Positions 1-41,901 of a DNA stretch of 41,901 bases are shown here, piece by piece. The position numbers were made by a program, and so were the translations under genes. Within the stretch, counting starts at the first letter, position 1; each line of letters opens with the position of its first letter. The notes below the pieces were generated by a model. The model ran no database searches. It was not told where the DNA came from and saw nothing but the letters and a program-made list of their open reading frames with translations. Source of the DNA: a virus; the UHGV virus genome UHGV-0849750; one strand, given 5' to 3'.

Positions 1-125
1 TCCTACTCGGTCACCCAGCCAGCATCGGTCACGGACTCAACCTCCAGCGAGGCGGTCACACGATCATCTGGTACACCCCCACGTGGAGTCTCGAGCTATA
101 CGAGCAATTCAACGCCCGCCTCGCC
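1..125. repeat. Direct terminal repeat: bases 1-125 are identical to 41735-41859, i.e. the contig overlaps itself (circular genome)
   Basis: Exact sequence identity of the first 125 nt with 41735-41859, read directly. The helicase ORF continues in frame across the junction. Confidence 0.85.
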
Positions 126-344
126 CGCCAAGGGCAGACGGAGCGAGTGACCATCTACCACCTCATAGCGGACGGCACGATCGACCAGCGAGTGCTGAGC
201 GTCCTCGCCCGCAAGTCCACAATACAAGACGCCCTTATGGACGAACTCAAGGCGGACAGCCCGAGCAAGAGCAAGCGCCAGCCAAAGCCAATAGCTAACA
301 GCCAACGGCTAACAGCCAGTCTCCGCACCCCACCGCCATTTTGA
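3..344 (+). CDS. 3' part (C-terminal helicase-C domain and Q/P/ANSQ-rich tail) of the SNF2-family helicase gene that starts at 40642; full gene spans the circular junction
   Basis: Frame 3 reads LLGHPASIGHGLNLQRGGHTIIWYTPTWSLELYEQFNARLARQGQTERVTIYHLIADGTIDQRVL..., continuous with the end of ORF 40642.. Stop TGA at 342-344. Confidence 0.75.
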   Translation, partial: LLGHPASIGHGLNLQRGGHTIIWYTPTWSLELYEQFNARLARQGQTERVTIYHLIADGTIDQRVLSVLARKSTIQDALMDELKADSPSKSKRQPKPIANSQRLTASLRTPPPF

Positions 345-381
345 TACCGCAAAAATTAATCTCAAATTAGTGGGCAAAAAA

Positions 382-413
382 TTTGGTAGTATCAAAAACT
401 TTTCGTACCTTTG
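382..413 (+). promoter_or_regulatory. Bacteroidetes-type promoter (-33 TTTG, 20 nt spacer, -7 TACCTTTG)
   Basis: TTTG at 382-385 and TACCTTTG at 406-413. The same GTACCTTTG core recurs at 27984 and 31518. Confidence 0.5.
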
Positions 414-487
414 TGATAGCAAAGGGGGAGAGATACCCACCTGAGCAACTCAAACAAAGAATACTAACCAAACAAACAGATACTACT

Positions 488-931
488 ATGACTACCGAAA
501 AGACTTACCCAACAACTGACTACTACTACGTAAGGTACAGCCAAGCAAACGGAGACGGCACGATCGTCGCTGTAACTGATGATTACGAAAAGGAGCTAAT
601 GAAGCTAGCGAGCAGAATCTCAGAATGCTCAACATCAATCCACGTGGATCTAGTGGAGAACCTATCAGACGTTAGAGACATCGTCGAGGACATCCTCTCC
701 TACTACTGGTCCGAAGAGGACATCGATCGCATTATGTCCGAGTTTGACGAGGAGGACGACAACGACCCATCAATACTGCTAAACTATGTCGAGTGCATAC
801 TCGAGAATACCTCATGCGAGTGGATGGAGCACTTGTGTTGGAAAGTTTACGACAGCACAGACATCGTACTCGAGTTCGACACGATCGAGGAACTCTACGA
901 ACACTGGCTAGACACTAAGATGCCAGCATAA
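488..931 (+). CDS. Highly acidic hypothetical protein (147 aa; D/E-rich) in immediate-early position
   Basis: ORF 383..931. The promoter -7 element lies inside the annotated ORF, so the internal ATG at 488 (MTTEKTYP...) is the likely start. Composition is strongly acidic. Confidence 0.45.
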   Translation: MTTEKTYPTTDYYYVRYSQANGDGTIVAVTDDYEKELMKLASRISECSTSIHVDLVENLSDVRDIVEDILSYYWSEEDIDRIMSEFDEEDDNDPSILLNYVECILENTSCEWMEHLCWKVYDSTDIVLEFDTIEELYEHWLDTKMPA

Positions 932-1003
932 GGCAACCAAGCAAGGCGGGGCGACTAGCCCCGCCACAACCAACAATACTAACCAACAAAAGGAACTAAG
1001 ACA

Positions 1004-1354
1004 ATGGCACTAGACAAGCAAAACAACAACATCGCATACCTCGCAGGGCGATTAGTAGCAGTATTGAGAGCGGCAGAACTCGCCAATAATGGCGAAAAGG
1101 CTCGGCTCACAACCGAAGAAAAGGTCGACGAGGTGCAGGAGGCTCCGAACACGATCATCGGGAGCTTCCTCGGACTCCGTCAAATCATGGACGGAGTTAC
1201 AGAAAAGCTAGACGAGATCATCAGCGAGATCATGGACAAGGTACCAGCAGACGGCTTTCCCAAGAGTCGCTTTTCAGCTGACGACTGGACGATGTTCTGG
1301 ATTGGCTACCAGCATCAGCGTGGAGCGTTAACCAAGCAAGCAGAGACGAGATGA
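1004..1354 (+). CDS. Hypothetical protein (116 aa)
   Basis: ORF with A-rich leader. Overlaps the next gene by 4 nt (ATGA). Confidence 0.45.
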   Translation: MALDKQNNNIAYLAGRLVAVLRAAELANNGEKARLTTEEKVDEVQEAPNTIIGSFLGLRQIMDGVTEKLDEIISEIMDKVPADGFPKSRFSADDWTMFWIGYQHQRGALTKQAETR

Positions 1355-1554
1355 CCGCAGAGGAGATACAAAAGAAGGCAGGACGGATCCGTGAGGAGCA
1401 GGGACTGAGTAAGTACCGCGTGATGAAAGACGGCATCTTCAGCTCCTGCAATGCCGTCACACGTTTCGAGACGGGCGAGCAGACAGCCCGCATAAAGGCG
1501 GTCGAGCGTTACCTCGACTACCTAGGCTATAAGTTGGTGATCGTCCCCAAGTAA
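1351..1554 (+). CDS. Small helix-turn-helix DNA-binding protein (Cro/C1-like, 67 aa)
   Basis: Contains an HTH-like segment (GLSKYRVMKDGIFSSCNAVTRFETGEQTARIKAVERYL). Lies at the end of the early block, before the terminator. Confidence 0.4.
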   Translation: MTAEEIQKKAGRIREEQGLSKYRVMKDGIFSSCNAVTRFETGEQTARIKAVERYLDYLGYKLVIVPK

Positions 1555-1578
1555 GACGACCACCACAACCACCACGAG

Positions 1579-1615
1579 AGAGGAGTGCCACACCACGGCA
1601 CCCCTCTTTTTTTTT
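1579..1615 (+). terminator. Rho-independent terminator (11-bp stem AGAGGAGTGCC/GGCACCCCTCT, loop ACACCAC, T9 tract)
   Basis: Inverted repeat with one mismatch followed by TTTTTTTTT, read directly. Separates the early block from the late operon. Confidence 0.6.
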
Positions 1616-1619
1616 GCGC

Positions 1620-1650
1620 TTTGTTACTTCATATTAAATGCGTATCTTTG
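1620..1650 (+). promoter_or_regulatory. Bacteroidetes-type promoter for the late (packaging/structural) operon: TTTG, 19 nt spacer, TATCTTTG
   Basis: TTTG at 1620-1623 and TATCTTTG at 1643-1650, upstream of terS. Confidence 0.5.
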
Positions 1651-1718
1651 TGGTATACAGATAGATAGCGCAAAAGTAGATAGTAAAACGACTACTGTAG
1701 ACAAATGAGGAGGAGCGA

Positions 1719-2207
1719 ATGAAGTACCGCAAGGAGATTATCGAGATAATAAGAGCGAGCATCACGGCAGGCGAGACGTACAAGCAGGCGTACACACGGG
1801 CAGGGATCACTGAGAGTACCTTCCACGAGTGGCGGAATAAGCATCCCGAATTTGCGAAGATGATCAAGGAGGCAGAGGAGACGCACCGACTTTCCAAGCA
1901 GTCCGAGACGGAGGTAAGCGTCCACAAGGCAGCCTGCGGGTACGAGTTTACGGAGGTGCGCACGGAGTACGGGGTCGGAGCCAATGGGCAACCGATCATC
2001 ACCAAGCAGGTCAAGACCGTCAAACACTTCCCGCCAAACGTGCAGGCAGCTAAGATGGAGTTACTCAACATCGCCCCCGAGAAGTGGGGCAACAGCCCGA
2101 TGGACGACAACTTCGCAGGCGTTAGAGTGGAGGTTGTCACAGCACAGCCAGCGCAGAGCAAGGAGCAGGACAAGGAGCAGGAGCAACCAGCCCAGAGCGA
2201 CAAGTAA
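1719..2207 (+). CDS. Terminase small subunit (HTH-type, 162 aa)
   Basis: N-terminal HTH ...AGETYKQAYTRAGITESTFHEWRNKHPEF... is typical of TerS. The gene sits immediately upstream of terL. Confidence 0.6.
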   Translation: MKYRKEIIEIIRASITAGETYKQAYTRAGITESTFHEWRNKHPEFAKMIKEAEETHRLSKQSETEVSVHKAACGYEFTEVRTEYGVGANGQPIITKQVKTVKHFPPNVQAAKMELLNIAPEKWGNSPMDDNFAGVRVEVVTAQPAQSKEQDKEQEQPAQSDK

Positions 2208-2221
2208 GACCACACACCACC

Positions 2222-3406
2222 GTGCAGACCATACAGACCACCGAGATATACACCCGCCTAGACACAGCGGTACGAGAGGGGTACACAGCTATCTCCCTCC
2301 AAGGGTCGGCACGTAGTGGCAAGACTTACAACGTGATGATATGGCTCATCCTCTACGCTCTACGAGTGCCAAGTATCAAGATAAGCGTGGTACGTGCCAC
2401 CCTCCCAGCCCTCAAGGGGTCGGTGCTGGAGGACTTCGAGTCCATTATGCGCCAGCTGGGAGTGTACAACGAGAGGCATTTCAACAAGACCGACCTCGTC
2501 TATTGGTTTCGCACACGTAGCACCATCGAGTTCTTCTCCGCATCGGACGAGCAGAGACTGAGAGGTCGTAAGCGAGACATCCTCTTCGTCAACGAAGCTA
2601 ACGAGCTAACCGCAATCCAATTTCAGCAACTCAAGATGCGTACGACACGGCTCACGATCGTAGACTACAACCCGTCATTCAGCGAGGAGCATTGGATCGC
2701 CAAAGACCTCAACAAAGACCCACGCACATACCACTTCGTCAGCACCTACAAGGACAATCCCTTTCTGGAGCAAACCGTCATTGACGAGATCGAGAGCTTA
2801 CAGCATAAGAATTTCAGCCTTTGGCAGATCTTCGGCGAGGGCAAGATGGCACAGATCGAGGGCTTAGTCTTCACCAACGTCAGCACCATCGATGCCTTTC
2901 CCGACCACATCAAGCGCACAGTCCTCGGCATTGACTTCGGCTTCACGCATGACCCGACAGCCATTGTCGAGGTCGCCTACGACAAGGAGGCACTCTACAT
3001 CAGCGAGGTCTGCTATCGCACAGAGATGCTCCAGTCAGACATCATCAAGGTGCTGAAAGGCTACCCCCGCACCAAGGTTGTCAGCGAGAGTGCCGACCCA
3101 CGACTCATTGAGGAGATATACAGAGCGGGTATCAACATCCACCCCGTCCGCAAGTACGCAGGCAGTATCGAGGCGGGTATAGCGTGGATGCTTCAGCACC
3201 CCCTACGAGTTACCGCACACAGCACCAACGTCCTCAAGGAGCTGCACAACTACGTCTACTCGCAGGACAAGGAGGGCAAGCTCCTCAACACACCGATAGA
3301 TGCCTACAACCACGCTATCGACGCCACCCGCTACGTCTGCATGACGGAGTGGATGGGGGGCGAAAAGAAGCCGATTAACCTCAGAAAACTAGCGCAAATA
3401 GTATGA
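2222..3406 (+). CDS. Terminase large subunit (394 aa; GTG start)
   Basis: Walker A-like GSARSGKTYNV. Size and position (after TerS, before portal) fit TerL with a C-terminal RNaseH-like nuclease region. Confidence 0.75.
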   Translation: MQTIQTTEIYTRLDTAVREGYTAISLQGSARSGKTYNVMIWLILYALRVPSIKISVVRATLPALKGSVLEDFESIMRQLGVYNERHFNKTDLVYWFRTRSTIEFFSASDEQRLRGRKRDILFVNEANELTAIQFQQLKMRTTRLTIVDYNPSFSEEHWIAKDLNKDPRTYHFVSTYKDNPFLEQTVIDEIESLQHKNFSLWQIFGEGKMAQIEGLVFTNVSTIDAFPDHIKRTVLGIDFGFTHDPTAIVEVAYDKEALYISEVCYRTEMLQSDIIKVLKGYPRTKVVSESADPRLIEEIYRAGINIHPVRKYAGSIEAGIAWMLQHPLRVTAHSTNVLKELHNYVYSQDKEGKLLNTPIDAYNHAIDATRYVCMTEWMGGEKKPINLRKLAQIV

Positions 3407-3783
3407 GTCAGCCACAAAGGCTCGCCAAGTACAGCGAGCGACAGCAAGCCACCAGCCAGCAGGCTATCGAGCGTGCCACGGACATAATCCAGCGTGCCAC
3501 GGGCAAGCCACGGAGCTACTACACGACACGCTCCCGCAAGGTCGAGTTTGTCGCCTATCGTGCGCTCTTCGCCTACATAGCAGTGGAGCTGGGAGCCAGC
3601 TACACGGCTGTCGGCAAAGCCCTCGGCAGGTCGCACGCCACAGTTATCCACGCTTACGAGAGCTACACCCTCTACGCCACAACGTGGGAGCCACTAGCCA
3701 CCCTCCGCAACAAAGTCATCAACCTATCCAACCCAAAACGCAATGGAAAACATCGCAGAAATACTACAGCTCGCACCTGCTGA
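3403..3783 (+). CDS. DnaA domain-IV-like HTH DNA-binding protein (126 aa)
   Basis: SRKVEFVAYRALFAYIAVELGASYTAVGKALGRSHATVIHAY aligns with the DnaA C-terminal HTH [41 protein letters not shown]. Overlaps the terL stop and the portal start. Confidence 0.45.
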   Translation: MSQPQRLAKYSERQQATSQQAIERATDIIQRATGKPRSYYTTRSRKVEFVAYRALFAYIAVELGASYTAVGKALGRSHATVIHAYESYTLYATTWEPLATLRNKVINLSNPKRNGKHRRNTTARTC

Positions 3784-5116
3784 TGCGGTCAAGAAGCTCA
3801 AGAGCAAAGCCTTCACCCCGCCAACGTGGAGCGACCTCGTCAAGGAGTACGACCCAGCACAGCACCCCGTCACCAACAAGGGCAAGTACCCCGACAAGGT
3901 CACCCCCGACGGACACATCGAGGAGGTCACACGCATCACGCTCAACTACCAGCAACTAGCGACCAAGCGTATGTCCGAGCTAGTATGCGGTATCCCCATC
4001 AAGCGCATCTACAGCCCCGAGGACGACAAGCAACGAGAGGCGAGCGAGTGCCTCGAGGCTATCTTCCAGCGCAACCGCATCGACTCGGTCAACATCGAGC
4101 GGTGCAACGCCCTCTTCAGCGGTTGCGAGATTTTGACCTTATGGTACCCGACAGAGGAGCCAAACAACCTCTACGGCTTCGACAGCGACTACAAGATCCG
4201 ATGCCAGACCTACAGCCCCCGAGAGGGCGCACAGCTCTACCCACTATTCAGCGAGGGCGACCTTATAGCCCTCAGCATCGAGACGACACGCACAGAGGAC
4301 GGGGACGACATCCGCTATCTAGACACCTACACACGAGACCAGCACATCACATACCGAGAGGGCAAGGGGGACTGGCAGGTCGACAAGGAGGAGGAGATCA
4401 AGCTCGGCAAGATACCCGCCATCTACTGCATGCGCCCCACCCCGATATGGGAGGATACGAGTAGACTGGTCTACGAGATGGAGTGGGCACTCAGTCGCAA
4501 CGGCAACTACCTCCGCAAAAATTCCAAGCCGATCTTCGCAGTCTTCGCAGACGAAGAGGTCTACTTCGGCGATGAAAAGAGCGAGAACAAGGAGTACAGA
4601 GCGGTTGTCCAATACCCCAAGGGTAGCACCGCAGGCTACCTCACGTGGAGCCAAGCTATCGACTCACTCAAATTTTACATCGCAGAGCTTCGCCAGAGCT
4701 TCTTCACCCAGCTTCAACTCCCCGACTGGTCGTACGAGAGTATGAAGTCCACCCCGATGAGTGGCGAGAGTCGCAAGCAACTATTCATCGATGCTCAGCT
4801 CAAGGTCACAGAGGAGAGCGGGCGACTGCTAGAGTTTTACGACCGTGAGGTGAGCGTGGTCAAGGCATTCCTCGCCATGCTCCGTCCCAACCTGGCGGAC
4901 GCTATCGAGGCACTCCCCGTGGAGGTCGTCATCACACCCTACCAAATCACGGAGCAACGAGACACCATCACCGAGCTACTAGCCGCCAACGGCAACAAGC
5001 CCCTCATCTCGCACCGTGAGTCTATCGAGCAACTCGGTTGGAGTACCAACGCCAGCGACACGCTCAGCGAGATCCAGCAGGAGAGTACGCTCAACGCTTA
5101 CGAGATAGCGGAGTAA
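3743..5116 (+). CDS. Portal protein (457 aa)
   Basis: Size and position directly after the terminase. Typical portal-length ORF with no other motifs. Confidence 0.6.
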   Translation: MENIAEILQLAPADAVKKLKSKAFTPPTWSDLVKEYDPAQHPVTNKGKYPDKVTPDGHIEEVTRITLNYQQLATKRMSELVCGIPIKRIYSPEDDKQREASECLEAIFQRNRIDSVNIERCNALFSGCEILTLWYPTEEPNNLYGFDSDYKIRCQTYSPREGAQLYPLFSEGDLIALSIETTRTEDGDDIRYLDTYTRDQHITYREGKGDWQVDKEEEIKLGKIPAIYCMRPTPIWEDTSRLVYEMEWALSRNGNYLRKNSKPIFAVFADEEVYFGDEKSENKEYRAVVQYPKGSTAGYLTWSQAIDSLKFYIAELRQSFFTQLQLPDWSYESMKSTPMSGESRKQLFIDAQLKVTEESGRLLEFYDREVSVVKAFLAMLRPNLADAIEALPVEVVITPYQITEQRDTITELLAANGNKPLISHRESIEQLGWSTNASDTLSEIQQESTLNAYEIAE

Positions 5117-5156
5117 CAAGCTAGAGATTAGAAGATAGATTTTAGAAGATAGAACT

Positions 5157-5582
5157 ATGCCTAGAGGAATACGCAATAATAACCCACTCAACATTCGGAG
5201 GAGTACCGACAAGTGGCTCGGACTTAGCCCCACACAGCGAGACCCTGCCTTTTTCCAATTCGTCGACCTTGTCTACGGCTATCGAGCCGCAGGCAAGCTC
5301 CTCCAAAACTACCAACGGCTCCACAAGCTCTACAACCTTAACGGACTAATAGCCCGCTGGGCACCCGCCAAGGAGAACAACACCAAAGCGTACGTGGCAC
5401 GAGTAGCCCGTGAGCTATCCACGTACGCAGGCAAGATGATAGACGGAGAGACGTACCTAGACCTCATCCACGACAAGGAGCTACTCCGCAAGACCATCAT
5501 CGCAATGCACATCGTGGAGAACGGACTGCGCCCCACAGCCAGCCAGCTAGAGGCACTAGACAAAGGGCTATCGATGCTATGA
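5157..5582 (+). CDS. Hypothetical protein with conserved N-terminal RGIRNNNPLNIR motif (141 aa)
   Basis: ORF with ACTATG start context. Function not recognisable from sequence. Confidence 0.4.
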   Translation: MPRGIRNNNPLNIRRSTDKWLGLSPTQRDPAFFQFVDLVYGYRAAGKLLQNYQRLHKLYNLNGLIARWAPAKENNTKAYVARVARELSTYAGKMIDGETYLDLIHDKELLRKTIIAMHIVENGLRPTASQLEALDKGLSML

Positions 5583-5736
5583 CCCAGTACACAGAGGAGA
5601 CACAAGACGAGCGTCAAGCACGCTACGATAAAGCGGTAAGCATCTACGAGTACAACCGCCAGTGGATGTCGCACAACGACAGCGTGAGCGCATCAATGTA
5701 CCGCACAGCCGTGCCGAGAGACATCATCAAGCGTGA

Positions 5737-6141
5737 GTGCATAAGAGCCGGAGTATGGGACAACTAGCACGCCAGATCGCAAGCGTAGCACTGCTGGCAA
5801 CACTAGCCAGTTGCGCCCCCCGCTACATCCCCGTCAACCACTACATCGAGACGGAGCGGGTCAAGGTGGAGCGGGACAGCGTCCACTACACCGACACCGT
5901 CCGCATCGCAGAGCGGGGCGACACGGTACTCGTGGAGGTGGTCAAGTGGCGGACACGCTACAAGACCGCCACGGACACGCTCGTCAAGGTAGACACGATC
6001 AAACTACCGCCCCAGCTCCTCGCCCAGCCAGCCCCCGAGCGACAGCCGTGGTGGCGCAGGTGGCTCACAGCCATCGGTGCCATCGTCCTCGTAGGAGCTG
6101 GAGCAATAGCCATCTACAAGCTAATAAGAGTACTACGATAG
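5737..6141 (+). CDS. Lipoprotein with C-terminal transmembrane helix (u-spanin-like architecture), 134 aa
   Basis: Signal peptide with lipobox LASC (…IASVALLATLASC). C-terminal hydrophobic segment WLTAIGAIVLVGAGAIAIYKLI. Confidence 0.4.
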   Translation: MHKSRSMGQLARQIASVALLATLASCAPRYIPVNHYIETERVKVERDSVHYTDTVRIAERGDTVLVEVVKWRTRYKTATDTLVKVDTIKLPPQLLAQPAPERQPWWRRWLTAIGAIVLVGAGAIAIYKLIRVLR

Positions 6142-6151
6142 CAGCCACCCA

Positions 6152-7879
6152 ATGACCCCCAAACAGTACGACCGCCAGCACATCAAGCACCTATCCGCCA
6201 TGGATAGGCGCATCGACCAGCTCTTTGACGAGGCACTCAAGAGGCTGGCGAGCTACGGCATCTTCCTCGACAAGCCCCTCGGAGACCAGCCGTTCAGTTT
6301 CGCCGACTACCCCGATGTACAGCAGGTTATTGACGGCATCTTTGAGGAGTTCCGCCAGTCGGTCGAGGTCGTTATCACCAAGGGGCTAGCGTGGGAGGAC
6401 AACCTCTCAGCCAGCAAGGCGACCGACATCGCCTCACGCTATGGCGTAGCAGTCGCACAGCAGAGGAGCCAAGCGGTCGCAGGCTTCGCACAGCGCAAGG
6501 TCGGGGGGCTAGATTTGTCCCAGCGGGTATGGAATATCACAGACACCTTTCACAAGGAGGTCGAGACCGCTATGGACATCGCTCTCCGTGACGGCACACC
6601 AGCTAACCGCCTAGCGACCGACCTCAAGCAGTACCTCAAGTACCCCGACAAGCTATTCAGACGAGTACGGGACGAACACGGACAGCTCCAGCTATCCAAG
6701 CGTGCCAAGGAGTTTCACCCAGGGGCGGGAGTGTATCGCTCCAGCTACAAAAACGCACGCAGGCTAGCCGTGACAGAAACGAACATGGCGTACCACAAGG
6801 CGGACAACGAGCGGTGGCGACAGCTAGACTTCGTCCTCGGCTACGAGGTGCAGGTATCGGGTACGAACCCCAACGTCTGCCCCCTTTGCGAGGAGCTAGC
6901 GGGTAAGTACCCCAAGGAGTTCGAGTTCGTAGGCTGGCACCCCCACTGCAGGTGCCATGCCGTGCCGATTATGGAGGACGTAGACAGCTTCCAAGCCCGC
7001 CAAGAGCTAATAGCCAACGGCAAACAGCCCCAAGCCCCCACGGGACAAGTGACCGCACCGCCGAAGAACTTCACCGACCACCTCAAGGACAACAGCGACC
7101 GCATCCAGCGAGCCAGCAAAGCAGGCACGCTCCCCTACTTCGTCCGTGACAACTACAAGGTCGGCAAAGACGGCACCCTCACCCCGACATTCAACGCCCA
7201 ATCTATAGAAGCTCGAAAGCTCGGCACGTACGGCAACAAGCTCGGACGCAAAGCAACAAAAGAGGCGCAGACAGCTCTAGCCGATCACAAGACACTAGAC
7301 AACTTCTCTGAGGCTCAAATGAAGAACTTTGAAGAGATAAACAAGGCTACAGGGTATAAGCGTGGAAAGGTGATGTCTTTTGAGGAAGCAGACAACGGAC
7401 AATCTAACATCTCACGAGACATTGAGAACTGCGCCTCCTGCGTAGTAGTACACGAGATGAGACTTAGAGGGTATGACATATCTGCCTTAAAGTACGACGC
7501 ACGAGACGGAAGCATATCAAAGCTACTATCAGCGGACACTCGTAGCATTTGGATGACCGCTAAGGGGAAAACGCCCGAATTCTCAGCTTTGATAGGCGGA
7601 GAACCAGACGATATTGTGAAAGCTATAGAAAAGCAAACCCAGCCTATCGGTAGTCGCTACAATATAGGCTGGGACATTTCAAAAGAGTTAGGACATGTCG
7701 TTACGGCAGAGAGAACTGCCAACGGATTAGTTATCTACGATCCGCAAAAAAACGCATTCTTATCTCTAGAAGAAGTTGTAAGTGATATGATGAGTGGGTC
7801 AAAGATTCAATTGTTGCGTGTAGATAGGCTACTACTAAGAAGTGATCTTTTGGCGTCCATCTCCTCCACTTTGAAATAG
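6152..7879 (+). CDS. Head morphogenesis protein of the Mu-F/SPP1-gp7 family with low-GC C-terminal Cys-His-Asp domain (MuF-type polymorphic toxin candidate), 575 aa
   Basis: MuF zinc-ribbon signature NPNVCPLCEELAGKYPKEFEFVGWHPHCRCHAVPI. The C-terminal ~190 aa (from nt ~7300) are AT-richer and contain NCASCVVVHEM...ELGHVV...IYDPQ. Confidence 0.65.
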   Translation: MTPKQYDRQHIKHLSAMDRRIDQLFDEALKRLASYGIFLDKPLGDQPFSFADYPDVQQVIDGIFEEFRQSVEVVITKGLAWEDNLSASKATDIASRYGVAVAQQRSQAVAGFAQRKVGGLDLSQRVWNITDTFHKEVETAMDIALRDGTPANRLATDLKQYLKYPDKLFRRVRDEHGQLQLSKRAKEFHPGAGVYRSSYKNARRLAVTETNMAYHKADNERWRQLDFVLGYEVQVSGTNPNVCPLCEELAGKYPKEFEFVGWHPHCRCHAVPIMEDVDSFQARQELIANGKQPQAPTGQVTAPPKNFTDHLKDNSDRIQRASKAGTLPYFVRDNYKVGKDGTLTPTFNAQSIEARKLGTYGNKLGRKATKEAQTALADHKTLDNFSEAQMKNFEEINKATGYKRGKVMSFEEADNGQSNISRDIENCASCVVVHEMRLRGYDISALKYDARDGSISKLLSADTRSIWMTAKGKTPEFSALIGGEPDDIVKAIEKQTQPIGSRYNIGWDISKELGHVVTAERTANGLVIYDPQKNAFLSLEEVVSDMMSGSKIQLLRVDRLLLRSDLLASISSTLK

Positions 7880-8101
7880 ATCTTGTTTGATTACTAACCG
7901 AACCTGCTCATGAGACAACTGAACGCCATCGGCAAAGTAAAGATGAGGGTAACCGACTTTTGCTCCAGCGGGTATGGAGCTATTGCTGAGCTGGTAAACT
8001 GCTTTGTCCATTAAGACGCCCACACGCCTTACAATGTCCCAGCCGTTTGGTATCGCAATAGGCTTTAGTCGCTCTAATACGGAGGGGTCTATCTTATTCA
8101 T
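7835..8101 (-). CDS. Small protein (88 aa), convergent with and overlapping the MuF C-terminus; candidate immunity protein
   Basis: Internal ATG MNKIDPSVLERLKPIAIPNGWDIVRRVG... at 8099-8101 (reverse). Low GC like the MuF C-terminal domain. Upstream part of the long minus-strand ORF overlaps the next + gene and is unlikely to be coding. Confidence 0.35.
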   Translation of the reverse strand: MNKIDPSVLERLKPIAIPNGWDIVRRVGVLMDKAVYQLSNSSIPAGAKVGYPHLYFADGVQLSHEQVRLVIKQDLFQSGGDGRQKITS

Positions 8102-8159
8102 AATGTATTCGTTTTCAGACACACCAAAGGTACAAACTAACAACCAATAATACAACACT

Positions 8160-8867
8160 ATGAACGACAACAACGCACCGATAGACGAAGCCTCTTTTGC
8201 CGATGGCGCACAGTGGGGCAGTATGTACAAGTCCGTCTCTGAGTGTGCAGACGGAGACGACATCACGGACAAGCCTAGCAAACGAGACAAGGACAAGGAC
8301 GAAGACGAGATCAAGTCGGAGCCAAAAGGACTAGCCATCACCACCCGCTACCTCTACAGACGAGCGTACGGAGAGAGCAAGCTCTTCGACATCTTAGGCA
8401 CCGAGCCACTGCAGTACGGCACCGCCACGCACGTACTGACGGGAGGAGACATTGATGCGCTCTCATTCCTCCAGTACATACTCAAGCATCAGTCGCTAGA
8501 GTGGTGCATCATGTCCACGTGGTGCCTAGCCACGCAAGACATACTGCAGATACGGCAGTGGGTCGAGCAGGACAAAATCAAGAAGCTAGACACCTACGTA
8601 GGTGAGAAAGTCGCCAACGCAGACCGAGTGCAGTGGATGCAACTAAACAATCTATACAGCGACCACCCGCACATCGGCAGGCTGGTAGCTTTCAAAAACC
8701 ACTCCAAGGTCTTCGTCGGTGAGGGCGACAAATTTCCCTTTGTCGTCACCTCCTCCGCCAACGTCAACACCAACCCACGACTAGAGCAGACGGTCATCAC
8801 GATAGACCGAGAGCTAGCACAATTCTACAGAGACTACTACAACCAAGTTAAGCGCAACGTACGATGA
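8160..8867 (+). CDS. Hypothetical protein (235 aa) with weak HKD-like motif (HSKVFVGEGDKFPFVVTSSAN)
   Basis: ORF with ACACTATG start. The motif resembles PLD-family HxK(x)nD...SxN but with non-canonical spacing. Confidence 0.4.
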   Translation: MNDNNAPIDEASFADGAQWGSMYKSVSECADGDDITDKPSKRDKDKDEDEIKSEPKGLAITTRYLYRRAYGESKLFDILGTEPLQYGTATHVLTGGDIDALSFLQYILKHQSLEWCIMSTWCLATQDILQIRQWVEQDKIKKLDTYVGEKVANADRVQWMQLNNLYSDHPHIGRLVAFKNHSKVFVGEGDKFPFVVTSSANVNTNPRLEQTVITIDRELAQFYRDYYNQVKRNVR

Positions 8868-10240
8868 CACAACAACCACAATACAAGGACATCAACCTCG
8901 CACAGCTCGAGGAGAACAGAGGGCAGATAGACGGGCTACCTGCCAACCCCCGCAACATACAGCCCGACAAGCTAGCCAAGCTCAAGCGGAGCATTCTCGA
9001 CAACCCCGAGATGCTCCAGCTACGAGGCATCCTTGTCTATCCGCACGGGGACAAGTACATCGTCATCGGTGGCAACATGCGCCTCCGAGCCATGGTCGAG
9101 CTGGGTATGACCTCCGCCCCCTGCATCGTTATCCCGAGCCACGTCACAGCCGACAAGCTCCGAGCCTACACGATCCTCGACAACAGCGCTATGGGTGAGT
9201 GGGACTGGCAAGCCCTCCAGCTCGAGTGGGACACCGCACAGCTTGACGACTGGGGCATTGACCTGCCCGACTTCACGGACGAGCAGGACGAGGACGCTAT
9301 CGCCAGCGAGGACGACTACGAGATGCCCGAGGAAATCGAGGAGGTCGAGACCGACATCCAGCAGGGCGACCTCATCATCTTAGAGGGGCGAGGGCTGACG
9401 CACCGCCTTATGTGTGGCGACAGCACGAGGAGCGACCACTTCGCCACGCTTATGGGAGGAGCCACTGCCGACCTCATCGTCACCGACCCACCATATAACG
9501 TGGACTATGGAGATGCGAGGGAAAGGGTCGCCAAGCTCCAAGGCGGTGAGAAGTCAAAGCACAAAGCAATCGCCAACGACAAAATGAGCGACAGCGACTT
9601 CATTGGCTTCCTCGCAAAAGTATTCAGCAACATGGAAGGCGCACTCAAAGCAGGCGGGGCTTTCTACGTATGGCTATCAGACAGCAAGCTCAACAGCAAT
9701 ATACAAGCTCTAGAACATGCGGGGCTGGGCTACCAGCAGATACTATTTTGGGTGAAGAACAACCACGTGCTGGGCTTTATGGACTACCACCAAAAGCACG
9801 AGCCGTGCCTCTACGGCTGGAAAGCGGGAGCGACGCACTATTTCATTGGCGAGCGAGACCACTCCACAGTCCTCGAGCGTGCCAAGAGCTTACTCAGTGG
9901 CAAGGCGACACAGACCGAGCTACGAGCCTGCATCAAGGAGCTGACCACAGCACTCAGTGAGGGGACAGACGTACTGCGCTACGACAAGCCACTAGCCAGC
10001 AAGCTCCACCCGACGATGAAGCCGATACCGCTCTTCGGTGAGCTAATCCGCAATTCGTCAAGACGGGGGGAGAGCGTACTCGACCCCTTTGCGGGGAGCG
10101 GGACAACCATCGTAGCGTGCCACGATATGGGGCGCAACGCTTACGCTATGGAGTACAGCCCGAGCTACTGCCAAGTGATCATCAACCGCCTCACGGAGCT
10201 TGACCCAGACCTCAAAATGATAAACGAAAGACAACGCTAG
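8864..10240 (+). CDS. ParB-like nuclease domain fused to a beta-class DNA amino-methyltransferase (458 aa)
   Basis: N-terminal ParB/Srx-like LRGILVYPHGDKYIVIGGNMRLRAMVELG. Methyltransferase motif IV IVTDPPYN followed, after ~190 aa, by motif I LDPFAGSGTT (beta-class order). Confidence 0.7.
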   Translation: MTQQPQYKDINLAQLEENRGQIDGLPANPRNIQPDKLAKLKRSILDNPEMLQLRGILVYPHGDKYIVIGGNMRLRAMVELGMTSAPCIVIPSHVTADKLRAYTILDNSAMGEWDWQALQLEWDTAQLDDWGIDLPDFTDEQDEDAIASEDDYEMPEEIEEVETDIQQGDLIILEGRGLTHRLMCGDSTRSDHFATLMGGATADLIVTDPPYNVDYGDARERVAKLQGGEKSKHKAIANDKMSDSDFIGFLAKVFSNMEGALKAGGAFYVWLSDSKLNSNIQALEHAGLGYQQILFWVKNNHVLGFMDYHQKHEPCLYGWKAGATHYFIGERDHSTVLERAKSLLSGKATQTELRACIKELTTALSEGTDVLRYDKPLASKLHPTMKPIPLFGELIRNSSRRGESVLDPFAGSGTTIVACHDMGRNAYAMEYSPSYCQVIINRLTELDPDLKMINERQR

Positions 10241-10338
10241 ATAAACGAAATCAAGAAGTTATCAACATTTGTGCGATTTCCTTGGAGCGGACTCCACACG
10301 CACTTATCTTTGCACCAAAACGATAAAACAATACAGCA

Positions 10339-10914
10339 ATGACACAGACAACACAGACCACACAGCAGGCAGGCGAGGCGACTCAAGAGACGACCAGCCA
10401 GCCCGCAGAGACCACACAGCAGGCGACGGCACCACAGCCCGAGCAGACGGCACAGCAGACCACACCACCGCAAGCCCCGAAGTCGGCATTCATCAGCGAC
10501 GGCAAGCTACCACAGAGCAAGCCACAGCCAACGGCTAACAGCCAACAGCCAAAGGCTAACGAACAGCCAACAGCCAACAGCCAAGAGCTAATAGCAAAAG
10601 TAACCGCCCTGCAGGCACGGCTAGACGCTATTGAGAGCCAGCGCACCACAGAGACACGCACAGCCGAGGTCGAGCGCATCATAGCTCCCCTCAGCGACAC
10701 ACTCAAGGCGGTCTACAGACGCACCCCCTTTGCCTCGCTCACGGACGAGGAGTACACACAGCTCACAGAGACGATCAAAGAGGAGGTCACCGAGTTAGCT
10801 ACAGCGGACAAGGTACGGGGCGCAGTCTTCAGCCGACCCACCGCCATCAAGCCGACCGACGGCAAGGCAAGCGACAAAGAGACCGCAGAAGTTATCAGAC
10901 GACTCAATCTATAA
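10339..10914 (+). CDS. Putative scaffolding protein (T/Q-rich N-terminus with PTANSQQ repeats, helical C-terminus), 191 aa
   Basis: Low-complexity, acidic, helical protein immediately upstream of the capsid genes. Confidence 0.4.
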   Translation: MTQTTQTTQQAGEATQETTSQPAETTQQATAPQPEQTAQQTTPPQAPKSAFISDGKLPQSKPQPTANSQQPKANEQPTANSQELIAKVTALQARLDAIESQRTTETRTAEVERIIAPLSDTLKAVYRRTPFASLTDEEYTQLTETIKEEVTELATADKVRGAVFSRPTAIKPTDGKASDKETAEVIRRLNL

Positions 10915-10949
10915 CCCACAATCCAATAACCAACTAACACCAAATCACT

Positions 10950-11342
10950 ATGGCAGAATCAAATCTGAATCAGACCACCAAGGTCTACGGAAGCGGTAAA
11001 GACGGCATCTGCATCATCAGATGCACCCACGACATTCCAGGCGGACGCACCCTAGATGCGTCTCGTATCCCAGCTGATTACGATGTGATCTCAGCGGGTC
11101 ACATCGTAATCTCTAAAGCAGGCGAGTACATCCTCCTCGGAGTATCGGGCGGTAAGTTCGCCACGCTCACCGAGGGCGAGAGCTACGTAGGAGTCCTCCG
11201 CACGGCTATTATGCGCCAAGACCCCCGTGGTGCTATCGTTACCGCTGGGCAGGTCAACGGAGCCTGCACGCCTTTCCCTATCGACGATGCAGTCATAAAG
11301 GGACTCCCCCACATCGAGTTCCTCTTCACCGACAAGAGATGA
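10950..11342 (+). CDS. Hypothetical head protein (possible decoration protein), 130 aa
   Basis: Position between scaffold and major capsid. Has the conserved late-gene leader. Confidence 0.3.
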   Translation: MAESNLNQTTKVYGSGKDGICIIRCTHDIPGGRTLDASRIPADYDVISAGHIVISKAGEYILLGVSGGKFATLTEGESYVGVLRTAIMRQDPRGAIVTAGQVNGACTPFPIDDAVIKGLPHIEFLFTDKR

Positions 11343-11368
11343 ACCACTAACACAAAACACCTAACACT

Positions 11369-12442
11369 ATGCAAGAATCACTATTCAAAGAACTAGTCGA
11401 CAAGTACCTCGGGTCAGTCGTAGGCAAGGTCGTAGAGAACGGAGCCAAAACCACACCCACGCTCCTACACAAGACGATGCTCACCAACGAGTACTCGCCC
11501 GACCTCAACTGGGGTGCCAGCACGCTCAACAATAGCGTAGTCGCAGCCGATGTCGTATCGCTCGACAGCTCGCTACCCCTCAAGAGCCGTGCCACGCTAC
11601 GAGTAGCCACGGGCAAGCTCCCCAAGCTCGGTCTTAAGTATCGCAAGAGCGAGAGCGAGATCAGCGACCTCAACGTTATGATGGCACGAGGCACCAACGA
11701 GGCGACCATCGCCAGCAAGCTACTAGATGACACCGTACGAGCTATCAAGGCTATCGATGTCCGCAACGAGATTATGTTCCTCCAAGGTCTATCCTCGGGA
11801 GTCGTCCTAGTCACCGACGAGGAGAACCAAGGGACGGGCATCCGTGCCAGCTTTGGCTATCGTGACGAGAACAAAGTCAAAGCCAAGAAAGCGTGGAGCG
11901 GTGCAGGCGCAACGCCACTGACCGACATCACGGCAGTCTTTGACAAAGCCAATACCGACAGCAACCCGATCGCTCACGTCTACATCGACACCAAGACCTT
12001 CAACGAGCTAAGGTCGAGCGAGGAGGGCAAGATGCTCGGAGCCAGCTACAGCGGTCACGTAGTTACGGACAAGACGCTACTAGCCGTCCCACCCCGTGCT
12101 ACCTTCCTCGAGGCTCTCAAGGACGAGTTCGGCGCTGAGTGGCACATCGTAGAGAGCAAGTACCGCATCGAGGGACTAGACGGCACGAAGAAGCCCGCCA
12201 ACGCTTGGACGGAGGGCAACATCGTCTTCACCCCCACGGACAAGGTCGGCAGACTGGTCTACGGTACGCTTGTCGAGGAGACGAACCCCGTCAATGGCGT
12301 CGTCTACCAAAAGGCAGGCGACTACACGCTCATCTCCAAGTACAGCACCAACGACCCCGTCGAGGAGTACACGGCAGGGCAGGCTTTATGCCTCCCCGTC
12401 ATCGATGGCGCTGACGGCATCTATCTACTCACGCAGAAGTAA
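11369..12442 (+). CDS. Major capsid protein (357 aa)
   Basis: Size, position after the scaffold, and the conserved late leader. No catalytic motifs. Confidence 0.55.
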   Translation: MQESLFKELVDKYLGSVVGKVVENGAKTTPTLLHKTMLTNEYSPDLNWGASTLNNSVVAADVVSLDSSLPLKSRATLRVATGKLPKLGLKYRKSESEISDLNVMMARGTNEATIASKLLDDTVRAIKAIDVRNEIMFLQGLSSGVVLVTDEENQGTGIRASFGYRDENKVKAKKAWSGAGATPLTDITAVFDKANTDSNPIAHVYIDTKTFNELRSSEEGKMLGASYSGHVVTDKTLLAVPPRATFLEALKDEFGAEWHIVESKYRIEGLDGTKKPANAWTEGNIVFTPTDKVGRLVYGTLVEETNPVNGVVYQKAGDYTLISKYSTNDPVEEYTAGQALCLPVIDGADGIYLLTQK

Positions 12443-12452
12443 GCACTGAGAG

Positions 12453-12776
12453 ATGACGCTGAGCGACTACCTACGTGGCTTGACCAACTACCCCCTATCT
12501 GAGGAAGCTCTCCAGAGCATCCTCAGTAAGCGGGGTGCTAGCGACAGAACAGAGTACGAGGCAGGCACCCCGCAATCGCTCCTTGTCGCAGCTGACCTCT
12601 ACCACTGGCTATCCACCGCCCCCGACATCTCGCAGGGCGGGCAGAGCTACAGCCTATTGTACAGCACACGGGAGCAACTTCGCAAGCGTGCCAACGAGCT
12701 GTACCGACTAGCAGGAGAGCCCGTGGAGGAGGTCAAAGCGAAAGTACGTTACGGCTACAAGGGCGACAGGCTATGA
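12453..12776 (+). CDS. Head-tail connector/adaptor protein (107 aa)
   Basis: First of four tightly coupled ~110-140-aa genes between capsid and tail genes, with overlapping stop/starts. Confidence 0.35.
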   Translation: MTLSDYLRGLTNYPLSEEALQSILSKRGASDRTEYEAGTPQSLLVAADLYHWLSTAPDISQGGQSYSLLYSTREQLRKRANELYRLAGEPVEEVKAKVRYGYKGDRL

Positions 12777-13102
12777 TCATCACGAGTGGCAAGCTCGAGT
12801 ACAGAGCTAGAGACGGACGGGAGTACGACGACAACGGCTACCCTGTACAGCAGACCACCCAGTGGTCGCCAGCGGTGCCGTGCCAAGTCGTGCCACTGCA
12901 GTACGACCGCACCGTCCTCTCCAGCACCACCGAGACCCCCGTCATCATAGCCCGCTACGAGGTGCTAATCCACGCCCGCCACTACAAGGAGGCGGACGAG
13001 GTACGCATCACCGACACGAGGAGCGGTCAGGTCGAGGAGCTACGAGTTATCTCAGCTGAGTACCTACGAGCCGTTAGCCAGTACAAGCTACTATGCCGAT
13101 AG
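12773..13102 (+). CDS. Head-tail joining protein (109 aa)
   Basis: Gene order and size. Confidence 0.35.
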   Translation: MIITSGKLEYRARDGREYDDNGYPVQQTTQWSPAVPCQVVPLQYDRTVLSSTTETPVIIARYEVLIHARHYKEADEVRITDTRSGQVEELRVISAEYLRAVSQYKLLCR

Positions 13103-13503
13103 AGGTTGTCACACCGATCGGAGAGATCCAGCAGTACATTGAGGAGCAACTCAAGCTCAAGGTCGAGCGACTCATCAACAGCCTCAGCTACATCGGTGAG
13201 GGCGCCCTCCGCATCGCACGAGAGCAAGGGAGCTACACCGACCGCACGGGCAACCTGCGCAACTCCACAGGCTACGTGATAGCCGTCGACGGACAAGTGA
13301 CCAAGCGGGCAGGCTTCGACTCCAAGGACGAAGACGGAGCCGCCTTTGCCGAGGAGCTAGCCCGCACGACAGAGGGCAAAGCCGTCCTCGTGGTCTGCGC
13401 AGGCATGAGCTACGCCACCTACGTATCCGCTCGAGGATATGACGTACTAGACTCAGCCGAGATAGAAGCCAAAGTCTTAGCCGAAAAGTTACTCAAGCTA
13501 TGA
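13093..13503 (+). CDS. Head closure/tail completion protein (136 aa)
   Basis: Gene order and size. Confidence 0.35.
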   Translation: MPIEVVTPIGEIQQYIEEQLKLKVERLINSLSYIGEGALRIAREQGSYTDRTGNLRNSTGYVIAVDGQVTKRAGFDSKDEDGAAFAEELARTTEGKAVLVVCAGMSYATYVSARGYDVLDSAEIEAKVLAEKLLKL

Positions 13504-13913
13504 TGACCCGCAAGAGCGTAACCAGTCGAGAGGTACAGACGACCATTTACAAGCTCCTCCGTGAGAGCGAGCTATGTAAAGCGGTCAACGGCAAGCTCTA
13601 CCACGCTACGACCCGCCCCCGAGCCAGCCACAAGGAGGACATCATCGTCCGCTACACAGCAGGCAGGAGCGGGGAGGTACAAGAGGGCGTGGTGACCGTC
13701 CTCATCTACACCGAGCCGATACCAGCGAGTGACGGCACGCCACGGGAGGACATAGCCCGCACGGCACAGATAGAGCGACTAGCGACCGACTGGGTCGACG
13801 ACCTCCCCACGGGGCGGTACCTCTTCACCCCGTCCGACACAGCTCAGACGCTCTACGACCCCGAGGCGGGACAATACTTTACTAGCATCAAAATCAATTA
13901 CAAACACTATTAA
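13500..13913 (+). CDS. Tail terminator/completion protein (137 aa)
   Basis: Gene order and size. Confidence 0.35.
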   Translation: MMTRKSVTSREVQTTIYKLLRESELCKAVNGKLYHATTRPRASHKEDIIVRYTAGRSGEVQEGVVTVLIYTEPIPASDGTPREDIARTAQIERLATDWVDDLPTGRYLFTPSDTAQTLYDPEAGQYFTSIKINYKHY

Positions 13914-13932
13914 CCTAACACCACAGAACACT

Positions 13933-14379
13933 ATGGCACAGAACCTAGAACTTACATGGGGTAAATGCACCGTCGGCTACAAGATCGGCAGTGCAGCCCA
14001 GACGGAGGAGCCTAAGCAGGACTCCACCAAGCTCAACGTAGCCGAGGGCAACGTGCAGGAGGCTAAGATCGAGGGGGGCGAGACCATCGCTCTCCGCAGA
14101 GACAGCGACACCTACACGCTCGAGTGGGATACCTACATCCACCCCGCCAACGCTGACAAGTACAAGGCACGCATCGCAGAGCCTAACGTCAACATCACCG
14201 ACCTAGCGGTCACCCCCGCCAACAAGGAGGCACTGAGCATCAAGGCACCCACCGCCAGCCTGCACAGCACCTTCAGCTTCGACACGCAGGGCGGCATCTT
14301 GATGCACAACAAGGCGACCTTTGTCAAGAGTGGCAGTACCCCCCTCTTCGAACTCGCCAAGGCAACCACCAGCGCATAG
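13933..14379 (+). CDS. Major tail protein (148 aa)
   Basis: Position upstream of the G/GT chaperones and tape measure. Followed by a strong stem-loop. Confidence 0.45.
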   Translation: MAQNLELTWGKCTVGYKIGSAAQTEEPKQDSTKLNVAEGNVQEAKIEGGETIALRRDSDTYTLEWDTYIHPANADKYKARIAEPNVNITDLAVTPANKEALSIKAPTASLHSTFSFDTQGGILMHNKATFVKSGSTPLFELAKATTSA

Positions 14380-14507
14380 CCAGCTAACAGCCAATAGCCA
14401 ACAGCTAACGGCTAACCCCACAGCCCCACCCCACACGACTAGTCAATCGAAGCAAATACGGGGCTTCCAGCACTAGCCACGGGGCGGGAGCTAACACAAG
14501 AGCGAGA

Positions 14508-14577
14508 GGTTAGACGATAGGGAGCGGGGTTTTTCTTTTGCTTGTTTCTTTTCCCCCGCTCGCCTATCGCTCTAACC
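14508..14577 (+). terminator. Long imperfect hairpin (~22-bp arms GGTTAGACGATAGGGAGCGGGG / CCCCGCTCGCCTATCGCTCTAACC) with a T-rich loop; attenuator/terminator after the major tail gene
   Basis: Inverted repeat read directly. Loop is TTTTTCTTTTGCTTGTTTCTTTTC. Confidence 0.45.
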
Positions 14578-14604
14578 CATTAACCACTAACACCACACAC
14601 CACT

Positions 14605-14958
14605 ATGTTTGAAAACATCTTCATCACCATCTTCACCGCCATCGCAGGAGCCGTCGCCACCGTTTGGGGCTATTGGACGGGACGGAAGAAGACCGCCAGC
14701 GAGAACGCTATCAGACGTGCCGAAGCTCTAGACAAGACCAACGAGATCATCGACCAGCAAGCGGAGAAGCTCGAGAAGCTATACAACATCGTCCTAGCCC
14801 TCCGAGACGAGAACGCCAAGCTCATAAGCCAAAACAACACCCTCAAGCTTAGCGTGGACAACCTCAACAAGGAGGTCGAGTCCCTCCGCCAAGAGCTAGC
14901 ACAGTACAAACACCCAGCCACCAAGCGCAAAGCACCAATCACCGAAGCTTACGAATAG
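14605..14958 (+). CDS. Membrane-anchored coiled-coil protein (N-terminal TM, i-spanin-like topology), 117 aa
   Basis: N-terminal hydrophobic helix IFITIFTAIAGAVATVWGYW followed by a heptad-rich region. Inserted between major tail and chaperone genes. Confidence 0.4.
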   Translation: MFENIFITIFTAIAGAVATVWGYWTGRKKTASENAIRRAEALDKTNEIIDQQAEKLEKLYNIVLALRDENAKLISQNNTLKLSVDNLNKEVESLRQELAQYKHPATKRKAPITEAYE

Positions 14959-14988
14959 CCAAAAGCTAACAGCCAAAAGCCAACCGCC

Positions 14989-15480
14989 ATGATCGAGACA
15001 CAGACCAGCAACCTTCTGAATGACACCCCCACGACCATCGTCATCGGGGGTGCCACCTATCAGATAGCACCACCAACCTTTGCCAACCTCGCCCGCATAT
15101 CCAGCGAGATAGCACAGCTAGAGATTGGCACGATCGACCCCGATCGACTTGCCGAGGGAGTACTCCGTGAGGCACGCCACAGCTACCAGCTGGCACGCAT
15201 CATCGCCACAGCCATTGAGGAGACAGAGCGCACCACAAGGCTCCAGCGTCTATGGCGCAAGATACGGCAGCGCATCACCCGCACCACATTAGCCGACCGC
15301 ATCTACAAGAGCGCCACCCCCTCCGAAGCAACACAAGCTTTCGCAGAGATTCTTCAGACGCTACAGCTGGGGGATTTTTTCGCTTTTACCACTTTCCTCA
15401 GCGGGGCAAGAGTGACGAGGGCGACGAAAGTGGAGACCGCAACAGAAGCGACAGCCCCTGGAGCCTCATCGCTGGCTTGA
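14989..15480 (+). CDS. Tail assembly chaperone G (163 aa)
   Basis: Position immediately upstream of the tape measure. Contains slippery heptamer T_TTT_TTC at 15375-15381 in the 0 frame. Confidence 0.6.
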   Translation: MIETQTSNLLNDTPTTIVIGGATYQIAPPTFANLARISSEIAQLEIGTIDPDRLAEGVLREARHSYQLARIIATAIEETERTTRLQRLWRKIRQRITRTTLADRIYKSATPSEATQAFAEILQTLQLGDFFAFTTFLSGARVTRATKVETATEATAPGASSLA

Positions 15481-15674
15481 TGAAGACCTACCGCCTCTCG
15501 TGGCACGCTGTCGTCCACGAGATCAGCTACGCCAACCTCATACTCCTCTCCAGCGTCATACCCGACTACGATAGTCCAAAGACGGACGGAGAGACATCGG
15601 GGACGCTCCACCTCAGAGCAGACGACCCCGCAAACGCAGACCGCATCAAGCAGTTGCTAGAGATTAGAAGTTAG
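14989..15674 (+). CDS. Tail assembly chaperone GT, product of a -1 programmed ribosomal frameshift at 15375-15381 joining ORF 14989 to the ORF ending at 15674
   Basis: 0-frame codons GAT TTT TTC give the X_XXY_YYZ site T_TTT_TTC. The -1 frame is open from there to 15674 (…GGFFRFYHFPQ…). Conserved G/GT arrangement before the tape measure. Confidence 0.55.
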
Positions 15675-15749
15675 AGGTTAGAGACTAGCCCCCCGACCCA
15701 TTCCGATTCATTCCGACCACTCCGATTCACTCCGATACAATCACACACC

Positions 15750-18700
15750 ATGATCCAAGGCAAAGGCGGTGAGATAGCCGCACGAGTAACCCTCGATACA
15801 TCACAGCTCGACAAAGACGTACAGCGAGCCACGGGCAAGTTTCGCCAAATCTCACAGAGCGCACAGCAGGAGAGCAACCGCATGCGGGACGCTCTCCTCG
15901 GGGTCGGCAAGGCGATGGGGATAGCCTTCTCGGCACAGCAGGCGATAGCTTTCGTCAAGCAAGTCGTGAGCGTCCGTGCAGAGATCCAAGCCCTCGAGGT
16001 ATCATTTCGCACGCTCCTCGGGAGCCAGCAAGCGAGTGCCGAGCTGATGCGACAGATGAAAGAGTTCGCAGCCGCCACACCCCTCCAGCTGGGCGACCTA
16101 GCCAAGGGAGCGCAGACGATGCTCGGCTTTAATGTCGCAGCCGAGGAGATTATGCCTATGCTCAAGGCGATAGGCGACATTTCGATGGGTGATGCGCAGA
16201 AGTTCCAGTCGCTCACGCTAGCCTTTTCACAGATGCAGTCCGTGGGTAAGCTGATGGGGCAAGACCTCCTGCAGATGATCAACGCAGGCTTCTCGCCCCT
16301 AGCCGTTATGGCGGACAAGACGGGCAAGAGTATCGGCGAGCTTAAGGAGGAGATGTCAGCGGGAGCCATTAGCGCTGAGATGGTCAAGCAAGCTTTCATC
16401 GATGCAACCAGCGAGGGCGGGCAATTCTACGGTATGCTATCGGGGCAGGGAGACACCGTCAAGGGCGCACTAGCTCAGCTATCGGGAGCCTTCACGGATA
16501 TGTTCAACGGCATCGGAGAGCAGTCCGAGGGGCTGATCAAGGGGTCGGTCAAGTCCGTGCAGTGGCTCGTCGAGAACTACGAGACGCTCGGCAAAGTCCT
16601 CGCAGGCATCATAGCCACCTACGGCACCTACAAGGCGGTGATGATGACGGTCGTAGCACTAGAGCGACTACAAGTCCAGCTCGCACTGGCTAAGATGGGC
16701 GGGCTGACCAAGTGGGGCGCACTCCTCGAGGTGCTAAAAGCAAAGCAACTAGCACTCAACAAAGCGGTGATGGCTAATCCGTATGTCCTCCTCGCTATGG
16801 CTATCGTGGGTGCTACCTACGGCATCTACAAGCTCGCCACCGCTGAGAGCGAAGCCGAGAAAGCGCAGAAGCGTCACAACGACCAAATGGAGCGGGGCAA
16901 GAAGATGCTCGACGACTACAAACAAGCCGTCAAGGAGTACCTCGACATAGTCCGTGACGACACAGCCACACAGCGTCAGCGTTACGAAGCGTATGAGAAG
17001 CTCATACGACTGATGCCCCAGCTCAAAGGCAAGAGTGTCGAGGAGATTAGCCAAATGGGAGCGGACGACCTCGAGACGCTGCTCAACAAGAACGCAGACG
17101 TCGTCCACTACCAGCAGCTCAAGAAGAACGTCAAGGAGGCAAAGGAAGAGGTCAAGGAGCTACGAGCCGTGGTCGAGGCATACGACAACGCTCCGTGGCG
17201 CAAGGGGGCAGACCTAGAGGTCGAGAAAGCCCGCAAGAAGCTATCAATACAAGAGGACATACTTCGCCAGAAAGAGCAGGAGCTAGCTGTCTATGAGGAG
17301 CAACAGCGACAAGCAGAGTGGGAGGCGAAGACGCAATCCGAGAAGGTCGCATACCTAGAGGAGCAGATCAAGATCCAAGAGCGACAGCAGAGCGTCTACT
17401 CGAGTATGCTACCCCCGCAGGCTCGACAGCTAGCTATGCAGGGCAGGATCTCAGACGCACTCAGAGTGTGCCGTGAGCAGACGGGCGGTATGGCGCAAGG
17501 ACTAGAGCAGGCAGTCCGCAATACAGCAGGCTTTGCTATACAGATAGACAAGCTCCGTGGGCAACTCGGACAGCTACAGACAGAGGACACGGGTAGGAGC
17601 TACAAGCAGGCACTAGCAGACGCCTACCAAGAGTACCAGCGCACACAGCAGGCTCTCGAGGACGCCAAGGACAAGCAAGAGACAGACTACCTAAGAGCTA
17701 AGGAGGAGGCGGAAAAAGCAGAGCAAGCCTACAAAGCACTCGGGGGCAACACCTCGCCACGCACCACAACAACCCCACAGCGTGACCGCAAAGCAGAGCA
17801 GGCGGAGGAGCGCAGACGGCTCCAGCAGTTAGCCGACCTCAAGGCAGACTTTGCCAAGCGGGAGCTACGCACCGCTATGGACAACGAGTTTGCCCTCAAG
17901 CAGGCTCGCATCTCAGCTCAAGAGGACACGATCCAAAAGGAGCTGGAGCTAGCACGGCTCCACACCGCACAGCTCAAGGAGGAGAACAAGCGACGGGAGG
18001 AGGACTGGGTCGAGGCACTCCAACGCAAGCGTGAAGAGGAGTGGAAGCTTCAGAACCCCGCCAAAGCTAAAGAGGGCTACAGCTACACGGGCGTCACCAC
18101 ACGGGACGACCTCAGCGAGCAACAGCTAGAGCAACTAGCCGAGTACGACCGCATCGCCACCGAGCAGGGCGTCAAGGCTGAGACAGAGGCTCTCGCTAAG
18201 CGACTACAGCAGTTTGAGTCCTACCAGCAAGAGCGTCAGCGCATCGCCAAGGAGTATGCCGATAAGGAGCGAGACCTCCACAACGCTGACGGCTCGCTCC
18301 GTGAGGGCGTGACCGAGGCGAACCTTGACGAGCTGAAGCGACAGAGTGACGAGGCACTAGCCCGCATCGACGAGACGTGGGCAGAGCGTGAGGAGACATA
18401 CCAGCAGTGGATGACCGACATCGCCACGATGTCCATCGCACAGCTCGAAGAGGAGCTGAGACGAGTACAGCTACTCCTCGCTAAGGCACAAATAGAGGGA
18501 CGGGACGACAAGAGCGTGGCGGTGATCCGTACGCAAGTCGAGCAACTCAGTAAGAAGCTCGGAGAGGTACACCAAGAGGCACAGCGCACGGGACAGAGCT
18601 TTGCGGACTGGAGCCGTGCCACCGAGACGCTACGAGCCACACGGGACGAGCTAGACGGCATCGCTGAGAGCATACGACCGCTCAGCGACAGCCTCGCAGA

Positions 18701-20024
18701 CGCTATCCAAGACGTGGCGGGCTTAGCTACACCCGTCATCGGCATCATCGGCAGTATCGGCAAGTTTGCCGAGATGACCTCCAAAGGCATCGAGTCTACC
18801 GCCACCGCCACACAGCGGGCTATCGCTATGGCGGAGCGTGGCACCGTACTACTCACCGTCCTATCGGGAGCGTTACAGTTAGCCACCAAGGTCGCACAGC
18901 TCTTCAGCAGGGATAAGCGCCACGAGAAGAACATCGAGGAGCTAGCGGACAAGATAGCCGACATTCAGTGGAGCCTCGACCACTGGGGCTGGGACAAGCT
19001 CGAGGAGAGCGCAGGCAAACCGCTAGAGCGCATCAACGAGTGGCTCGCAGAGGCACGACTCAAGTCGCTGGCAGCTGCAGCCGCCACGGGAGACTATGCC
19101 AAGTCGTGGCAGGTGATGCAAGACATAACAGCAGGCACAGAGCAGGCTGGACGACGGCTCGCTGACGCTTACATGCAAGCGGACTATATGGCGGGCAAGC
19201 TCCTCGGCTCCGACCGCTACTCCGAGGCACGCAAGCAACTCGACCTTATGGGTCAGCAGGTCGCACTCATACGCCAGCAGGCGGAGCAAGAGCGCAAAAA
19301 GAAGAAGTCAGACCAAGATAAGCTCGACAGCTACGACCAGCAGATCGCAGAACTGACAGCCAAGATGGCGGAGAAGATCGACAACATGCTGAGCGACCTC
19401 CTCGGGGGCGATGCTATCCAGCTAGCCGACAAGCTCGGCAACGCCCTCTTCGATGCATTCAGCAAGGGCGAGGATGCGGCTAAAGCGTTTGACAAGTCAG
19501 TCAACGACATCATCAATAATATGGTCAAGAAGCTCATCATTCAGCAGTTCCTCGAGAAGCCGATCCAAGAAGCGATCAATAAGCTCAAGCAGGCGGTCAC
19601 AGCAGATGGCGAGCTGAACATGGACGAGATGTACGCTAGCCTCGGAGCAATATACGACGACCTAGCCAAGATCGGAGACAACGCTGGCAAGATCCAAGAG
19701 GTCTACGAGGGCATCATCAAGGGTCTCGGCATTGACCTCGAGGACACACTCACAGGACAGCGCAAGGGCATAGCAGCCGCCAGCCAAGATAGCATCGACG
19801 AGCTGAACGGACGAGCCACCGCCATACAGACGCACACCGCTATGATAGCGCAAGGCACCGCCCGCCTCACGACCTTAGCGCAAAGCACCTTTGACCAGCT
19901 CGTAGAGGTCGGTCGTATGGTCAAGGAGGGCAACGCCACACGCCAGCGCATCGAGACCTCCACCGCCACCATCGCCACCAAGGTACGAGACTTCGAGACC
20001 TACGGCATTAAAATGAAGAGATAA
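15750..20024 (+). CDS. Tail tape measure protein (1424 aa, coiled-coil rich)
   Basis: Longest ORF. Highly helical, Q/E/A/K-rich, with glycine-rich hydrophobic segments. Follows G/GT. Confidence 0.8.
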   Translation: MIQGKGGEIAARVTLDTSQLDKDVQRATGKFRQISQSAQQESNRMRDALLGVGKAMGIAFSAQQAIAFVKQVVSVRAEIQALEVSFRTLLGSQQASAELMRQMKEFAAATPLQLGDLAKGAQTMLGFNVAAEEIMPMLKAIGDISMGDAQKFQSLTLAFSQMQSVGKLMGQDLLQMINAGFSPLAVMADKTGKSIGELKEEMSAGAISAEMVKQAFIDATSEGGQFYGMLSGQGDTVKGALAQLSGAFTDMFNGIGEQSEGLIKGSVKSVQWLVENYETLGKVLAGIIATYGTYKAVMMTVVALERLQVQLALAKMGGLTKWGALLEVLKAKQLALNKAVMANPYVLLAMAIVGATYGIYKLATAESEAEKAQKRHNDQMERGKKMLDDYKQAVKEYLDIVRDDTATQRQRYEAYEKLIRLMPQLKGKSVEEISQMGADDLETLLNKNADVVHYQQLKKNVKEAKEEVKELRAVVEAYDNAPWRKGADLEVEKARKKLSIQEDILRQKEQELAVYEEQQRQAEWEAKTQSEKVAYLEEQIKIQERQQSVYSSMLPPQARQLAMQGRISDALRVCREQTGGMAQGLEQAVRNTAGFAIQIDKLRGQLGQLQTEDTGRSYKQALADAYQEYQRTQQALEDAKDKQETDYLRAKEEAEKAEQAYKALGGNTSPRTTTTPQRDRKAEQAEERRRLQQLADLKADFAKRELRTAMDNEFALKQARISAQEDTIQKELELARLHTAQLKEENKRREEDWVEALQRKREEEWKLQNPAKAKEGYSYTGVTTRDDLSEQQLEQLAEYDRIATEQGVKAETEALAKRLQQFESYQQERQRIAKEYADKERDLHNADGSLREGVTEANLDELKRQSDEALARIDETWAEREETYQQWMTDIATMSIAQLEEELRRVQLLLAKAQIEGRDDKSVAVIRTQVEQLSKKLGEVHQEAQRTGQSFADWSRATETLRATRDELDGIAESIRPLSDSLADAIQDVAGLATPVIGIIGSIGKFAEMTSKGIESTATATQRAIAMAERGTVLLTVLSGALQLATKVAQLFSRDKRHEKNIEELADKIADIQWSLDHWGWDKLEESAGKPLERINEWLAEARLKSLAAAAATGDYAKSWQVMQDITAGTEQAGRRLADAYMQADYMAGKLLGSDRYSEARKQLDLMGQQVALIRQQAEQERKKKKSDQDKLDSYDQQIAELTAKMAEKIDNMLSDLLGGDAIQLADKLGNALFDAFSKGEDAAKAFDKSVNDIINNMVKKLIIQQFLEKPIQEAINKLKQAVTADGELNMDEMYASLGAIYDDLAKIGDNAGKIQEVYEGIIKGLGIDLEDTLTGQRKGIAAASQDSIDELNGRATAIQTHTAMIAQGTARLTTLAQSTFDQLVEVGRMVKEGNATRQRIETSTATIATKVRDFETYGIKMKR

Positions 20025-20028
20025 CACT

Positions 20029-20460
20029 ATGACAACACTCCAGAGAGCAATCCACCAATGCAAGTTAGCGGGAGCCTGCGACCTCCTGCGACCTAACATG
20101 ACCCCGACAGAGCTTTGCCACCTCCTACGCACACCGCAGGGCGAGGAGTTTATCCTCAAGGGCTTACCCACGCTCTCATTGTGGCGACTCATAGGCGAGG
20201 AGTACAAGGGCGTACTCGCAGCACACCGCATCTACCTAGACGCTGGCTACATCGAGCTAGACGGAGAGACCGACCGCACCATCGCCATAGGAGCCACACA
20301 CCTACGCATCACAGCCGACCAGCCGAAGCTCTACAACGTCACGCTCATACACGGAGCCAAGGCGGACGTACTAGCGACCAATTGGGCAGTCGTCAGCGTG
20401 GAGCGTGACAGCAACAGCCAAGCCTACATAGCCTGCACCGACAACGCTATATCGATATGA
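20029..20460 (+). CDS. Tail-associated hypothetical protein (143 aa)
   Basis: Tightly coupled to tape measure and downstream tail genes. ACACTATG start. Confidence 0.35.
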   Translation: MTTLQRAIHQCKLAGACDLLRPNMTPTELCHLLRTPQGEEFILKGLPTLSLWRLIGEEYKGVLAAHRIYLDAGYIELDGETDRTIAIGATHLRITADQPKLYNVTLIHGAKADVLATNWAVVSVERDSNSQAYIACTDNAISI

Positions 20461-21209
20461 TCCCAACAGTCACACTAGTAGTCAAGGGGCAGGACATCTA
20501 CACAGCCCCCGTGATACAAGGAGGCTTCAGCGACCTGCTCCAGCTCACACAGCCCCGCAAGCCTATCACCACCGACTGGGCTGAGGAGCCACGACTAGAC
20601 ACCGTACAGACGTGGCTACAGCCACAACCCACCCGACCGCTGAAGACCAAGCTTTGGCTCCCTAAGGGACTATATCAGTCGGACATTAGATACATAGACA
20701 CCATACGAGTAGGCTATGACCGCATATACCCCATTAAGATAAGGAGTACATACGTGGTCGACAGCTACAACGATGAGAGCGTCTACGCCATAAGTGGAAC
20801 GATACAGCAGAGCAAGACACCACCCACCACAGACCCCACAGCACACCACAAGCAGACCACAGCCCCCAAGGAGTACACCCTCAGCCCCGAGCGCATCGCC
20901 TTAGCTACCTTTGGCGCATCACCCCTAGAGGGCTGGCAGTCAGCTTTGCAGGACAAGACAACCTACAAGGAGACCAGCCCCGAGGCGAGCCGTGATGTCG
21001 TACTCCCTATCCTACTGCAGGGAGACACATTCGCACAGCTTTTCACCGCACGGGACACACTAGACGCACTACTGTACAGACGCACACGCAACCAGCTCAC
21101 CACACCCTACGGCACCTACAGCTTCTTCTTCGCCCGCTCTCGTGTCCGTGAGTACAACATCACGGACAAGCCCTACATCATCTACGACCTTACACTGACA
21201 CTCGTATGA
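20457..21209 (+). CDS. Distal tail protein (Dit-like), 250 aa
   Basis: Gene order after the tape measure. Overlapping start and stop codons. Confidence 0.35.
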   Translation: MIPTVTLVVKGQDIYTAPVIQGGFSDLLQLTQPRKPITTDWAEEPRLDTVQTWLQPQPTRPLKTKLWLPKGLYQSDIRYIDTIRVGYDRIYPIKIRSTYVVDSYNDESVYAISGTIQQSKTPPTTDPTAHHKQTTAPKEYTLSPERIALATFGASPLEGWQSALQDKTTYKETSPEASRDVVLPILLQGDTFAQLFTARDTLDALLYRRTRNQLTTPYGTYSFFFARSRVREYNITDKPYIIYDLTLTLV

Positions 21210-23101
21210 CTCTCAAATTCTACCAATACGGCTCCGACCGCCTCGTAGCCACGCTAGAGCTAGACGAGACGCACTCCTCGATCATCGACAAGCTCAACGA
21301 GCCGACACGACTCTCCGCCACGCTCACCAGCACCACAGCACCCGTGATACAGCTGGGCGCACGCGCCACATACGAGGGCATCACCTATTACGTCACAAAG
21401 GAGCCGACAGTCCGCAAGGAGCATAGCAAGCTATACACCATAGAGCTAGACCTCGAGACTATCATCGGACTAACCCGCCACGTGATCCTCGACAATCCCG
21501 TGGACAAGCGCTCCAGCTTCGACTACACCGCCTCCGCCACGGAGCATATACAGCTAGTCGTGGACTCGCTCAACGGCAAGAAGCTCAGCAACGTACCAGC
21601 GTGGACACGGGGAGCGACCCGTTGCGCAAACAAGGTTAAGCACATCAAGTACGACGGCATATCAGCGTGGGACGCTCTCCAGCTCATCCGTGAGACCTAC
21701 GAGACCGACCTCCACATCGACGGCACAGCCATTGCTCTAGGCATAGCAGTCGACAAGCCTAACGCCCTCAAACTAGCCTACGGCAAGGGCAACGGCATAC
21801 TCAGCGGACTAGAGCGTCTCAAGCACGACGACGACACACCCACACCAATGCGCCTATACGTCACGGGTACCAAGCGCAACATGACCAAGGGCAGGCTCAC
21901 GATGCAACATCTAGAGACGCTCAAGGTAGACAACGGCATCATACACCACGGAGATAGTGCCAGCGGACGCATCTTCCACACGGACAAGACGGGGCAGTAC
22001 ATCTCAGAGTTTACTCACGACAACGGGGAGCAACCCCTATACACGGAGGCGACCTACACCAACGAGGAGATATACCCCTCGCACGTCTCCACGATACAGA
22101 GTGTGACCAAGGTCAAAGACCACTTCGAGGTCAATAGCGACTTCGACTACAGCACACTGCAAATCGAGGGCGAGCAGATGCAGGTAGTCTTCCAGACGGG
22201 CAACCTTGCGGGGCGCATATTTGACGCACGACACTACACCAGCACGGGCAGGCTTGCCATCGTACCCAAGGAGGAGGACGACACGACACTCCCTAACGAC
22301 ATCCTCAGCCCCAAGGTCGGAGACAAGTACATCGTCACGGGCATCCAGCTACCCGACAAGTACATCACGGACGCACAGCGTAAGCTCACGGACGATGCAC
22401 TGAGCCATATGTTACAGCTACAGAGTCAGCGCTACAGCTACCGAGCAGAGATAGACCCCGTATACCTGCACAAGCACAAGACCACCATCGGCACCAAGCT
22501 AGACGTAGGCAAGTATGTACACCTCACCGACCAGCAGATAGCCGTCGGTGATCCCTACATACGCATCATCTCCAAGCGTACCTACCTCGACCGCCCCTAT
22601 ACGCCAGAGATAGAGCTATCCAACGAGGTCGAGCGCATCGGATACCTAGATAGGCTCATCAAGATAACCGACAGCGCCATAGCTGATCGTAACAACATCA
22701 TAGACCGCATACGAGACAGCCGTGAGGAGCTAGACCTCGTAGCGGGTGCCGTGGAGCGTCTATCCGAGCAGTACAGCATCGAGGCGTACACGATCGGATC
22801 ACCGATCCTCAAGAGCGACAAAGCTCTATACGCCATCAAGTGTCGCATCACGCACATACCCACAGGCATAGACTACACCGACACGCTACTATACTCAGCA
22901 CAACTAGTCACGCCCGAGTGGTACCGCATCAACCCCGAGGGTCACGACCGCATAGGGCTATCCGATGAAGAGTGGGCTAACCAGCACCGAGGAGAGGCTG
23001 AGGTCGTCATAACCCGCAAGGACTTCGTCTCCTCCTGCACCGTGGGATACAAGATCCCCCGTGACCAAATCATCAACGCTATCAAGTCGCTAGAAGGCTA
23101 G
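21206..23101 (+). CDS. Tail tip/baseplate (Tal-like) structural protein, 631 aa
   Basis: Gene order and size. Confidence 0.35.
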   Translation: MTLKFYQYGSDRLVATLELDETHSSIIDKLNEPTRLSATLTSTTAPVIQLGARATYEGITYYVTKEPTVRKEHSKLYTIELDLETIIGLTRHVILDNPVDKRSSFDYTASATEHIQLVVDSLNGKKLSNVPAWTRGATRCANKVKHIKYDGISAWDALQLIRETYETDLHIDGTAIALGIAVDKPNALKLAYGKGNGILSGLERLKHDDDTPTPMRLYVTGTKRNMTKGRLTMQHLETLKVDNGIIHHGDSASGRIFHTDKTGQYISEFTHDNGEQPLYTEATYTNEEIYPSHVSTIQSVTKVKDHFEVNSDFDYSTLQIEGEQMQVVFQTGNLAGRIFDARHYTSTGRLAIVPKEEDDTTLPNDILSPKVGDKYIVTGIQLPDKYITDAQRKLTDDALSHMLQLQSQRYSYRAEIDPVYLHKHKTTIGTKLDVGKYVHLTDQQIAVGDPYIRIISKRTYLDRPYTPEIELSNEVERIGYLDRLIKITDSAIADRNNIIDRIRDSREELDLVAGAVERLSEQYSIEAYTIGSPILKSDKALYAIKCRITHIPTGIDYTDTLLYSAQLVTPEWYRINPEGHDRIGLSDEEWANQHRGEAEVVITRKDFVSSCTVGYKIPRDQIINAIKSLEG

Positions 23102-23137
23102 AGATTAGAACATTAACAATAAAAAACCCAATACACT

Positions 23138-24451
23138 ATGGCAACAGATCCAGTATTACAGTGGCGAACCCACGTAACAGACAGCACCGACCAAGATACG
23201 ATCATCGGCAACGTCGATCTCCTAGAGGGCTTAGCCGCCTCTATTATGGGCGACACATCGCTCCACGACAACTTCGAGGAGATCCGCAAAGGAATCAAGG
23301 ACGGCTCCCTCAAGCCGACCGATTGGAAGAGTAGCACGGACTTTACGACCATCACCAAAGCCCTCACCAACGCATCATCTGGCAAGATCTCAACCCTCAC
23401 GGAGCAGGGCGAAGATCTCAAGGAGAATCTCGGCAAGAAGCTCGACAGCAAAGACTTCAGTGACTTCAAGACGGGCGACTTCAAAACCACCACAGAGAGC
23501 CTCGGAACACGCCTCGACACAGCCGAGGGGAGCATCAAGAGCCATGGCACAACACTCTCAGGCTACGGGACACGCATCAAAAACGCTGAGATCGCTCTCG
23601 GCAAGAAGCTCGACTCATCAAAATTCGAAAACTTCAAAAAGTACACCAACGAGCAGCTAGGCACACTAGCCCCAAACTCAGCGCTAGAAGCACTCCGCAC
23701 TCTCCTCAACAACGAGATATCCCATTGGACACGAGCCACAACCCCAAAGCCACTAGACGAGTACACCTCCACAGCCACGCTCAAGGGCATCAAACAGCCG
23801 TGGGAGGAGGGAGTCAACGCAGAGGGCAAGGACTACCTGCCCGAGCGACACATTGGCGACCTTTGCACCGTCATAGGCGAAAAGGCGACAGACAAAGGCG
23901 TATCCTATCGCTTTGTCAAGCACGACACAAACGACTCCTACACGTGGACTAAAGTCATCGACAACGACGGCGCACTGGCACTCGGCAATCTCAAGACGTT
24001 TGAGAACAAGTACGACCAGCGCCAGGTGGAAATCGACAATGCTCTCAACAACAAGCAACGCAAGGGCAACTACATAGAAAAAAAAGAATTCGACGCCAAC
24101 AACACAAAAGTTGACCAAGAGATCAAGGAGCTCAAAGGCACCTACAAGGTGACCGTCACAACCCAAGGCGAGATACGCAATGGGCAGATAGTCGGAGGCA
24201 CAACGCACGACGGCAAGCCAGCGATACTCCACACCGCACACGTCTACGGAATCCTTGGCAACAAGATCACCGATACGAAGATCCTCAAAAAGCTCACGTG
24301 GACAGTCAACAAAGACCGCACCTCCTACCCCAAGCAACGTGTAGAGACGGGCGCCACTTGCTACGTCACCGCAGACGACTTCGTCCGAGTCCTCCACACT
24401 CAGGGGTCAAACCCACAATTCTACGACATCGAGCTAAACAGCAACTTTTAG
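23138..24451 (+). CDS. Tail fibre protein with internal repeats (437 aa)
   Basis: Repeated KKLDSKDFSDFKTGDFK / KKLDSSKFENFKK segments. Position is distal to the tail genes. Confidence 0.45.
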   Translation: MATDPVLQWRTHVTDSTDQDTIIGNVDLLEGLAASIMGDTSLHDNFEEIRKGIKDGSLKPTDWKSSTDFTTITKALTNASSGKISTLTEQGEDLKENLGKKLDSKDFSDFKTGDFKTTTESLGTRLDTAEGSIKSHGTTLSGYGTRIKNAEIALGKKLDSSKFENFKKYTNEQLGTLAPNSALEALRTLLNNEISHWTRATTPKPLDEYTSTATLKGIKQPWEEGVNAEGKDYLPERHIGDLCTVIGEKATDKGVSYRFVKHDTNDSYTWTKVIDNDGALALGNLKTFENKYDQRQVEIDNALNNKQRKGNYIEKKEFDANNTKVDQEIKELKGTYKVTVTTQGEIRNGQIVGGTTHDGKPAILHTAHVYGILGNKITDTKILKKLTWTVNKDRTSYPKQRVETGATCYVTADDFVRVLHTQGSNPQFYDIELNSNF

Positions 24452-24632
24452 CCCGCCACGTGTAACCCTCTGTAGGGACGCTCGGACGTGTCTAGTGGGA
24501 GGGCGTCCGTCCCCGTCAAAGCAAGACGACAACCCGTAGGGACGCTCGATCTGAGCGTCCGTTGTAGTACCAGCGAGACGACCCCCGAGCGTCCCTACAT
24601 TTCCCCCTCTAACCTCTAATATCTAAAACCCT

Positions 24633-26429
24633 ATGATCGAATACACCGCACGCATCACATCACAAGACACCCCCCGAGTGGGAGGACGTAATCTCTTTCG
24701 CAAAGAATACTTCATCGGGTACTTAGCTAGTAAATATAAAATACAGTTTGACGCTTTACAACCTCGTGAGGGTGACAACACCTACACCCTATCGCTAGAC
24801 TATAAGATAAGCCAAGAGGATAAAGCCTCATCGCCTAGAATTTCATGTATGTACACCAAAGCCGATAACCGAATTCTCCTTTGGGACTCAGACATCAAGC
24901 GTGACGGCGAGTGGCATCATAAAGAGTACACAATCAAGCTCGACATAGACCCGAGCAAATATCCAATCAACGGCTGGTTTACAGACTACGGCTCAGCTAA
25001 TGGTCGCACCATTGATATGGTTGCAGTCCGCAACATCAAGCTCGAGCGAGGTACAGTAGCAACTGACTGGACACCCGCCCCCGAGGACGTGGCGGAGAGC
25101 GTGACCTCGCTCGAAAGCAAGCTACTAGACCCCACTACGGGTGAGATACACAAGCTGACGGACTTGCTGGACAAGCACAAGACCGACACCGACAAGAACT
25201 TTGCCGAGCTGAGCGACCACCCCCTCACCATAGACGACAACGGCTATTGGCGCATCTGGGACGTCAAGCAACAGCAGTACGTCACCACGCAGTACAAGTC
25301 ACGAGGCGAGAACGGTCAAGACGCAGGGCGCTACCTAGGCAGGGCTAAGCGCATACACCCCGACTTCAACGGCAACTACCTACTAGAGCCAGAGGGTAGT
25401 AGCTGGCAGACAGCCAAGGAGGGAGACTACGTGTATCTAGTCGGAGACCTATCTAACAGAGGAGGAGACAAGGATACCTACTACATAGTCCGAGAGCATA
25501 AGAGCAAGACGGTGTGGGAGGTGTACAACATCAAGGGTCGCACGGCACACATCGAGTGGCACGGCACTAGTCTCGTCGTAGACGACAAGCCACCCGTAGA
25601 CCTACGTGGTGAGGCGGGTCACAGTCCCAGCCCCGAGGAGGTACTCGGCACATCACGCTTTGCCGAGCTACTCGGAGGCGAGGTAACCTCACAGATAGAC
25701 CCCGTAGCGCAAGATCTAGCCACGACCAATAGCAACATAACCCGTGCCAGCAACTACGCCATAGACCTCATCAACGAGACACAGACACAGCTATGCGACC
25801 TCCAAGTCCTCGGCATGTCTGACGGAGGAGTCATAGAGGTCAAGCGCCAAGCAGCCTGCTGTCATTACAACTACCCAGAGCGCATCATAGGGACAGACTC
25901 GAAACCACCGACCATACCAAAGCCCAAATACGTGAGAGCGCAGATACCGCTCACGCTTAAATCCACGCACGACGCCCTAAGCAGGCAGGTTAGCAACCTG
26001 CAGATGCAGCTCACCAGTTGCACCCAGCGACTAACAGCCACCCAGCAGGAGCTAGACAAGCTCAAGGCAGACACAGCCATAACACCCATACTCAACAACA
26101 CAGAGAGACGCAAGTACAGCTCAACTCGCAAGACATACGGTGACACGCTCTATCCGCAGTACGGGGACTGGCTCCTATCGAGCGACACAGAGAGCCTACA
26201 GCTATCTTTTGCGGGGCTTCGTGCCGAGGTCGGACGCTCTATATACATACAGACCCGCAAGCAAGTCTACCTCAACGCCAACGGACACACCTTCTTCGGG
26301 TTGCCTGGCACCTCCAGCAGTGTAGCGGTCAATCAGATGCTCGACAACAACACCACCTACCGCTTCCTGCGTGCCGATGCGACCACGTGGCTCGTCACGT
26401 CTAGTGCGTCTCCCTATCCGTGGACGTAG
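24633..26429 (+). CDS. Receptor-binding/tail fibre protein (598 aa) with AT-richer N-terminal module
   Basis: Contains IKLERGTVATDWTPAPED, resembling the conserved N-terminal fibre/baseplate motif LE.G...TDW.PAPED. Last structural gene before int. Confidence 0.45.
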   Translation: MIEYTARITSQDTPRVGGRNLFRKEYFIGYLASKYKIQFDALQPREGDNTYTLSLDYKISQEDKASSPRISCMYTKADNRILLWDSDIKRDGEWHHKEYTIKLDIDPSKYPINGWFTDYGSANGRTIDMVAVRNIKLERGTVATDWTPAPEDVAESVTSLESKLLDPTTGEIHKLTDLLDKHKTDTDKNFAELSDHPLTIDDNGYWRIWDVKQQQYVTTQYKSRGENGQDAGRYLGRAKRIHPDFNGNYLLEPEGSSWQTAKEGDYVYLVGDLSNRGGDKDTYYIVREHKSKTVWEVYNIKGRTAHIEWHGTSLVVDDKPPVDLRGEAGHSPSPEEVLGTSRFAELLGGEVTSQIDPVAQDLATTNSNITRASNYAIDLINETQTQLCDLQVLGMSDGGVIEVKRQAACCHYNYPERIIGTDSKPPTIPKPKYVRAQIPLTLKSTHDALSRQVSNLQMQLTSCTQRLTATQQELDKLKADTAITPILNNTERRKYSSTRKTYGDTLYPQYGDWLLSSDTESLQLSFAGLRAEVGRSIYIQTRKQVYLNANGHTFFGLPGTSSSVAVNQMLDNNTTYRFLRADATTWLVTSSASPYPWT

Positions 26430-26797
26430 CGCACAGCCCCCACCAGCTATCCTTATCCGCAATTTCACTACCTTTGCGGACAGAGCGAGCGACCCCGCCA
26501 GCACCCAAATTTCTACACATTTGATGCTACGTTGTTGCTCGCAAGGATGTTATATATGCGTTACTTCGTAATTACTAGCACGTTACACAACCACAACTAT
26601 CTTCGCCATACGAATATATGGGGTAATCACGCCTATGCAAAGATACGACAAACGAACGACATAAGCAGACAAAGGAAAGCAAGTAATAGAGCAGTATCGA
26701 GACAAGAGCAAGACAATCGGAATTTATCTCCAGTTGCCTTGCTTTTGTCGTATTATTGTTGTTACTTTGTTGCTCACATCAATCCGAGCAACAAGAA

Positions 26798-27889
26798 ATG
26801 AACGCAAACGAACCCGTCAAGCTACGCAAGCGCAAGACACGCACGGGGCTGTCCAGCCTCTATCTAGACACCTATAACAACGGCAGGCGCACGTACGAGT
26901 ACCTGCGCCTCTACCTCGTCCCCGAGAAAACACGAGAGGACAAGCGTAAGAACAAGGAGACGCTTCAGCTGGCGGAGGCGATCCGAGCTAAGCGAGTGGT
27001 CGAGTATCACGAGGGGAGGTACGGTTTTGAGACGAGCGGGCAGGACAATACGCTACTATTTGACTACTTCCACGTGCAGGCTAAAGACCACAAGGGTAAG
27101 ACTGTGCGTAGCTGGTACAACTGCCTCCAGTACTTAGAGCAGTACGAGACACGGAGCAACGTCACGTTTTCCGATGTCACGTCCGAGTGGGTGCAGGGCT
27201 TCCGAGAGTACCTAGAGGCGCAAGAGTTGTCGCAAAACAGCAAGGCACTATATTTCTCTAAGCTCCGTGCCTGCATCAATCGAGCGTACAAAGACGGTAT
27301 TATCACGGACAACCCACTGAAACGAGTGAGGAGCATCAAGCACGAGGAGAGCAAGAGGGAGCACCTCACGATAGAGGAGGTGCAGAGGCTAGCGGAGACA
27401 GACTGCGACAACGATATAGTCAAGAGGGCTTTCCTCTTCTCCTGCCTAACTGGACTGCGCAGGAGCGACATCGAGCAATTGCAGTGGAGTGACGTCCACA
27501 AGGAGGGCGACTACACACGCATAACATTTCGCCAGCGCAAGACGGGCGGGCAGGAGTACCTCGACATCACCCACGAGGCTCGAGAGCTTATGGGAGAGGA
27601 GCAGGGAGAGGAGGAGCTAGTATTTGATCACCTCCCCTATCCAGCTAACACTAACACATTCATCAAGGTCTGGACAGCACGGGCAGGCATACGCAAGCAC
27701 ATCACCTTCCACTCAGCCCGACACACCTTTGCCACGATGATGCTAACGCTCGGCACCGACCTCTACACGGTCTCCAAGCTCCTCGGACATAAGGACATCA
27801 AGACGACCGAGATCTACGCTAAGATCGTGGACAAGGGCAAGCAGGAGGCGGTCGCTCGCATCCCGTCAATACTTAACAAGGAAGAGTGA
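26798..27889 (+). CDS. Tyrosine integrase (site-specific recombinase, phage integrase family)
   Basis: C-terminal catalytic signature HSARHTFATMMLTLGTDLYTVSKLLGHKDIKTTEIYAKI (R…HxxR…Y). Start chosen at MNANEPVKLRKRK within ORF 26756.. Confidence 0.8.
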   Translation: MNANEPVKLRKRKTRTGLSSLYLDTYNNGRRTYEYLRLYLVPEKTREDKRKNKETLQLAEAIRAKRVVEYHEGRYGFETSGQDNTLLFDYFHVQAKDHKGKTVRSWYNCLQYLEQYETRSNVTFSDVTSEWVQGFREYLEAQELSQNSKALYFSKLRACINRAYKDGIITDNPLKRVRSIKHEESKREHLTIEEVQRLAETDCDNDIVKRAFLFSCLTGLRRSDIEQLQWSDVHKEGDYTRITFRQRKTGGQEYLDITHEARELMGEEQGEEELVFDHLPYPANTNTFIKVWTARAGIRKHITFHSARHTFATMMLTLGTDLYTVSKLLGHKDIKTTEIYAKIVDKGKQEAVARIPSILNKEE

Positions 27890-27959
27890 CTATTCGGAAA
27901 TTCCGAAGAGTTGCGGGAGCAACTATCCAGCAACATCGGTTAGCTCGAACTTACCAAAG

Positions 27960-27991
27960 CTTGGTAATTTCAAAAAGTATTTGTACCTTTG
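27960..27991 (+). promoter_or_regulatory. Bacteroidetes-type promoter (TACCTTTG -7 element) for the higB-higA operon
   Basis: TACCTTTG at 27984-27991 with TTGG/TTTG upstream. Confidence 0.45.
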
Positions 27992-28014
27992 CAGTGTAAG
28001 AAAAGAAGAGGTTA

Positions 28015-28308
28015 ATGCGAATCGTTTTTGAAGACCCTAGGCTTGAGAAGTTGCTAGCAAACAAGGCAAAGGCGTACAGAAAGTACGGACACAAAGCTAT
28101 CAATACGCTCTACGCACGATTATCAGACATTGAGAGCGTGGATAGTGTCTCTGAGCTTGCGATGTTGCCTGGAGACTTTCATCAATTAAAGCATAATATG
28201 AGCGGTCTATGGGCTTGTTCGCTGACGGGAGCTTTACGCCTTATTATGAGGGTTGAGGACGATATGACAGCCATTATCGAGATTACGGACTATCACAAGC
28301 GCAAGTAA
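28015..28308 (+). CDS. higB: HigB-like toxin of the RelE/ParE superfamily (plasmid-maintenance killer family), 97 aa
   Basis: GDFHQLKHNMSGLWACSLTGALRLIMRVEDDMTAIIEITDYHKR matches the HigB pattern …L.G.L.G.WS.R….RI.FR.…I.DYH. Confidence 0.6.
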   Translation: MRIVFEDPRLEKLLANKAKAYRKYGHKAINTLYARLSDIESVDSVSELAMLPGDFHQLKHNMSGLWACSLTGALRLIMRVEDDMTAIIEITDYHKRK

Positions 28309-28310
28309 CT

Positions 28311-29435
28311 ATGACAAACAGCAAGAACACATTTACAATACCCGTAGTATCACCGCCAGGGGCAACACTGAAGGAACTCATAGACGAGTGGGGTATGAGC
28401 CAGCAGGAGGTCGCAGCCCGATTGGGAAAGCTACCAAAAGATGTAAGCTTACTTTTTGCGGGGCGACTGAGAGTAACGCCAGACTGGGCTGAGCGTCTAG
28501 AGCTAGTCACTGGGCTGAGTCGTGGCTTTTGGTTGCGACGACAAGAGAGCTACGATGAGTATCTCAAGCGTGAGGAAGCAAAGCCACTTGTAAAGAGAGA
28601 GTGGGACAACTGGGCATCGCTCTTCCCGACTAGAGAGATGATTAAGCGTGGCTGGATAGCTCCAGTCTCCGCTTCCATTAGGGACATAACGGAGGCGGTG
28701 AAGTCGTTTTTCGCCACAACGTCCTCAGGGGCATGGTGCGATGTCTATCTACAACGACTGCAAGCAAGCTTATTCCGCAAGAGCGAGAAGAGCGACCCAT
28801 ACGCTCTCCTAGCGTGGATTAGGCAGGGAGAGTTACAAGCTAGAGAGCTATCAGCCACAAGAAGCGAAGAGTTGGGGGAGTATAGCAAGCAGGAGCTGAA
28901 GAAAGCAGTGCCAGCGATCAAGCAGGCTCTAGAGACACCAGCGGACGCACCTCGTAAAGTGCAAGACATCTTATTGTCGGTCGGGGTCAGATTAGTCTAC
29001 CTTGAGAGCTTCCCCAAGGTATCAGCCAACGGAGCAACGATCCACACTGGGAGGTACCCCATTATCATTTTGTCCGACAGAGGTAAGCGGTATGACATCT
29101 TCGTCTTCTCTCTGATGCACGAGATTGCACACCTCTTACTACACGTAGGCAAAGAGACCCCGATGCTCATTGACGACAGCGAGCAGGAGCGACTAGAGAT
29201 AGAAGCAGAGGCGGACAAGTGGGCAACAGACACACTAGTGCCTAACGTGGACTTTGGTGCGATATTAGTACCACCTACCCCCGAAGAGGTGATCCAGCTA
29301 GCCAAGAGCCAAGGAGTACACCCGAGCGTAATAGTCGGACGCTTACAGCACGAAAAGATAGTCTCCTACAGAGCAGGAGGAGCCACATACAAGAACTTGA
29401 TAGAGAAGATAGACCTACAAACGGGGGCTGTCTAA
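28311..29435 (+). CDS. HigA-type HTH antitoxin fused to an M78/ImmA-IrrE-like HExxH metallopeptidase domain (374 aa)
   Basis: N-terminal PPGATLKELIDEWGMSQQEVAARLG…GFWLRRQ (HigA/XRE HTH). C-terminal region has DIFVFSLMHEIAHLLLH (HExxH) plus a downstream EAEADKWA acidic segment. Starts 3 nt after the higB stop. Confidence 0.55.
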   Translation: MTNSKNTFTIPVVSPPGATLKELIDEWGMSQQEVAARLGKLPKDVSLLFAGRLRVTPDWAERLELVTGLSRGFWLRRQESYDEYLKREEAKPLVKREWDNWASLFPTREMIKRGWIAPVSASIRDITEAVKSFFATTSSGAWCDVYLQRLQASLFRKSEKSDPYALLAWIRQGELQARELSATRSEELGEYSKQELKKAVPAIKQALETPADAPRKVQDILLSVGVRLVYLESFPKVSANGATIHTGRYPIIILSDRGKRYDIFVFSLMHEIAHLLLHVGKETPMLIDDSEQERLEIEAEADKWATDTLVPNVDFGAILVPPTPEEVIQLAKSQGVHPSVIVGRLQHEKIVSYRAGGATYKNLIEKIDLQTGAV

Positions 29436-29459
29436 TAAATAGTCACACAGCCACAAGCA

Positions 29460-29489
29460 AGAGGGGCGCATCGTGAGGTGCGCCCCTCT
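29460..29489. terminator. Bidirectional terminator hairpin (perfect 11-bp stem AGAGGGGCGCA/TGCGCCCCTCT, 8-nt loop) between convergent genes
   Basis: Perfect inverted repeat read directly. T-rich sequence on both sides. Confidence 0.55.
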
Positions 29490-29531
29490 CTTGTACCATT
29501 TTCGTGGCTCCACGCAAAAGGTCGGGAGCTG

Positions 29532-30608
29532 TTACTTGTCGTATCGTTTGGCTATCTCGATCAGCTTGTCCTTATAGTTGTAGATGTCGCTCAAATCACC
29601 ACCGACCAAGTCCACATTCTCTTCCAGCTTATCCTCCGTGATAAACGAGATGCGTCGTATGTCACGATAGTTAAATCTGAGTCGGCAGACCGTCTGAGTG
29701 ACCTTGCCGTCGAGGATAACAGCAAAATAATTCTTCGTATCCTTGTAGGAGATGCGGTCGGGGCTAATGTACTCGCTTAGGATAGCCCGACAGATATGGT
29801 ACGCATCCAGCTCCTCATCGGTAGTCTCAATACCATTGTCAGACACGCTTTCCTCCTGCTCATCGGCAGGCTCCTCAGCCGTTTTGCTCGCTGGTTCGCT
29901 CTCCTTCATTGCAACCTTCAAGCGGTCAGCGATGATGTCATTAATGTAGAGAGATATAGACCGCTTGAGGAGGGGCTGGAACTCTTCGACAATACGCTGA
30001 GTCACGATGCCCGTATACAGTTGCTTGACGACGTAGCGGGTGAAGTCGGGGCTGGGGTCGGTTAATTCAGATTGGATCACCGCCCGAAGCTCACCGAGAT
30101 ACTTCAGCTCATTAGCTGTCGAGAGGACTGTCTCGACATTGAAGTACGACTTGTGAAATTTCTTCAGCTCTTCAATCTGAGCGTCCTTGAGTGCCTGCAG
30201 ATTCACCTCAAGAAATGGGACGGTGTCCATTTGGTTGGGCTTTTCGAGGTCGGTGTAAAACCGCCATATGATGCCATTGGTCAGTACGCCAAACTTAGCA
30301 GTCGATACCCCGAAGTATCTTATGAGTTGATTGTCGTATAGCGACAAATCCTGCGCCCAATGCTTACACTCAATCAGTATCACTGGTTCGCCCTCTTTGA
30401 GGATTGCATAGTCGATCTTCTCGCCTTTCTTTGTGCCGATGTCGCAAGTGTACTCGGGCAAGACTTCAGTCGGGTCGAAGACGTTGTACCCTAGAGCCGT
30501 AAGCATCGGCATAATCAGTGCATTCTTTGTTGCCTCCTCGGTCTGCAGATTGTCCTTTAGCTTGTCAATCTTCTGTCCGATTTGGAGGATCATATCTTTT
30601 AAGTCCAT
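29532..30608 (-). CDS. PD-(D/E)xK nuclease-like protein with HsdR-N-like N-terminal domain and unknown C-terminal domain (358 aa)
   Basis: EEATKNALIMPMLTALGYN…IDYAILKEGEPVILIECKHW is an HsdR_N-type motif (D…E-C-K). Start taken at MDLKDM. Lies 20 nt downstream of the CI gene on the same strand. Confidence 0.5.
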   Translation of the reverse strand: MDLKDMILQIGQKIDKLKDNLQTEEATKNALIMPMLTALGYNVFDPTEVLPEYTCDIGTKKGEKIDYAILKEGEPVILIECKHWAQDLSLYDNQLIRYFGVSTAKFGVLTNGIIWRFYTDLEKPNQMDTVPFLEVNLQALKDAQIEELKKFHKSYFNVETVLSTANELKYLGELRAVIQSELTDPSPDFTRYVVKQLYTGIVTQRIVEEFQPLLKRSISLYINDIIADRLKVAMKESEPASKTAEEPADEQEESVSDNGIETTDEELDAYHICRAILSEYISPDRISYKDTKNYFAVILDGKVTQTVCRLRFNYRDIRRISFITEDKLEENVDLVGGDLSDIYNYKDKLIEIAKRYDK

Positions 30609-30628
30609 ATCTATAGTGTATTGGGTTG

Positions 30629-31441
30629 TTATGCGAAGTAAGCGATGCTGGCACGGACACGCCACAGCCCCACAACGTGGGAGATAGGTATCTCAAAGTC
30701 CTCGTACCGTTCATTGTCCGAGCGGGCTATCCAGTACTCCCTGCGCTTTGCGGGGTCATCGTGCTTGTACAGACGCTTGACGTAGTCCGTCACAGCCTTG
30801 GAGTCGGGGTCATCGGGGTCGTGCAGGACGATGGCAAAAGCTTCGCCAAAGGGTATCGACAACGGCTCATCGAGTCGAAACCACACACGAGAGACAGCCA
30901 GCCGTGACCCCTGCGGAAAGGTCGGAGCCATCGAGTCGCCCACCACGGGAACAATCATATCAGCCCGCACATCGGGCATCGTCCAGACGCTCTCCACCTC
31001 GTTCATCGTCTCCGCAAGCGGATAGCCATCATTGCCCCCCTTGAAAGGCTCGGAGAACATCGGTATCAGCTCCACCCCTAGCTCATCAGCCAGCGCACGA
31101 GCCTTCTCCAGCTTGTCCAGCGTGAACTCTGTCGGCTCCGTCCGTGGATCGTGACCGCTCAGCATATCGCCCTCGCCAGTGAGGACATCATCATCGCCAG
31201 TGAGGACATCATCATCGCCAGCCAACATCTCGCCACTCCCATTACTGAGCCAAGAAGAGTTCAAACATTTGAACGCTTTTGCGACAAGATCCATATAGTA
31301 TGGAGTTGCCTCCTTGTACCCATTTTTAATTCCAGTGACAACAGAGCGACCAACGCCTATCTTCTCGGCAAAGTCCGCTTGATTGTACGCTAAGCCTGCG
31401 GAAATCACATATTCCATAGCTTTCACAAATCTGTCATTCAT
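30629..31441 (-). CDS. CI-like repressor: N-terminal HTH plus C-terminal S24 (LexA-like) autopeptidase domain (270 aa)
   Basis: HTH ADFAEKIGVGRSVVTGIKNG. S24 Ser motif VVGDSMAPTF and Lys in YVKRLYKHDD. Linker carries tandem GDDDVLT repeats. Confidence 0.7.
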   Translation of the reverse strand: MNDRFVKAMEYVISAGLAYNQADFAEKIGVGRSVVTGIKNGYKEATPYYMDLVAKAFKCLNSSWLSNGSGEMLAGDDDVLTGDDDVLTGEGDMLSGHDPRTEPTEFTLDKLEKARALADELGVELIPMFSEPFKGGNDGYPLAETMNEVESVWTMPDVRADMIVPVVGDSMAPTFPQGSRLAVSRVWFRLDEPLSIPFGEAFAIVLHDPDDPDSKAVTDYVKRLYKHDDPAKRREYWIARSDNERYEDFEIPISHVVGLWRVRASIAYFA

Positions 31442-31457
31442 AGCGTATTATAACTAT

Positions 31458-31525
31458 CTGTTCAACTTAGATTGAATTGTCAGTTCAAAAACGCTTGCAC
31501 GTTTGAACTATTTGTTGTACCTTTG
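31458..31525 (+). promoter_or_regulatory. Divergent control region: operator-like inverted repeats (half-site GTTCAA) and rightward early promoter TACCTTTG
   Basis: TTCAActtagatTGAA at 31461-31476. AGTTCAAAAACG…CGTTTGAACT at 31482-31509. TACCTTTG at 31518-31525. Confidence 0.5.
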
Positions 31526-31608
31526 CAGTAACAAAGTAAGGGAGTAGAACCTCCATTACATAAGTAACGCTACAAAGTAACAGAAACCAAGCAAGAAAAA
31601 CAAGAGCT

Positions 31609-31896
31609 ATGACACAAGAAGAGCTAAGAGCAAAATTAGAGAGCTACGACCTCAAGGGGGCAACGCTGAAGCAACTACTAGCAGACAGAGACATCGCCAA
31701 GGAGGCGCAGGCACAGCTACAACGCTCCTACAGGGAGCTACGCAACTACAACATAGCAGGCTGGGCTGGCACCACCACGGACGAGGTGAGAGACAGAATG
31801 AATGAGTGCCTCCAAGCAATCGCAGACGAGGCAGCTATGTACGGAGCTTTCGTCGGCAGAGCGAGCGAGGAGATCTACAAGCGACTAGACAAGTAA
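31609..31896 (+). CDS. Early hypothetical protein (95 aa)
   Basis: First ORF after the early promoter. Confidence 0.4.
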   Translation: MTQEELRAKLESYDLKGATLKQLLADRDIAKEAQAQLQRSYRELRNYNIAGWAGTTTDEVRDRMNECLQAIADEAAMYGAFVGRASEEIYKRLDK

Positions 31897-31914
31897 CCAC
31901 AAGCGGACAAGACT

Positions 31915-32217
31915 ATGTTTCTTCACGAGATCGAGGCGAGCCTCAAGGAGCGCAAGCTGGAGGAGTACAGCCTATCAAGGCTCATCGGGTGCAAAGAGTA
32001 TGCACGTATCGTCATAACCAACCTAGAGAGGTCGGCAGAAGAGATTAAGGACTACGTCATCGCAAAGACTCCACTCGAGGACATCGCAAGCACAGAATTA
32101 AAGAACCTCAAGAATGAGCTGGCATCACGTATTGATGCGGAGGTGCAGGTCTACGAAGACTTCTACCTGCGAGCAGAAAAAGAGATTGACAAGCGACTAG
32201 AGACAACCGACAAATAG
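31915..32217 (+). CDS. Early hypothetical protein (100 aa)
   Basis: ORF with GACTATG start. Confidence 0.4.
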   Translation: MFLHEIEASLKERKLEEYSLSRLIGCKEYARIVITNLERSAEEIKDYVIAKTPLEDIASTELKNLKNELASRIDAEVQVYEDFYLRAEKEIDKRLETTDK

Positions 32218-32392
32218 TAGTCAGCGTAGAGCAGAGACACCATCCAACAGTAGCTATGTACAACCTTTGCCTCTGACACTACGCACGAGAGACGCCACGG
32301 GGGCGTCCGTGAGGACTAGGGGCGATGCAAGCGCCCACCCCGTGCGTCGCTACTACCAACACAACGACCAAACCAAAATAACCAACAAGACT

Positions 32393-32590
32393 ATGTACAT
32401 CGAGAACAAATCAGACATATACGCCATAATCAAGACAATCCGAACGCTAAAGACAAGGCGAGCAGTGAAGAGCTACTACAAGCAACTTCCAAGCGACGCA
32501 CAGCTAAACTTTGACGTGATATTTGTGGCACATCAGCAGATGAGGGACATACGGAGAGCGAGAATCTACAGATGGCTACTCAACCTCTAG
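32393..32590 (+). CDS. Small basic protein (65 aa), paralog of 32839..33174
   Basis: Shared C-terminal motif F.AH.Q.R.IRR.RIYRW. Duplicated upstream sequence ACAACGACCAAACCAAAATAAC…ACTATG. Confidence 0.4.
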   Translation: MYIENKSDIYAIIKTIRTLKTRRAVKSYYKQLPSDAQLNFDVIFVAHQQMRDIRRARIYRWLLNL

Positions 32591-32614
32591 ACACCAACCA
32601 ACGACACAGACACG

Positions 32615-32833
32615 ATGACACCCACAGAGGCGATAGCAGAGATACGCAAGCTGAGGACAGACGACGAGGTTAACGAGTACAGCAGGAACCTACCCAAGGA
32701 GCTACGATACAGCTACGAGGTGCAGAGCCAGCTCAGACTGAGAGCGATGCAGATATTCCACGAGACCGTAGACACAGCGGACACACGACCAGCATACGCC
32801 TACCCGTGGGCATACAACGACCAAACCAAATAA
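32615..32833 (+). CDS. Early hypothetical protein (72 aa)
   Basis: ORF between the two paralogs. Confidence 0.35.
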   Translation: MTPTEAIAEIRKLRTDDEVNEYSRNLPKELRYSYEVQSQLRLRAMQIFHETVDTADTRPAYAYPWAYNDQTK

Positions 32834-32838
32834 CAACT

Positions 32839-33174
32839 ATGAAATACTTCAAGGAGAGCGAGTGGAGAGACGAGGTCGAGTACCTCGATAGGGAGAAGCA
32901 CGTCCCCGAGCCATTGAAAGAGCTGAATAACAGCCTCAACATCACACGAGCCACAACACGGGGAGCCGTCCTCTACTTCTACTTCAGTTTGCCCGAGGAG
33001 TTCCAGAGAGAGCGCAACAACATATTCTCAGCACACAGACAGCTGAGAGCTATACGCAAGGAGCGCAGGAGGCAGACGATAATCAATTGGCGCAGAGCCA
33101 TCAAGGCAAAGATATACCGCTGGCAACTCAAGCAGGAGTACAAGCGGATAACCAAGCACGATCAAAACAAATAA
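32839..33174 (+). CDS. Small basic protein (111 aa), paralog of 32393..32590
   Basis: FSAHRQLRAIRKERR…IYRW. Same upstream 25-nt sequence as its paralog. Confidence 0.4.
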   Translation: MKYFKESEWRDEVEYLDREKHVPEPLKELNNSLNITRATTRGAVLYFYFSLPEEFQRERNNIFSAHRQLRAIRKERRRQTIINWRRAIKAKIYRWQLKQEYKRITKHDQNK

Positions 33175-33186
33175 AACAATAGACCA

Positions 33187-33417
33187 ATGAGCAAGACCAA
33201 AGAGACAATCATTATCCCAAAGAGAGACTTTGAGAAGTACAAGAGATGGACAGAGATGCTCCAGATGTACGAGGGGATGCGCAAGGAGCAACCCGAGAGG
33301 AGTAAAAACTCCATCCACACCTACATCGGGGCGCAGTTTGACGTATCGATCGCATCGGTGATAAATGCGATCAGCCGATGCACGGAGACCACAGCAGTAA
33401 AACTAACAAGAGAGTAA
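33187..33417 (+). CDS. Early hypothetical protein (76 aa)
   Basis: ORF in the early cluster. Confidence 0.35.
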   Translation: MSKTKETIIIPKRDFEKYKRWTEMLQMYEGMRKEQPERSKNSIHTYIGAQFDVSIASVINAISRCTETTAVKLTRE

Positions 33418-33421
33418 CGAT

Positions 33422-33724
33422 ATGGCTACAATGGACGACATCAAGCGTCAGCTCGATCGCATCGAGCAGTACGCTGTCATATCTAGCAAGGAGGTGCTAG
33501 ACCTAGAAGAGGCGATCACATACACGGGGTGCGCACGATCCACCCTCTACCGCCTCACCTCCGCAAAGGAGATACCCCATTACAAGCTGGGGCAGGCACT
33601 CCGCTTTAAAAAATCCGAGCTGGACGAGTGGCTCACCAGAACGAGGGTAGCAACCGCCAAGGAGATCGAGAGCAAAGCAGTGACCTATATGACGCTCAAG
33701 GACAAGGGATATACACGCAAGTAG
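33422..33724 (+). CDS. AlpA/excisionase-like HTH DNA-binding protein (100 aa)
   Basis: LDLEEAITYTGCARSTLYRLTSAKEIPHYKLGQALRFKKSELDEWL matches the AlpA/Xis (HTH_17) pattern. Confidence 0.5.
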   Translation: MATMDDIKRQLDRIEQYAVISSKEVLDLEEAITYTGCARSTLYRLTSAKEIPHYKLGQALRFKKSELDEWLTRTRVATAKEIESKAVTYMTLKDKGYTRK

Positions 33725-33883
33725 GACAAAACAATGACAATAAGAGAGATCAGAGCAGAGATCAAGAAGCTGGAGCGTGAGATGCGCAAGCTCCGAAACG
33801 AGACAGAGGATATACACGGACAAATCCGAGACCTGCCGTGGAGCGAGGAAGAGGATAATCAGCAATAAGACAGAGACAAGACT

Positions 33884-34174
33884 ATGGCACCGCAAGGACT
33901 AAGCGAACTGATGGAGCTAGCGACTGAAGTAGACGAGCTCCGAGAGAAAGCTAGTGGGCTGATGGTGCGCCTCATAGACCTCTACCAAGTCGAGGAGGAT
34001 GTAGAAGATCTAGGAGCGCACGACAGCCTAACCAAAGCGACAGTATCTCTGCAAAAGGCAGCATGGCGACTAGGGCATGCTGTGACAGAGATACGGGAAG
34101 GACACAAGTTTGAAAAGGCTCTAATGGACTACTACGAAGAACTATCAAGCAGGCTACACAATGACGATAGATGA
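33884..34174 (+). CDS. Early hypothetical protein (96 aa)
   Basis: ORF with GACTATG start. Confidence 0.35.
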   Translation: MAPQGLSELMELATEVDELREKASGLMVRLIDLYQVEEDVEDLGAHDSLTKATVSLQKAAWRLGHAVTEIREGHKFEKALMDYYEELSSRLHNDDR

Positions 34175-34403
34175 GATAACAACAGCCCTCCAAGAGTGGA
34201 GAGGTGACGACAATGCAAGACACTACACGCTCATCGCAGTAGATGACGATGAAGAAATCACAGTGGCGGTGCTGGGTAGCGGCTTTTTCCTCGGGTACGC
34301 ACTAGCATCAGCGATGAGGAAAAAGCCGTCAACAAAGAGCATCGTGCAGTGGGCTATGGCGCTCAAGGAGATGGACATATTTAACGACAATGACGAAGAA
34401 TAG
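34161..34403 (+). CDS. Early hypothetical protein (80 aa)
   Basis: Translationally coupled ORF. Confidence 0.35.
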   Translation: MTIDEITTALQEWRGDDNARHYTLIAVDDDEEITVAVLGSGFFLGYALASAMRKKPSTKSIVQWAMALKEMDIFNDNDEE

Positions 34404-34638
34404 ACTGAAGATGGTTGAAGCGTGGCTCCGAGGGCTGGGGCTGGCGCTACTCGCAGGGGCTGGGTTCGTCCTCCTCCTGCACGACTTAGACGCAGACACC
34501 CCGACAATGTCGTGGGGCTGGAGCTTACTCGCCCGCATCGCAGGCGCAGGGCTACTCTACATCACCTACAAGGTCGGCAAGGCACTCCACAAGTGGGGAC
34601 TGCTCCCGACGATAACAACGGACGACATAGACGACTGA
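34390..34638 (+). CDS. Small membrane protein with two predicted TM helices (82 aa)
   Basis: Hydrophobic segments LGLALLAGAGFVLLL and LLARIAGAGLLYITY. Confidence 0.35.
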   Translation: MTKNRLKMVEAWLRGLGLALLAGAGFVLLLHDLDADTPTMSWGWSLLARIAGAGLLYITYKVGKALHKWGLLPTITTDDIDD

Positions 34639-34641
34639 GCA

Positions 34642-34965
34642 ATGATGACGAAAGAATCAAATCGTAGCCAAGAGAGCTACATACAGCGAGTGCTGGACAT
34701 AGCACGTCAGATGCCGAAAGTTGGGTCTCCCAACATACGTAGGCAGTACTATGCCCTCAAAGACATCTGCTACGGACTACGGTCGGCTACTAAGGGGCTA
34801 CAAGCCCTGCAAGAGCTATACGGTAAAAATGACCTGAGTAGCCATTTCTTAGACCTCGCCGAGGCATTAGAGGACTACTACAGCATAGCTCGTACGGTAT
34901 CTATCGAATCGCTAGAAGAGATGGGCAGGATAATCGAGATAGAGATGCGCAAAATGAAGGAGTAA
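34642..34965 (+). CDS. Early hypothetical protein (107 aa)
   Basis: ORF preceding the repeat-rich region. Confidence 0.35.
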   Translation: MMTKESNRSQESYIQRVLDIARQMPKVGSPNIRRQYYALKDICYGLRSATKGLQALQELYGKNDLSSHFLDLAEALEDYYSIARTVSIESLEEMGRIIEIEMRKMKE

Positions 34966-35177
34966 TGATTGGCAACCCTAAGGCTCCCACCCCGCAACCC
35001 TAAAGCTAACGGTCGGCAAGCCTAAGCCTCCCGAGCGGGACACATAGGTCTCCCGAGCGCAAGGCATATGTACCCGATACGGCTCAATCGTACCCACGTC
35101 ACCACAGACGTGTACCCGATACCGCCAATTCGTACCCACATCACTAGACAATATCAACCAATAACACAATAAAGAAA

Positions 35178-35810
35178 ATGGAAGCAATAAGCATCAAGCA
35201 AGGAGCGCACAGCGCACTACTACTCCACCTCGCTCAGATACAGAGCGAGCTGAAAGCCCCCAAGGGACAGCGTAACACCTTCGGGAAGTATAACTATCGC
35301 AGTTGCGAGGATATACTCGAGGCTGTCAAGCCTCTACTCACCGTGCGGGGACTAGTCCTCCTCATCACGGACGACATTGTCCAGATAGGCGAGCGATACT
35401 ACGTCCGTGCTACAGCCACCATCTACGACAGCGAGGGGAGCTACATCAGCAACTCAGCACTAGCCCGTGAGGAGGCAGTGAAGAAAGGTATGGACGCTTC
35501 GCAGATAACGGGAGCGACCAGCTCATACGCCCGCAAGTACGCCCTCAACGGACTCTTCGCCATCGACGATACCAAGGACGCTGACGCTACCAACAAGGGG
35601 CAGGACGAGCCAAAGCCCGCAAAGGCAACCGCACAGCCAGCCTTTACGGACGAGATCAAAGGCGCACTAGCCAAGGCGCAGACGGTGCAGGAGCTAGTGG
35701 AGACCTTCGGCAGGCTCCCGCAGGCACTACGAAACAGCGCAGATGTCAAGAGCTACTGCGCTCACCTCAAGGGCAAACTAGAGACCCCACAACCAGCGAC
35801 ACAAAAATAG
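35178..35810 (+). CDS. ERF-family single-strand annealing protein (210 aa)
   Basis: Conserved ERF segments NTFGKYNYRSCEDILEAVKPLL and SYARKYALNGLF. Confidence 0.65.
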   Translation: MEAISIKQGAHSALLLHLAQIQSELKAPKGQRNTFGKYNYRSCEDILEAVKPLLTVRGLVLLITDDIVQIGERYYVRATATIYDSEGSYISNSALAREEAVKKGMDASQITGATSSYARKYALNGLFAIDDTKDADATNKGQDEPKPAKATAQPAFTDEIKGALAKAQTVQELVETFGRLPQALRNSADVKSYCAHLKGKLETPQPATQK

Positions 35811-35886
35811 ACACCTATCTATCAATCAATAGACAGCTGTCTATCACTCAAAAGACAGCTGTCTAATTTCAAGCAAGCAAAAGACA

Positions 35887-36804
35887 ATGAAAGCAACCGA
35901 TTTAACAACCTCGCCGATCATCTTTGATCCCGAGGCACACGAGTACCTACTCGTCGGGGAGGACTTCACCTACACCGCCTACAGCGGGGTCACCTCCATA
36001 CTCAGCCAAGTACTATTCCCCAGCAAGTACAAGGACGTGGACGAGGACGTGCTGGCGAGAGCAGCCGCACGAGGCACTCGCATTCACGAGCTATGCCAAG
36101 CGACCGACACGATACACACGGACAGACGGGAGGGCGACGAGCAATACGCACCCGAGGTCGCCAACTACGAGCTAATCAAGGTGAGCAACGACATCACGAT
36201 GGTCGCCAACGAGTACCTCGTGAGCCGTGACGACTGGGGCATAGCTAGTCAGATAGACTGCGTGGACAGCGAGGGCAACCTCTACGACATCAAGACCACC
36301 TACCGACTAGACACGGAGTACGTCTCCTGGCAACTGAGCTTCTACGCTGAAATGTTCGAGCGACAAAATCCCGACCTCAAGGCGGGCAAGCTATACGCCA
36401 TCTGGCTACGAGGTGCCGAGAGCAAGCTCGTAGAGGTACCACGCAAGACACCCGAGCAAATCGAGCAGGTCATCAAGGCATGGCAGGCGGGCGAGACGCT
36501 CACATCAGCTGACGGAGACGACATAGACCGCCTCGTAGCTATCGAGGAGCAGATAGCCATCCTCAAGGACTCGCTCAGCGAGCTAGAGAGCAAGCGACTC
36601 CAAGCACTCGAGCCGATACAAGCTAAGATGGTCGAGGACGGAGTTAAGAGCGTGGACAACCCACGCATCAAGATAACCCTCGTAGCGGACAGCACCTCCA
36701 CACGCTTCGACAGCAAGCGGTTCAAGGCTGACCACAGCGACCTCTTCAAGGAGTACAGCACGGAGACAACCCGTGCAGGCTACATCAAGACAACACTAAT
36801 CTAA
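35887..36804 (+). CDS. PD-(D/E)xK recombination exonuclease (Cas4/RecB-like fold), 305 aa
   Basis: D…D/E…K arrangement (…IDCVDSEGNLYDIKTT…) and position next to ERF and SSB. Confidence 0.45.
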   Translation: MKATDLTTSPIIFDPEAHEYLLVGEDFTYTAYSGVTSILSQVLFPSKYKDVDEDVLARAAARGTRIHELCQATDTIHTDRREGDEQYAPEVANYELIKVSNDITMVANEYLVSRDDWGIASQIDCVDSEGNLYDIKTTYRLDTEYVSWQLSFYAEMFERQNPDLKAGKLYAIWLRGAESKLVEVPRKTPEQIEQVIKAWQAGETLTSADGDDIDRLVAIEEQIAILKDSLSELESKRLQALEPIQAKMVEDGVKSVDNPRIKITLVADSTSTRFDSKRFKADHSDLFKEYSTETTRAGYIKTTLI

Positions 36805-36824
36805 TTTTCAAACGCAATACAATT

Positions 36825-37487
36825 ATGACTATCCAACCAAAGAGCAAGGAAGCAGTAGCATGGACGGGCGAGTGTCCGATCACCTACGTAGACTTTGACA
36901 CACCACGAGAGCCACGATTCGAGGGGCAGAAGCCCCAATACCAGTGCATCGTCCTCATCGACAAAGGGGACAAGGCGACACTCAAGGCTATCGGTGACGC
37001 TATCCAAGTAGCCAAGGAGAAGCTCACGGACACCGATCCAGCCGACCCATTCGCTCCATTCCTCAAGGACGGAGACGAGCGCACGGATAAAAATGGTGAC
37101 CCCGTGGAGTCCTTCCAAGGCAAGTGGTACTTCACCGCAAAGAACACCGAGAGACCTAACGTCTACAAGCTTACCGACACGGGAGCCGAGCCTGCAGAGA
37201 CGGGCGAGGTGACCAACTGGGACGCAGGGCAGGTGGTCGTATACCTTAACGCTTACGACTACCAAGGACACAAGGGGGTCTCGGCTCGGCTCCTCGGATT
37301 TTGTAAGACTGGCTCAGTCCGTGAGCCACGGGAGACGATGCCAGTCGATGCAATGTTCGGACACCTCGGTGCCACAGCTACAGCCCCAGCCAATAGCCAA
37401 CAGCCAACGGCTAACAGCCAACAACCCCTGCAGACGGGCTTCGACCCCAACGCACAAGCAAGTAGCAACGACGACTTCCCCTTCTAG
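36825..37487 (+). CDS. Single-stranded DNA-binding protein with C-terminal acidic tip DDFPF (220 aa)
   Basis: C-terminal …SSNDDFPF resembles the SSB protein-interaction tail (DDDIPF). Preceded by ANSQQPTANSQQP linker. Sits in the recombination/replication module. Confidence 0.55.
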   Translation: MTIQPKSKEAVAWTGECPITYVDFDTPREPRFEGQKPQYQCIVLIDKGDKATLKAIGDAIQVAKEKLTDTDPADPFAPFLKDGDERTDKNGDPVESFQGKWYFTAKNTERPNVYKLTDTGAEPAETGEVTNWDAGQVVVYLNAYDYQGHKGVSARLLGFCKTGSVREPRETMPVDAMFGHLGATATAPANSQQPTANSQQPLQTGFDPNAQASSNDDFPF

Positions 37488-37489
37488 CT

Positions 37490-39970
37490 ATGGTCACACC
37501 CGACTCTACATATACTATCGCAGTAGGGCGGTCAAGGCGGGACACTGAGTGGCACAACACAGCGGTCACGTGGGGCAAGCTCAAGGAGCTACTCCAGCAC
37601 AGACGCACAGCCTGCACCCTTAGAGAGTACCAACAACTCTCTAAAGAGGAGCAGGGGCGCATCAAAGACGTGGGGGGCTTCGTGGGCGGGGAACTCAAAG
37701 CGGACGGCAGGCGCACAGCTGACAACATCAATTATCGCACGCTCCTGACGCTAGACGTAGACCACGCTACCAAGCTACCGACCAAGATAGCACCGCACTA
37801 CGCCCTCATCGTCTACTCCACACACAGCCACACACCCGAGGCTCCTCGCTATCGGGTGGTGGCTCCCCTATCCCGTCCGTGCAACGACATCGAGTACCAA
37901 GCGGTGGCGCATCGTATGGCAGAGGGGCTGGGCGTGGACATAGTCGATATGACCTCCTGCGAGCCGTCACGACTGATGTACTGGGCAGCAGCACCTCGGG
38001 ACGCTGAGACCTACTACTACCAGCAGGACGGGGAGCCAGTAGACGTGGACGCTATGCTGGCAACCTACAAGGACTACACCAACACAGCCGAGTGGGCAGG
38101 CGCACCACGAGTGGGCAGACCACGCACCACACCACGAGGAGCCTCGGCACGTATGGAGGATCCACGCACTAAGGACAACATCGTCGGCTCGTGGTGCCGT
38201 ACCTACGACTGCATCGACGTACTCGAGCAGATGATCCCTAACCTCTACAAGCCAGCGGGCATTAACAGATACACACACATAGGATCGTCATCGTGGGGCG
38301 GGCTTTGCATCTACGACAACGGCACATTCTGCTACTCATTCCACGAGAGCGACCCGATAGGCGGGCAACTGCTCAACGCATGGGATCTCTACAGACTGAC
38401 GCACTTCGCACACTTAGATGCACGAGCAGCCGACACCACACGAGCCGACAGACTACCCAGTTACACAGCTATGGCAGAGTACGCACTAATGATACCCGAG
38501 GTCAAGCGGGACTACCTCGCACACACCAAGGCACGCAACACAGCAGACCTCAGCGAGGTGGGGTTCTCCTTTGCGGACACAACCACTTCCAGCACGGACA
38601 CGGATAACGAGGACGACACCGACGACTGGCTCAGCGAGCTAGCAACAGATGCCAAGGGCAACATCGCCAACACGCTGACCAACTACGCTCTGATTCTCAA
38701 GCACGACCCCAACGCTATCAAGGGGCGGGTCGTTTACGACGAGTTTCGAGGCGAGAAGCGGGTCATCGGTGACCTCCCGTGGGAGCGCACGGACGGCACC
38801 TCGTGGACAGACGCTGACACAGCCTGCCTAGCCCTCTACATAGACCGCACCTACAAGCTACGGAGCAAGGACTACCTCACGATGATGCTCGATGCCGTCA
38901 CGCAGGGCAACGACTTCCGTCGCAACGTGGTGCAGGAGTTTATCGAGCAGGAGCAGTGGGACGGCTCGCCACGAGTGGACAACCTCTTCGTCAAGTATCT
39001 CGGAGCCGAGGACAACGACTACAGCCGTATGATCACCCGCAAGAGCCTTGTCGCCTGCGTGGCACGAGCTTACAAGCCAGGCATCAAGTACGACCAGATA
39101 ACCGTCCTCGTAGGCTCCCAAGGCATCGGCAAGTCGTCAATCTTGCGCAAGCTAGCAGGCGGGGGCGACCTCTTTATGGACAGCTTCACAATGGACGCAC
39201 GCTCCAACAAGATGCAGGAGAGCGTCCGAGGAGCGTGGATAATCGAAATCCCCGAATTGGAAGGCTTTTATAAGCAAGATATGAATGTTATCAAGTCCTT
39301 TGTCAGCAAGCAGAGCGACACCTACCGACCAGCCTACGGACGGGAGCAGATCAAGGTACCACGCACCTGCGTTTTCTTCGCTACGACCAACGAGGGGGAC
39401 TTCCTCCGAGACAGCAGTGGCAACAGAAGATTTTGGATCCTCCAGTGCGGGGAGCCACAAGCACCGCTCAGCGAGCTGACACCCAGCGAGGTGTCGCAAG
39501 TATGGGCAGAGGCTAAGGTCATCTGGGACTCGGGAAAGGAGCGACTATACCTCAACAAGGAGGAGGGCAAGGAGCTAGCCAAGCGACAGCGAGACTACGA
39601 TATGGACAACGACCTCCTCGGAGAGCTACAAGCTTTCCTCGAGATCCGCCTCCCAGCTGACTGGGAGGAGTACAGCAAGCTGGAGCGACGAGCCTACATA
39701 CAAGCACGCAAGAGCGGTGCAGCCTACACACGCACGGAGATGGCAGGTGGCAACCTCATCAACGTCAAGGTCGACGGCGTATGCCCCCGCATCGAGATCT
39801 CAGCCGTGGAAGTCCTCAACGAGTTCTTCGCAGAGGACAACGGACGGGGCAACGTACAGACCCGCAAGGCTAACAGTCTCCTCCGCAAGCTAGAGAACTG
39901 GCAAGAGGGCAACCGCCGACGACTCAGTGGAGGGTACGGAATACAGAAATGCTACGACAAGATACTATGA
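37490..39970 (+). CDS. DNA primase-polymerase (AEP, DxD motif) fused to VirE/D5-type P-loop helicase (826 aa)
   Basis: N-terminal TLDVDHA (DxD). C-terminal Walker A VLVGSQGIGKSS and Walker B-like region. Confidence 0.65.
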   Translation: MVTPDSTYTIAVGRSRRDTEWHNTAVTWGKLKELLQHRRTACTLREYQQLSKEEQGRIKDVGGFVGGELKADGRRTADNINYRTLLTLDVDHATKLPTKIAPHYALIVYSTHSHTPEAPRYRVVAPLSRPCNDIEYQAVAHRMAEGLGVDIVDMTSCEPSRLMYWAAAPRDAETYYYQQDGEPVDVDAMLATYKDYTNTAEWAGAPRVGRPRTTPRGASARMEDPRTKDNIVGSWCRTYDCIDVLEQMIPNLYKPAGINRYTHIGSSSWGGLCIYDNGTFCYSFHESDPIGGQLLNAWDLYRLTHFAHLDARAADTTRADRLPSYTAMAEYALMIPEVKRDYLAHTKARNTADLSEVGFSFADTTTSSTDTDNEDDTDDWLSELATDAKGNIANTLTNYALILKHDPNAIKGRVVYDEFRGEKRVIGDLPWERTDGTSWTDADTACLALYIDRTYKLRSKDYLTMMLDAVTQGNDFRRNVVQEFIEQEQWDGSPRVDNLFVKYLGAEDNDYSRMITRKSLVACVARAYKPGIKYDQITVLVGSQGIGKSSILRKLAGGGDLFMDSFTMDARSNKMQESVRGAWIIEIPELEGFYKQDMNVIKSFVSKQSDTYRPAYGREQIKVPRTCVFFATTNEGDFLRDSSGNRRFWILQCGEPQAPLSELTPSEVSQVWAEAKVIWDSGKERLYLNKEEGKELAKRQRDYDMDNDLLGELQAFLEIRLPADWEEYSKLERRAYIQARKSGAAYTRTEMAGGNLINVKVDGVCPRIEISAVEVLNEFFAEDNGRGNVQTRKANSLLRKLENWQEGNRRRLSGGYGIQKCYDKIL

Positions 39971-39984
39971 AAAAGACCTCCGCA

Positions 39985-40112
39985 AAGGGTGTGATCGGTA
40001 GGTGTGATTGGTGCCGTGATTGGTGGTGTGATCGGTCGGGACTAAACACGGGTAAGTGTGATCGGTCAAAAAGACCAAACACAGCACCAAACACGGGTAC
40101 CAAACACGGGCT
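39985..40112. repeat. Iteron arrays, putative replication origin: five copies of GGTGTGATYGGT then four copies of CCAAACACGGGTA-like units, followed by an AT-rich tract
   Basis: Direct repeats read from sequence immediately downstream of the primase-helicase stop. GATC present in most A-type units. Confidence 0.55.
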
Positions 40113-40358
40113 ATTTTTCAATTTTCCAACTACTTACATACTACTGTGATTGCTGTGTCTAGTATTTCTGAATGTTTGATGAAAAGCGGAGTTTACATAC
40201 AGATAATTGAATATTGGGGTATGTATAGACGGTAGGCGCTCAATACATGCGCGTGCGAGGATTACCAAACACACCCCCCCCCAAGAAAATCGGAGGAACG
40301 GAGGAATCGGAGAGGAGACATTACACGTGCGAGACAACAACGACAAAACAACAACGAG

Positions 40359-40655
40359 ATGAGCAACAAGAGGGAATACAGCGAGAAGTACCTAGAGCGA
40401 AAGCTGGTCGAGCGGATAAAAACACACGGGGGGCTTTGTTTGAAGTTCGCTTCCGTAACCGAGGCAGGCTACCCCGACCGCCTTTGTTTGATGCCCCACG
40501 GCAAGACGCTGTGGGTCGAGCTGAAGACAACGGGGCGCAAGCCGACCAAGCTACAAGAGATACGACACCAAGAGCTACGAGAGCGGGGCTTTGCAGTCTA
40601 CGTCGTGGACGATATGATAACCTTAGAGCAGGCAGTGAGAGATGCTACAGCGTAA
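40359..40655 (+). CDS. VRR-NUC domain nuclease (98 aa)
   Basis: GYPDRLCLMPHGKTLWVELKTTGRKPTKLQ matches the VRR-NUC PD…(D/E)xK core (G.PD…E.K..G…Q). Typical partner of phage SNF2 helicases. Confidence 0.55.
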   Translation: MSNKREYSEKYLERKLVERIKTHGGLCLKFASVTEAGYPDRLCLMPHGKTLWVELKTTGRKPTKLQEIRHQELRERGFAVYVVDDMITLEQAVRDATA

Positions 40656-41859
40656 CCAATTGCACGAGTACCAAGAGCGGGCGGTCGAGTGGATTAAGAC
40701 GCACAAGAGTTGTGCGCTATTTCTGGAGATGGGACTAGGCAAGACCGTCAGCACACTAACAGCTATCGCAGAGCTTAAGGAGGCGGGAGCCGTCTCCTCC
40801 GTGCTGGTGATAGCCCCCAAGCGAGTAGCCGAGCGGACGTGGACGGACGAGATAGAGAGGTGGCAGCACCTCCAAGGACTGACAGCCGTCAAGATACTCG
40901 GCACCCCAGCGCAACGACTCAAGGCACTCAGCACGCCAGCCGACATACACATCATCAACAGAGACAACGTGGCGTGGCTGGACAAGGTGCTGTCGGTACC
41001 GCTTAAGCCCTTCCCCTTTGACGCCTTAGTGATCGATGAGCTGAGTAGCTTCAAGGCATACGGCACCCAACGCTTTAAGGCGATGAAGCACCTCCGCACA
41101 CGCTTTGACCGAATCATCGGGCTAACGGGTACCCCCTCGCCTAACTCGCTAATGGACATTTGGAGCCAGCTCTACATACTTGACGGAGGCGAGCGTCTCG
41201 GGGAGTACATAACCAAGTACCGACAGACGTACTTCACCCCAGGGCGAGGTCGTGGGCATATCGTCTACGAGTGGATTATCAAGCCGTGGGCATCGGACGC
41301 TATCTACGGGCGCATCGGAGACATCTGTATGAGTATGAGAGCTGATGACTACCTCACCCTACCGCCCGTCAACTACGTCGACGTCTCAGTCGGACTGACG
41401 GACAAGGAGCGCAAGGAGTACCAAGATTTCAAACGGGATCAAGTCCTCCCGACAGCTGACGGGATCATCACCGCCAGCAACGCAGGCGTACTCTGTGGTA
41501 AGCTCCAGCAGTGGACGGGGGGAGCCATATACACTGAGGAGGGGGCAGCAGCCCCAACCACGCCTGCCAAGCTGGAGCGACTAAAGGAGATGCTCGAGGA
41601 GATTCACACGCCCGTCATCATCGCCTACCATTACAAGCACGAGCTGGCACGACTGAGAGCGGAATTCCCGCAAGCTAAGACGATAGACGAGGCGGGAGTC
41701 TTCGATGCTTGGAATCGTGGCGAGGTGCCTATCCTACTCGGTCACCCAGCCAGCATCGGTCACGGACTCAACCTCCAGCGAGGCGGTCACACGATCATCT
41801 GGTACACCCCCACGTGGAGTCTCGAGCTATACGAGCAATTCAACGCCCGCCTCGCTGGA
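40642..41859 (+). CDS. SNF2-family helicase, N-terminal and central part; gene continues at 3..344 across the circular junction
   Basis: Motif I LEMGLGKTVSTLTAI. DExx-type box VIDELSSFKA. Helicase-C motifs near the end. The annotated stop at 41863-41865 is created by the terminal inverted artefact. Confidence 0.7.
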
Positions 41860-41901
41860 GGTTGAGTCCGTGACCGATGCTGGCTGGGTGACCGAGTAGG
41901 A
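41860..41901. other. 42-nt segment that is the reverse complement of bases 1-46; probable assembly artefact at the contig end
   Basis: TGGAGGTTGAGTCCGTGACCGATGCTGGCTGGGTGACCGAGTAGGA is the reverse complement of 1..46. It truncates the helicase reading frame artificially. Confidence 0.6.

Follow-up and report, generated by a model that had tools for sequence, protein, structure and literature searches.

Among the heptanucleotide repeats of bacteria, the cyanobacterial STRR family (CCCCAGT, TTGGTCA and CAACAGT) was reportedly described by Mazel et al. in 1990. The STRR are intergenic chromosomal repeats of heterocystous cyanobacteria, and we know of no described link between them and phage coding regions. 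The contingency loci of Haemophilus and Neisseria also consist of short tandem units, located in or beside genes, whose length is not a multiple of three. A different kind of low-complexity sequence is found in the SSB of bacteria and phages, which carries a disordered linker, free in both length and sequence, before its acidic/hydrophobic C-terminal tip. More generally, heptamer SSRs are over-represented in bacteria, polymorphic among close relatives and often located just before start codons (PMC4692102; PMC4679880). They include the Calothrix heptamers cited in PMC4692102, the TAACTGA direct repeats of Beggiatoaceae, Cyanobacteria and some Bacteroidetes (MacGregor 2015, PMC4679880), and the G-rich SSRs GGGAATC of Xanthomonas and GGGGAYT of Nostoc (Rehm et al. 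2015, PMC4692102).

Here we describe a repeat of this known kind, a heptanucleotide microsatellite resembling the STRR and TAACTGA repeats, with the unit RGCYAAM and in a phage. The window, that is, the whole stretch of 41,901 nucleotides analysed, is the circular genome of a temperate siphophage of Porphyromonas. The unit is mostly AGCCAAC or AGCTAAC and forms tandem arrays of 4 to 11 units, of which seven sites are found in this 41.7 kb genome, every one on the plus strand:

285-319, plus strand: array of five heptamers in the SNF2 helicase, within its C-terminal tail, encoding KPIANSQRLTAS (aa 459-470 of 477).
6997-7024, plus strand: array of four heptamers in a MuF/SPP1-gp7-like minor head protein (aa 282-291).
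10525-10598, plus strand: the longest array, in the scaffold-position gene (10339-10914), with about ten units and a single irregularity of 4 nt, encoding QPTANSQQPKANEQPTANSQELIA (aa 63-86).
14381-14415, plus strand: intergenic array of five units that begins where the major-tail-position gene (13933-14379) ends in TAG.
14956-14990, plus strand: array of five units that covers the TAG stop of the gene at 14605-14958 and a 30-nt spacer, and reaches the ATG of the chaperone-G-position gene at 14989.
37387-37421, plus strand: array of five units in the disordered linker of an Enc34/gp2.5-type SSB, encoding PANSQQPTANSQQ (aa 188-200).

An earlier, sequence-only reading of this DNA had reported five of these loci, and all are present where it placed them. 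Tandem Repeats Finder returns 7-nt tandem arrays (period 7 or 14) at 286-318, 10520-10591, 14381-14416, 14957-14989 and 37387-37423, with 2.4 to 10.4 copies per array. A sixth gene with an array had been overlooked (6997-7024, four units, ORF 6152-7879). A more tolerant array finder gives 285-319, 14381-14415, 14956-14990 and 37387-37421 with five units each and 10525-10559 plus 10564-10598 with 5+5, so that arrays have 4-5 units and the scaffold gene a total of about ten; it detects no minus-strand array of RGCYAAM in the window. Two units at 29301 were left out of the site count. The excess over chance, which had also been claimed, is borne out by the two-unit pattern GCYAACRGCYAA, which has 14 matches, on the plus strand only, against 0.05 expected (mean of 100 dinucleotide-preserving shuffles). 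What had been taken for a related fragment near 34990 is one unit within another repeat cluster, at chance level.

The SNF2 helicase gene spans the ends of the circle (40642-41855, then 125-344), and the MuF-like minor head protein carries a fused Gln_amidase toxin domain at its C-terminus (426-533), the array lying near the end of the MuF part, before the toxin domain. In the SSB, the DNA-binding domain (aa 14-158) precedes the array and the DDFPF tip follows it. The 14381-14415 array is followed by a structured segment, which is conserved, and by a long hairpin (14508-14577) made from another heptamer family. The earlier labels of SNF2 helicase and SSB hold, the latter being of the Enc34/gp2.5 type, while scaffold, major tail and chaperone G are positional names only, PHROGs giving nothing but families of unknown function for these three genes.

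The TAACTGA repeats are alike in several respects: in both cases a 7-nt unit forms short tandem sets at many dispersed sites, its abundance is patchy and genome-specific, the sets frequently lie directly before start codons and now and then within ORFs, close to their ends, and close strains differ chiefly by indels. The differences lie in the unit, in its carriage by a phage, in the window copies being mostly in genes as in-frame linkers, and in several window changes being patch replacements rather than 7-nt steps. With the STRR, which are intergenic and chromosomal whereas the window has coding copies in a phage, RGCYAAM shares the dispersed, lineage-specific tandem heptamers; STRR3 (CAACAGT) is even one base from CAACAGC, a rotation of the RGCYAAM unit, although this may be a coincidence. 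The GGGAATC and GGGGAYT SSRs are likewise over-represented intergenic heptamers that vary strongly in length and sequence between close relatives and occur occasionally as inverted pairs, as RGCYAAM does in related phages and in the host; those units can form G-quadruplexes, whereas RGCYAAM, with one or two G per repeat, cannot. As in heptanucleotide SSRs at large, the arrays have at least three tandem units, are dispersed over many sites and are polymorphic between relatives, but their location is not mainly intergenic: five of the seven window sites (in four genes) are coding and two are non-coding. This may be because only about 7% of the phage DNA is non-coding.

We favor, with a probability of roughly 55%, the reading that RGCYAAM is a heptanucleotide microsatellite that was amplified in one Porphyromonas siphophage lineage by slippage or template switching, and that was kept in linkers, tails and spacers. 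The arrays exist, exceed chance, are gained and lost among relatives, keep the frame where coding length changes, are placed in linkers and tails, and also exist in the host and other phages. As for the mechanism, new copies would come from replication slippage or from short template-switch (gene-conversion-like) events, seeded at A/C-rich words such as ACAGCC and GCCAAG, which abound in this genome poor in T, and they would spread as short insertions or as 30-40-nt patch replacements. Within genes, they would last only at sites that tolerate any length provided the frame is preserved, namely disordered linkers and C-terminal tails; between genes, they would last in spacers that separate a stop codon from the following start or hairpin. 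The array copies themselves are probably near-neutral. Some points fit this reading less well: several events are patch replacements, which classical slippage does not predict, rather than simple 7-nt gains; the unit is enriched in the phage over the host; and, as described below, slippage is not fast and arrays of the unit can be functional in other phages.

The sequence-only reading had stressed that the repeat is always in the same reading register. This is true but uninformative, as each array has units in all three codon phases: since 7 and 3 have no common factor, any frame of (GCCAACA)n gives the peptide ANSQQPT. On the sense strand, the C-variant unit is thus stop-free and encodes hydrophilic P-T-A-N-S-Q-Q whatever the frame, and T-variant units can provide a stop codon. 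Read in antisense, the unit gives a hydrophobic peptide (CWLLAVG) or stops, and about 95% of the genome is coding on one strand, which accounts for the sense-only orientation. All coding copies lie within linkers or tails (SSB, helicase, MuF-like protein; a site in the ERF of a relative lies at a domain end). The SSB copy falls precisely where SSB linkers vary, after the DNA-binding domain and before the C-terminal tip, but this linker sequence derives from a repeat at the DNA level that unrelated genes and non-coding DNA carry as well. One could imagine that selection for P/T/A/N/S/Q-rich linkers acted first and that the DNA periodicity is secondary, each coding copy being hydrophilic and flexible. 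We find this scarcely credible: two window arrays are non-coding, the host copy is intergenic, and the nucleotide-level identity includes synonymous positions and an exact 7-nt period, which peptide selection does not impose. The intergenic copies largely refute such a convergence.

Across about 20 relatives (79-93% DNA identity), the arrays vary as presence/absence polymorphisms. Of the genomes compared, only the window has those at 14381 and 6997. The former is a clean 37-nt insertion with respect to L121, is missing in L122-L124, and has no counterpart at this site in L245-L254 according to the array finder. At the latter, 33 nt of array-like sequence in the window replace 30 nt of unrelated sequence in the four aligned relatives (L121-L124), the array finder again returning nothing at this site in L245-L254; this MuF patch has the 16-mer GCCAAGAGCTAATAGC in common with the scaffold array. 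At 14956, L121 has no array but a stop-start overlap (ATGA), L123, L249 and L250 have three units, and L245 has five different ones. The SSB array is absent from L280-L282: the window linker is exactly 21 nt (three units, seven codons) longer than in the array-less L280 and L282, and the linker encoded by L281 is the short one of L280. In the scaffold gene, relatives carry five-unit or degenerate versions and/or, some 70 bp upstream, a further array that is missing from the window, while the 285-319 array is found again, with one substitution, in the relative contig 085997 (L121/L042). Conversely, the ERF of relative L279 carries an array that the window does not have, in a patch replacement in which the upstream flank is 99% identical and about ten differences are packed into some 30 nt. 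Absence at corresponding positions in related phages, which the sequence-only reading had named as evidence against its proposal, is hence seen at several sites (14381, 6997, 14956 and SSB), and the ERF case runs in the other direction. The repeat does not behave as a conserved signal, and it probably survives only where it is harmless.

These length changes (21 nt, or three units, in SSB; 37 nt after the major-tail gene; a net +3 nt in the MuF and ERF patches) also bear on whether the arrays could act as contingency loci, in which the gain or loss of one unit would shift the frame and switch the C-termini of the helicase, the SSB or a tail protein. The resemblance is real, as the tandem units lie in or beside genes, their length of seven is not a multiple of three, and two arrays stand shortly before functional C-termini (the DDFPF tip of SSB and the helicase tail). 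Nevertheless, we consider this the least probable of all readings, since the coding differences observed are of 21 nt or 3 nt and keep the frame, with no frame-shifting variation in unit number seen between near-identical genomes, and since the arrays are short, impure and interrupted, with at most three identical units in succession. Furthermore, the scaffold arrays are identical in seven contigs with an identical capsid protein (L246-L248, L251-L254), and slippage is therefore not fast; no intermediate or heterogeneous copy numbers were seen.

The same lack of positional conservation makes it less favored that the arrays are iterated DNA- or RNA-binding sites, for instance for the ParB-methyltransferase, the DnaA_C-HTH protein or a host factor. 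Judging from the sequence, such a role might be suggested by a unit iterated on one strand at seven sites, by the ParB_N-N6 methyltransferase and Bac_DnaA_C protein that the phage encodes, and by the presence of a methyltransferase homologue (32% identical) in the array-saturated contig L067. It is very improbable, however, given that close relatives do not share the sites consistently, that the unit variants are heterogeneous, that a 7-bp spacing puts neighboring sites on different faces of the helix, and that the unit is present in many phyla, with no common binding protein found when the window's own proteins were checked against the viral sequences retrieved.

The arrays had also been proposed to mark module boundaries or recombination sites. 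Such a role could operate through short homologies that allow phages to exchange modules by ERF/SSB annealing, and the phage indeed encodes both an ERF (domain aa 17-153) and a gp2.5/Enc34-type SSB, while other mosaic Porphyromonas-type phages have such arrays too. The 285-319 array is 22 bp from a homology break and the 6997-7024 array is 175 bp upstream of the variable toxin domain junction. Yet the former is the only one of the seven sites within 25 bp of a break, and that break is simply where the gene ends; the remaining ones are 175-300 bp from a break or, for the most part, within unbroken homology. Most breaks have no RGCYAAM array within 150 bp (2151, 5582, 7193, 10193-10224 and 15664), and array positions are not conserved in relatives, which makes the proposal improbable. 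The related idea of a mobile linker cassette stands in part: there are short insertions or patches at new sites which, in genes, are always linkers or tails, but they have no discrete ends and the repeat also occurs in the host and in unrelated genomes.

In the host chromosome, about 41 kb of which were compared, we find one site of the RGCYAAM unit, against seven in the phage (one-sided binomial p ~0.035). Equal frequency in the host, which would have pointed to a general oligonucleotide bias, is thus not what we observe. The host site is intergenic and polymorphic, with seven units in some strains and three or four in others, and it is placed between a stop codon and a hairpin, resembling the 14381 array. 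The unit is also found in other Porphyromonas-type phages that share genes with the window, and in their inspected contigs the coding copies are all in sense orientation and mostly close to C-termini.

The arrays might instead function at the RNA level: sense arrays would be selected as structure-poor, A/C-rich mRNA, serving as Shine-Dalgarno-independent translation leaders in Bacteroidota or, after stops, as spacers or for the loading of Rho, the coding copies being by-products. Under the microsatellite reading too, the array at 14956-14990, which terminates at the ATG of the next gene, probably doubles as a translation leader of the kind usual in this phage, A/C-rich and poor in structure; the other leaders of the phage are A/C-rich with the words CTAAC, CCAAC and TAACC. 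The host array and that of 14381 occupy the same position between stop and hairpin; in unrelated phages, a sense array immediately precedes the ribosome-binding site and ATG of almost all genes; and TAACTGA repeats lie a few nucleotides from start codons in Beggiatoaceae and Flexibacter (PMC4679880). Against this stand the predominance of coding sites in the window, the ATGA overlap that takes the place of the 14956 array in L121, and the bacterial arrays. In bacteria, where the unit occurs in many phyla, 109 of 125 arrays from 120 stretches are intergenic, but in both orientations, the downstream gene being on the same strand in 40 cases and on the opposite strand in 56. We therefore regard an RNA-level role as the main origin of the arrays as unlikely, if still plausible, and retain the microsatellite reading.

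Among viruses at large, the unit is not exceptional: in IMG/VR, permuted heptamers are about as common, with exact five-unit arrays in 4 stretches versus 1 and 4 for the permuted controls, and degenerate three-unit arrays in more than 120 stretches versus 78 for the control. Some unrelated phages, however, carry inverted-pair hairpin cassettes of RGCYAAM, absent from the window, which has no minus-strand array. These cassettes, made of an antisense and a sense array around a short loop between genes, occupy nearly all intergenic gaps (IMG/VR 3300021255_003533 and 3300028833_000521), and their regularity indicates that RGCYAAM arrays can be functional elsewhere.

Head-to-tail 7-nt units of the pattern RGCYAAM can be read at each of the five loci where the sequence-only reading had reported a periodic element, with variants such as AGCCAAC, AGCTAAC, GGCTAAC and AGCCAAT, and Tandem Repeats Finder assigns these five a period of 7 or 14. 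The two-unit pattern GCYAACRGCYAA has 14 matches in the window, all on the + strand, against a mean of 0.05 in 100 dinucleotide-preserving shuffles. The following coordinates come from a tolerant unit finder run on both strands of the window, which also recovered an array overlooked before (6997-7024) and found no RGCYAAM array on the minus strand.

Heptamer arrays in the window (tolerant unit finder)
285-319, + strand, heptamer array
6997-7024, + strand, heptamer array
10525-10559 and 10564-10598, + strand, two adjoining heptamer arrays
14381-14415, + strand, heptamer array
14956-14990, + strand, heptamer array
37387-37421, + strand, heptamer array

A "related fragment" had also been pointed out near 34990; it is a single unit within an unrelated repeat cluster and stands at chance level, and so do two units at 29301. 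We discarded the 20-22-mers common to different arrays as a proof of copy-and-paste, since about 1-2 of them are expected by chance (an estimate) with so few unit variants.

The coding copies are all found at places where length is free. In the SSB, the array lies in the linker that joins the DNA-binding domain (aa 14-158) to the DDFPF tip; in the SNF2 helicase it lies within the last 20 residues; in the minor head protein it is near the end of the MuF part, before the variable C-terminal toxin domain; and in the protein at the scaffold position it occupies the N-terminal third. A further copy, at the end of the ERF domain, is carried by a relative, and the window is without it. For one copy, the array at 14956-14990, a functional contribution is plausible: the gene that follows has it as a 30-nt leader, similar to the other A/C-rich leaders of this phage.

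It had been noted that all copies are in the same reading register. This holds as an observation, but it is an arithmetic consequence of a period of 7 read by a code of 3. As 7 and 3 share no factor, every frame of (GCCAACA)n gives the same cyclic heptapeptide, ANSQQPT. The codon phase of successive units runs 0, 1, 2, 0 and so on, and we checked that all three phases are represented by the units within each array. At phase 0, GCY is a synonymous alanine codon, while at phase 1 YAA must be CAA within genes because TAA is a stop. The AATAGCC variant gives TAG in one phase, and both intergenic arrays start with it, at the stop codon of the upstream gene. Read in antisense, the unit gives CWLLAVG or contains TAG, and for this reason the coding copies are mostly sense-oriented: they are all sense in the related phage contigs inspected, and sense outnumbers antisense 15:1 in bacteria and 54:23 in viral stretches (with a crude ORF call).

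We then considered about 20 relatives (the fetched stretches L121-L124, L042/L073, L245-L260 and L279-L282), whose capsids are 94-96% and whose DNA is 79-93% identical to those of the window. The arrays are not conserved and come and go among these genomes; at several sites, relatives are without an array at the corresponding position. After the major tail gene, the array at 14381 is a clean 37-nt insertion with respect to L121; it is absent from L122-L124 and was undetected in L245-L254. At the 14956 junction, L121 has no array and its stop and start overlap as ATGA, and the arrays of other relatives count 3 or 5 units and differ in composition. At 6997, in the MuF-like protein, 33 array-like nucleotides stand in place of 30 unrelated ones, in frame and between identical flanks. 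The scaffold gene has arrays in every genome, but at two alternative sub-sites and with differing lengths. In ERF (about 35611-35638), the window and L255 show a non-periodic A/C-rich linker, and a 4-unit array stands at this place in the relative 085997; this patch in 085997 amounts to about ten differences, a net gain of 3 nt, and adjoins a 99%-identical flank. Finally, with its array the SSB linker of the window exceeds those of L280 and L282 by exactly 21 nt (3 units, 7 residues), and L281 encodes the same short linker. Contigs sharing an identical capsid protein have identical arrays, hence turnover is not rapid on the shortest timescale.

The proposal that the element is a recombination linker or marks module boundaries is not supported by these comparisons. 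Homology to the relatives breaks at about 340, 1639, 2151-2203, 5582-5777, 7193-7197, 8900, 10193-10224 and 15664-15750, and only the break at about 340, which is a gene end, has an array within 25 bp. A distance of 175 bp separates the 6997 array from the junction to the variable toxin domain, and the remaining arrays are within continuous homology. The gene with this domain (6152-7879) encodes a MuF/SPP1-gp7-like minor head protein, to which a papain-fold glutamine deamidase toxin domain (PF15644, aa 426-533) is fused at the C-terminus; the products at this position in relatives range from 392 to 885 aa, with the homology break at 7193-7197, a predicted architecture that fits the pattern of phage-borne polymorphic toxins.

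The genome itself encodes a terminase, SPP1-type portal, HK97-like capsid (PF03864) and tape measure, and also ERF, an Enc34/gp2.5-type SSB, a VapE-like protein and the SNF2 helicase. Bases 1-124 recur at 41732-41855, and the last 46 bases (41856-41901) are a reverse-complement copy of bases 1-47 that brings a false stop at 41865; these inverted terminal bases are an assembly artefact. Given the terminal repeat and the artefactual end, the window represents a circular genome of about 41.7 kb; the opening falls within the SNF2 helicase gene, which spans the junction. No near-identical phage was found in INPHARED, only distant capsid homologues, and no exact match to the capsid protein of the window is on record. 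Rfam at gathering thresholds gave no RNA family in the window, and ARAGORN no tRNA or tmRNA.

The integrase is a Bacteroidota-type tyrosine integrase (Arm-DNA-bind_5 and SAM_5). Its exact sequence is also found on a contig, adjoining a TypA gene whose protein is identical to that of an "uncultured Porphyromonas sp." and falls in the same 90% cluster as P. asaccharolytica. As the TypA of this contig is that of Porphyromonas and the chromosomal site beside it also exists uninterrupted, the host is Porphyromonas. The prophage site lies downstream of typA, between a xerD-like recombinase gene and aroQ (DHquinase_II); with occupied and empty sites both available (window 26430-26797 and 27890-28014; L256 3755-3944; L266 13583-13653), attP and attB could be defined.

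In about 41 kb of non-redundant host chromosome near the integration site, reached through TypA and M16 peptidase cluster members, there is one RGCYAAM array. It is intergenic, with a stop codon on one side and a hairpin on the other; four strains carry 7 units of it, others 3-4. The unit thus occurs in the host, but not with the equal frequency that a general bias would give, as the density in the phage is about seven times higher (one-sided binomial p about 0.035, on a small sample). In the same host DNA, another heptamer family (TTAGAGG/CCTCTAA) forms a single inverted pair in the gap that separates a TPR gene from ribH. RGCYAAM arrays are also present in six IMG/VR contigs with scattered genes in common with the window (150005, 166624, 172547, 124001, 165924 and 140406); there, the coding copies are sense and mostly near C-termini, and the intergenic ones occur in both orientations, some as adjacent inverted pairs folding to hairpins.

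In a collection of bacterial genomes, a 4-unit pattern matched at least 120 stretches. Among those listed, arrays have 3-39 units, 47 of the 120 are Bacteroidota (counted from titles), the others include Gemmatimonadota, Acidobacteriota, Chloroflexota, Planctomycetota and Desulfobacterota, and several genomes are matched two or three times. This spread looked striking, but the idea of a globally special unit was dropped, as permuted units gave similar counts in IMG/VR: exact 5-unit arrays were found in 4 stretches for the target and in 1 and 4 for the controls, and degenerate 3-unit arrays in at least 120 and 78, respectively. We treat the wide distribution as general abundance of heptamer simple sequence repeats (SSR) plus genome-specific amplification, and it is the amplification in particular genomes, this phage lineage included, that is notable. 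Heptamer repeats are the over-represented class of long SSR in bacteria and differ between close relatives (PMC4692102; PMC4679880), and a TAACTGA family is located just upstream of start codons (PMC4679880). A literature search with the repeat strings returned no paper containing them (two irrelevant matches), and one for heptamer repeats in Bacteroidetes or Porphyromonas prophages nothing specific beyond PMC4679880.

On the preferred reading, the element belongs to a known class, the bacterial heptanucleotide microsatellites, and is unusual in colonising the coding linkers of a phage. The suggestion of a mobile linker cassette is right only loosely, in that a linker sequence is spreading. 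The events read from the alignments are short clean insertions, indels of exactly three units and replacements of 30-40-nt patches, at sites where a unit-like word, for example GCCAAG or GCCAAA, is already present. Replication slippage, together with short template switching or ectopic conversion between copies, would generate such events, and selection would then remove stops, frameshifts and insertions into structured domains. The seeds may be supplied by the genome's own word usage. ACAGCCA is the second commonest heptamer, with 33 copies (about 19 outside arrays, an estimate) for a composition-based expectation of about 6. The + strand is very poor in T (16% overall, 9% at the third codon positions of structural and replication genes), against 22% in the genes of the host and 17-20% in the lysogeny module of the phage itself. 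This avoidance of T on the coding strand is extreme in the genes at 2222-26429 and 31609-41855; the AT skew is about 0.3.

The unit reaches far higher densities elsewhere. Two unrelated phage contigs, 3300021255_003533 (L108, L112, L021) and 3300028833_000521 (L062), are saturated with RGCYAAM arrays, up to 18 per 10 kb, with a cassette in nearly every intergenic gap. Its order is stop codon, antisense (YGTTAGC)n, a GCGCGC...GCGCGC mini-hairpin, sense (GCTAAMA)n, GGAGG and ATG; paired with each other, the two arrays give hairpins of -40 to -100 kcal/mol, and the cassette looks like a regular intergenic RNA element. These contigs suggest another reading, which we hold to be improbable: the YTAAC/CCAAC-core arrays would be an actively generated, modular gene-junction block of Bacteroidota, their phages and some other phyla, written by a dedicated process at stop/start junctions and in linkers. 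Sense copies would then serve as translation leaders free of structure or as linkers in proteins, and inverted pairs would give RNA hairpins between genes; the window would be a snapshot of an ongoing invasion of a phage genome. Candidates for the writing process might be the phage annealing system, through patch synthesis primed by microhomology, or some enzyme.

If the microsatellite reading is right, the window brings neither a new signal nor a mobile element, but a clear example of how a heptanucleotide microsatellite colonises the genome of a phage. A repeat coprime with three and stop-free on one strand would then be tolerable as a disordered linker in essential genes such as those of SSB, helicase, scaffold and ERF; the repeat could also furnish gene junctions with stops and spacers; and such repeats would turn over fast between phages about 90% identical. 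For annotators, recurring "PTANSQQ" linkers and a "conserved reading register" may be by-products of a DNA repeat. The saturated contigs would be better material than the window for the general function of bacterial heptamer repeats.

Several other features were noted. Some gene junctions of the window (5121-5156, 15663-15684, 23090-23117, 24606-24626 and 14585-14600) carry other heptamer families, with a TAA(C) core: TTAGARG/TAGAAGA arrays follow stops or precede ATGs, CCTCTAA is present three times directly before the ATG at 24633, and TAACCAC precedes the ATG at 14605. In the host gap between the TPR gene and ribH (L276 2405-2520 and L283 9056-9128), a TTAGAGG array faces an inverted CCTCTAA array across a loop. 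Downstream of the major tail gene, after which a consensus scan found no canonical intrinsic terminator, about 75 nt of non-coding sequence (14425-14500) are 79-89% conserved in otherwise unrelated phage contigs (L058, L102, L084, L012) and fold into three nested helices (CCCCGCC/GGCGGGG, CTAGT/ACTAG and GAAGC/GCTTC) with a few compensatory changes; a 22-bp hairpin follows (14508-14577), its arms being degenerate TTAGAGG/CCTCTAA heptamers around a T-rich loop. A small RNA, or a signal for processing or termination, could be encoded here.

Upstream of ERF, the repeat cluster at 34970-35145 contains three CAACCCTAAGGCTCCC-like units and two 34-nt direct repeats (TGTACCCGATAC...GTACCCAC), 42 nt apart, and is possibly an origin of replication or a region with a regulatory role. 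In the gap that follows ERF (35804-35886), before the next gene, 22-nt direct repeats with the palindrome AGACAGCTGTCT are probably a binding site of operator or origin type; this sequence is 90-94% conserved in the unrelated contigs L091 and L036. Finally, the gene at 3403-3783, between the large terminase and portal genes, codes for a small protein that carries the C-terminal helix-turn-helix domain of DnaA (PF08299); this position is unusual for a DnaA_C-type protein and is kept in all relatives.

Follow-up and report, generated by a model that had tools for sequence, protein, structure and literature searches.

The open reading frame at positions 6152 to 7879 (+ strand) of UHGV virus genome UHGV-0849750 was found to encode a 575-aa protein comprised of a MuF/gp7-type minor-head core and an exchangeable C-terminal part. 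The whole 41,901-nt stretch that was analyzed is referred to here as the window. From the sequence, the locus is predicted to encode a polymorphic toxin and its immunity protein, and this reading is well supported. The predicted toxin domain lies in the C-terminal part, and an 88-aa gene convergent on it (7835 to 8101, − strand) probably encodes the antidote. The source phage is temperate and siphovirus-like, and its host is Porphyromonas. Neither the region nor the 88-aa ORF had a match in the GenBank phage collection, whether searched as DNA or as protein. The MuF gene is placed in the packaging/head module near the portal gene; the order is TerL (2222 to 3406), portal (3743 to 5116), MuF (6152 to 7879) and major head protein (11369 to 12442), and two small genes separate the portal gene from the MuF gene downstream of it.

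The conserved core, a minor head protein of the MuF/SPP1-gp7 type, comprises aa 1 to 349 (6152 to 7197, + strand). It had been recognized, with its Cys/His cluster, in the initial annotation, and both the motifs (CPLC at aa 243 to 246, nt 6878 to 6889; HPHCRCH at aa 263 to 269, nt 6938 to 6958) and comparison with the PHROG families bear this out. The core matched head morphogenesis family phrog_7625 (E = 1.4e-62), minor head protein family phrog_115 (E = 5e-33) and, over aa 185 to 343, the core part of phrog_16625, annotated as "Bxa ADP-ribosyl transferase" (E = 2e-74). Assignment to the MuF/gp7 group is based on this similarity to head-morphogenesis and minor-head families; against the curated models, the window protein scored 16.7 bits for PF04233 (cutoff, 29.6) and 34 bits for TIGR01641 (E = 3e-8; cutoff, 39.65), both under the cutoff. 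Seven of 58 long homologues match PF04233 (best E = 2e-18) and two match PF06152 (Phage_min_cap2), while a homologue whose toxin domain is 86% identical to that of the window (L023) reached 24.5 bits for PF04233, still under 29.6. The core ends in a conserved LPYFVRDN...TLTPTF motif (nt 7130 to 7195) that marks a recombination boundary.

Beyond this motif, the GC content fell from 0.597 in the MuF core to 0.453 (7198 to 8118), the window as a whole having 0.549, and GC3 was 0.40 in the C-terminal part compared with 0.77 in the core. Nowhere else in the 41.9-kb window does a 921-nt stretch have a GC content below 0.47, and 0.37% of sliding windows were equally low. The drop, which had been estimated by eye in the initial annotation, is real and larger than chance; it begins at nt 7198 and opens the stretch with the lowest GC content in the window. 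The DNA of the sister phages ceases to be homologous at nearly the same place, at nt 7193 to 7197 for L001, L004 and L006 and at 7153 for L005, and homology returns at 8119 to 8180. Within the latter interval lies a junction element, CAAAGGTACAAACTAACAACCAATAATACAACAC (8125 to 8158, + strand), which forms the 3' boundary of the toxin/immunity cassette and which, together with its flanks (8119 to 8180), reaches the start and first seven codons (MNDNNAP) of the next + strand gene. The element occurs once in the window, where no copy is expected by chance, and is present in two to three copies per locus in the sister phages, one at each boundary between variable genes. The idea that it is a widespread sequence was rejected, as its IMG/VR matches are confined to this phage lineage. 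That the homology break at nt 7197 and the repeated element at 8125 to 8158 delimit one predicted cassette is well supported.

Comparison of the sister phages revealed what has been exchanged at these boundaries. The proteins of L004, L005 and L006 are 84 to 91% identical over residues 1-349/394 and then continue into unrelated C termini, and the C-terminal domain of L001 is a Tox-PL1 domain only 26% identical to that of the window. Five C-terminus types were seen in the phage lineage. In four of the five, the toxin stop codon directly adjoins a small convergent ORF, and the other types carry small ORFs of their own which differ from the one studied here. Remnants of displaced C termini were found in L001 (6064 to 6612) and L006 (7020 to 7567). 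A conserved N-terminal part joined to unrelated C termini among close relatives is the pattern of a polymorphic toxin; it agrees with the earlier suggestion of a horizontally acquired C-terminal domain and is the opposite of a C terminus that is invariant across the phage group. A by-eye guess that the L005 C terminus is RelA/SpoT-like was dropped, since Pfam gave no confirmation.

The exchangeable part of the window protein (aa 350 to 575 plus the stop codon; 7198 to 7879, + strand) consists of a linker and a domain that matches PF15644 (Tox-PL1, "papain fold toxin 1") with 46.5 bits against a gathering cutoff of 24.1 (E = 9.4e-12), aa 426 to 533 being aligned with positions 2 to 112 of the 114-position model. 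The ordered Cys, His and Asp noted by the initial annotation are present as NCASC (aa 426 to 430), GHVV (aa 514 to 517) and YDPQ (aa 529 to 532). They supply the predicted catalytic residues N426/C427 (nt 7427 to 7432), H515 (7694 to 7696), D530 (7739 to 7741) and Q532 (7745 to 7747), all on the + strand, and C430 forms a CxxC with C427. These five residues are 98 to 100% conserved in 128 aligned homologous domains and make up the NC-H-DxQ signature that defines Tox-PL1 (Zhang et al. 2012, PMC3482391). By both its Pfam score and this signature, the C-terminal domain is a Tox-PL1 domain, predicted to be a Cys-His-Asp papain-fold enzyme, and we infer that its activity is that of either a peptidase or a deamidase. 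The view that no toxin domain could be named for it was therefore wrong. The proposal that it may be a new effector fails as well: the combination of MuF and Tox-PL1 was published in 2012 (PMC3482391), and the domain is common, with 827 representatives at 50% identity (E ≤ 1e-3). The 148 best hits include 58 long representatives (≥450 aa), of which 42 have a MuF core by phmmer, and PF15644 homologues were attached to several N termini (MuF, Phage_min_cap2, VG15, LPD3 and Peptidase_S78). Versions linked to T2SS, T3SS, T6SS and T7SS are listed in PMC3482391, so that the toxin domain is shared with other delivery families, as is usual for polymorphic toxins.

An AF2 model of the toxin domain, built on an alignment with only nine homologues, was of low confidence (pLDDT 59.9). 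Its closest structural neighbors were AvrPphB, SpvD, Cif and OspI, at 8 to 15% identity, and because of the low confidence these matches support the fold class only and not an activity. Among PDB sequences, no significant match was obtained for the C-terminal domain, for a 25-sequence profile, for a whole-protein profile or for a 235-aa neighbor, and neither PADLOC nor NCBIfam matched the toxin domain. In the literature searched, no experimental study of the activity of a MuF-borne Tox-PL1 domain was found.

The AT-rich minus-strand ORF described in the initial annotation is a conserved gene. It overlaps the toxin gene by 45 nt (7835 to 7879), its last 15 codons lying on the last 15 codons of the toxin gene (14 sense codons and the stop). 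A mechanical ORF list gave a 169-aa form starting at a GTG at 8344; this was rejected and the 88-aa form taken as the likely gene, because most homologues are 88 aa long and begin at the same Met and because a promoter-like motif lies within the extension. We found 62 homologue clusters, all from Bacteroidales where the source names the organism, and protein identity extends down to 36 to 41% with invariant W21, D22, G50, P52, H53, L54 and Y55. Pfam searches assigned the protein to no known immunity family: it matched no Imm family, Imm35 included, at E ≤ 1, and four of its homologues matched none at E ≤ 10. It does not belong to Imm35. NCBIfam and PADLOC gave no match either, nor did any solved fold. 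By eye, a G-x-P-x-x-Y motif seemed to be shared with the 74-aa convergent ORF of L001 and with same-strand 88-aa ORFs of L024 to L038; BLASTP produced no alignment and hhalign a probability of 0.6%, and homology is not claimed.

The 88-aa gene also carries a putative promoter motif of its own. TAnnTTTG is the Bacteroidetes −7 promoter consensus, and a match to it, TACCTTTG (8125 to 8132, − strand), begins 31 nt upstream of the ATG. In 15 of 17 loci the motif precedes the convergent small ORF by 26 to 34 nt, and among these are loci with different DNA further upstream; its background frequency across the window is 0.26 per kb per strand.

We inspected 19 toxin-bearing loci. In all 19, a homologue of the 88-aa gene was convergent on and overlapped the Tox-PL1 C terminus, the overlap being 33 to 54 nt in Porphyromonas, Bacteroidales KA00251, Prevotella, Alloprevotella and other loci. 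Relative to the window pair, the identities (toxin/immunity, in percent) were 96/99, 94/95, 95/93, 90/89, 86/77, 81/49, 61/36, 57/41 and 52/36. In a natural chimera (L018), the first two-thirds of the toxin are 94% identical to the window's, the last third 58% and the immunity gene 49%; the immunity gene and the last third of the toxin have diverged together. For adjacent, overlapping genes, linkage alone would also produce co-variation. In each locus the toxin is adjoined by a specific, co-varying small gene, the candidate cognate immunity gene, but this gene has a convergent, overlapping position instead of following the toxin in the same orientation. In more distant MuF-Tox-PL1 phages, a same-strand ORF of 78 to 88 aa overlaps the stop codon.

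Taking these data together, we think it probable that the locus encodes an exchangeable Tox-PL1 toxin delivered by MuF and a convergent 88-aa cognate inhibitor, the two being swapped as one cassette. The assumption that MuF is present in the virion and is ejected with the DNA has its source in SPP1 gp7. By analogy with gp7, a few MuF copies would be located at the portal inside the capsid and would leave with the DNA, so that the enzyme would reach the infected cell's cytoplasm and there modify or cleave a host protein. The convergent gene would encode the cognate inhibitor (immunity protein). Because it is antisense to the late operon and has a putative promoter of its own, it could be made in a lysogen while the late genes are silent, and the inhibitor would then protect lysogens from the toxin of sibling phages, and the producer during induction. 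The toxin C terminus and the immunity gene would form a single cassette, swapped by recombination between the LPYFVRDN..TLTPTF coding motif and the repeated junction element of approximately 35 to 60 bp.

Orphan genes bear on this explanation. Homologues of the immunity gene stand alone elsewhere (L008 to L011, L039 to L040 and L045 to L046), none of them inside the window itself; some are kept beside mere scraps of toxin or MuF, and toxin/immunity pairs occur as isolated chromosomal islands after prophage decay. Orphan C-terminal and/or immunity cassettes left by displacement are typical of polymorphic toxins. The proposal of a MuF polymorphic toxin and immunity pair has gained from swapping, linkage, co-variation and orphans, and has lost the novelty of its toxin domain. 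Small genes retained after toxin loss, and pairs that persist as islands without a phage, are more easily explained if the enzyme harms cells that do not contain the small protein. They argue against the alternative that Tox-PL1 is an injected host-takeover or anti-defense effector rather than a competition toxin, as does the fast cassette turnover with strict pairing that is a hallmark of toxin-immunity arms races. Such an effector would cleave or deamidate a host defense or regulatory protein, favoring infection or the lysis-lysogeny decision, and the 88-aa protein would be a dedicated inhibitor or chaperone keeping the enzyme inactive in the producer. We regard this as unlikely, even with the precedents it has: MuF-fused enzymes have been proposed as early effectors delivered with the DNA (PMC5512222), low-toxicity peptidase and ART domains may steer the lysis-lysogeny decision (Jamet et al., PMC5576092), the closest structural neighbors of the domain (AvrPphB, SpvD, Cif and OspI) are host-manipulating effectors, and a phage-lineage relative of the core is annotated as a Bxa ADP-ribosyltransferase carrier.

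The co-variation data are relevant to a different role for the 88-aa gene, that of an unrelated moron or regulator, expressed in lysogeny (for example, in superinfection exclusion or antisense regulation), that hitchhikes in the cassette and confers no immunity. The protein has no recognizable family or fold, a promoter motif of its own is typical of morons, the convergent 45-nt overlap could permit antisense interference with the late transcript, and some copies occur in nonphage contexts. A hitchhiker would not be expected always to accompany this toxin subfamily and never the other C-terminus types of the lineage, as it does in the 19 loci, or to diverge together with the C-terminal third of the toxin in the L018 chimera, or to be conserved in protein sequence, beyond DNA alone, down to 36 to 41% identity with invariant residues; this role is very improbable. 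Least probable of all is that Tox-PL1 is a processing or releasing peptidase, acting in head maturation or cutting MuF itself, with no effector and a functionally unrelated small ORF: this was raised for MuF-linked Tox-PL1 by Zhang et al. 2012 (PMC3482391), Tox-PL1 is very common on MuF-type proteins, a further CdiA_C domain in 3 of the 58 long homologues would fit a releasing peptidase, and StbD-CT, a CDI toxin of the papain fold, auto-processes its linker (bioRxiv 10.64898/2026.05.07.723447), but close sister phages whose head-module DNA is ~80 to 92% identical carry unrelated C termini instead, which makes the domain dispensable for morphogenesis, the strict co-varying pairing and the orphan copies are left unexplained, and auto-processing and toxicity are compatible with each other.

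A broader extension of the toxin/inhibitor cassette model is put forward tentatively. Bacteroidales MuF-toxin phages may share a distinct cassette design. The immunity gene would be antisense and 3'-overlapping, and a promoter of its own, located within the repeated junction element, would allow its expression in lysogeny without dependence on the late operon. With this design, the 88-aa protein would represent a new Tox-PL1 immunity family, and pairs, or immunity genes alone, might outlive the prophage as chromosomal islands, either as addiction-like modules or to give acquired protection from toxins that phages deliver.

The locus is a further example of the known MuF-Tox-PL1 system, and its unusual feature is the convergent candidate immunity gene. 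The prophage fusions described by Zhang, de Souza, Anantharaman, Iyer, and Aravind (2012, PMC3482391) have the same MuF core and C-terminal NC-H-DxQ Tox-PL1 domain, lie among the terminase, portal and capsid genes of a packaging module, and include Bacteroidetes among the listed hosts. Imm35 is the sole immunity family that this study associates with Tox-PL1, whereas the small gene here belongs to no annotated family and is convergent and overlapping instead of downstream on the strand of the toxin. MuF polymorphic toxins in general (Jamet et al. 2017, PMC5576092; APK domains, PMC12226406) likewise have a conserved MuF N terminus, variable C-terminal toxins and a small ORF adjoining the toxin gene, and are found in temperate phages and abundantly in the human gut; the small putative immunity ORFs typically follow the toxin (PMC5576092). 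The survey of Jamet et al. stresses Firmicutes and nuclease, ART and RelA/SpoT-type domains, and its main text makes no mention of papain-fold or deamidase domains, Bacteroidetes or gene orientation, whereas the present phage infects Porphyromonas (Bacteroidales) and carries the putative immunity gene in antisense orientation behind a promoter motif of its own.

Among enzymes, a close parallel is StbD-CT/StbI (bioRxiv 10.64898/2026.05.07.723447). StbD-CT, the C terminus of a polymorphic toxin, is an antibacterial papain-fold (C39) Cys-His-Asp peptidase. Its site of action is the bacterial cytoplasm, and its small cognate partner StbI neutralizes it; the Cys-His-Asp likeness is seen here, and the counterpart roles are predicted. 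Both proteins have a second Cys near the catalytic one (C183/C187 in StbD-CT, C427/C430 here). AvrPphB, SpvD, Cif and OspI are eukaryote-directed type III/IV papain-fold effectors, and at 8 to 15% identity the likeness is one of fold class only. The Bxa-type MuF-ADP-ribosyltransferase of Bacteroides phages (phrog_16625) has a strongly similar MuF core and, unlike the protein studied here, an ART in place of Tox-PL1; the strength of this core match indicates that, in related head proteins of Bacteroidales phages, the enzymatic C terminus is a different one.

MuF toxins are predicted to be a widespread route by which temperate phages deliver enzymes into bacteria. Even if the proposed explanation is true, the locus reveals neither a new kind of system nor a new toxin fold. 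It offers a compact pair, a 190-aa domain and an 88-aa partner, for which natural chimeras such as L018 and the orphan copies could be used to map specificity. If the explanation holds, the repeated junction element would account for cassette exchange, and the antisense, self-promoted immunity gene would account for the immunity of lysogens while the late genes are off.

The putative toxin gene, ORF 6152..7879 (+), encodes a protein of 575 aa and sits just downstream of the portal gene. Analysis of aa 1-349 against PHROG returned head-morphogenesis and minor-head families (phrog_7625, E 1.4e-62; phrog_115, E 5e-33), and matches to the curated MuF/gp7 models were below their cut-offs (PF04233, 16.7 bits; TIGR01641, 34 bits, E 3e-8). 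Taken with the position behind the portal gene, these matches identify the N-terminal part, which contains CPLC (aa 243-246) and HPHCRCH (aa 263-269), as a divergent MuF/gp7-type protein. The initial annotation had noted a drop in GC within the gene, and this is real: GC is 0.453 at 7198-8118 versus 0.597 in the upstream part of the toxin gene, GC3 falls from 0.77 to 0.40 across the break, and 7198-8118 is the sole stretch of the window with 921-nt windows below GC 0.47.

Pfam analysis of the C-terminal domain identified PF15644 (Papain fold toxin 1, glutamine deamidase; Tox-PL1) at 46.5 bits (cut-off 24.1). The earlier statement that this domain matched no nameable toxin was therefore wrong, and the proposal of a new effector domain does not stand, since toxin domain and architecture are both known already: Zhang et al. 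2012 (PMC3482391) defined the Tox-PL1 family by its NC-H-DxQ signature and explicitly described the MuF-Tox-PL1 fusion in prophage packaging modules. An exhaustive HMMER search yielded 827 representatives of the domain at E<=1e-3, of which the best-scoring 148 were studied more closely. Among these 148, all 58 long representatives (at least 450 aa) matched PF15644, and a MuF core was detectable by simple phmmer in 42 of the 58. Across 128 aligned domains, N426, C427, H515, D530, and Q532, located in NCASC (aa 426-430), GHVV (aa 514-517), and YDPQ (aa 529-532), were 98-100% conserved, and the second cysteine, C430, was 81% conserved. The predicted catalytic Cys427 and C430 form a CxxC (NCASC at 7427-7441); that this active-site pair acts as a redox switch is speculation, prompted by the C183/C187 pair considered in StbD-CT.

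We also checked whether the C terminus is invariant across the phage group, and it is not. IMG/VR relatives have cores that are 84-91% identical at the protein level over residues 1-349/394 and diverge completely beyond, with unrelated C termini. Among the sister phages, the C terminus is weakly CdiA_C-like in L004, belongs to two further types without family assignment in L005 and L006, and is a Tox-PL1 domain 26% identical to that of the window in L001. In L005 (4001-5913), neither the MuF C terminus (aa ~360-550) nor a convergent 87-aa ORF (5650-5913; 4-nt overlap with the MuF stop codon) had a Pfam match. DNA homology to L001, L004, and L006 ends at 7193-7197, right behind a conserved ...LPYFVRDN..TLTPTF coding motif, and homology to L005 ends at 7153; homology to the sister phages restarts at 8119-8180. 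The 3' boundary is formed by a junction element at 8125-8158 (CAAAGGTACAAACTAACAACCAATAATACAACAC then ATGAACGA...), which is single copy in the window and present in 2-3 copies in sister phages, one per boundary between variable genes. Displaced toxin C-terminus remnants lie between its copies in L001 and L006. These orphan remnants of the L004 type (L001 6064-6612; L006 7020-7567) are joined in frame to the N terminus of a conserved 122-128-aa HELSH-motif protein and resemble the scars that recombination between element copies would leave. The anatomy is that of a classic polymorphic toxin locus, and the lineage-specific element bounding its cassettes is among the less ordinary features.

The genome in the window is that of a temperate, siphovirus-like phage and encodes a large terminase (2222-3406), portal (3743-5116), major head protein (11369-12442), tape measure protein (15750-20024), repressor (30629-31441), and primase/helicase; its nearest genomic matches are MAGs of uncultured Porphyromonas from the human gut. 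Two small genes, 5157-5582 (+) and 5737-6141 (+), separate the portal gene from the MuF gene; of their products, the 141-aa protein matches an endolysin-annotated PHROG (phrog_873, E 1e-35), and the 134-aa protein has hydrophobic segments at both termini and no family match. A second variable insert, a 235-aa ORF at 8160-8867 (+), lies between the toxin cassette and a ParB-methylase gene. Its opening seven codons (MNDNNAP) are those of the ParB-methylase gene start in sister phages, and its product has a low-complexity acidic N terminus. Its sole match was a PHROG "endonuclease" (phrog_16945, E 1e-9), with nothing in Pfam, NCBIfam, PADLOC, or PDB; the L005 copy is 91% identical at the DNA level, and L017 also carries it. 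The conserved gene 3' of the variable region, 8864-10240 (+), encodes an N6/N4 DNA methyltransferase with a fused ParB_N-like domain (PF01555, E 1.4e-31; PADLOC MTase_II, E 1e-77). In bacterial chromosomes (L008, L012-L014), remnants of the toxin/immunity pair are accompanied by truncated ParB_N remnants.

The convergent small ORF proposed as the toxin's partner proved to be a real gene tied specifically to the window's own subfamily of Tox-PL1 toxins. Located at 7835..8101 on the minus strand, it encodes 88 aa from an ATG and overlaps the 3' end of the toxin gene by 45 nt. Homologues numbered 34 in a single-sequence search and 62 clusters in a profile search; those with a source-named organism all belong to Bacteroidales, the named ones are without exception "hypothetical," and none contains a Pfam domain. 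Pfam, NCBIfam, and PADLOC gave no family match for the protein itself, Imm35 included. The AF2 model (pLDDT 71) predicts an alpha-beta3-alpha fold resembling no solved structure, with the last 13 residues, coinciding with the gene overlap, disordered. On these searches the family is unannotated, a further less ordinary feature of the locus.

Wherever a homologous Tox-PL1 C terminus was found, an 88-aa homologue converges on it, with an overlap of 33-54 nt. These loci are Porphyromonas MAGs (L015-L017, L019), Bacteroidales KA00251 (L018), Prevotella (L021), Alloprevotella (L022), L020, L023, L041-L044, and remnants on metagenome contigs (L012-L014) carrying the 88-aa protein recorded by NCBI from Porphyromonas vaginalis. 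Toxin/immunity percent identities to the window pair drop jointly (96/99, 94/95, 95/93, 90/89, 86/77, 81/49, 61/36, 57/41, and 52/36). L018 692-2014 is a natural chimera with its breakpoint inside the toxin domain: identity to the window is 94% over toxin residues 1-120, 58% over residues 121-191, and 49% for the small protein. The small protein thus covaries with the C-terminal third of the toxin, which bears His515 and Asp530, a pattern that linkage alone could also give. In several loci a 108-136-aa ORF with a hydrophobic C-terminal helix, missing from the window, lies directly upstream of and codirectional with the immunity homologue (L019 1385-1711 [-], L020 1028-1369 [-], L022 1061-1471 [-], and L043 2640-2981 [+]); the L019 copy, the one searched, had no Pfam match.

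The best-supported explanation is that the gene encodes a MuF-Tox-PL1 polymorphic toxin, that the 88-aa protein would be the cognate inhibitor of the Tox-PL1 domain, and that toxin C terminus and small gene would move as one exchangeable cassette. Packaging of SPP1 gp7 takes place at the portal, and the protein is ejected along with the DNA. By analogy, the MuF-Tox-PL1 protein would presumably take the same route (PMC5576092, PMC5512222). The enzyme may be either a growth-inhibiting competition toxin or a milder host-takeover effector; orphan and island copies favor real toxicity. Orphan small genes lie beside a mere scrap of MuF or toxin in L008-L011 (P. uenonis), L039-L040, and L045-L046, and intact pairs are kept as 2-3-gene islands amid housekeeping genes in L012-L014 and L043-L044, a persistence that could reflect addiction-like retention. 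The islands (L012-L014, about 4300-7100; L043/L044, 2640-5070) comprise 2-4 genes, with full-length or truncated MuF-Tox-PL1 and the convergent small gene, flanked by murC/murG and DHODH genes or by DoxX and triose-phosphate isomerase, and phage structural genes are otherwise absent from them. It is unlikely that the domain serves purely as a processing peptidase, since near-identical phages manage without it. The polymorphic toxin pair resembles StbD-CT/StbI, in which a papain-fold antibacterial toxin shown experimentally to cleave GyrB and ParE is matched by a small immunity protein (bioRxiv 10.64898/2026.05.07.723447); the sequence relationship between StbD-CT and the window domain is marginal, so the target is not transferable.

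A small convergent ORF abuts the toxin stop codon in four of the five C-terminus types in this phage lineage. Distant MuF-Tox-PL1 phages (L024-L038; 31-35% domain identity) have a same-strand 78-88-aa ORF with an acidic tail (about 3578-3892), whose overlap with the toxin stop is 8-11 nt in the loci inspected; it represents a separate candidate immunity family. A G-x-P-x-x-Y motif that these ORFs seemed by eye to share with the 88-aa family gained no significant support from hhalign, and homology between the two families was not detectable. TAnnTTTG is the Bacteroidetes -7 promoter consensus. The 88-aa gene has a putative promoter motif that fits this consensus, TACCTTTG at 8125-8132 (-), beginning 31 nt before the ATG. 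In 15 of 17 loci the convergent small ORF is preceded by such a motif at a distance of 26-34 nt, among them loci whose upstream sequences differ and also L001 and L006, whose convergent ORFs are unrelated. Set against a background of 0.26 per kb per strand, this points to independent transcription of the small gene, antisense to the late operon. The convergent, overlapping, and predicted self-promoted arrangement is conserved and is likewise among the less ordinary features. With such transcription, a lysogen could make the inhibitor while its late genes stay silent.

Follow-up and report, generated by a model that had tools for sequence, protein, structure and literature searches.

Where would this phage begin to replicate its DNA, and which of its proteins would recognise the site? 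The question is raised by a 388-bp gap (39971-40358) between the stop codon of a primase-helicase gene (39970) and the start of a VRR-NUC nuclease gene (40359), which an earlier note on this DNA had proposed as a replication origin. The window, by which we mean the whole 41,901-nt stretch that was analysed, represents a temperate phage assembled completely as a circle: the first 124 nt are found again at 41732-41855, and the last 46 nt, an assembly artefact, repeat nt 1-46 as the reverse complement. The gene for the SNF2 helicase, which begins at 40642, therefore runs across the junction to approximately nt 340, and its stop at 41865 is artificial. The phage encodes TerS, TerL, a portal, a major head protein, a CI-like repressor and a tyrosine integrase of the Bacteroidota type (26756-27889; Arm-DNA-bind_5 and SAM_5 domains), and a 1424-aa ORF at 15750-20024 is, from its size and position, likely the tape-measure protein. 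The probable host is a member of the Bacteroidota, because the only match in the genome collection is a Porphyromonadaceae MAG contig, promoters of the form TTTG-N17-23-TAnnTTTG (which we take to be the Bacteroidota consensus) are enriched, the VRR-NUC start lacks a Shine-Dalgarno sequence, and the integrase is of a type presumably typical of that phylum.

Several other genes were observed along the way. Just upstream of terS, a 116-aa ORF (1004-1354) matches the C-terminal end of Pfam Cas_Csd1 (PF09709, E 1.4e-13) and appears to be a phage-carried Cas8c-like fragment. The integrase gene is followed by an ORF (28015-28308) with weak, sub-threshold HigB/RelE-like toxin matches, by a gene for an HTH and M78 peptidase protein (28311-29435), and by a 377-aa HSDR_N-domain protein on the minus strand (29532-30665).

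The features on which the argument depends are as follows, where L numbers denote related loci.

37490-39970, plus strand: primase-helicase gene, 826 aa (Pfam VapE-like_dom, E 8.6e-74; PHROG 256, E 2.5e-234)
39899-39967, plus strand: codons 804-826 of that gene, a predicted wing beta-hairpin (AF2 strands 804-812 and 818-824) and hypervariable tail
39991-40036, plus strand: four direct iterons, GTGATCGGT / GTGATTGGT / GTGATTGGT / GTGATCGGT, at a spacing of 12-13 bp
40041-40049, minus strand: degenerate inverted iteron, ACTAAACAC as read on the plus strand; L001, L002 and L006 have an inverted copy at the same position
40058-40066, plus strand: fifth direct iteron, GTGATCGGT
40074-40107, minus strand: three inverted iterons, ACCAAACAC on the plus strand and GTGTTTGGT on the minus strand, at a spacing of 12-13 bp
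40108-40235, no strand: AT-rich tract, 66% AT, the proposed DNA-unwinding region
40146-40163, plus strand: two degenerate direct iterons, GTGATTGCT and GTGTCTAGT, inside the AT-rich tract and forming the left member of a convergent pair
40264-40272, minus strand: distal inverted iteron, ACCAAACAC, beyond the AT-rich tract, its position conserved in relatives
40274-40282, plus strand: C9 homopolymer, the longest run in the window, missing from L001, L002, L003, L088 and most relatives
40359-40655, plus strand: VRR-NUC nuclease gene, directly downstream of the gap and followed by the SNF2 helicase gene

The first observation concerns the repeats themselves. Both sets of units described in the earlier note are present, namely five direct units (GGTGTGATYGGT) at 39988-40067 and four of a second type (CCAAACAC) at 40041-40112. 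These had been read as two iteron families, and prove instead to be one 9-bp core in two orientations: the inverted copies of the relatives are exact reverse complements of their direct ones, and the right-hand units of the window are the reverse complement of the left-hand core bar one position (GTGTTTGGT versus GTGATTGGT). The five direct copies follow (G)GTGTGATYGGT with GTGATYGGT cores starting at 39991, 40004, 40016, 40028 and 40058 (the third copy is GCCGTGATTGGT), and the first iteron begins 21 nt past the primase-helicase stop codon. The four ACCAAACAC-type units begin at 40041 (degenerate, ACTAAACAC), 40074, 40086 and 40099. Further copies, which the earlier note had missed, are the degenerate direct pair at 40146-40163, where a copy of repeat family D1 also lies (40145-40155), and the full inverted copy at 40264-40272. 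The sites in the gap thus total 12, degenerate copies included: a nine-site direct-then-inverted array lies to the left of the AT-rich tract, and to its right there is only the one full inverted copy at 40264, which faces the two degenerate direct copies.

The whole 41.9-kb window holds 10 exact matches to the core GTGWTYGGT, nine of them within 39991-40272 (five on the plus strand, then four on the minus strand), whereas 1.5 ± 1.3 were expected from shuffled sequence and none of 100 shuffles reached 10. This enrichment, together with the positional conservation described below, rules out a chance origin of the repeats. The degenerate-motif search is the valid repeat test for this window; an exact-k-mer statistic under-scores it because the sites vary at the W and Y positions and because AGCYAAC arrays elsewhere score higher. 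Those heptamer arrays are tandem and all on the plus strand (286-312, 7005-7024, 10526-10591, 14382-14408, 14957-14990 and 37388-37421); a 13-mer search allowing up to 2 mismatches returned 26 matches against 1.8 expected, and they are partly intragenic (the SSB C-terminus and ORF 10339-10914) and partly intergenic near putative tail-chaperone genes. Within the gap, the arms 39991-40024 and 40074-40107 are 76% complementary across 34 nt, and the inverted arrays can be folded as an imperfect hairpin (dG -25.5 kcal/mol, z = -2.9), a potential that we regard as a by-product of the inverted iteron arrays.

The AT-rich stretch noted earlier is likewise present and follows the iterons, at a length of approximately 130 bp (40108-40235) rather than approximately 200 bp. 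The interval 40115-40214 within it has the highest AT content (70% versus a mean of 45%) and the lowest thermodynamic stability of any 100 bp in the window, with a nearest-neighbour dG of -117.7 versus a mean of -144.7 ± 7.1; promoter regions rich in AT come close to this instability in other parts of the genome. The cytosine run reported as C8 at 40271-40278 is actually C9 at 40274-40282, and it is probably incidental. Other signals in this region were few. A search of 39800-40500 with Rfam at a permissive threshold returned no RNA family, and a known non-coding RNA in the gap was rejected on this basis. The small ORFs at 39949-40149 (plus), 39924-40121 (minus), 40134-40346 (minus) and 40247-40738 (plus) were rejected as genes because relatives have different repeats there in the same layout. 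The cumulative GC skew reaches its lowest raw value at 39208, near the gap, within a monotonic fall, which was judged not decisive because coding-strand bias dominates the skew.

If the gap is an origin, which protein would act on it? The 826-aa protein encoded directly upstream has an N-terminal region of the archaeo-eukaryotic primase type (DVDH and THSH motifs), a VapE/SF3-type helicase and a C-terminal winged helix. Its residues 377-800 match SaPI1 Rep1, the protein of the Rep1-DNA complex in PDB entry 7PDS (PMC9371898), with a phmmer E of 1.1e-68. Residues 480-826, modelled with AlphaFold2 from 82 homologues, gave a mean pLDDT of 91.6, and the top Foldseek match of this model is again 7PDS over the whole length (E 7e-30, TM 0.69-0.77), followed by NrS-1 and the poxvirus D5/E5 SF3 helicases. 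The C-terminal end of the model shows a winged-helix topology, with a strand, a helix at 772-779, a recognition helix at 788-799 and a beta-hairpin at 804-824. Upstream of the gene lie Erf, a PD-(D/E)XK exonuclease and an SSB of the Enc34/gp2.5 type. The ORFs scanned, which comprised the large ones and most of the early region, yielded no DNA polymerase, no helicase of the DnaB type and no further initiator.

From these features we predict, with good confidence, that the gap 39971-40358 is the vegetative, theta-type replication origin of the phage and that it is of the Rep/iteron type known from SaPIs and PICIs. By homology, the primase-helicase would be a self-loading initiator whose C-terminal winged-helix domain binds the 9-bp iterons GTGWTYGGT. 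Hexamers formed on oppositely oriented sites either side of 40108-40235 would then melt the AT-rich tract, the SF3/VapE helicase rings would load on the melted DNA, and the N-terminal primase domain would lay the first primers for the host polymerase. The Erf, exonuclease, SSB, VRR-NUC and SNF2 proteins encoded nearby may subsequently aid recombination-dependent or late replication. An origin beside the primase-helicase gene, as the earlier note had placed it, is well supported by the homology to SaPI1 Rep1, by the layout of SaPIs and PICIs (PMC9371898, PMC6092414), and by the recurrence of the same layout in 80 of 90 loci.

That recurrence was established by comparison. A megablast search of 37490-41901 against GenBank phages gave no matches; relatives were gathered by protein similarity, and the close ones (77-96% amino-acid identity) came from IMG/VR and metagenomes. 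To these were added Staphylococcus phage 3A, which has the same synteny of helicase, gap, VRR-NUC and SNF2, and 80 further loci, of which 77 are at 35-40% identity and three are close relatives already included; isolate-derived prophages are among them. In 80 of 90 unique loci (35-96% identity, from phages of Bacteroidota and Firmicutes, Staphylococcus phage 3A among them), the 420 bp after the stop codon are the most repeat-rich window of the locus, repeat richness being measured by the most-repeated 7-mer of any window in the locus. The distant relatives carry lineage-specific 8-10-mer repeats in both orientations. Because the repeat-rich 420 bp are shared so broadly, the repeat gap is a family-wide feature tied to the 3' end of the helicase gene. 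In L006, the Porphyromonadaceae-MAG contig, another window outside 8440-8824 has a 7-mer present 15 times, versus nine times in the origin-like gap.

The relatives keep the layout and change the sequence of the repeats. Following the stop codon, the common order is three to four direct copies, one inverted, one direct, two to three inverted, a spacer, two direct, approximately 100 bp, and one to two inverted; the maps of most relatives read '>>. << ... >> [AT-rich 80-110 bp] <<', and a counterpart of the 40146-40163 pair is seen in L001, L002, L003, L006 and most distant relatives. Three iteron classes were distinguished among the close relatives: class A, GTGATYGGT (the window and L096); class B, TGGATTGGT with inverted copies ACCAATCCA (L001, L002, L088, L089, L094 and L098); and class C, TGGC(G/T)TAT, or TGGCKTAT, for example TGGCTTAT (L003, L097, L090, L091, L092, L095 and L099). 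L006, at 56% identity, has iterons of the sequence TGAGTTCGG. The first iteron of classes B and C shares bases with the stop codon.

Does this conservation of layout allow for some other role of the repeats? Packaging (pac) and partition (parS) sites can also hold arrays of short repeats, and the gap lies approximately 3.5 kb upstream of terS across the circular junction, so that a pac site, a centromere-like partition site or a set of functionless repeats might be considered. However, the gap does not adjoin terS, no ParA was found, and the layout follows the helicase gene in phages of differing genome organisation; functionless repeats are contradicted by the same enrichment and positional conservation that exclude chance. 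We consider this group of explanations very improbable.

The earlier note had named 34966-35177 as another place where replication might initiate. This segment, non-coding and upstream of Erf, was rejected as an alternative origin since L002 and L003 lack it despite having the same replication genes, and since its repeats are unrelated (GTACCC, four copies). It contains a 34-nt direct repeat (35069-35102 and 35111-35144) that holds the four GTACCC units, as well as CCTAAGSC-like repeats. Because it is present in L001 (88% identity) and absent from L002 and L003, the comparison points to an accessory mosaic segment and not to a conserved origin. Between the Erf and exonuclease genes, at 35806-35865, lie 2.7 tandem copies of a 22-bp unit (TRF) with the palindrome GACAGCTGTC, the first copy degenerate; this element looks like an operator.

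Nucleotide identity between the window and its close relatives is 85-100% on both flanks of the gap and falls to 45-80% from approximately 39895 to 40170 and in an island at 40260-40299. The segment between approximately 40170 and 40260 is not specially conserved, because identity there is at the background level of the flanking genes. This profile bears on a different reading, in which the gap serves mainly to control transcription of the operon that follows it (VRR-NUC, SNF2 helicase and packaging genes), with the repeats as operators of a regulator and approximately 40164-40330 as promoter and leader. The gap does precede a new gene block, the octamer at 40171-40178 (AATGTTTG) differs at a single position from TAnnTTTG, the Bacteroidota -7 element, and other parts of the window are enriched in full TTTG-N17-23-TAnnTTTG promoters (4 versus 0.24 expected). 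Moreover, the iterons flank approximately 40164-40330, and downstream there is a GGAGG tract together with an 11-codon upstream ORF that overlaps the VRR-NUC start. These last elements were recorded as a purine-rich stretch at 40288-40318 with three GGAGG motifs and an ORF from GTG at 40327 to TGA at 40362, whose stop overlaps the VRR-NUC start (ATGA); relatives have an insertion of approximately 80 bp and a longer small ORF, and L001 is without the GTG start.

However, the GTGWTYGGT motif occurs at no other promoter in the genome, and the gap has no exact Bacteroidota -7 box or promoter; promoter and terminator scans of the gap yielded only a weak sigma-70-like match, which is not kept in relatives, and no plus-strand terminator. 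The homologous gap of Staphylococcus phage 3A is without a promoter-like (sigma-70) site, the presumed promoter and leader at approximately 40164-40330 are no more conserved than the flanking genes (85-100%), and iteron class tracks the helicase C-terminus and not any regulator. For these reasons a role mainly in transcriptional control seems improbable to us, and a pure promoter/operator role is unlikely. Given the near-consensus -7 box AATGTTTG, the gap may have a dual role as origin and promoter.

The tracking of iteron class by the helicase C-terminus also bears on which part of the predicted initiator would read the iterons. Pairs of proteins that are at least 85% identical from the helicase to the recognition helix were compared over their last ~25 residues. 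Pairs of the same iteron class have tails that are 73-100% identical, whereas in pairs of different class the tails are 26-67% identical. L035, L037 and L040 are 99-100% identical in the rest of the protein and differ in the last ~25 residues and in their iterons, and the same switch of tail and iteron is seen in L058/L059, in L029/L044 and between the window and L001. In the alignments, the changes sit in the wing hairpin, after an unchanged recognition helix; the class B wing tail, for example, is GWTATKERPILSGGYGRQTIFKKDLGNGFK at the counterpart of residues 804-826. The earlier note had guessed that the N-terminal domain binds the iterons. Since iteron class instead covaries with the last ~25 residues, the C-terminal winged helix is the more likely binder, and we propose that iteron specificity is set mainly by the wing hairpin, residues 804-826. 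A caveat to this covariation is a natural chimera in L093 (4900-5049), where the first half of the wing is class B-like (WTATRERPILSGGYGRQ) and the second half class C-like (IVFRRTPSEKGGV); class C iterons follow, and the contig ends 47 nt past the stop codon.

Co-inheritance of wing and iterons could arise from linkage rather than function, because the wing codons adjoin the iterons and linkage alone could give such covariation; in classes B and C, moreover, the first iteron itself dictates the last residues, because it overlaps the stop codon. A related alternative accepts the gap as an origin and assigns the iterons to another protein, either a host initiator or a different DNA-binding protein of the phage, for instance the HTH_17 protein (33422-33724) or the methyltransferase with the ParB-like domain (8864-10240). 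In vitro, SaPI1 Rep1 distinguished poorly among origins, and its authors suggested that an additional specificity factor might exist (PMC9371898); the phage does encode a ParB-like domain. Across independent lineages within the fetched loci, however, a switch of iterons is accompanied in the proteins by a change in the helicase wing alone, a reading of the gap sequence brought up no DnaA-box-like motif, and the layout is tied to the 3' end of the helicase gene in 80 of the 90 loci. Recognition by another protein is very improbable in our judgement.

The exchanged unit, as judged from the identity profile, appears to be an iteron cassette at approximately 39895-40170, within which the wing hairpin and the iteron array would evolve and recombine jointly. 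The distal site shows a different pattern. Its class differs from that of the main array in 5 of 17 close relatives, namely L094 (B with A), L090 (C with A), and L003, L097 and L091 (C with B-like); a strict need for a matched distal site is therefore doubtful, and the distal iteron may not be required. We suggest tentatively, with the case still close to balanced, that the wing hairpin and adjacent iterons form a short exchangeable specificity cassette that has been switched repeatedly between otherwise identical initiators, perhaps avoiding cross-talk between co-resident prophages or hijacking by satellites, while the distal iteron assorts separately.

The same comparison lends no support to a role for methylation. 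The earlier note counted four iterons with GATC and proposed that origin activity is tied to adenine methylation; GATC is found in three only (39993, 40030 and 40060), and the proposal finds no comparative support, with the tetramer in 3 of the 12 sites of the window and in none of the class B, class C or L006 iterons. Genome-wide, GATC is under-represented (129 versus 179 ± 12 in shuffles). A Dam/GATC-controlled origin of the oriC or P1 oriR type is likewise unsupported, GATC being neither clustered nor conserved in the origin repeats. The amino-methyltransferase that had been ascribed to the phage is indeed encoded, as a ParB-like N-terminal domain fused to a DPPY DNA methyltransferase (8864-10240).

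How does the predicted origin compare with known systems? The closest are the SaPIs, whose Rep proteins are initiators as well as helicases and recognise iterons through a C-terminal winged helix; deletion of that C-terminal domain abolishes ori binding, and the SaPI ori consists of 6-12 iterons directly downstream of rep, with an AT-rich centre and at least two iterons per side in opposite directions (PMC9371898). Gram-negative PICIs have the same layout and a functioning pri-rep-ori module, and the authors state that no other replicon shares it (PMC6092414). The helicase and C-terminal domain of SaPI1 Rep1 are homologous to those of the phage protein (E 1e-68; TM about 0.7), primase and helicase are fused in both the phage protein and SaPI5 PriRep5, and the predicted phage origin, like the origin of the islands, lies directly 3' of the gene. 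The phage gap resembles theirs in about 12 short iterons of either orientation that surround an AT-rich tract, in a specificity that would track the C-terminal winged helix (in the phage, as judged by covariation), and in the lack of a separately encoded loader. There are differences as well. The phage is no satellite island: it is temperate and complete at 41.7 kb, with a probable host in the Bacteroidota, and its classification as a PICI satellite was rejected because the window encodes TerS, TerL, portal, major head protein, integrase and repressor. Its iterons are 9 bp long versus 5-6 bp in SaPIs, most of its sites (nine) lie on one side with one full copy beyond the AT-rich tract where SaPIs have at least two per side, and the distal site can be of another class in its relatives.

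Other systems share parts of this arrangement. The predicted origin of S. thermophilus phages of the 2972/Sfi21 type has been placed downstream of the replication module (PMC13575424). In Streptococcus thermophilus phage 2972, the position is the same, in a non-coding gap after the primase and SF3-like helicase genes and before a Holliday-junction resolvase gene, and the gap holds GACAC/GTGTC repeats in both orientations with an AT-rich centre. BLASTP found no similarity between 2972 gp38 and the window protein (E > 1), so gp38 was rejected as a homologue and the likeness is one of layout alone. The corresponding region of Sfi21, when cloned, reportedly confers origin-type phage resistance, a result attributed to Foley et al. 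in 1998. The plasmid pRN1 has an essential origin element just downstream of its replication gene (PMC4234260). Its ORF904 product (primase-polymerase, SF3 helicase and winged helix) has the same domain order as the phage protein; pRN1 is, however, an archaeal plasmid, and its origin is a stem-loop of ~100 nt without iterons, whereas the phage hairpin derives from inverted iteron arrays. The alpha protein of satellite phage P4 combines primase and helicase in one chain and uses a C-terminal winged helix to bind octamer iterons, direct and inverted. Its likeness to the phage protein is by description, in the fused primase-helicase and the direct and inverted iterons; the P4 ori does not adjoin the alpha gene, and a second site (crr) is needed.

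Taken together, the locus is very probably a Rep-ori module of the SaPI/PICI type in a complete Bacteroidota phage, a known type of origin and a largely expected one, and current understanding is not overturned. A literature search turned up no direct description of an origin in VirE/VapE-type phages. Two aspects are modestly new: the layout recurs very widely among bona fide phages, although it has been stated to be absent from all other replicons (PMC6092414), and the cassette of wing and iterons seems to have been switched repeatedly. The natural swaps (~25 differing residues, 8-9-bp iterons) offer material for the study of how a winged helix reads its site, and could serve as orthogonal replicons for Bacteroidota genetics. 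The work also gives a concrete candidate origin and initiator for uncultured gut and oral Bacteroidota prophages, a group about whose replication very little is known. It suggests that SaPI/PICI-type origins are common to bona fide phages across phyla, which bears on the source of the satellites' replicons and on possible interference between phage and satellite replication.
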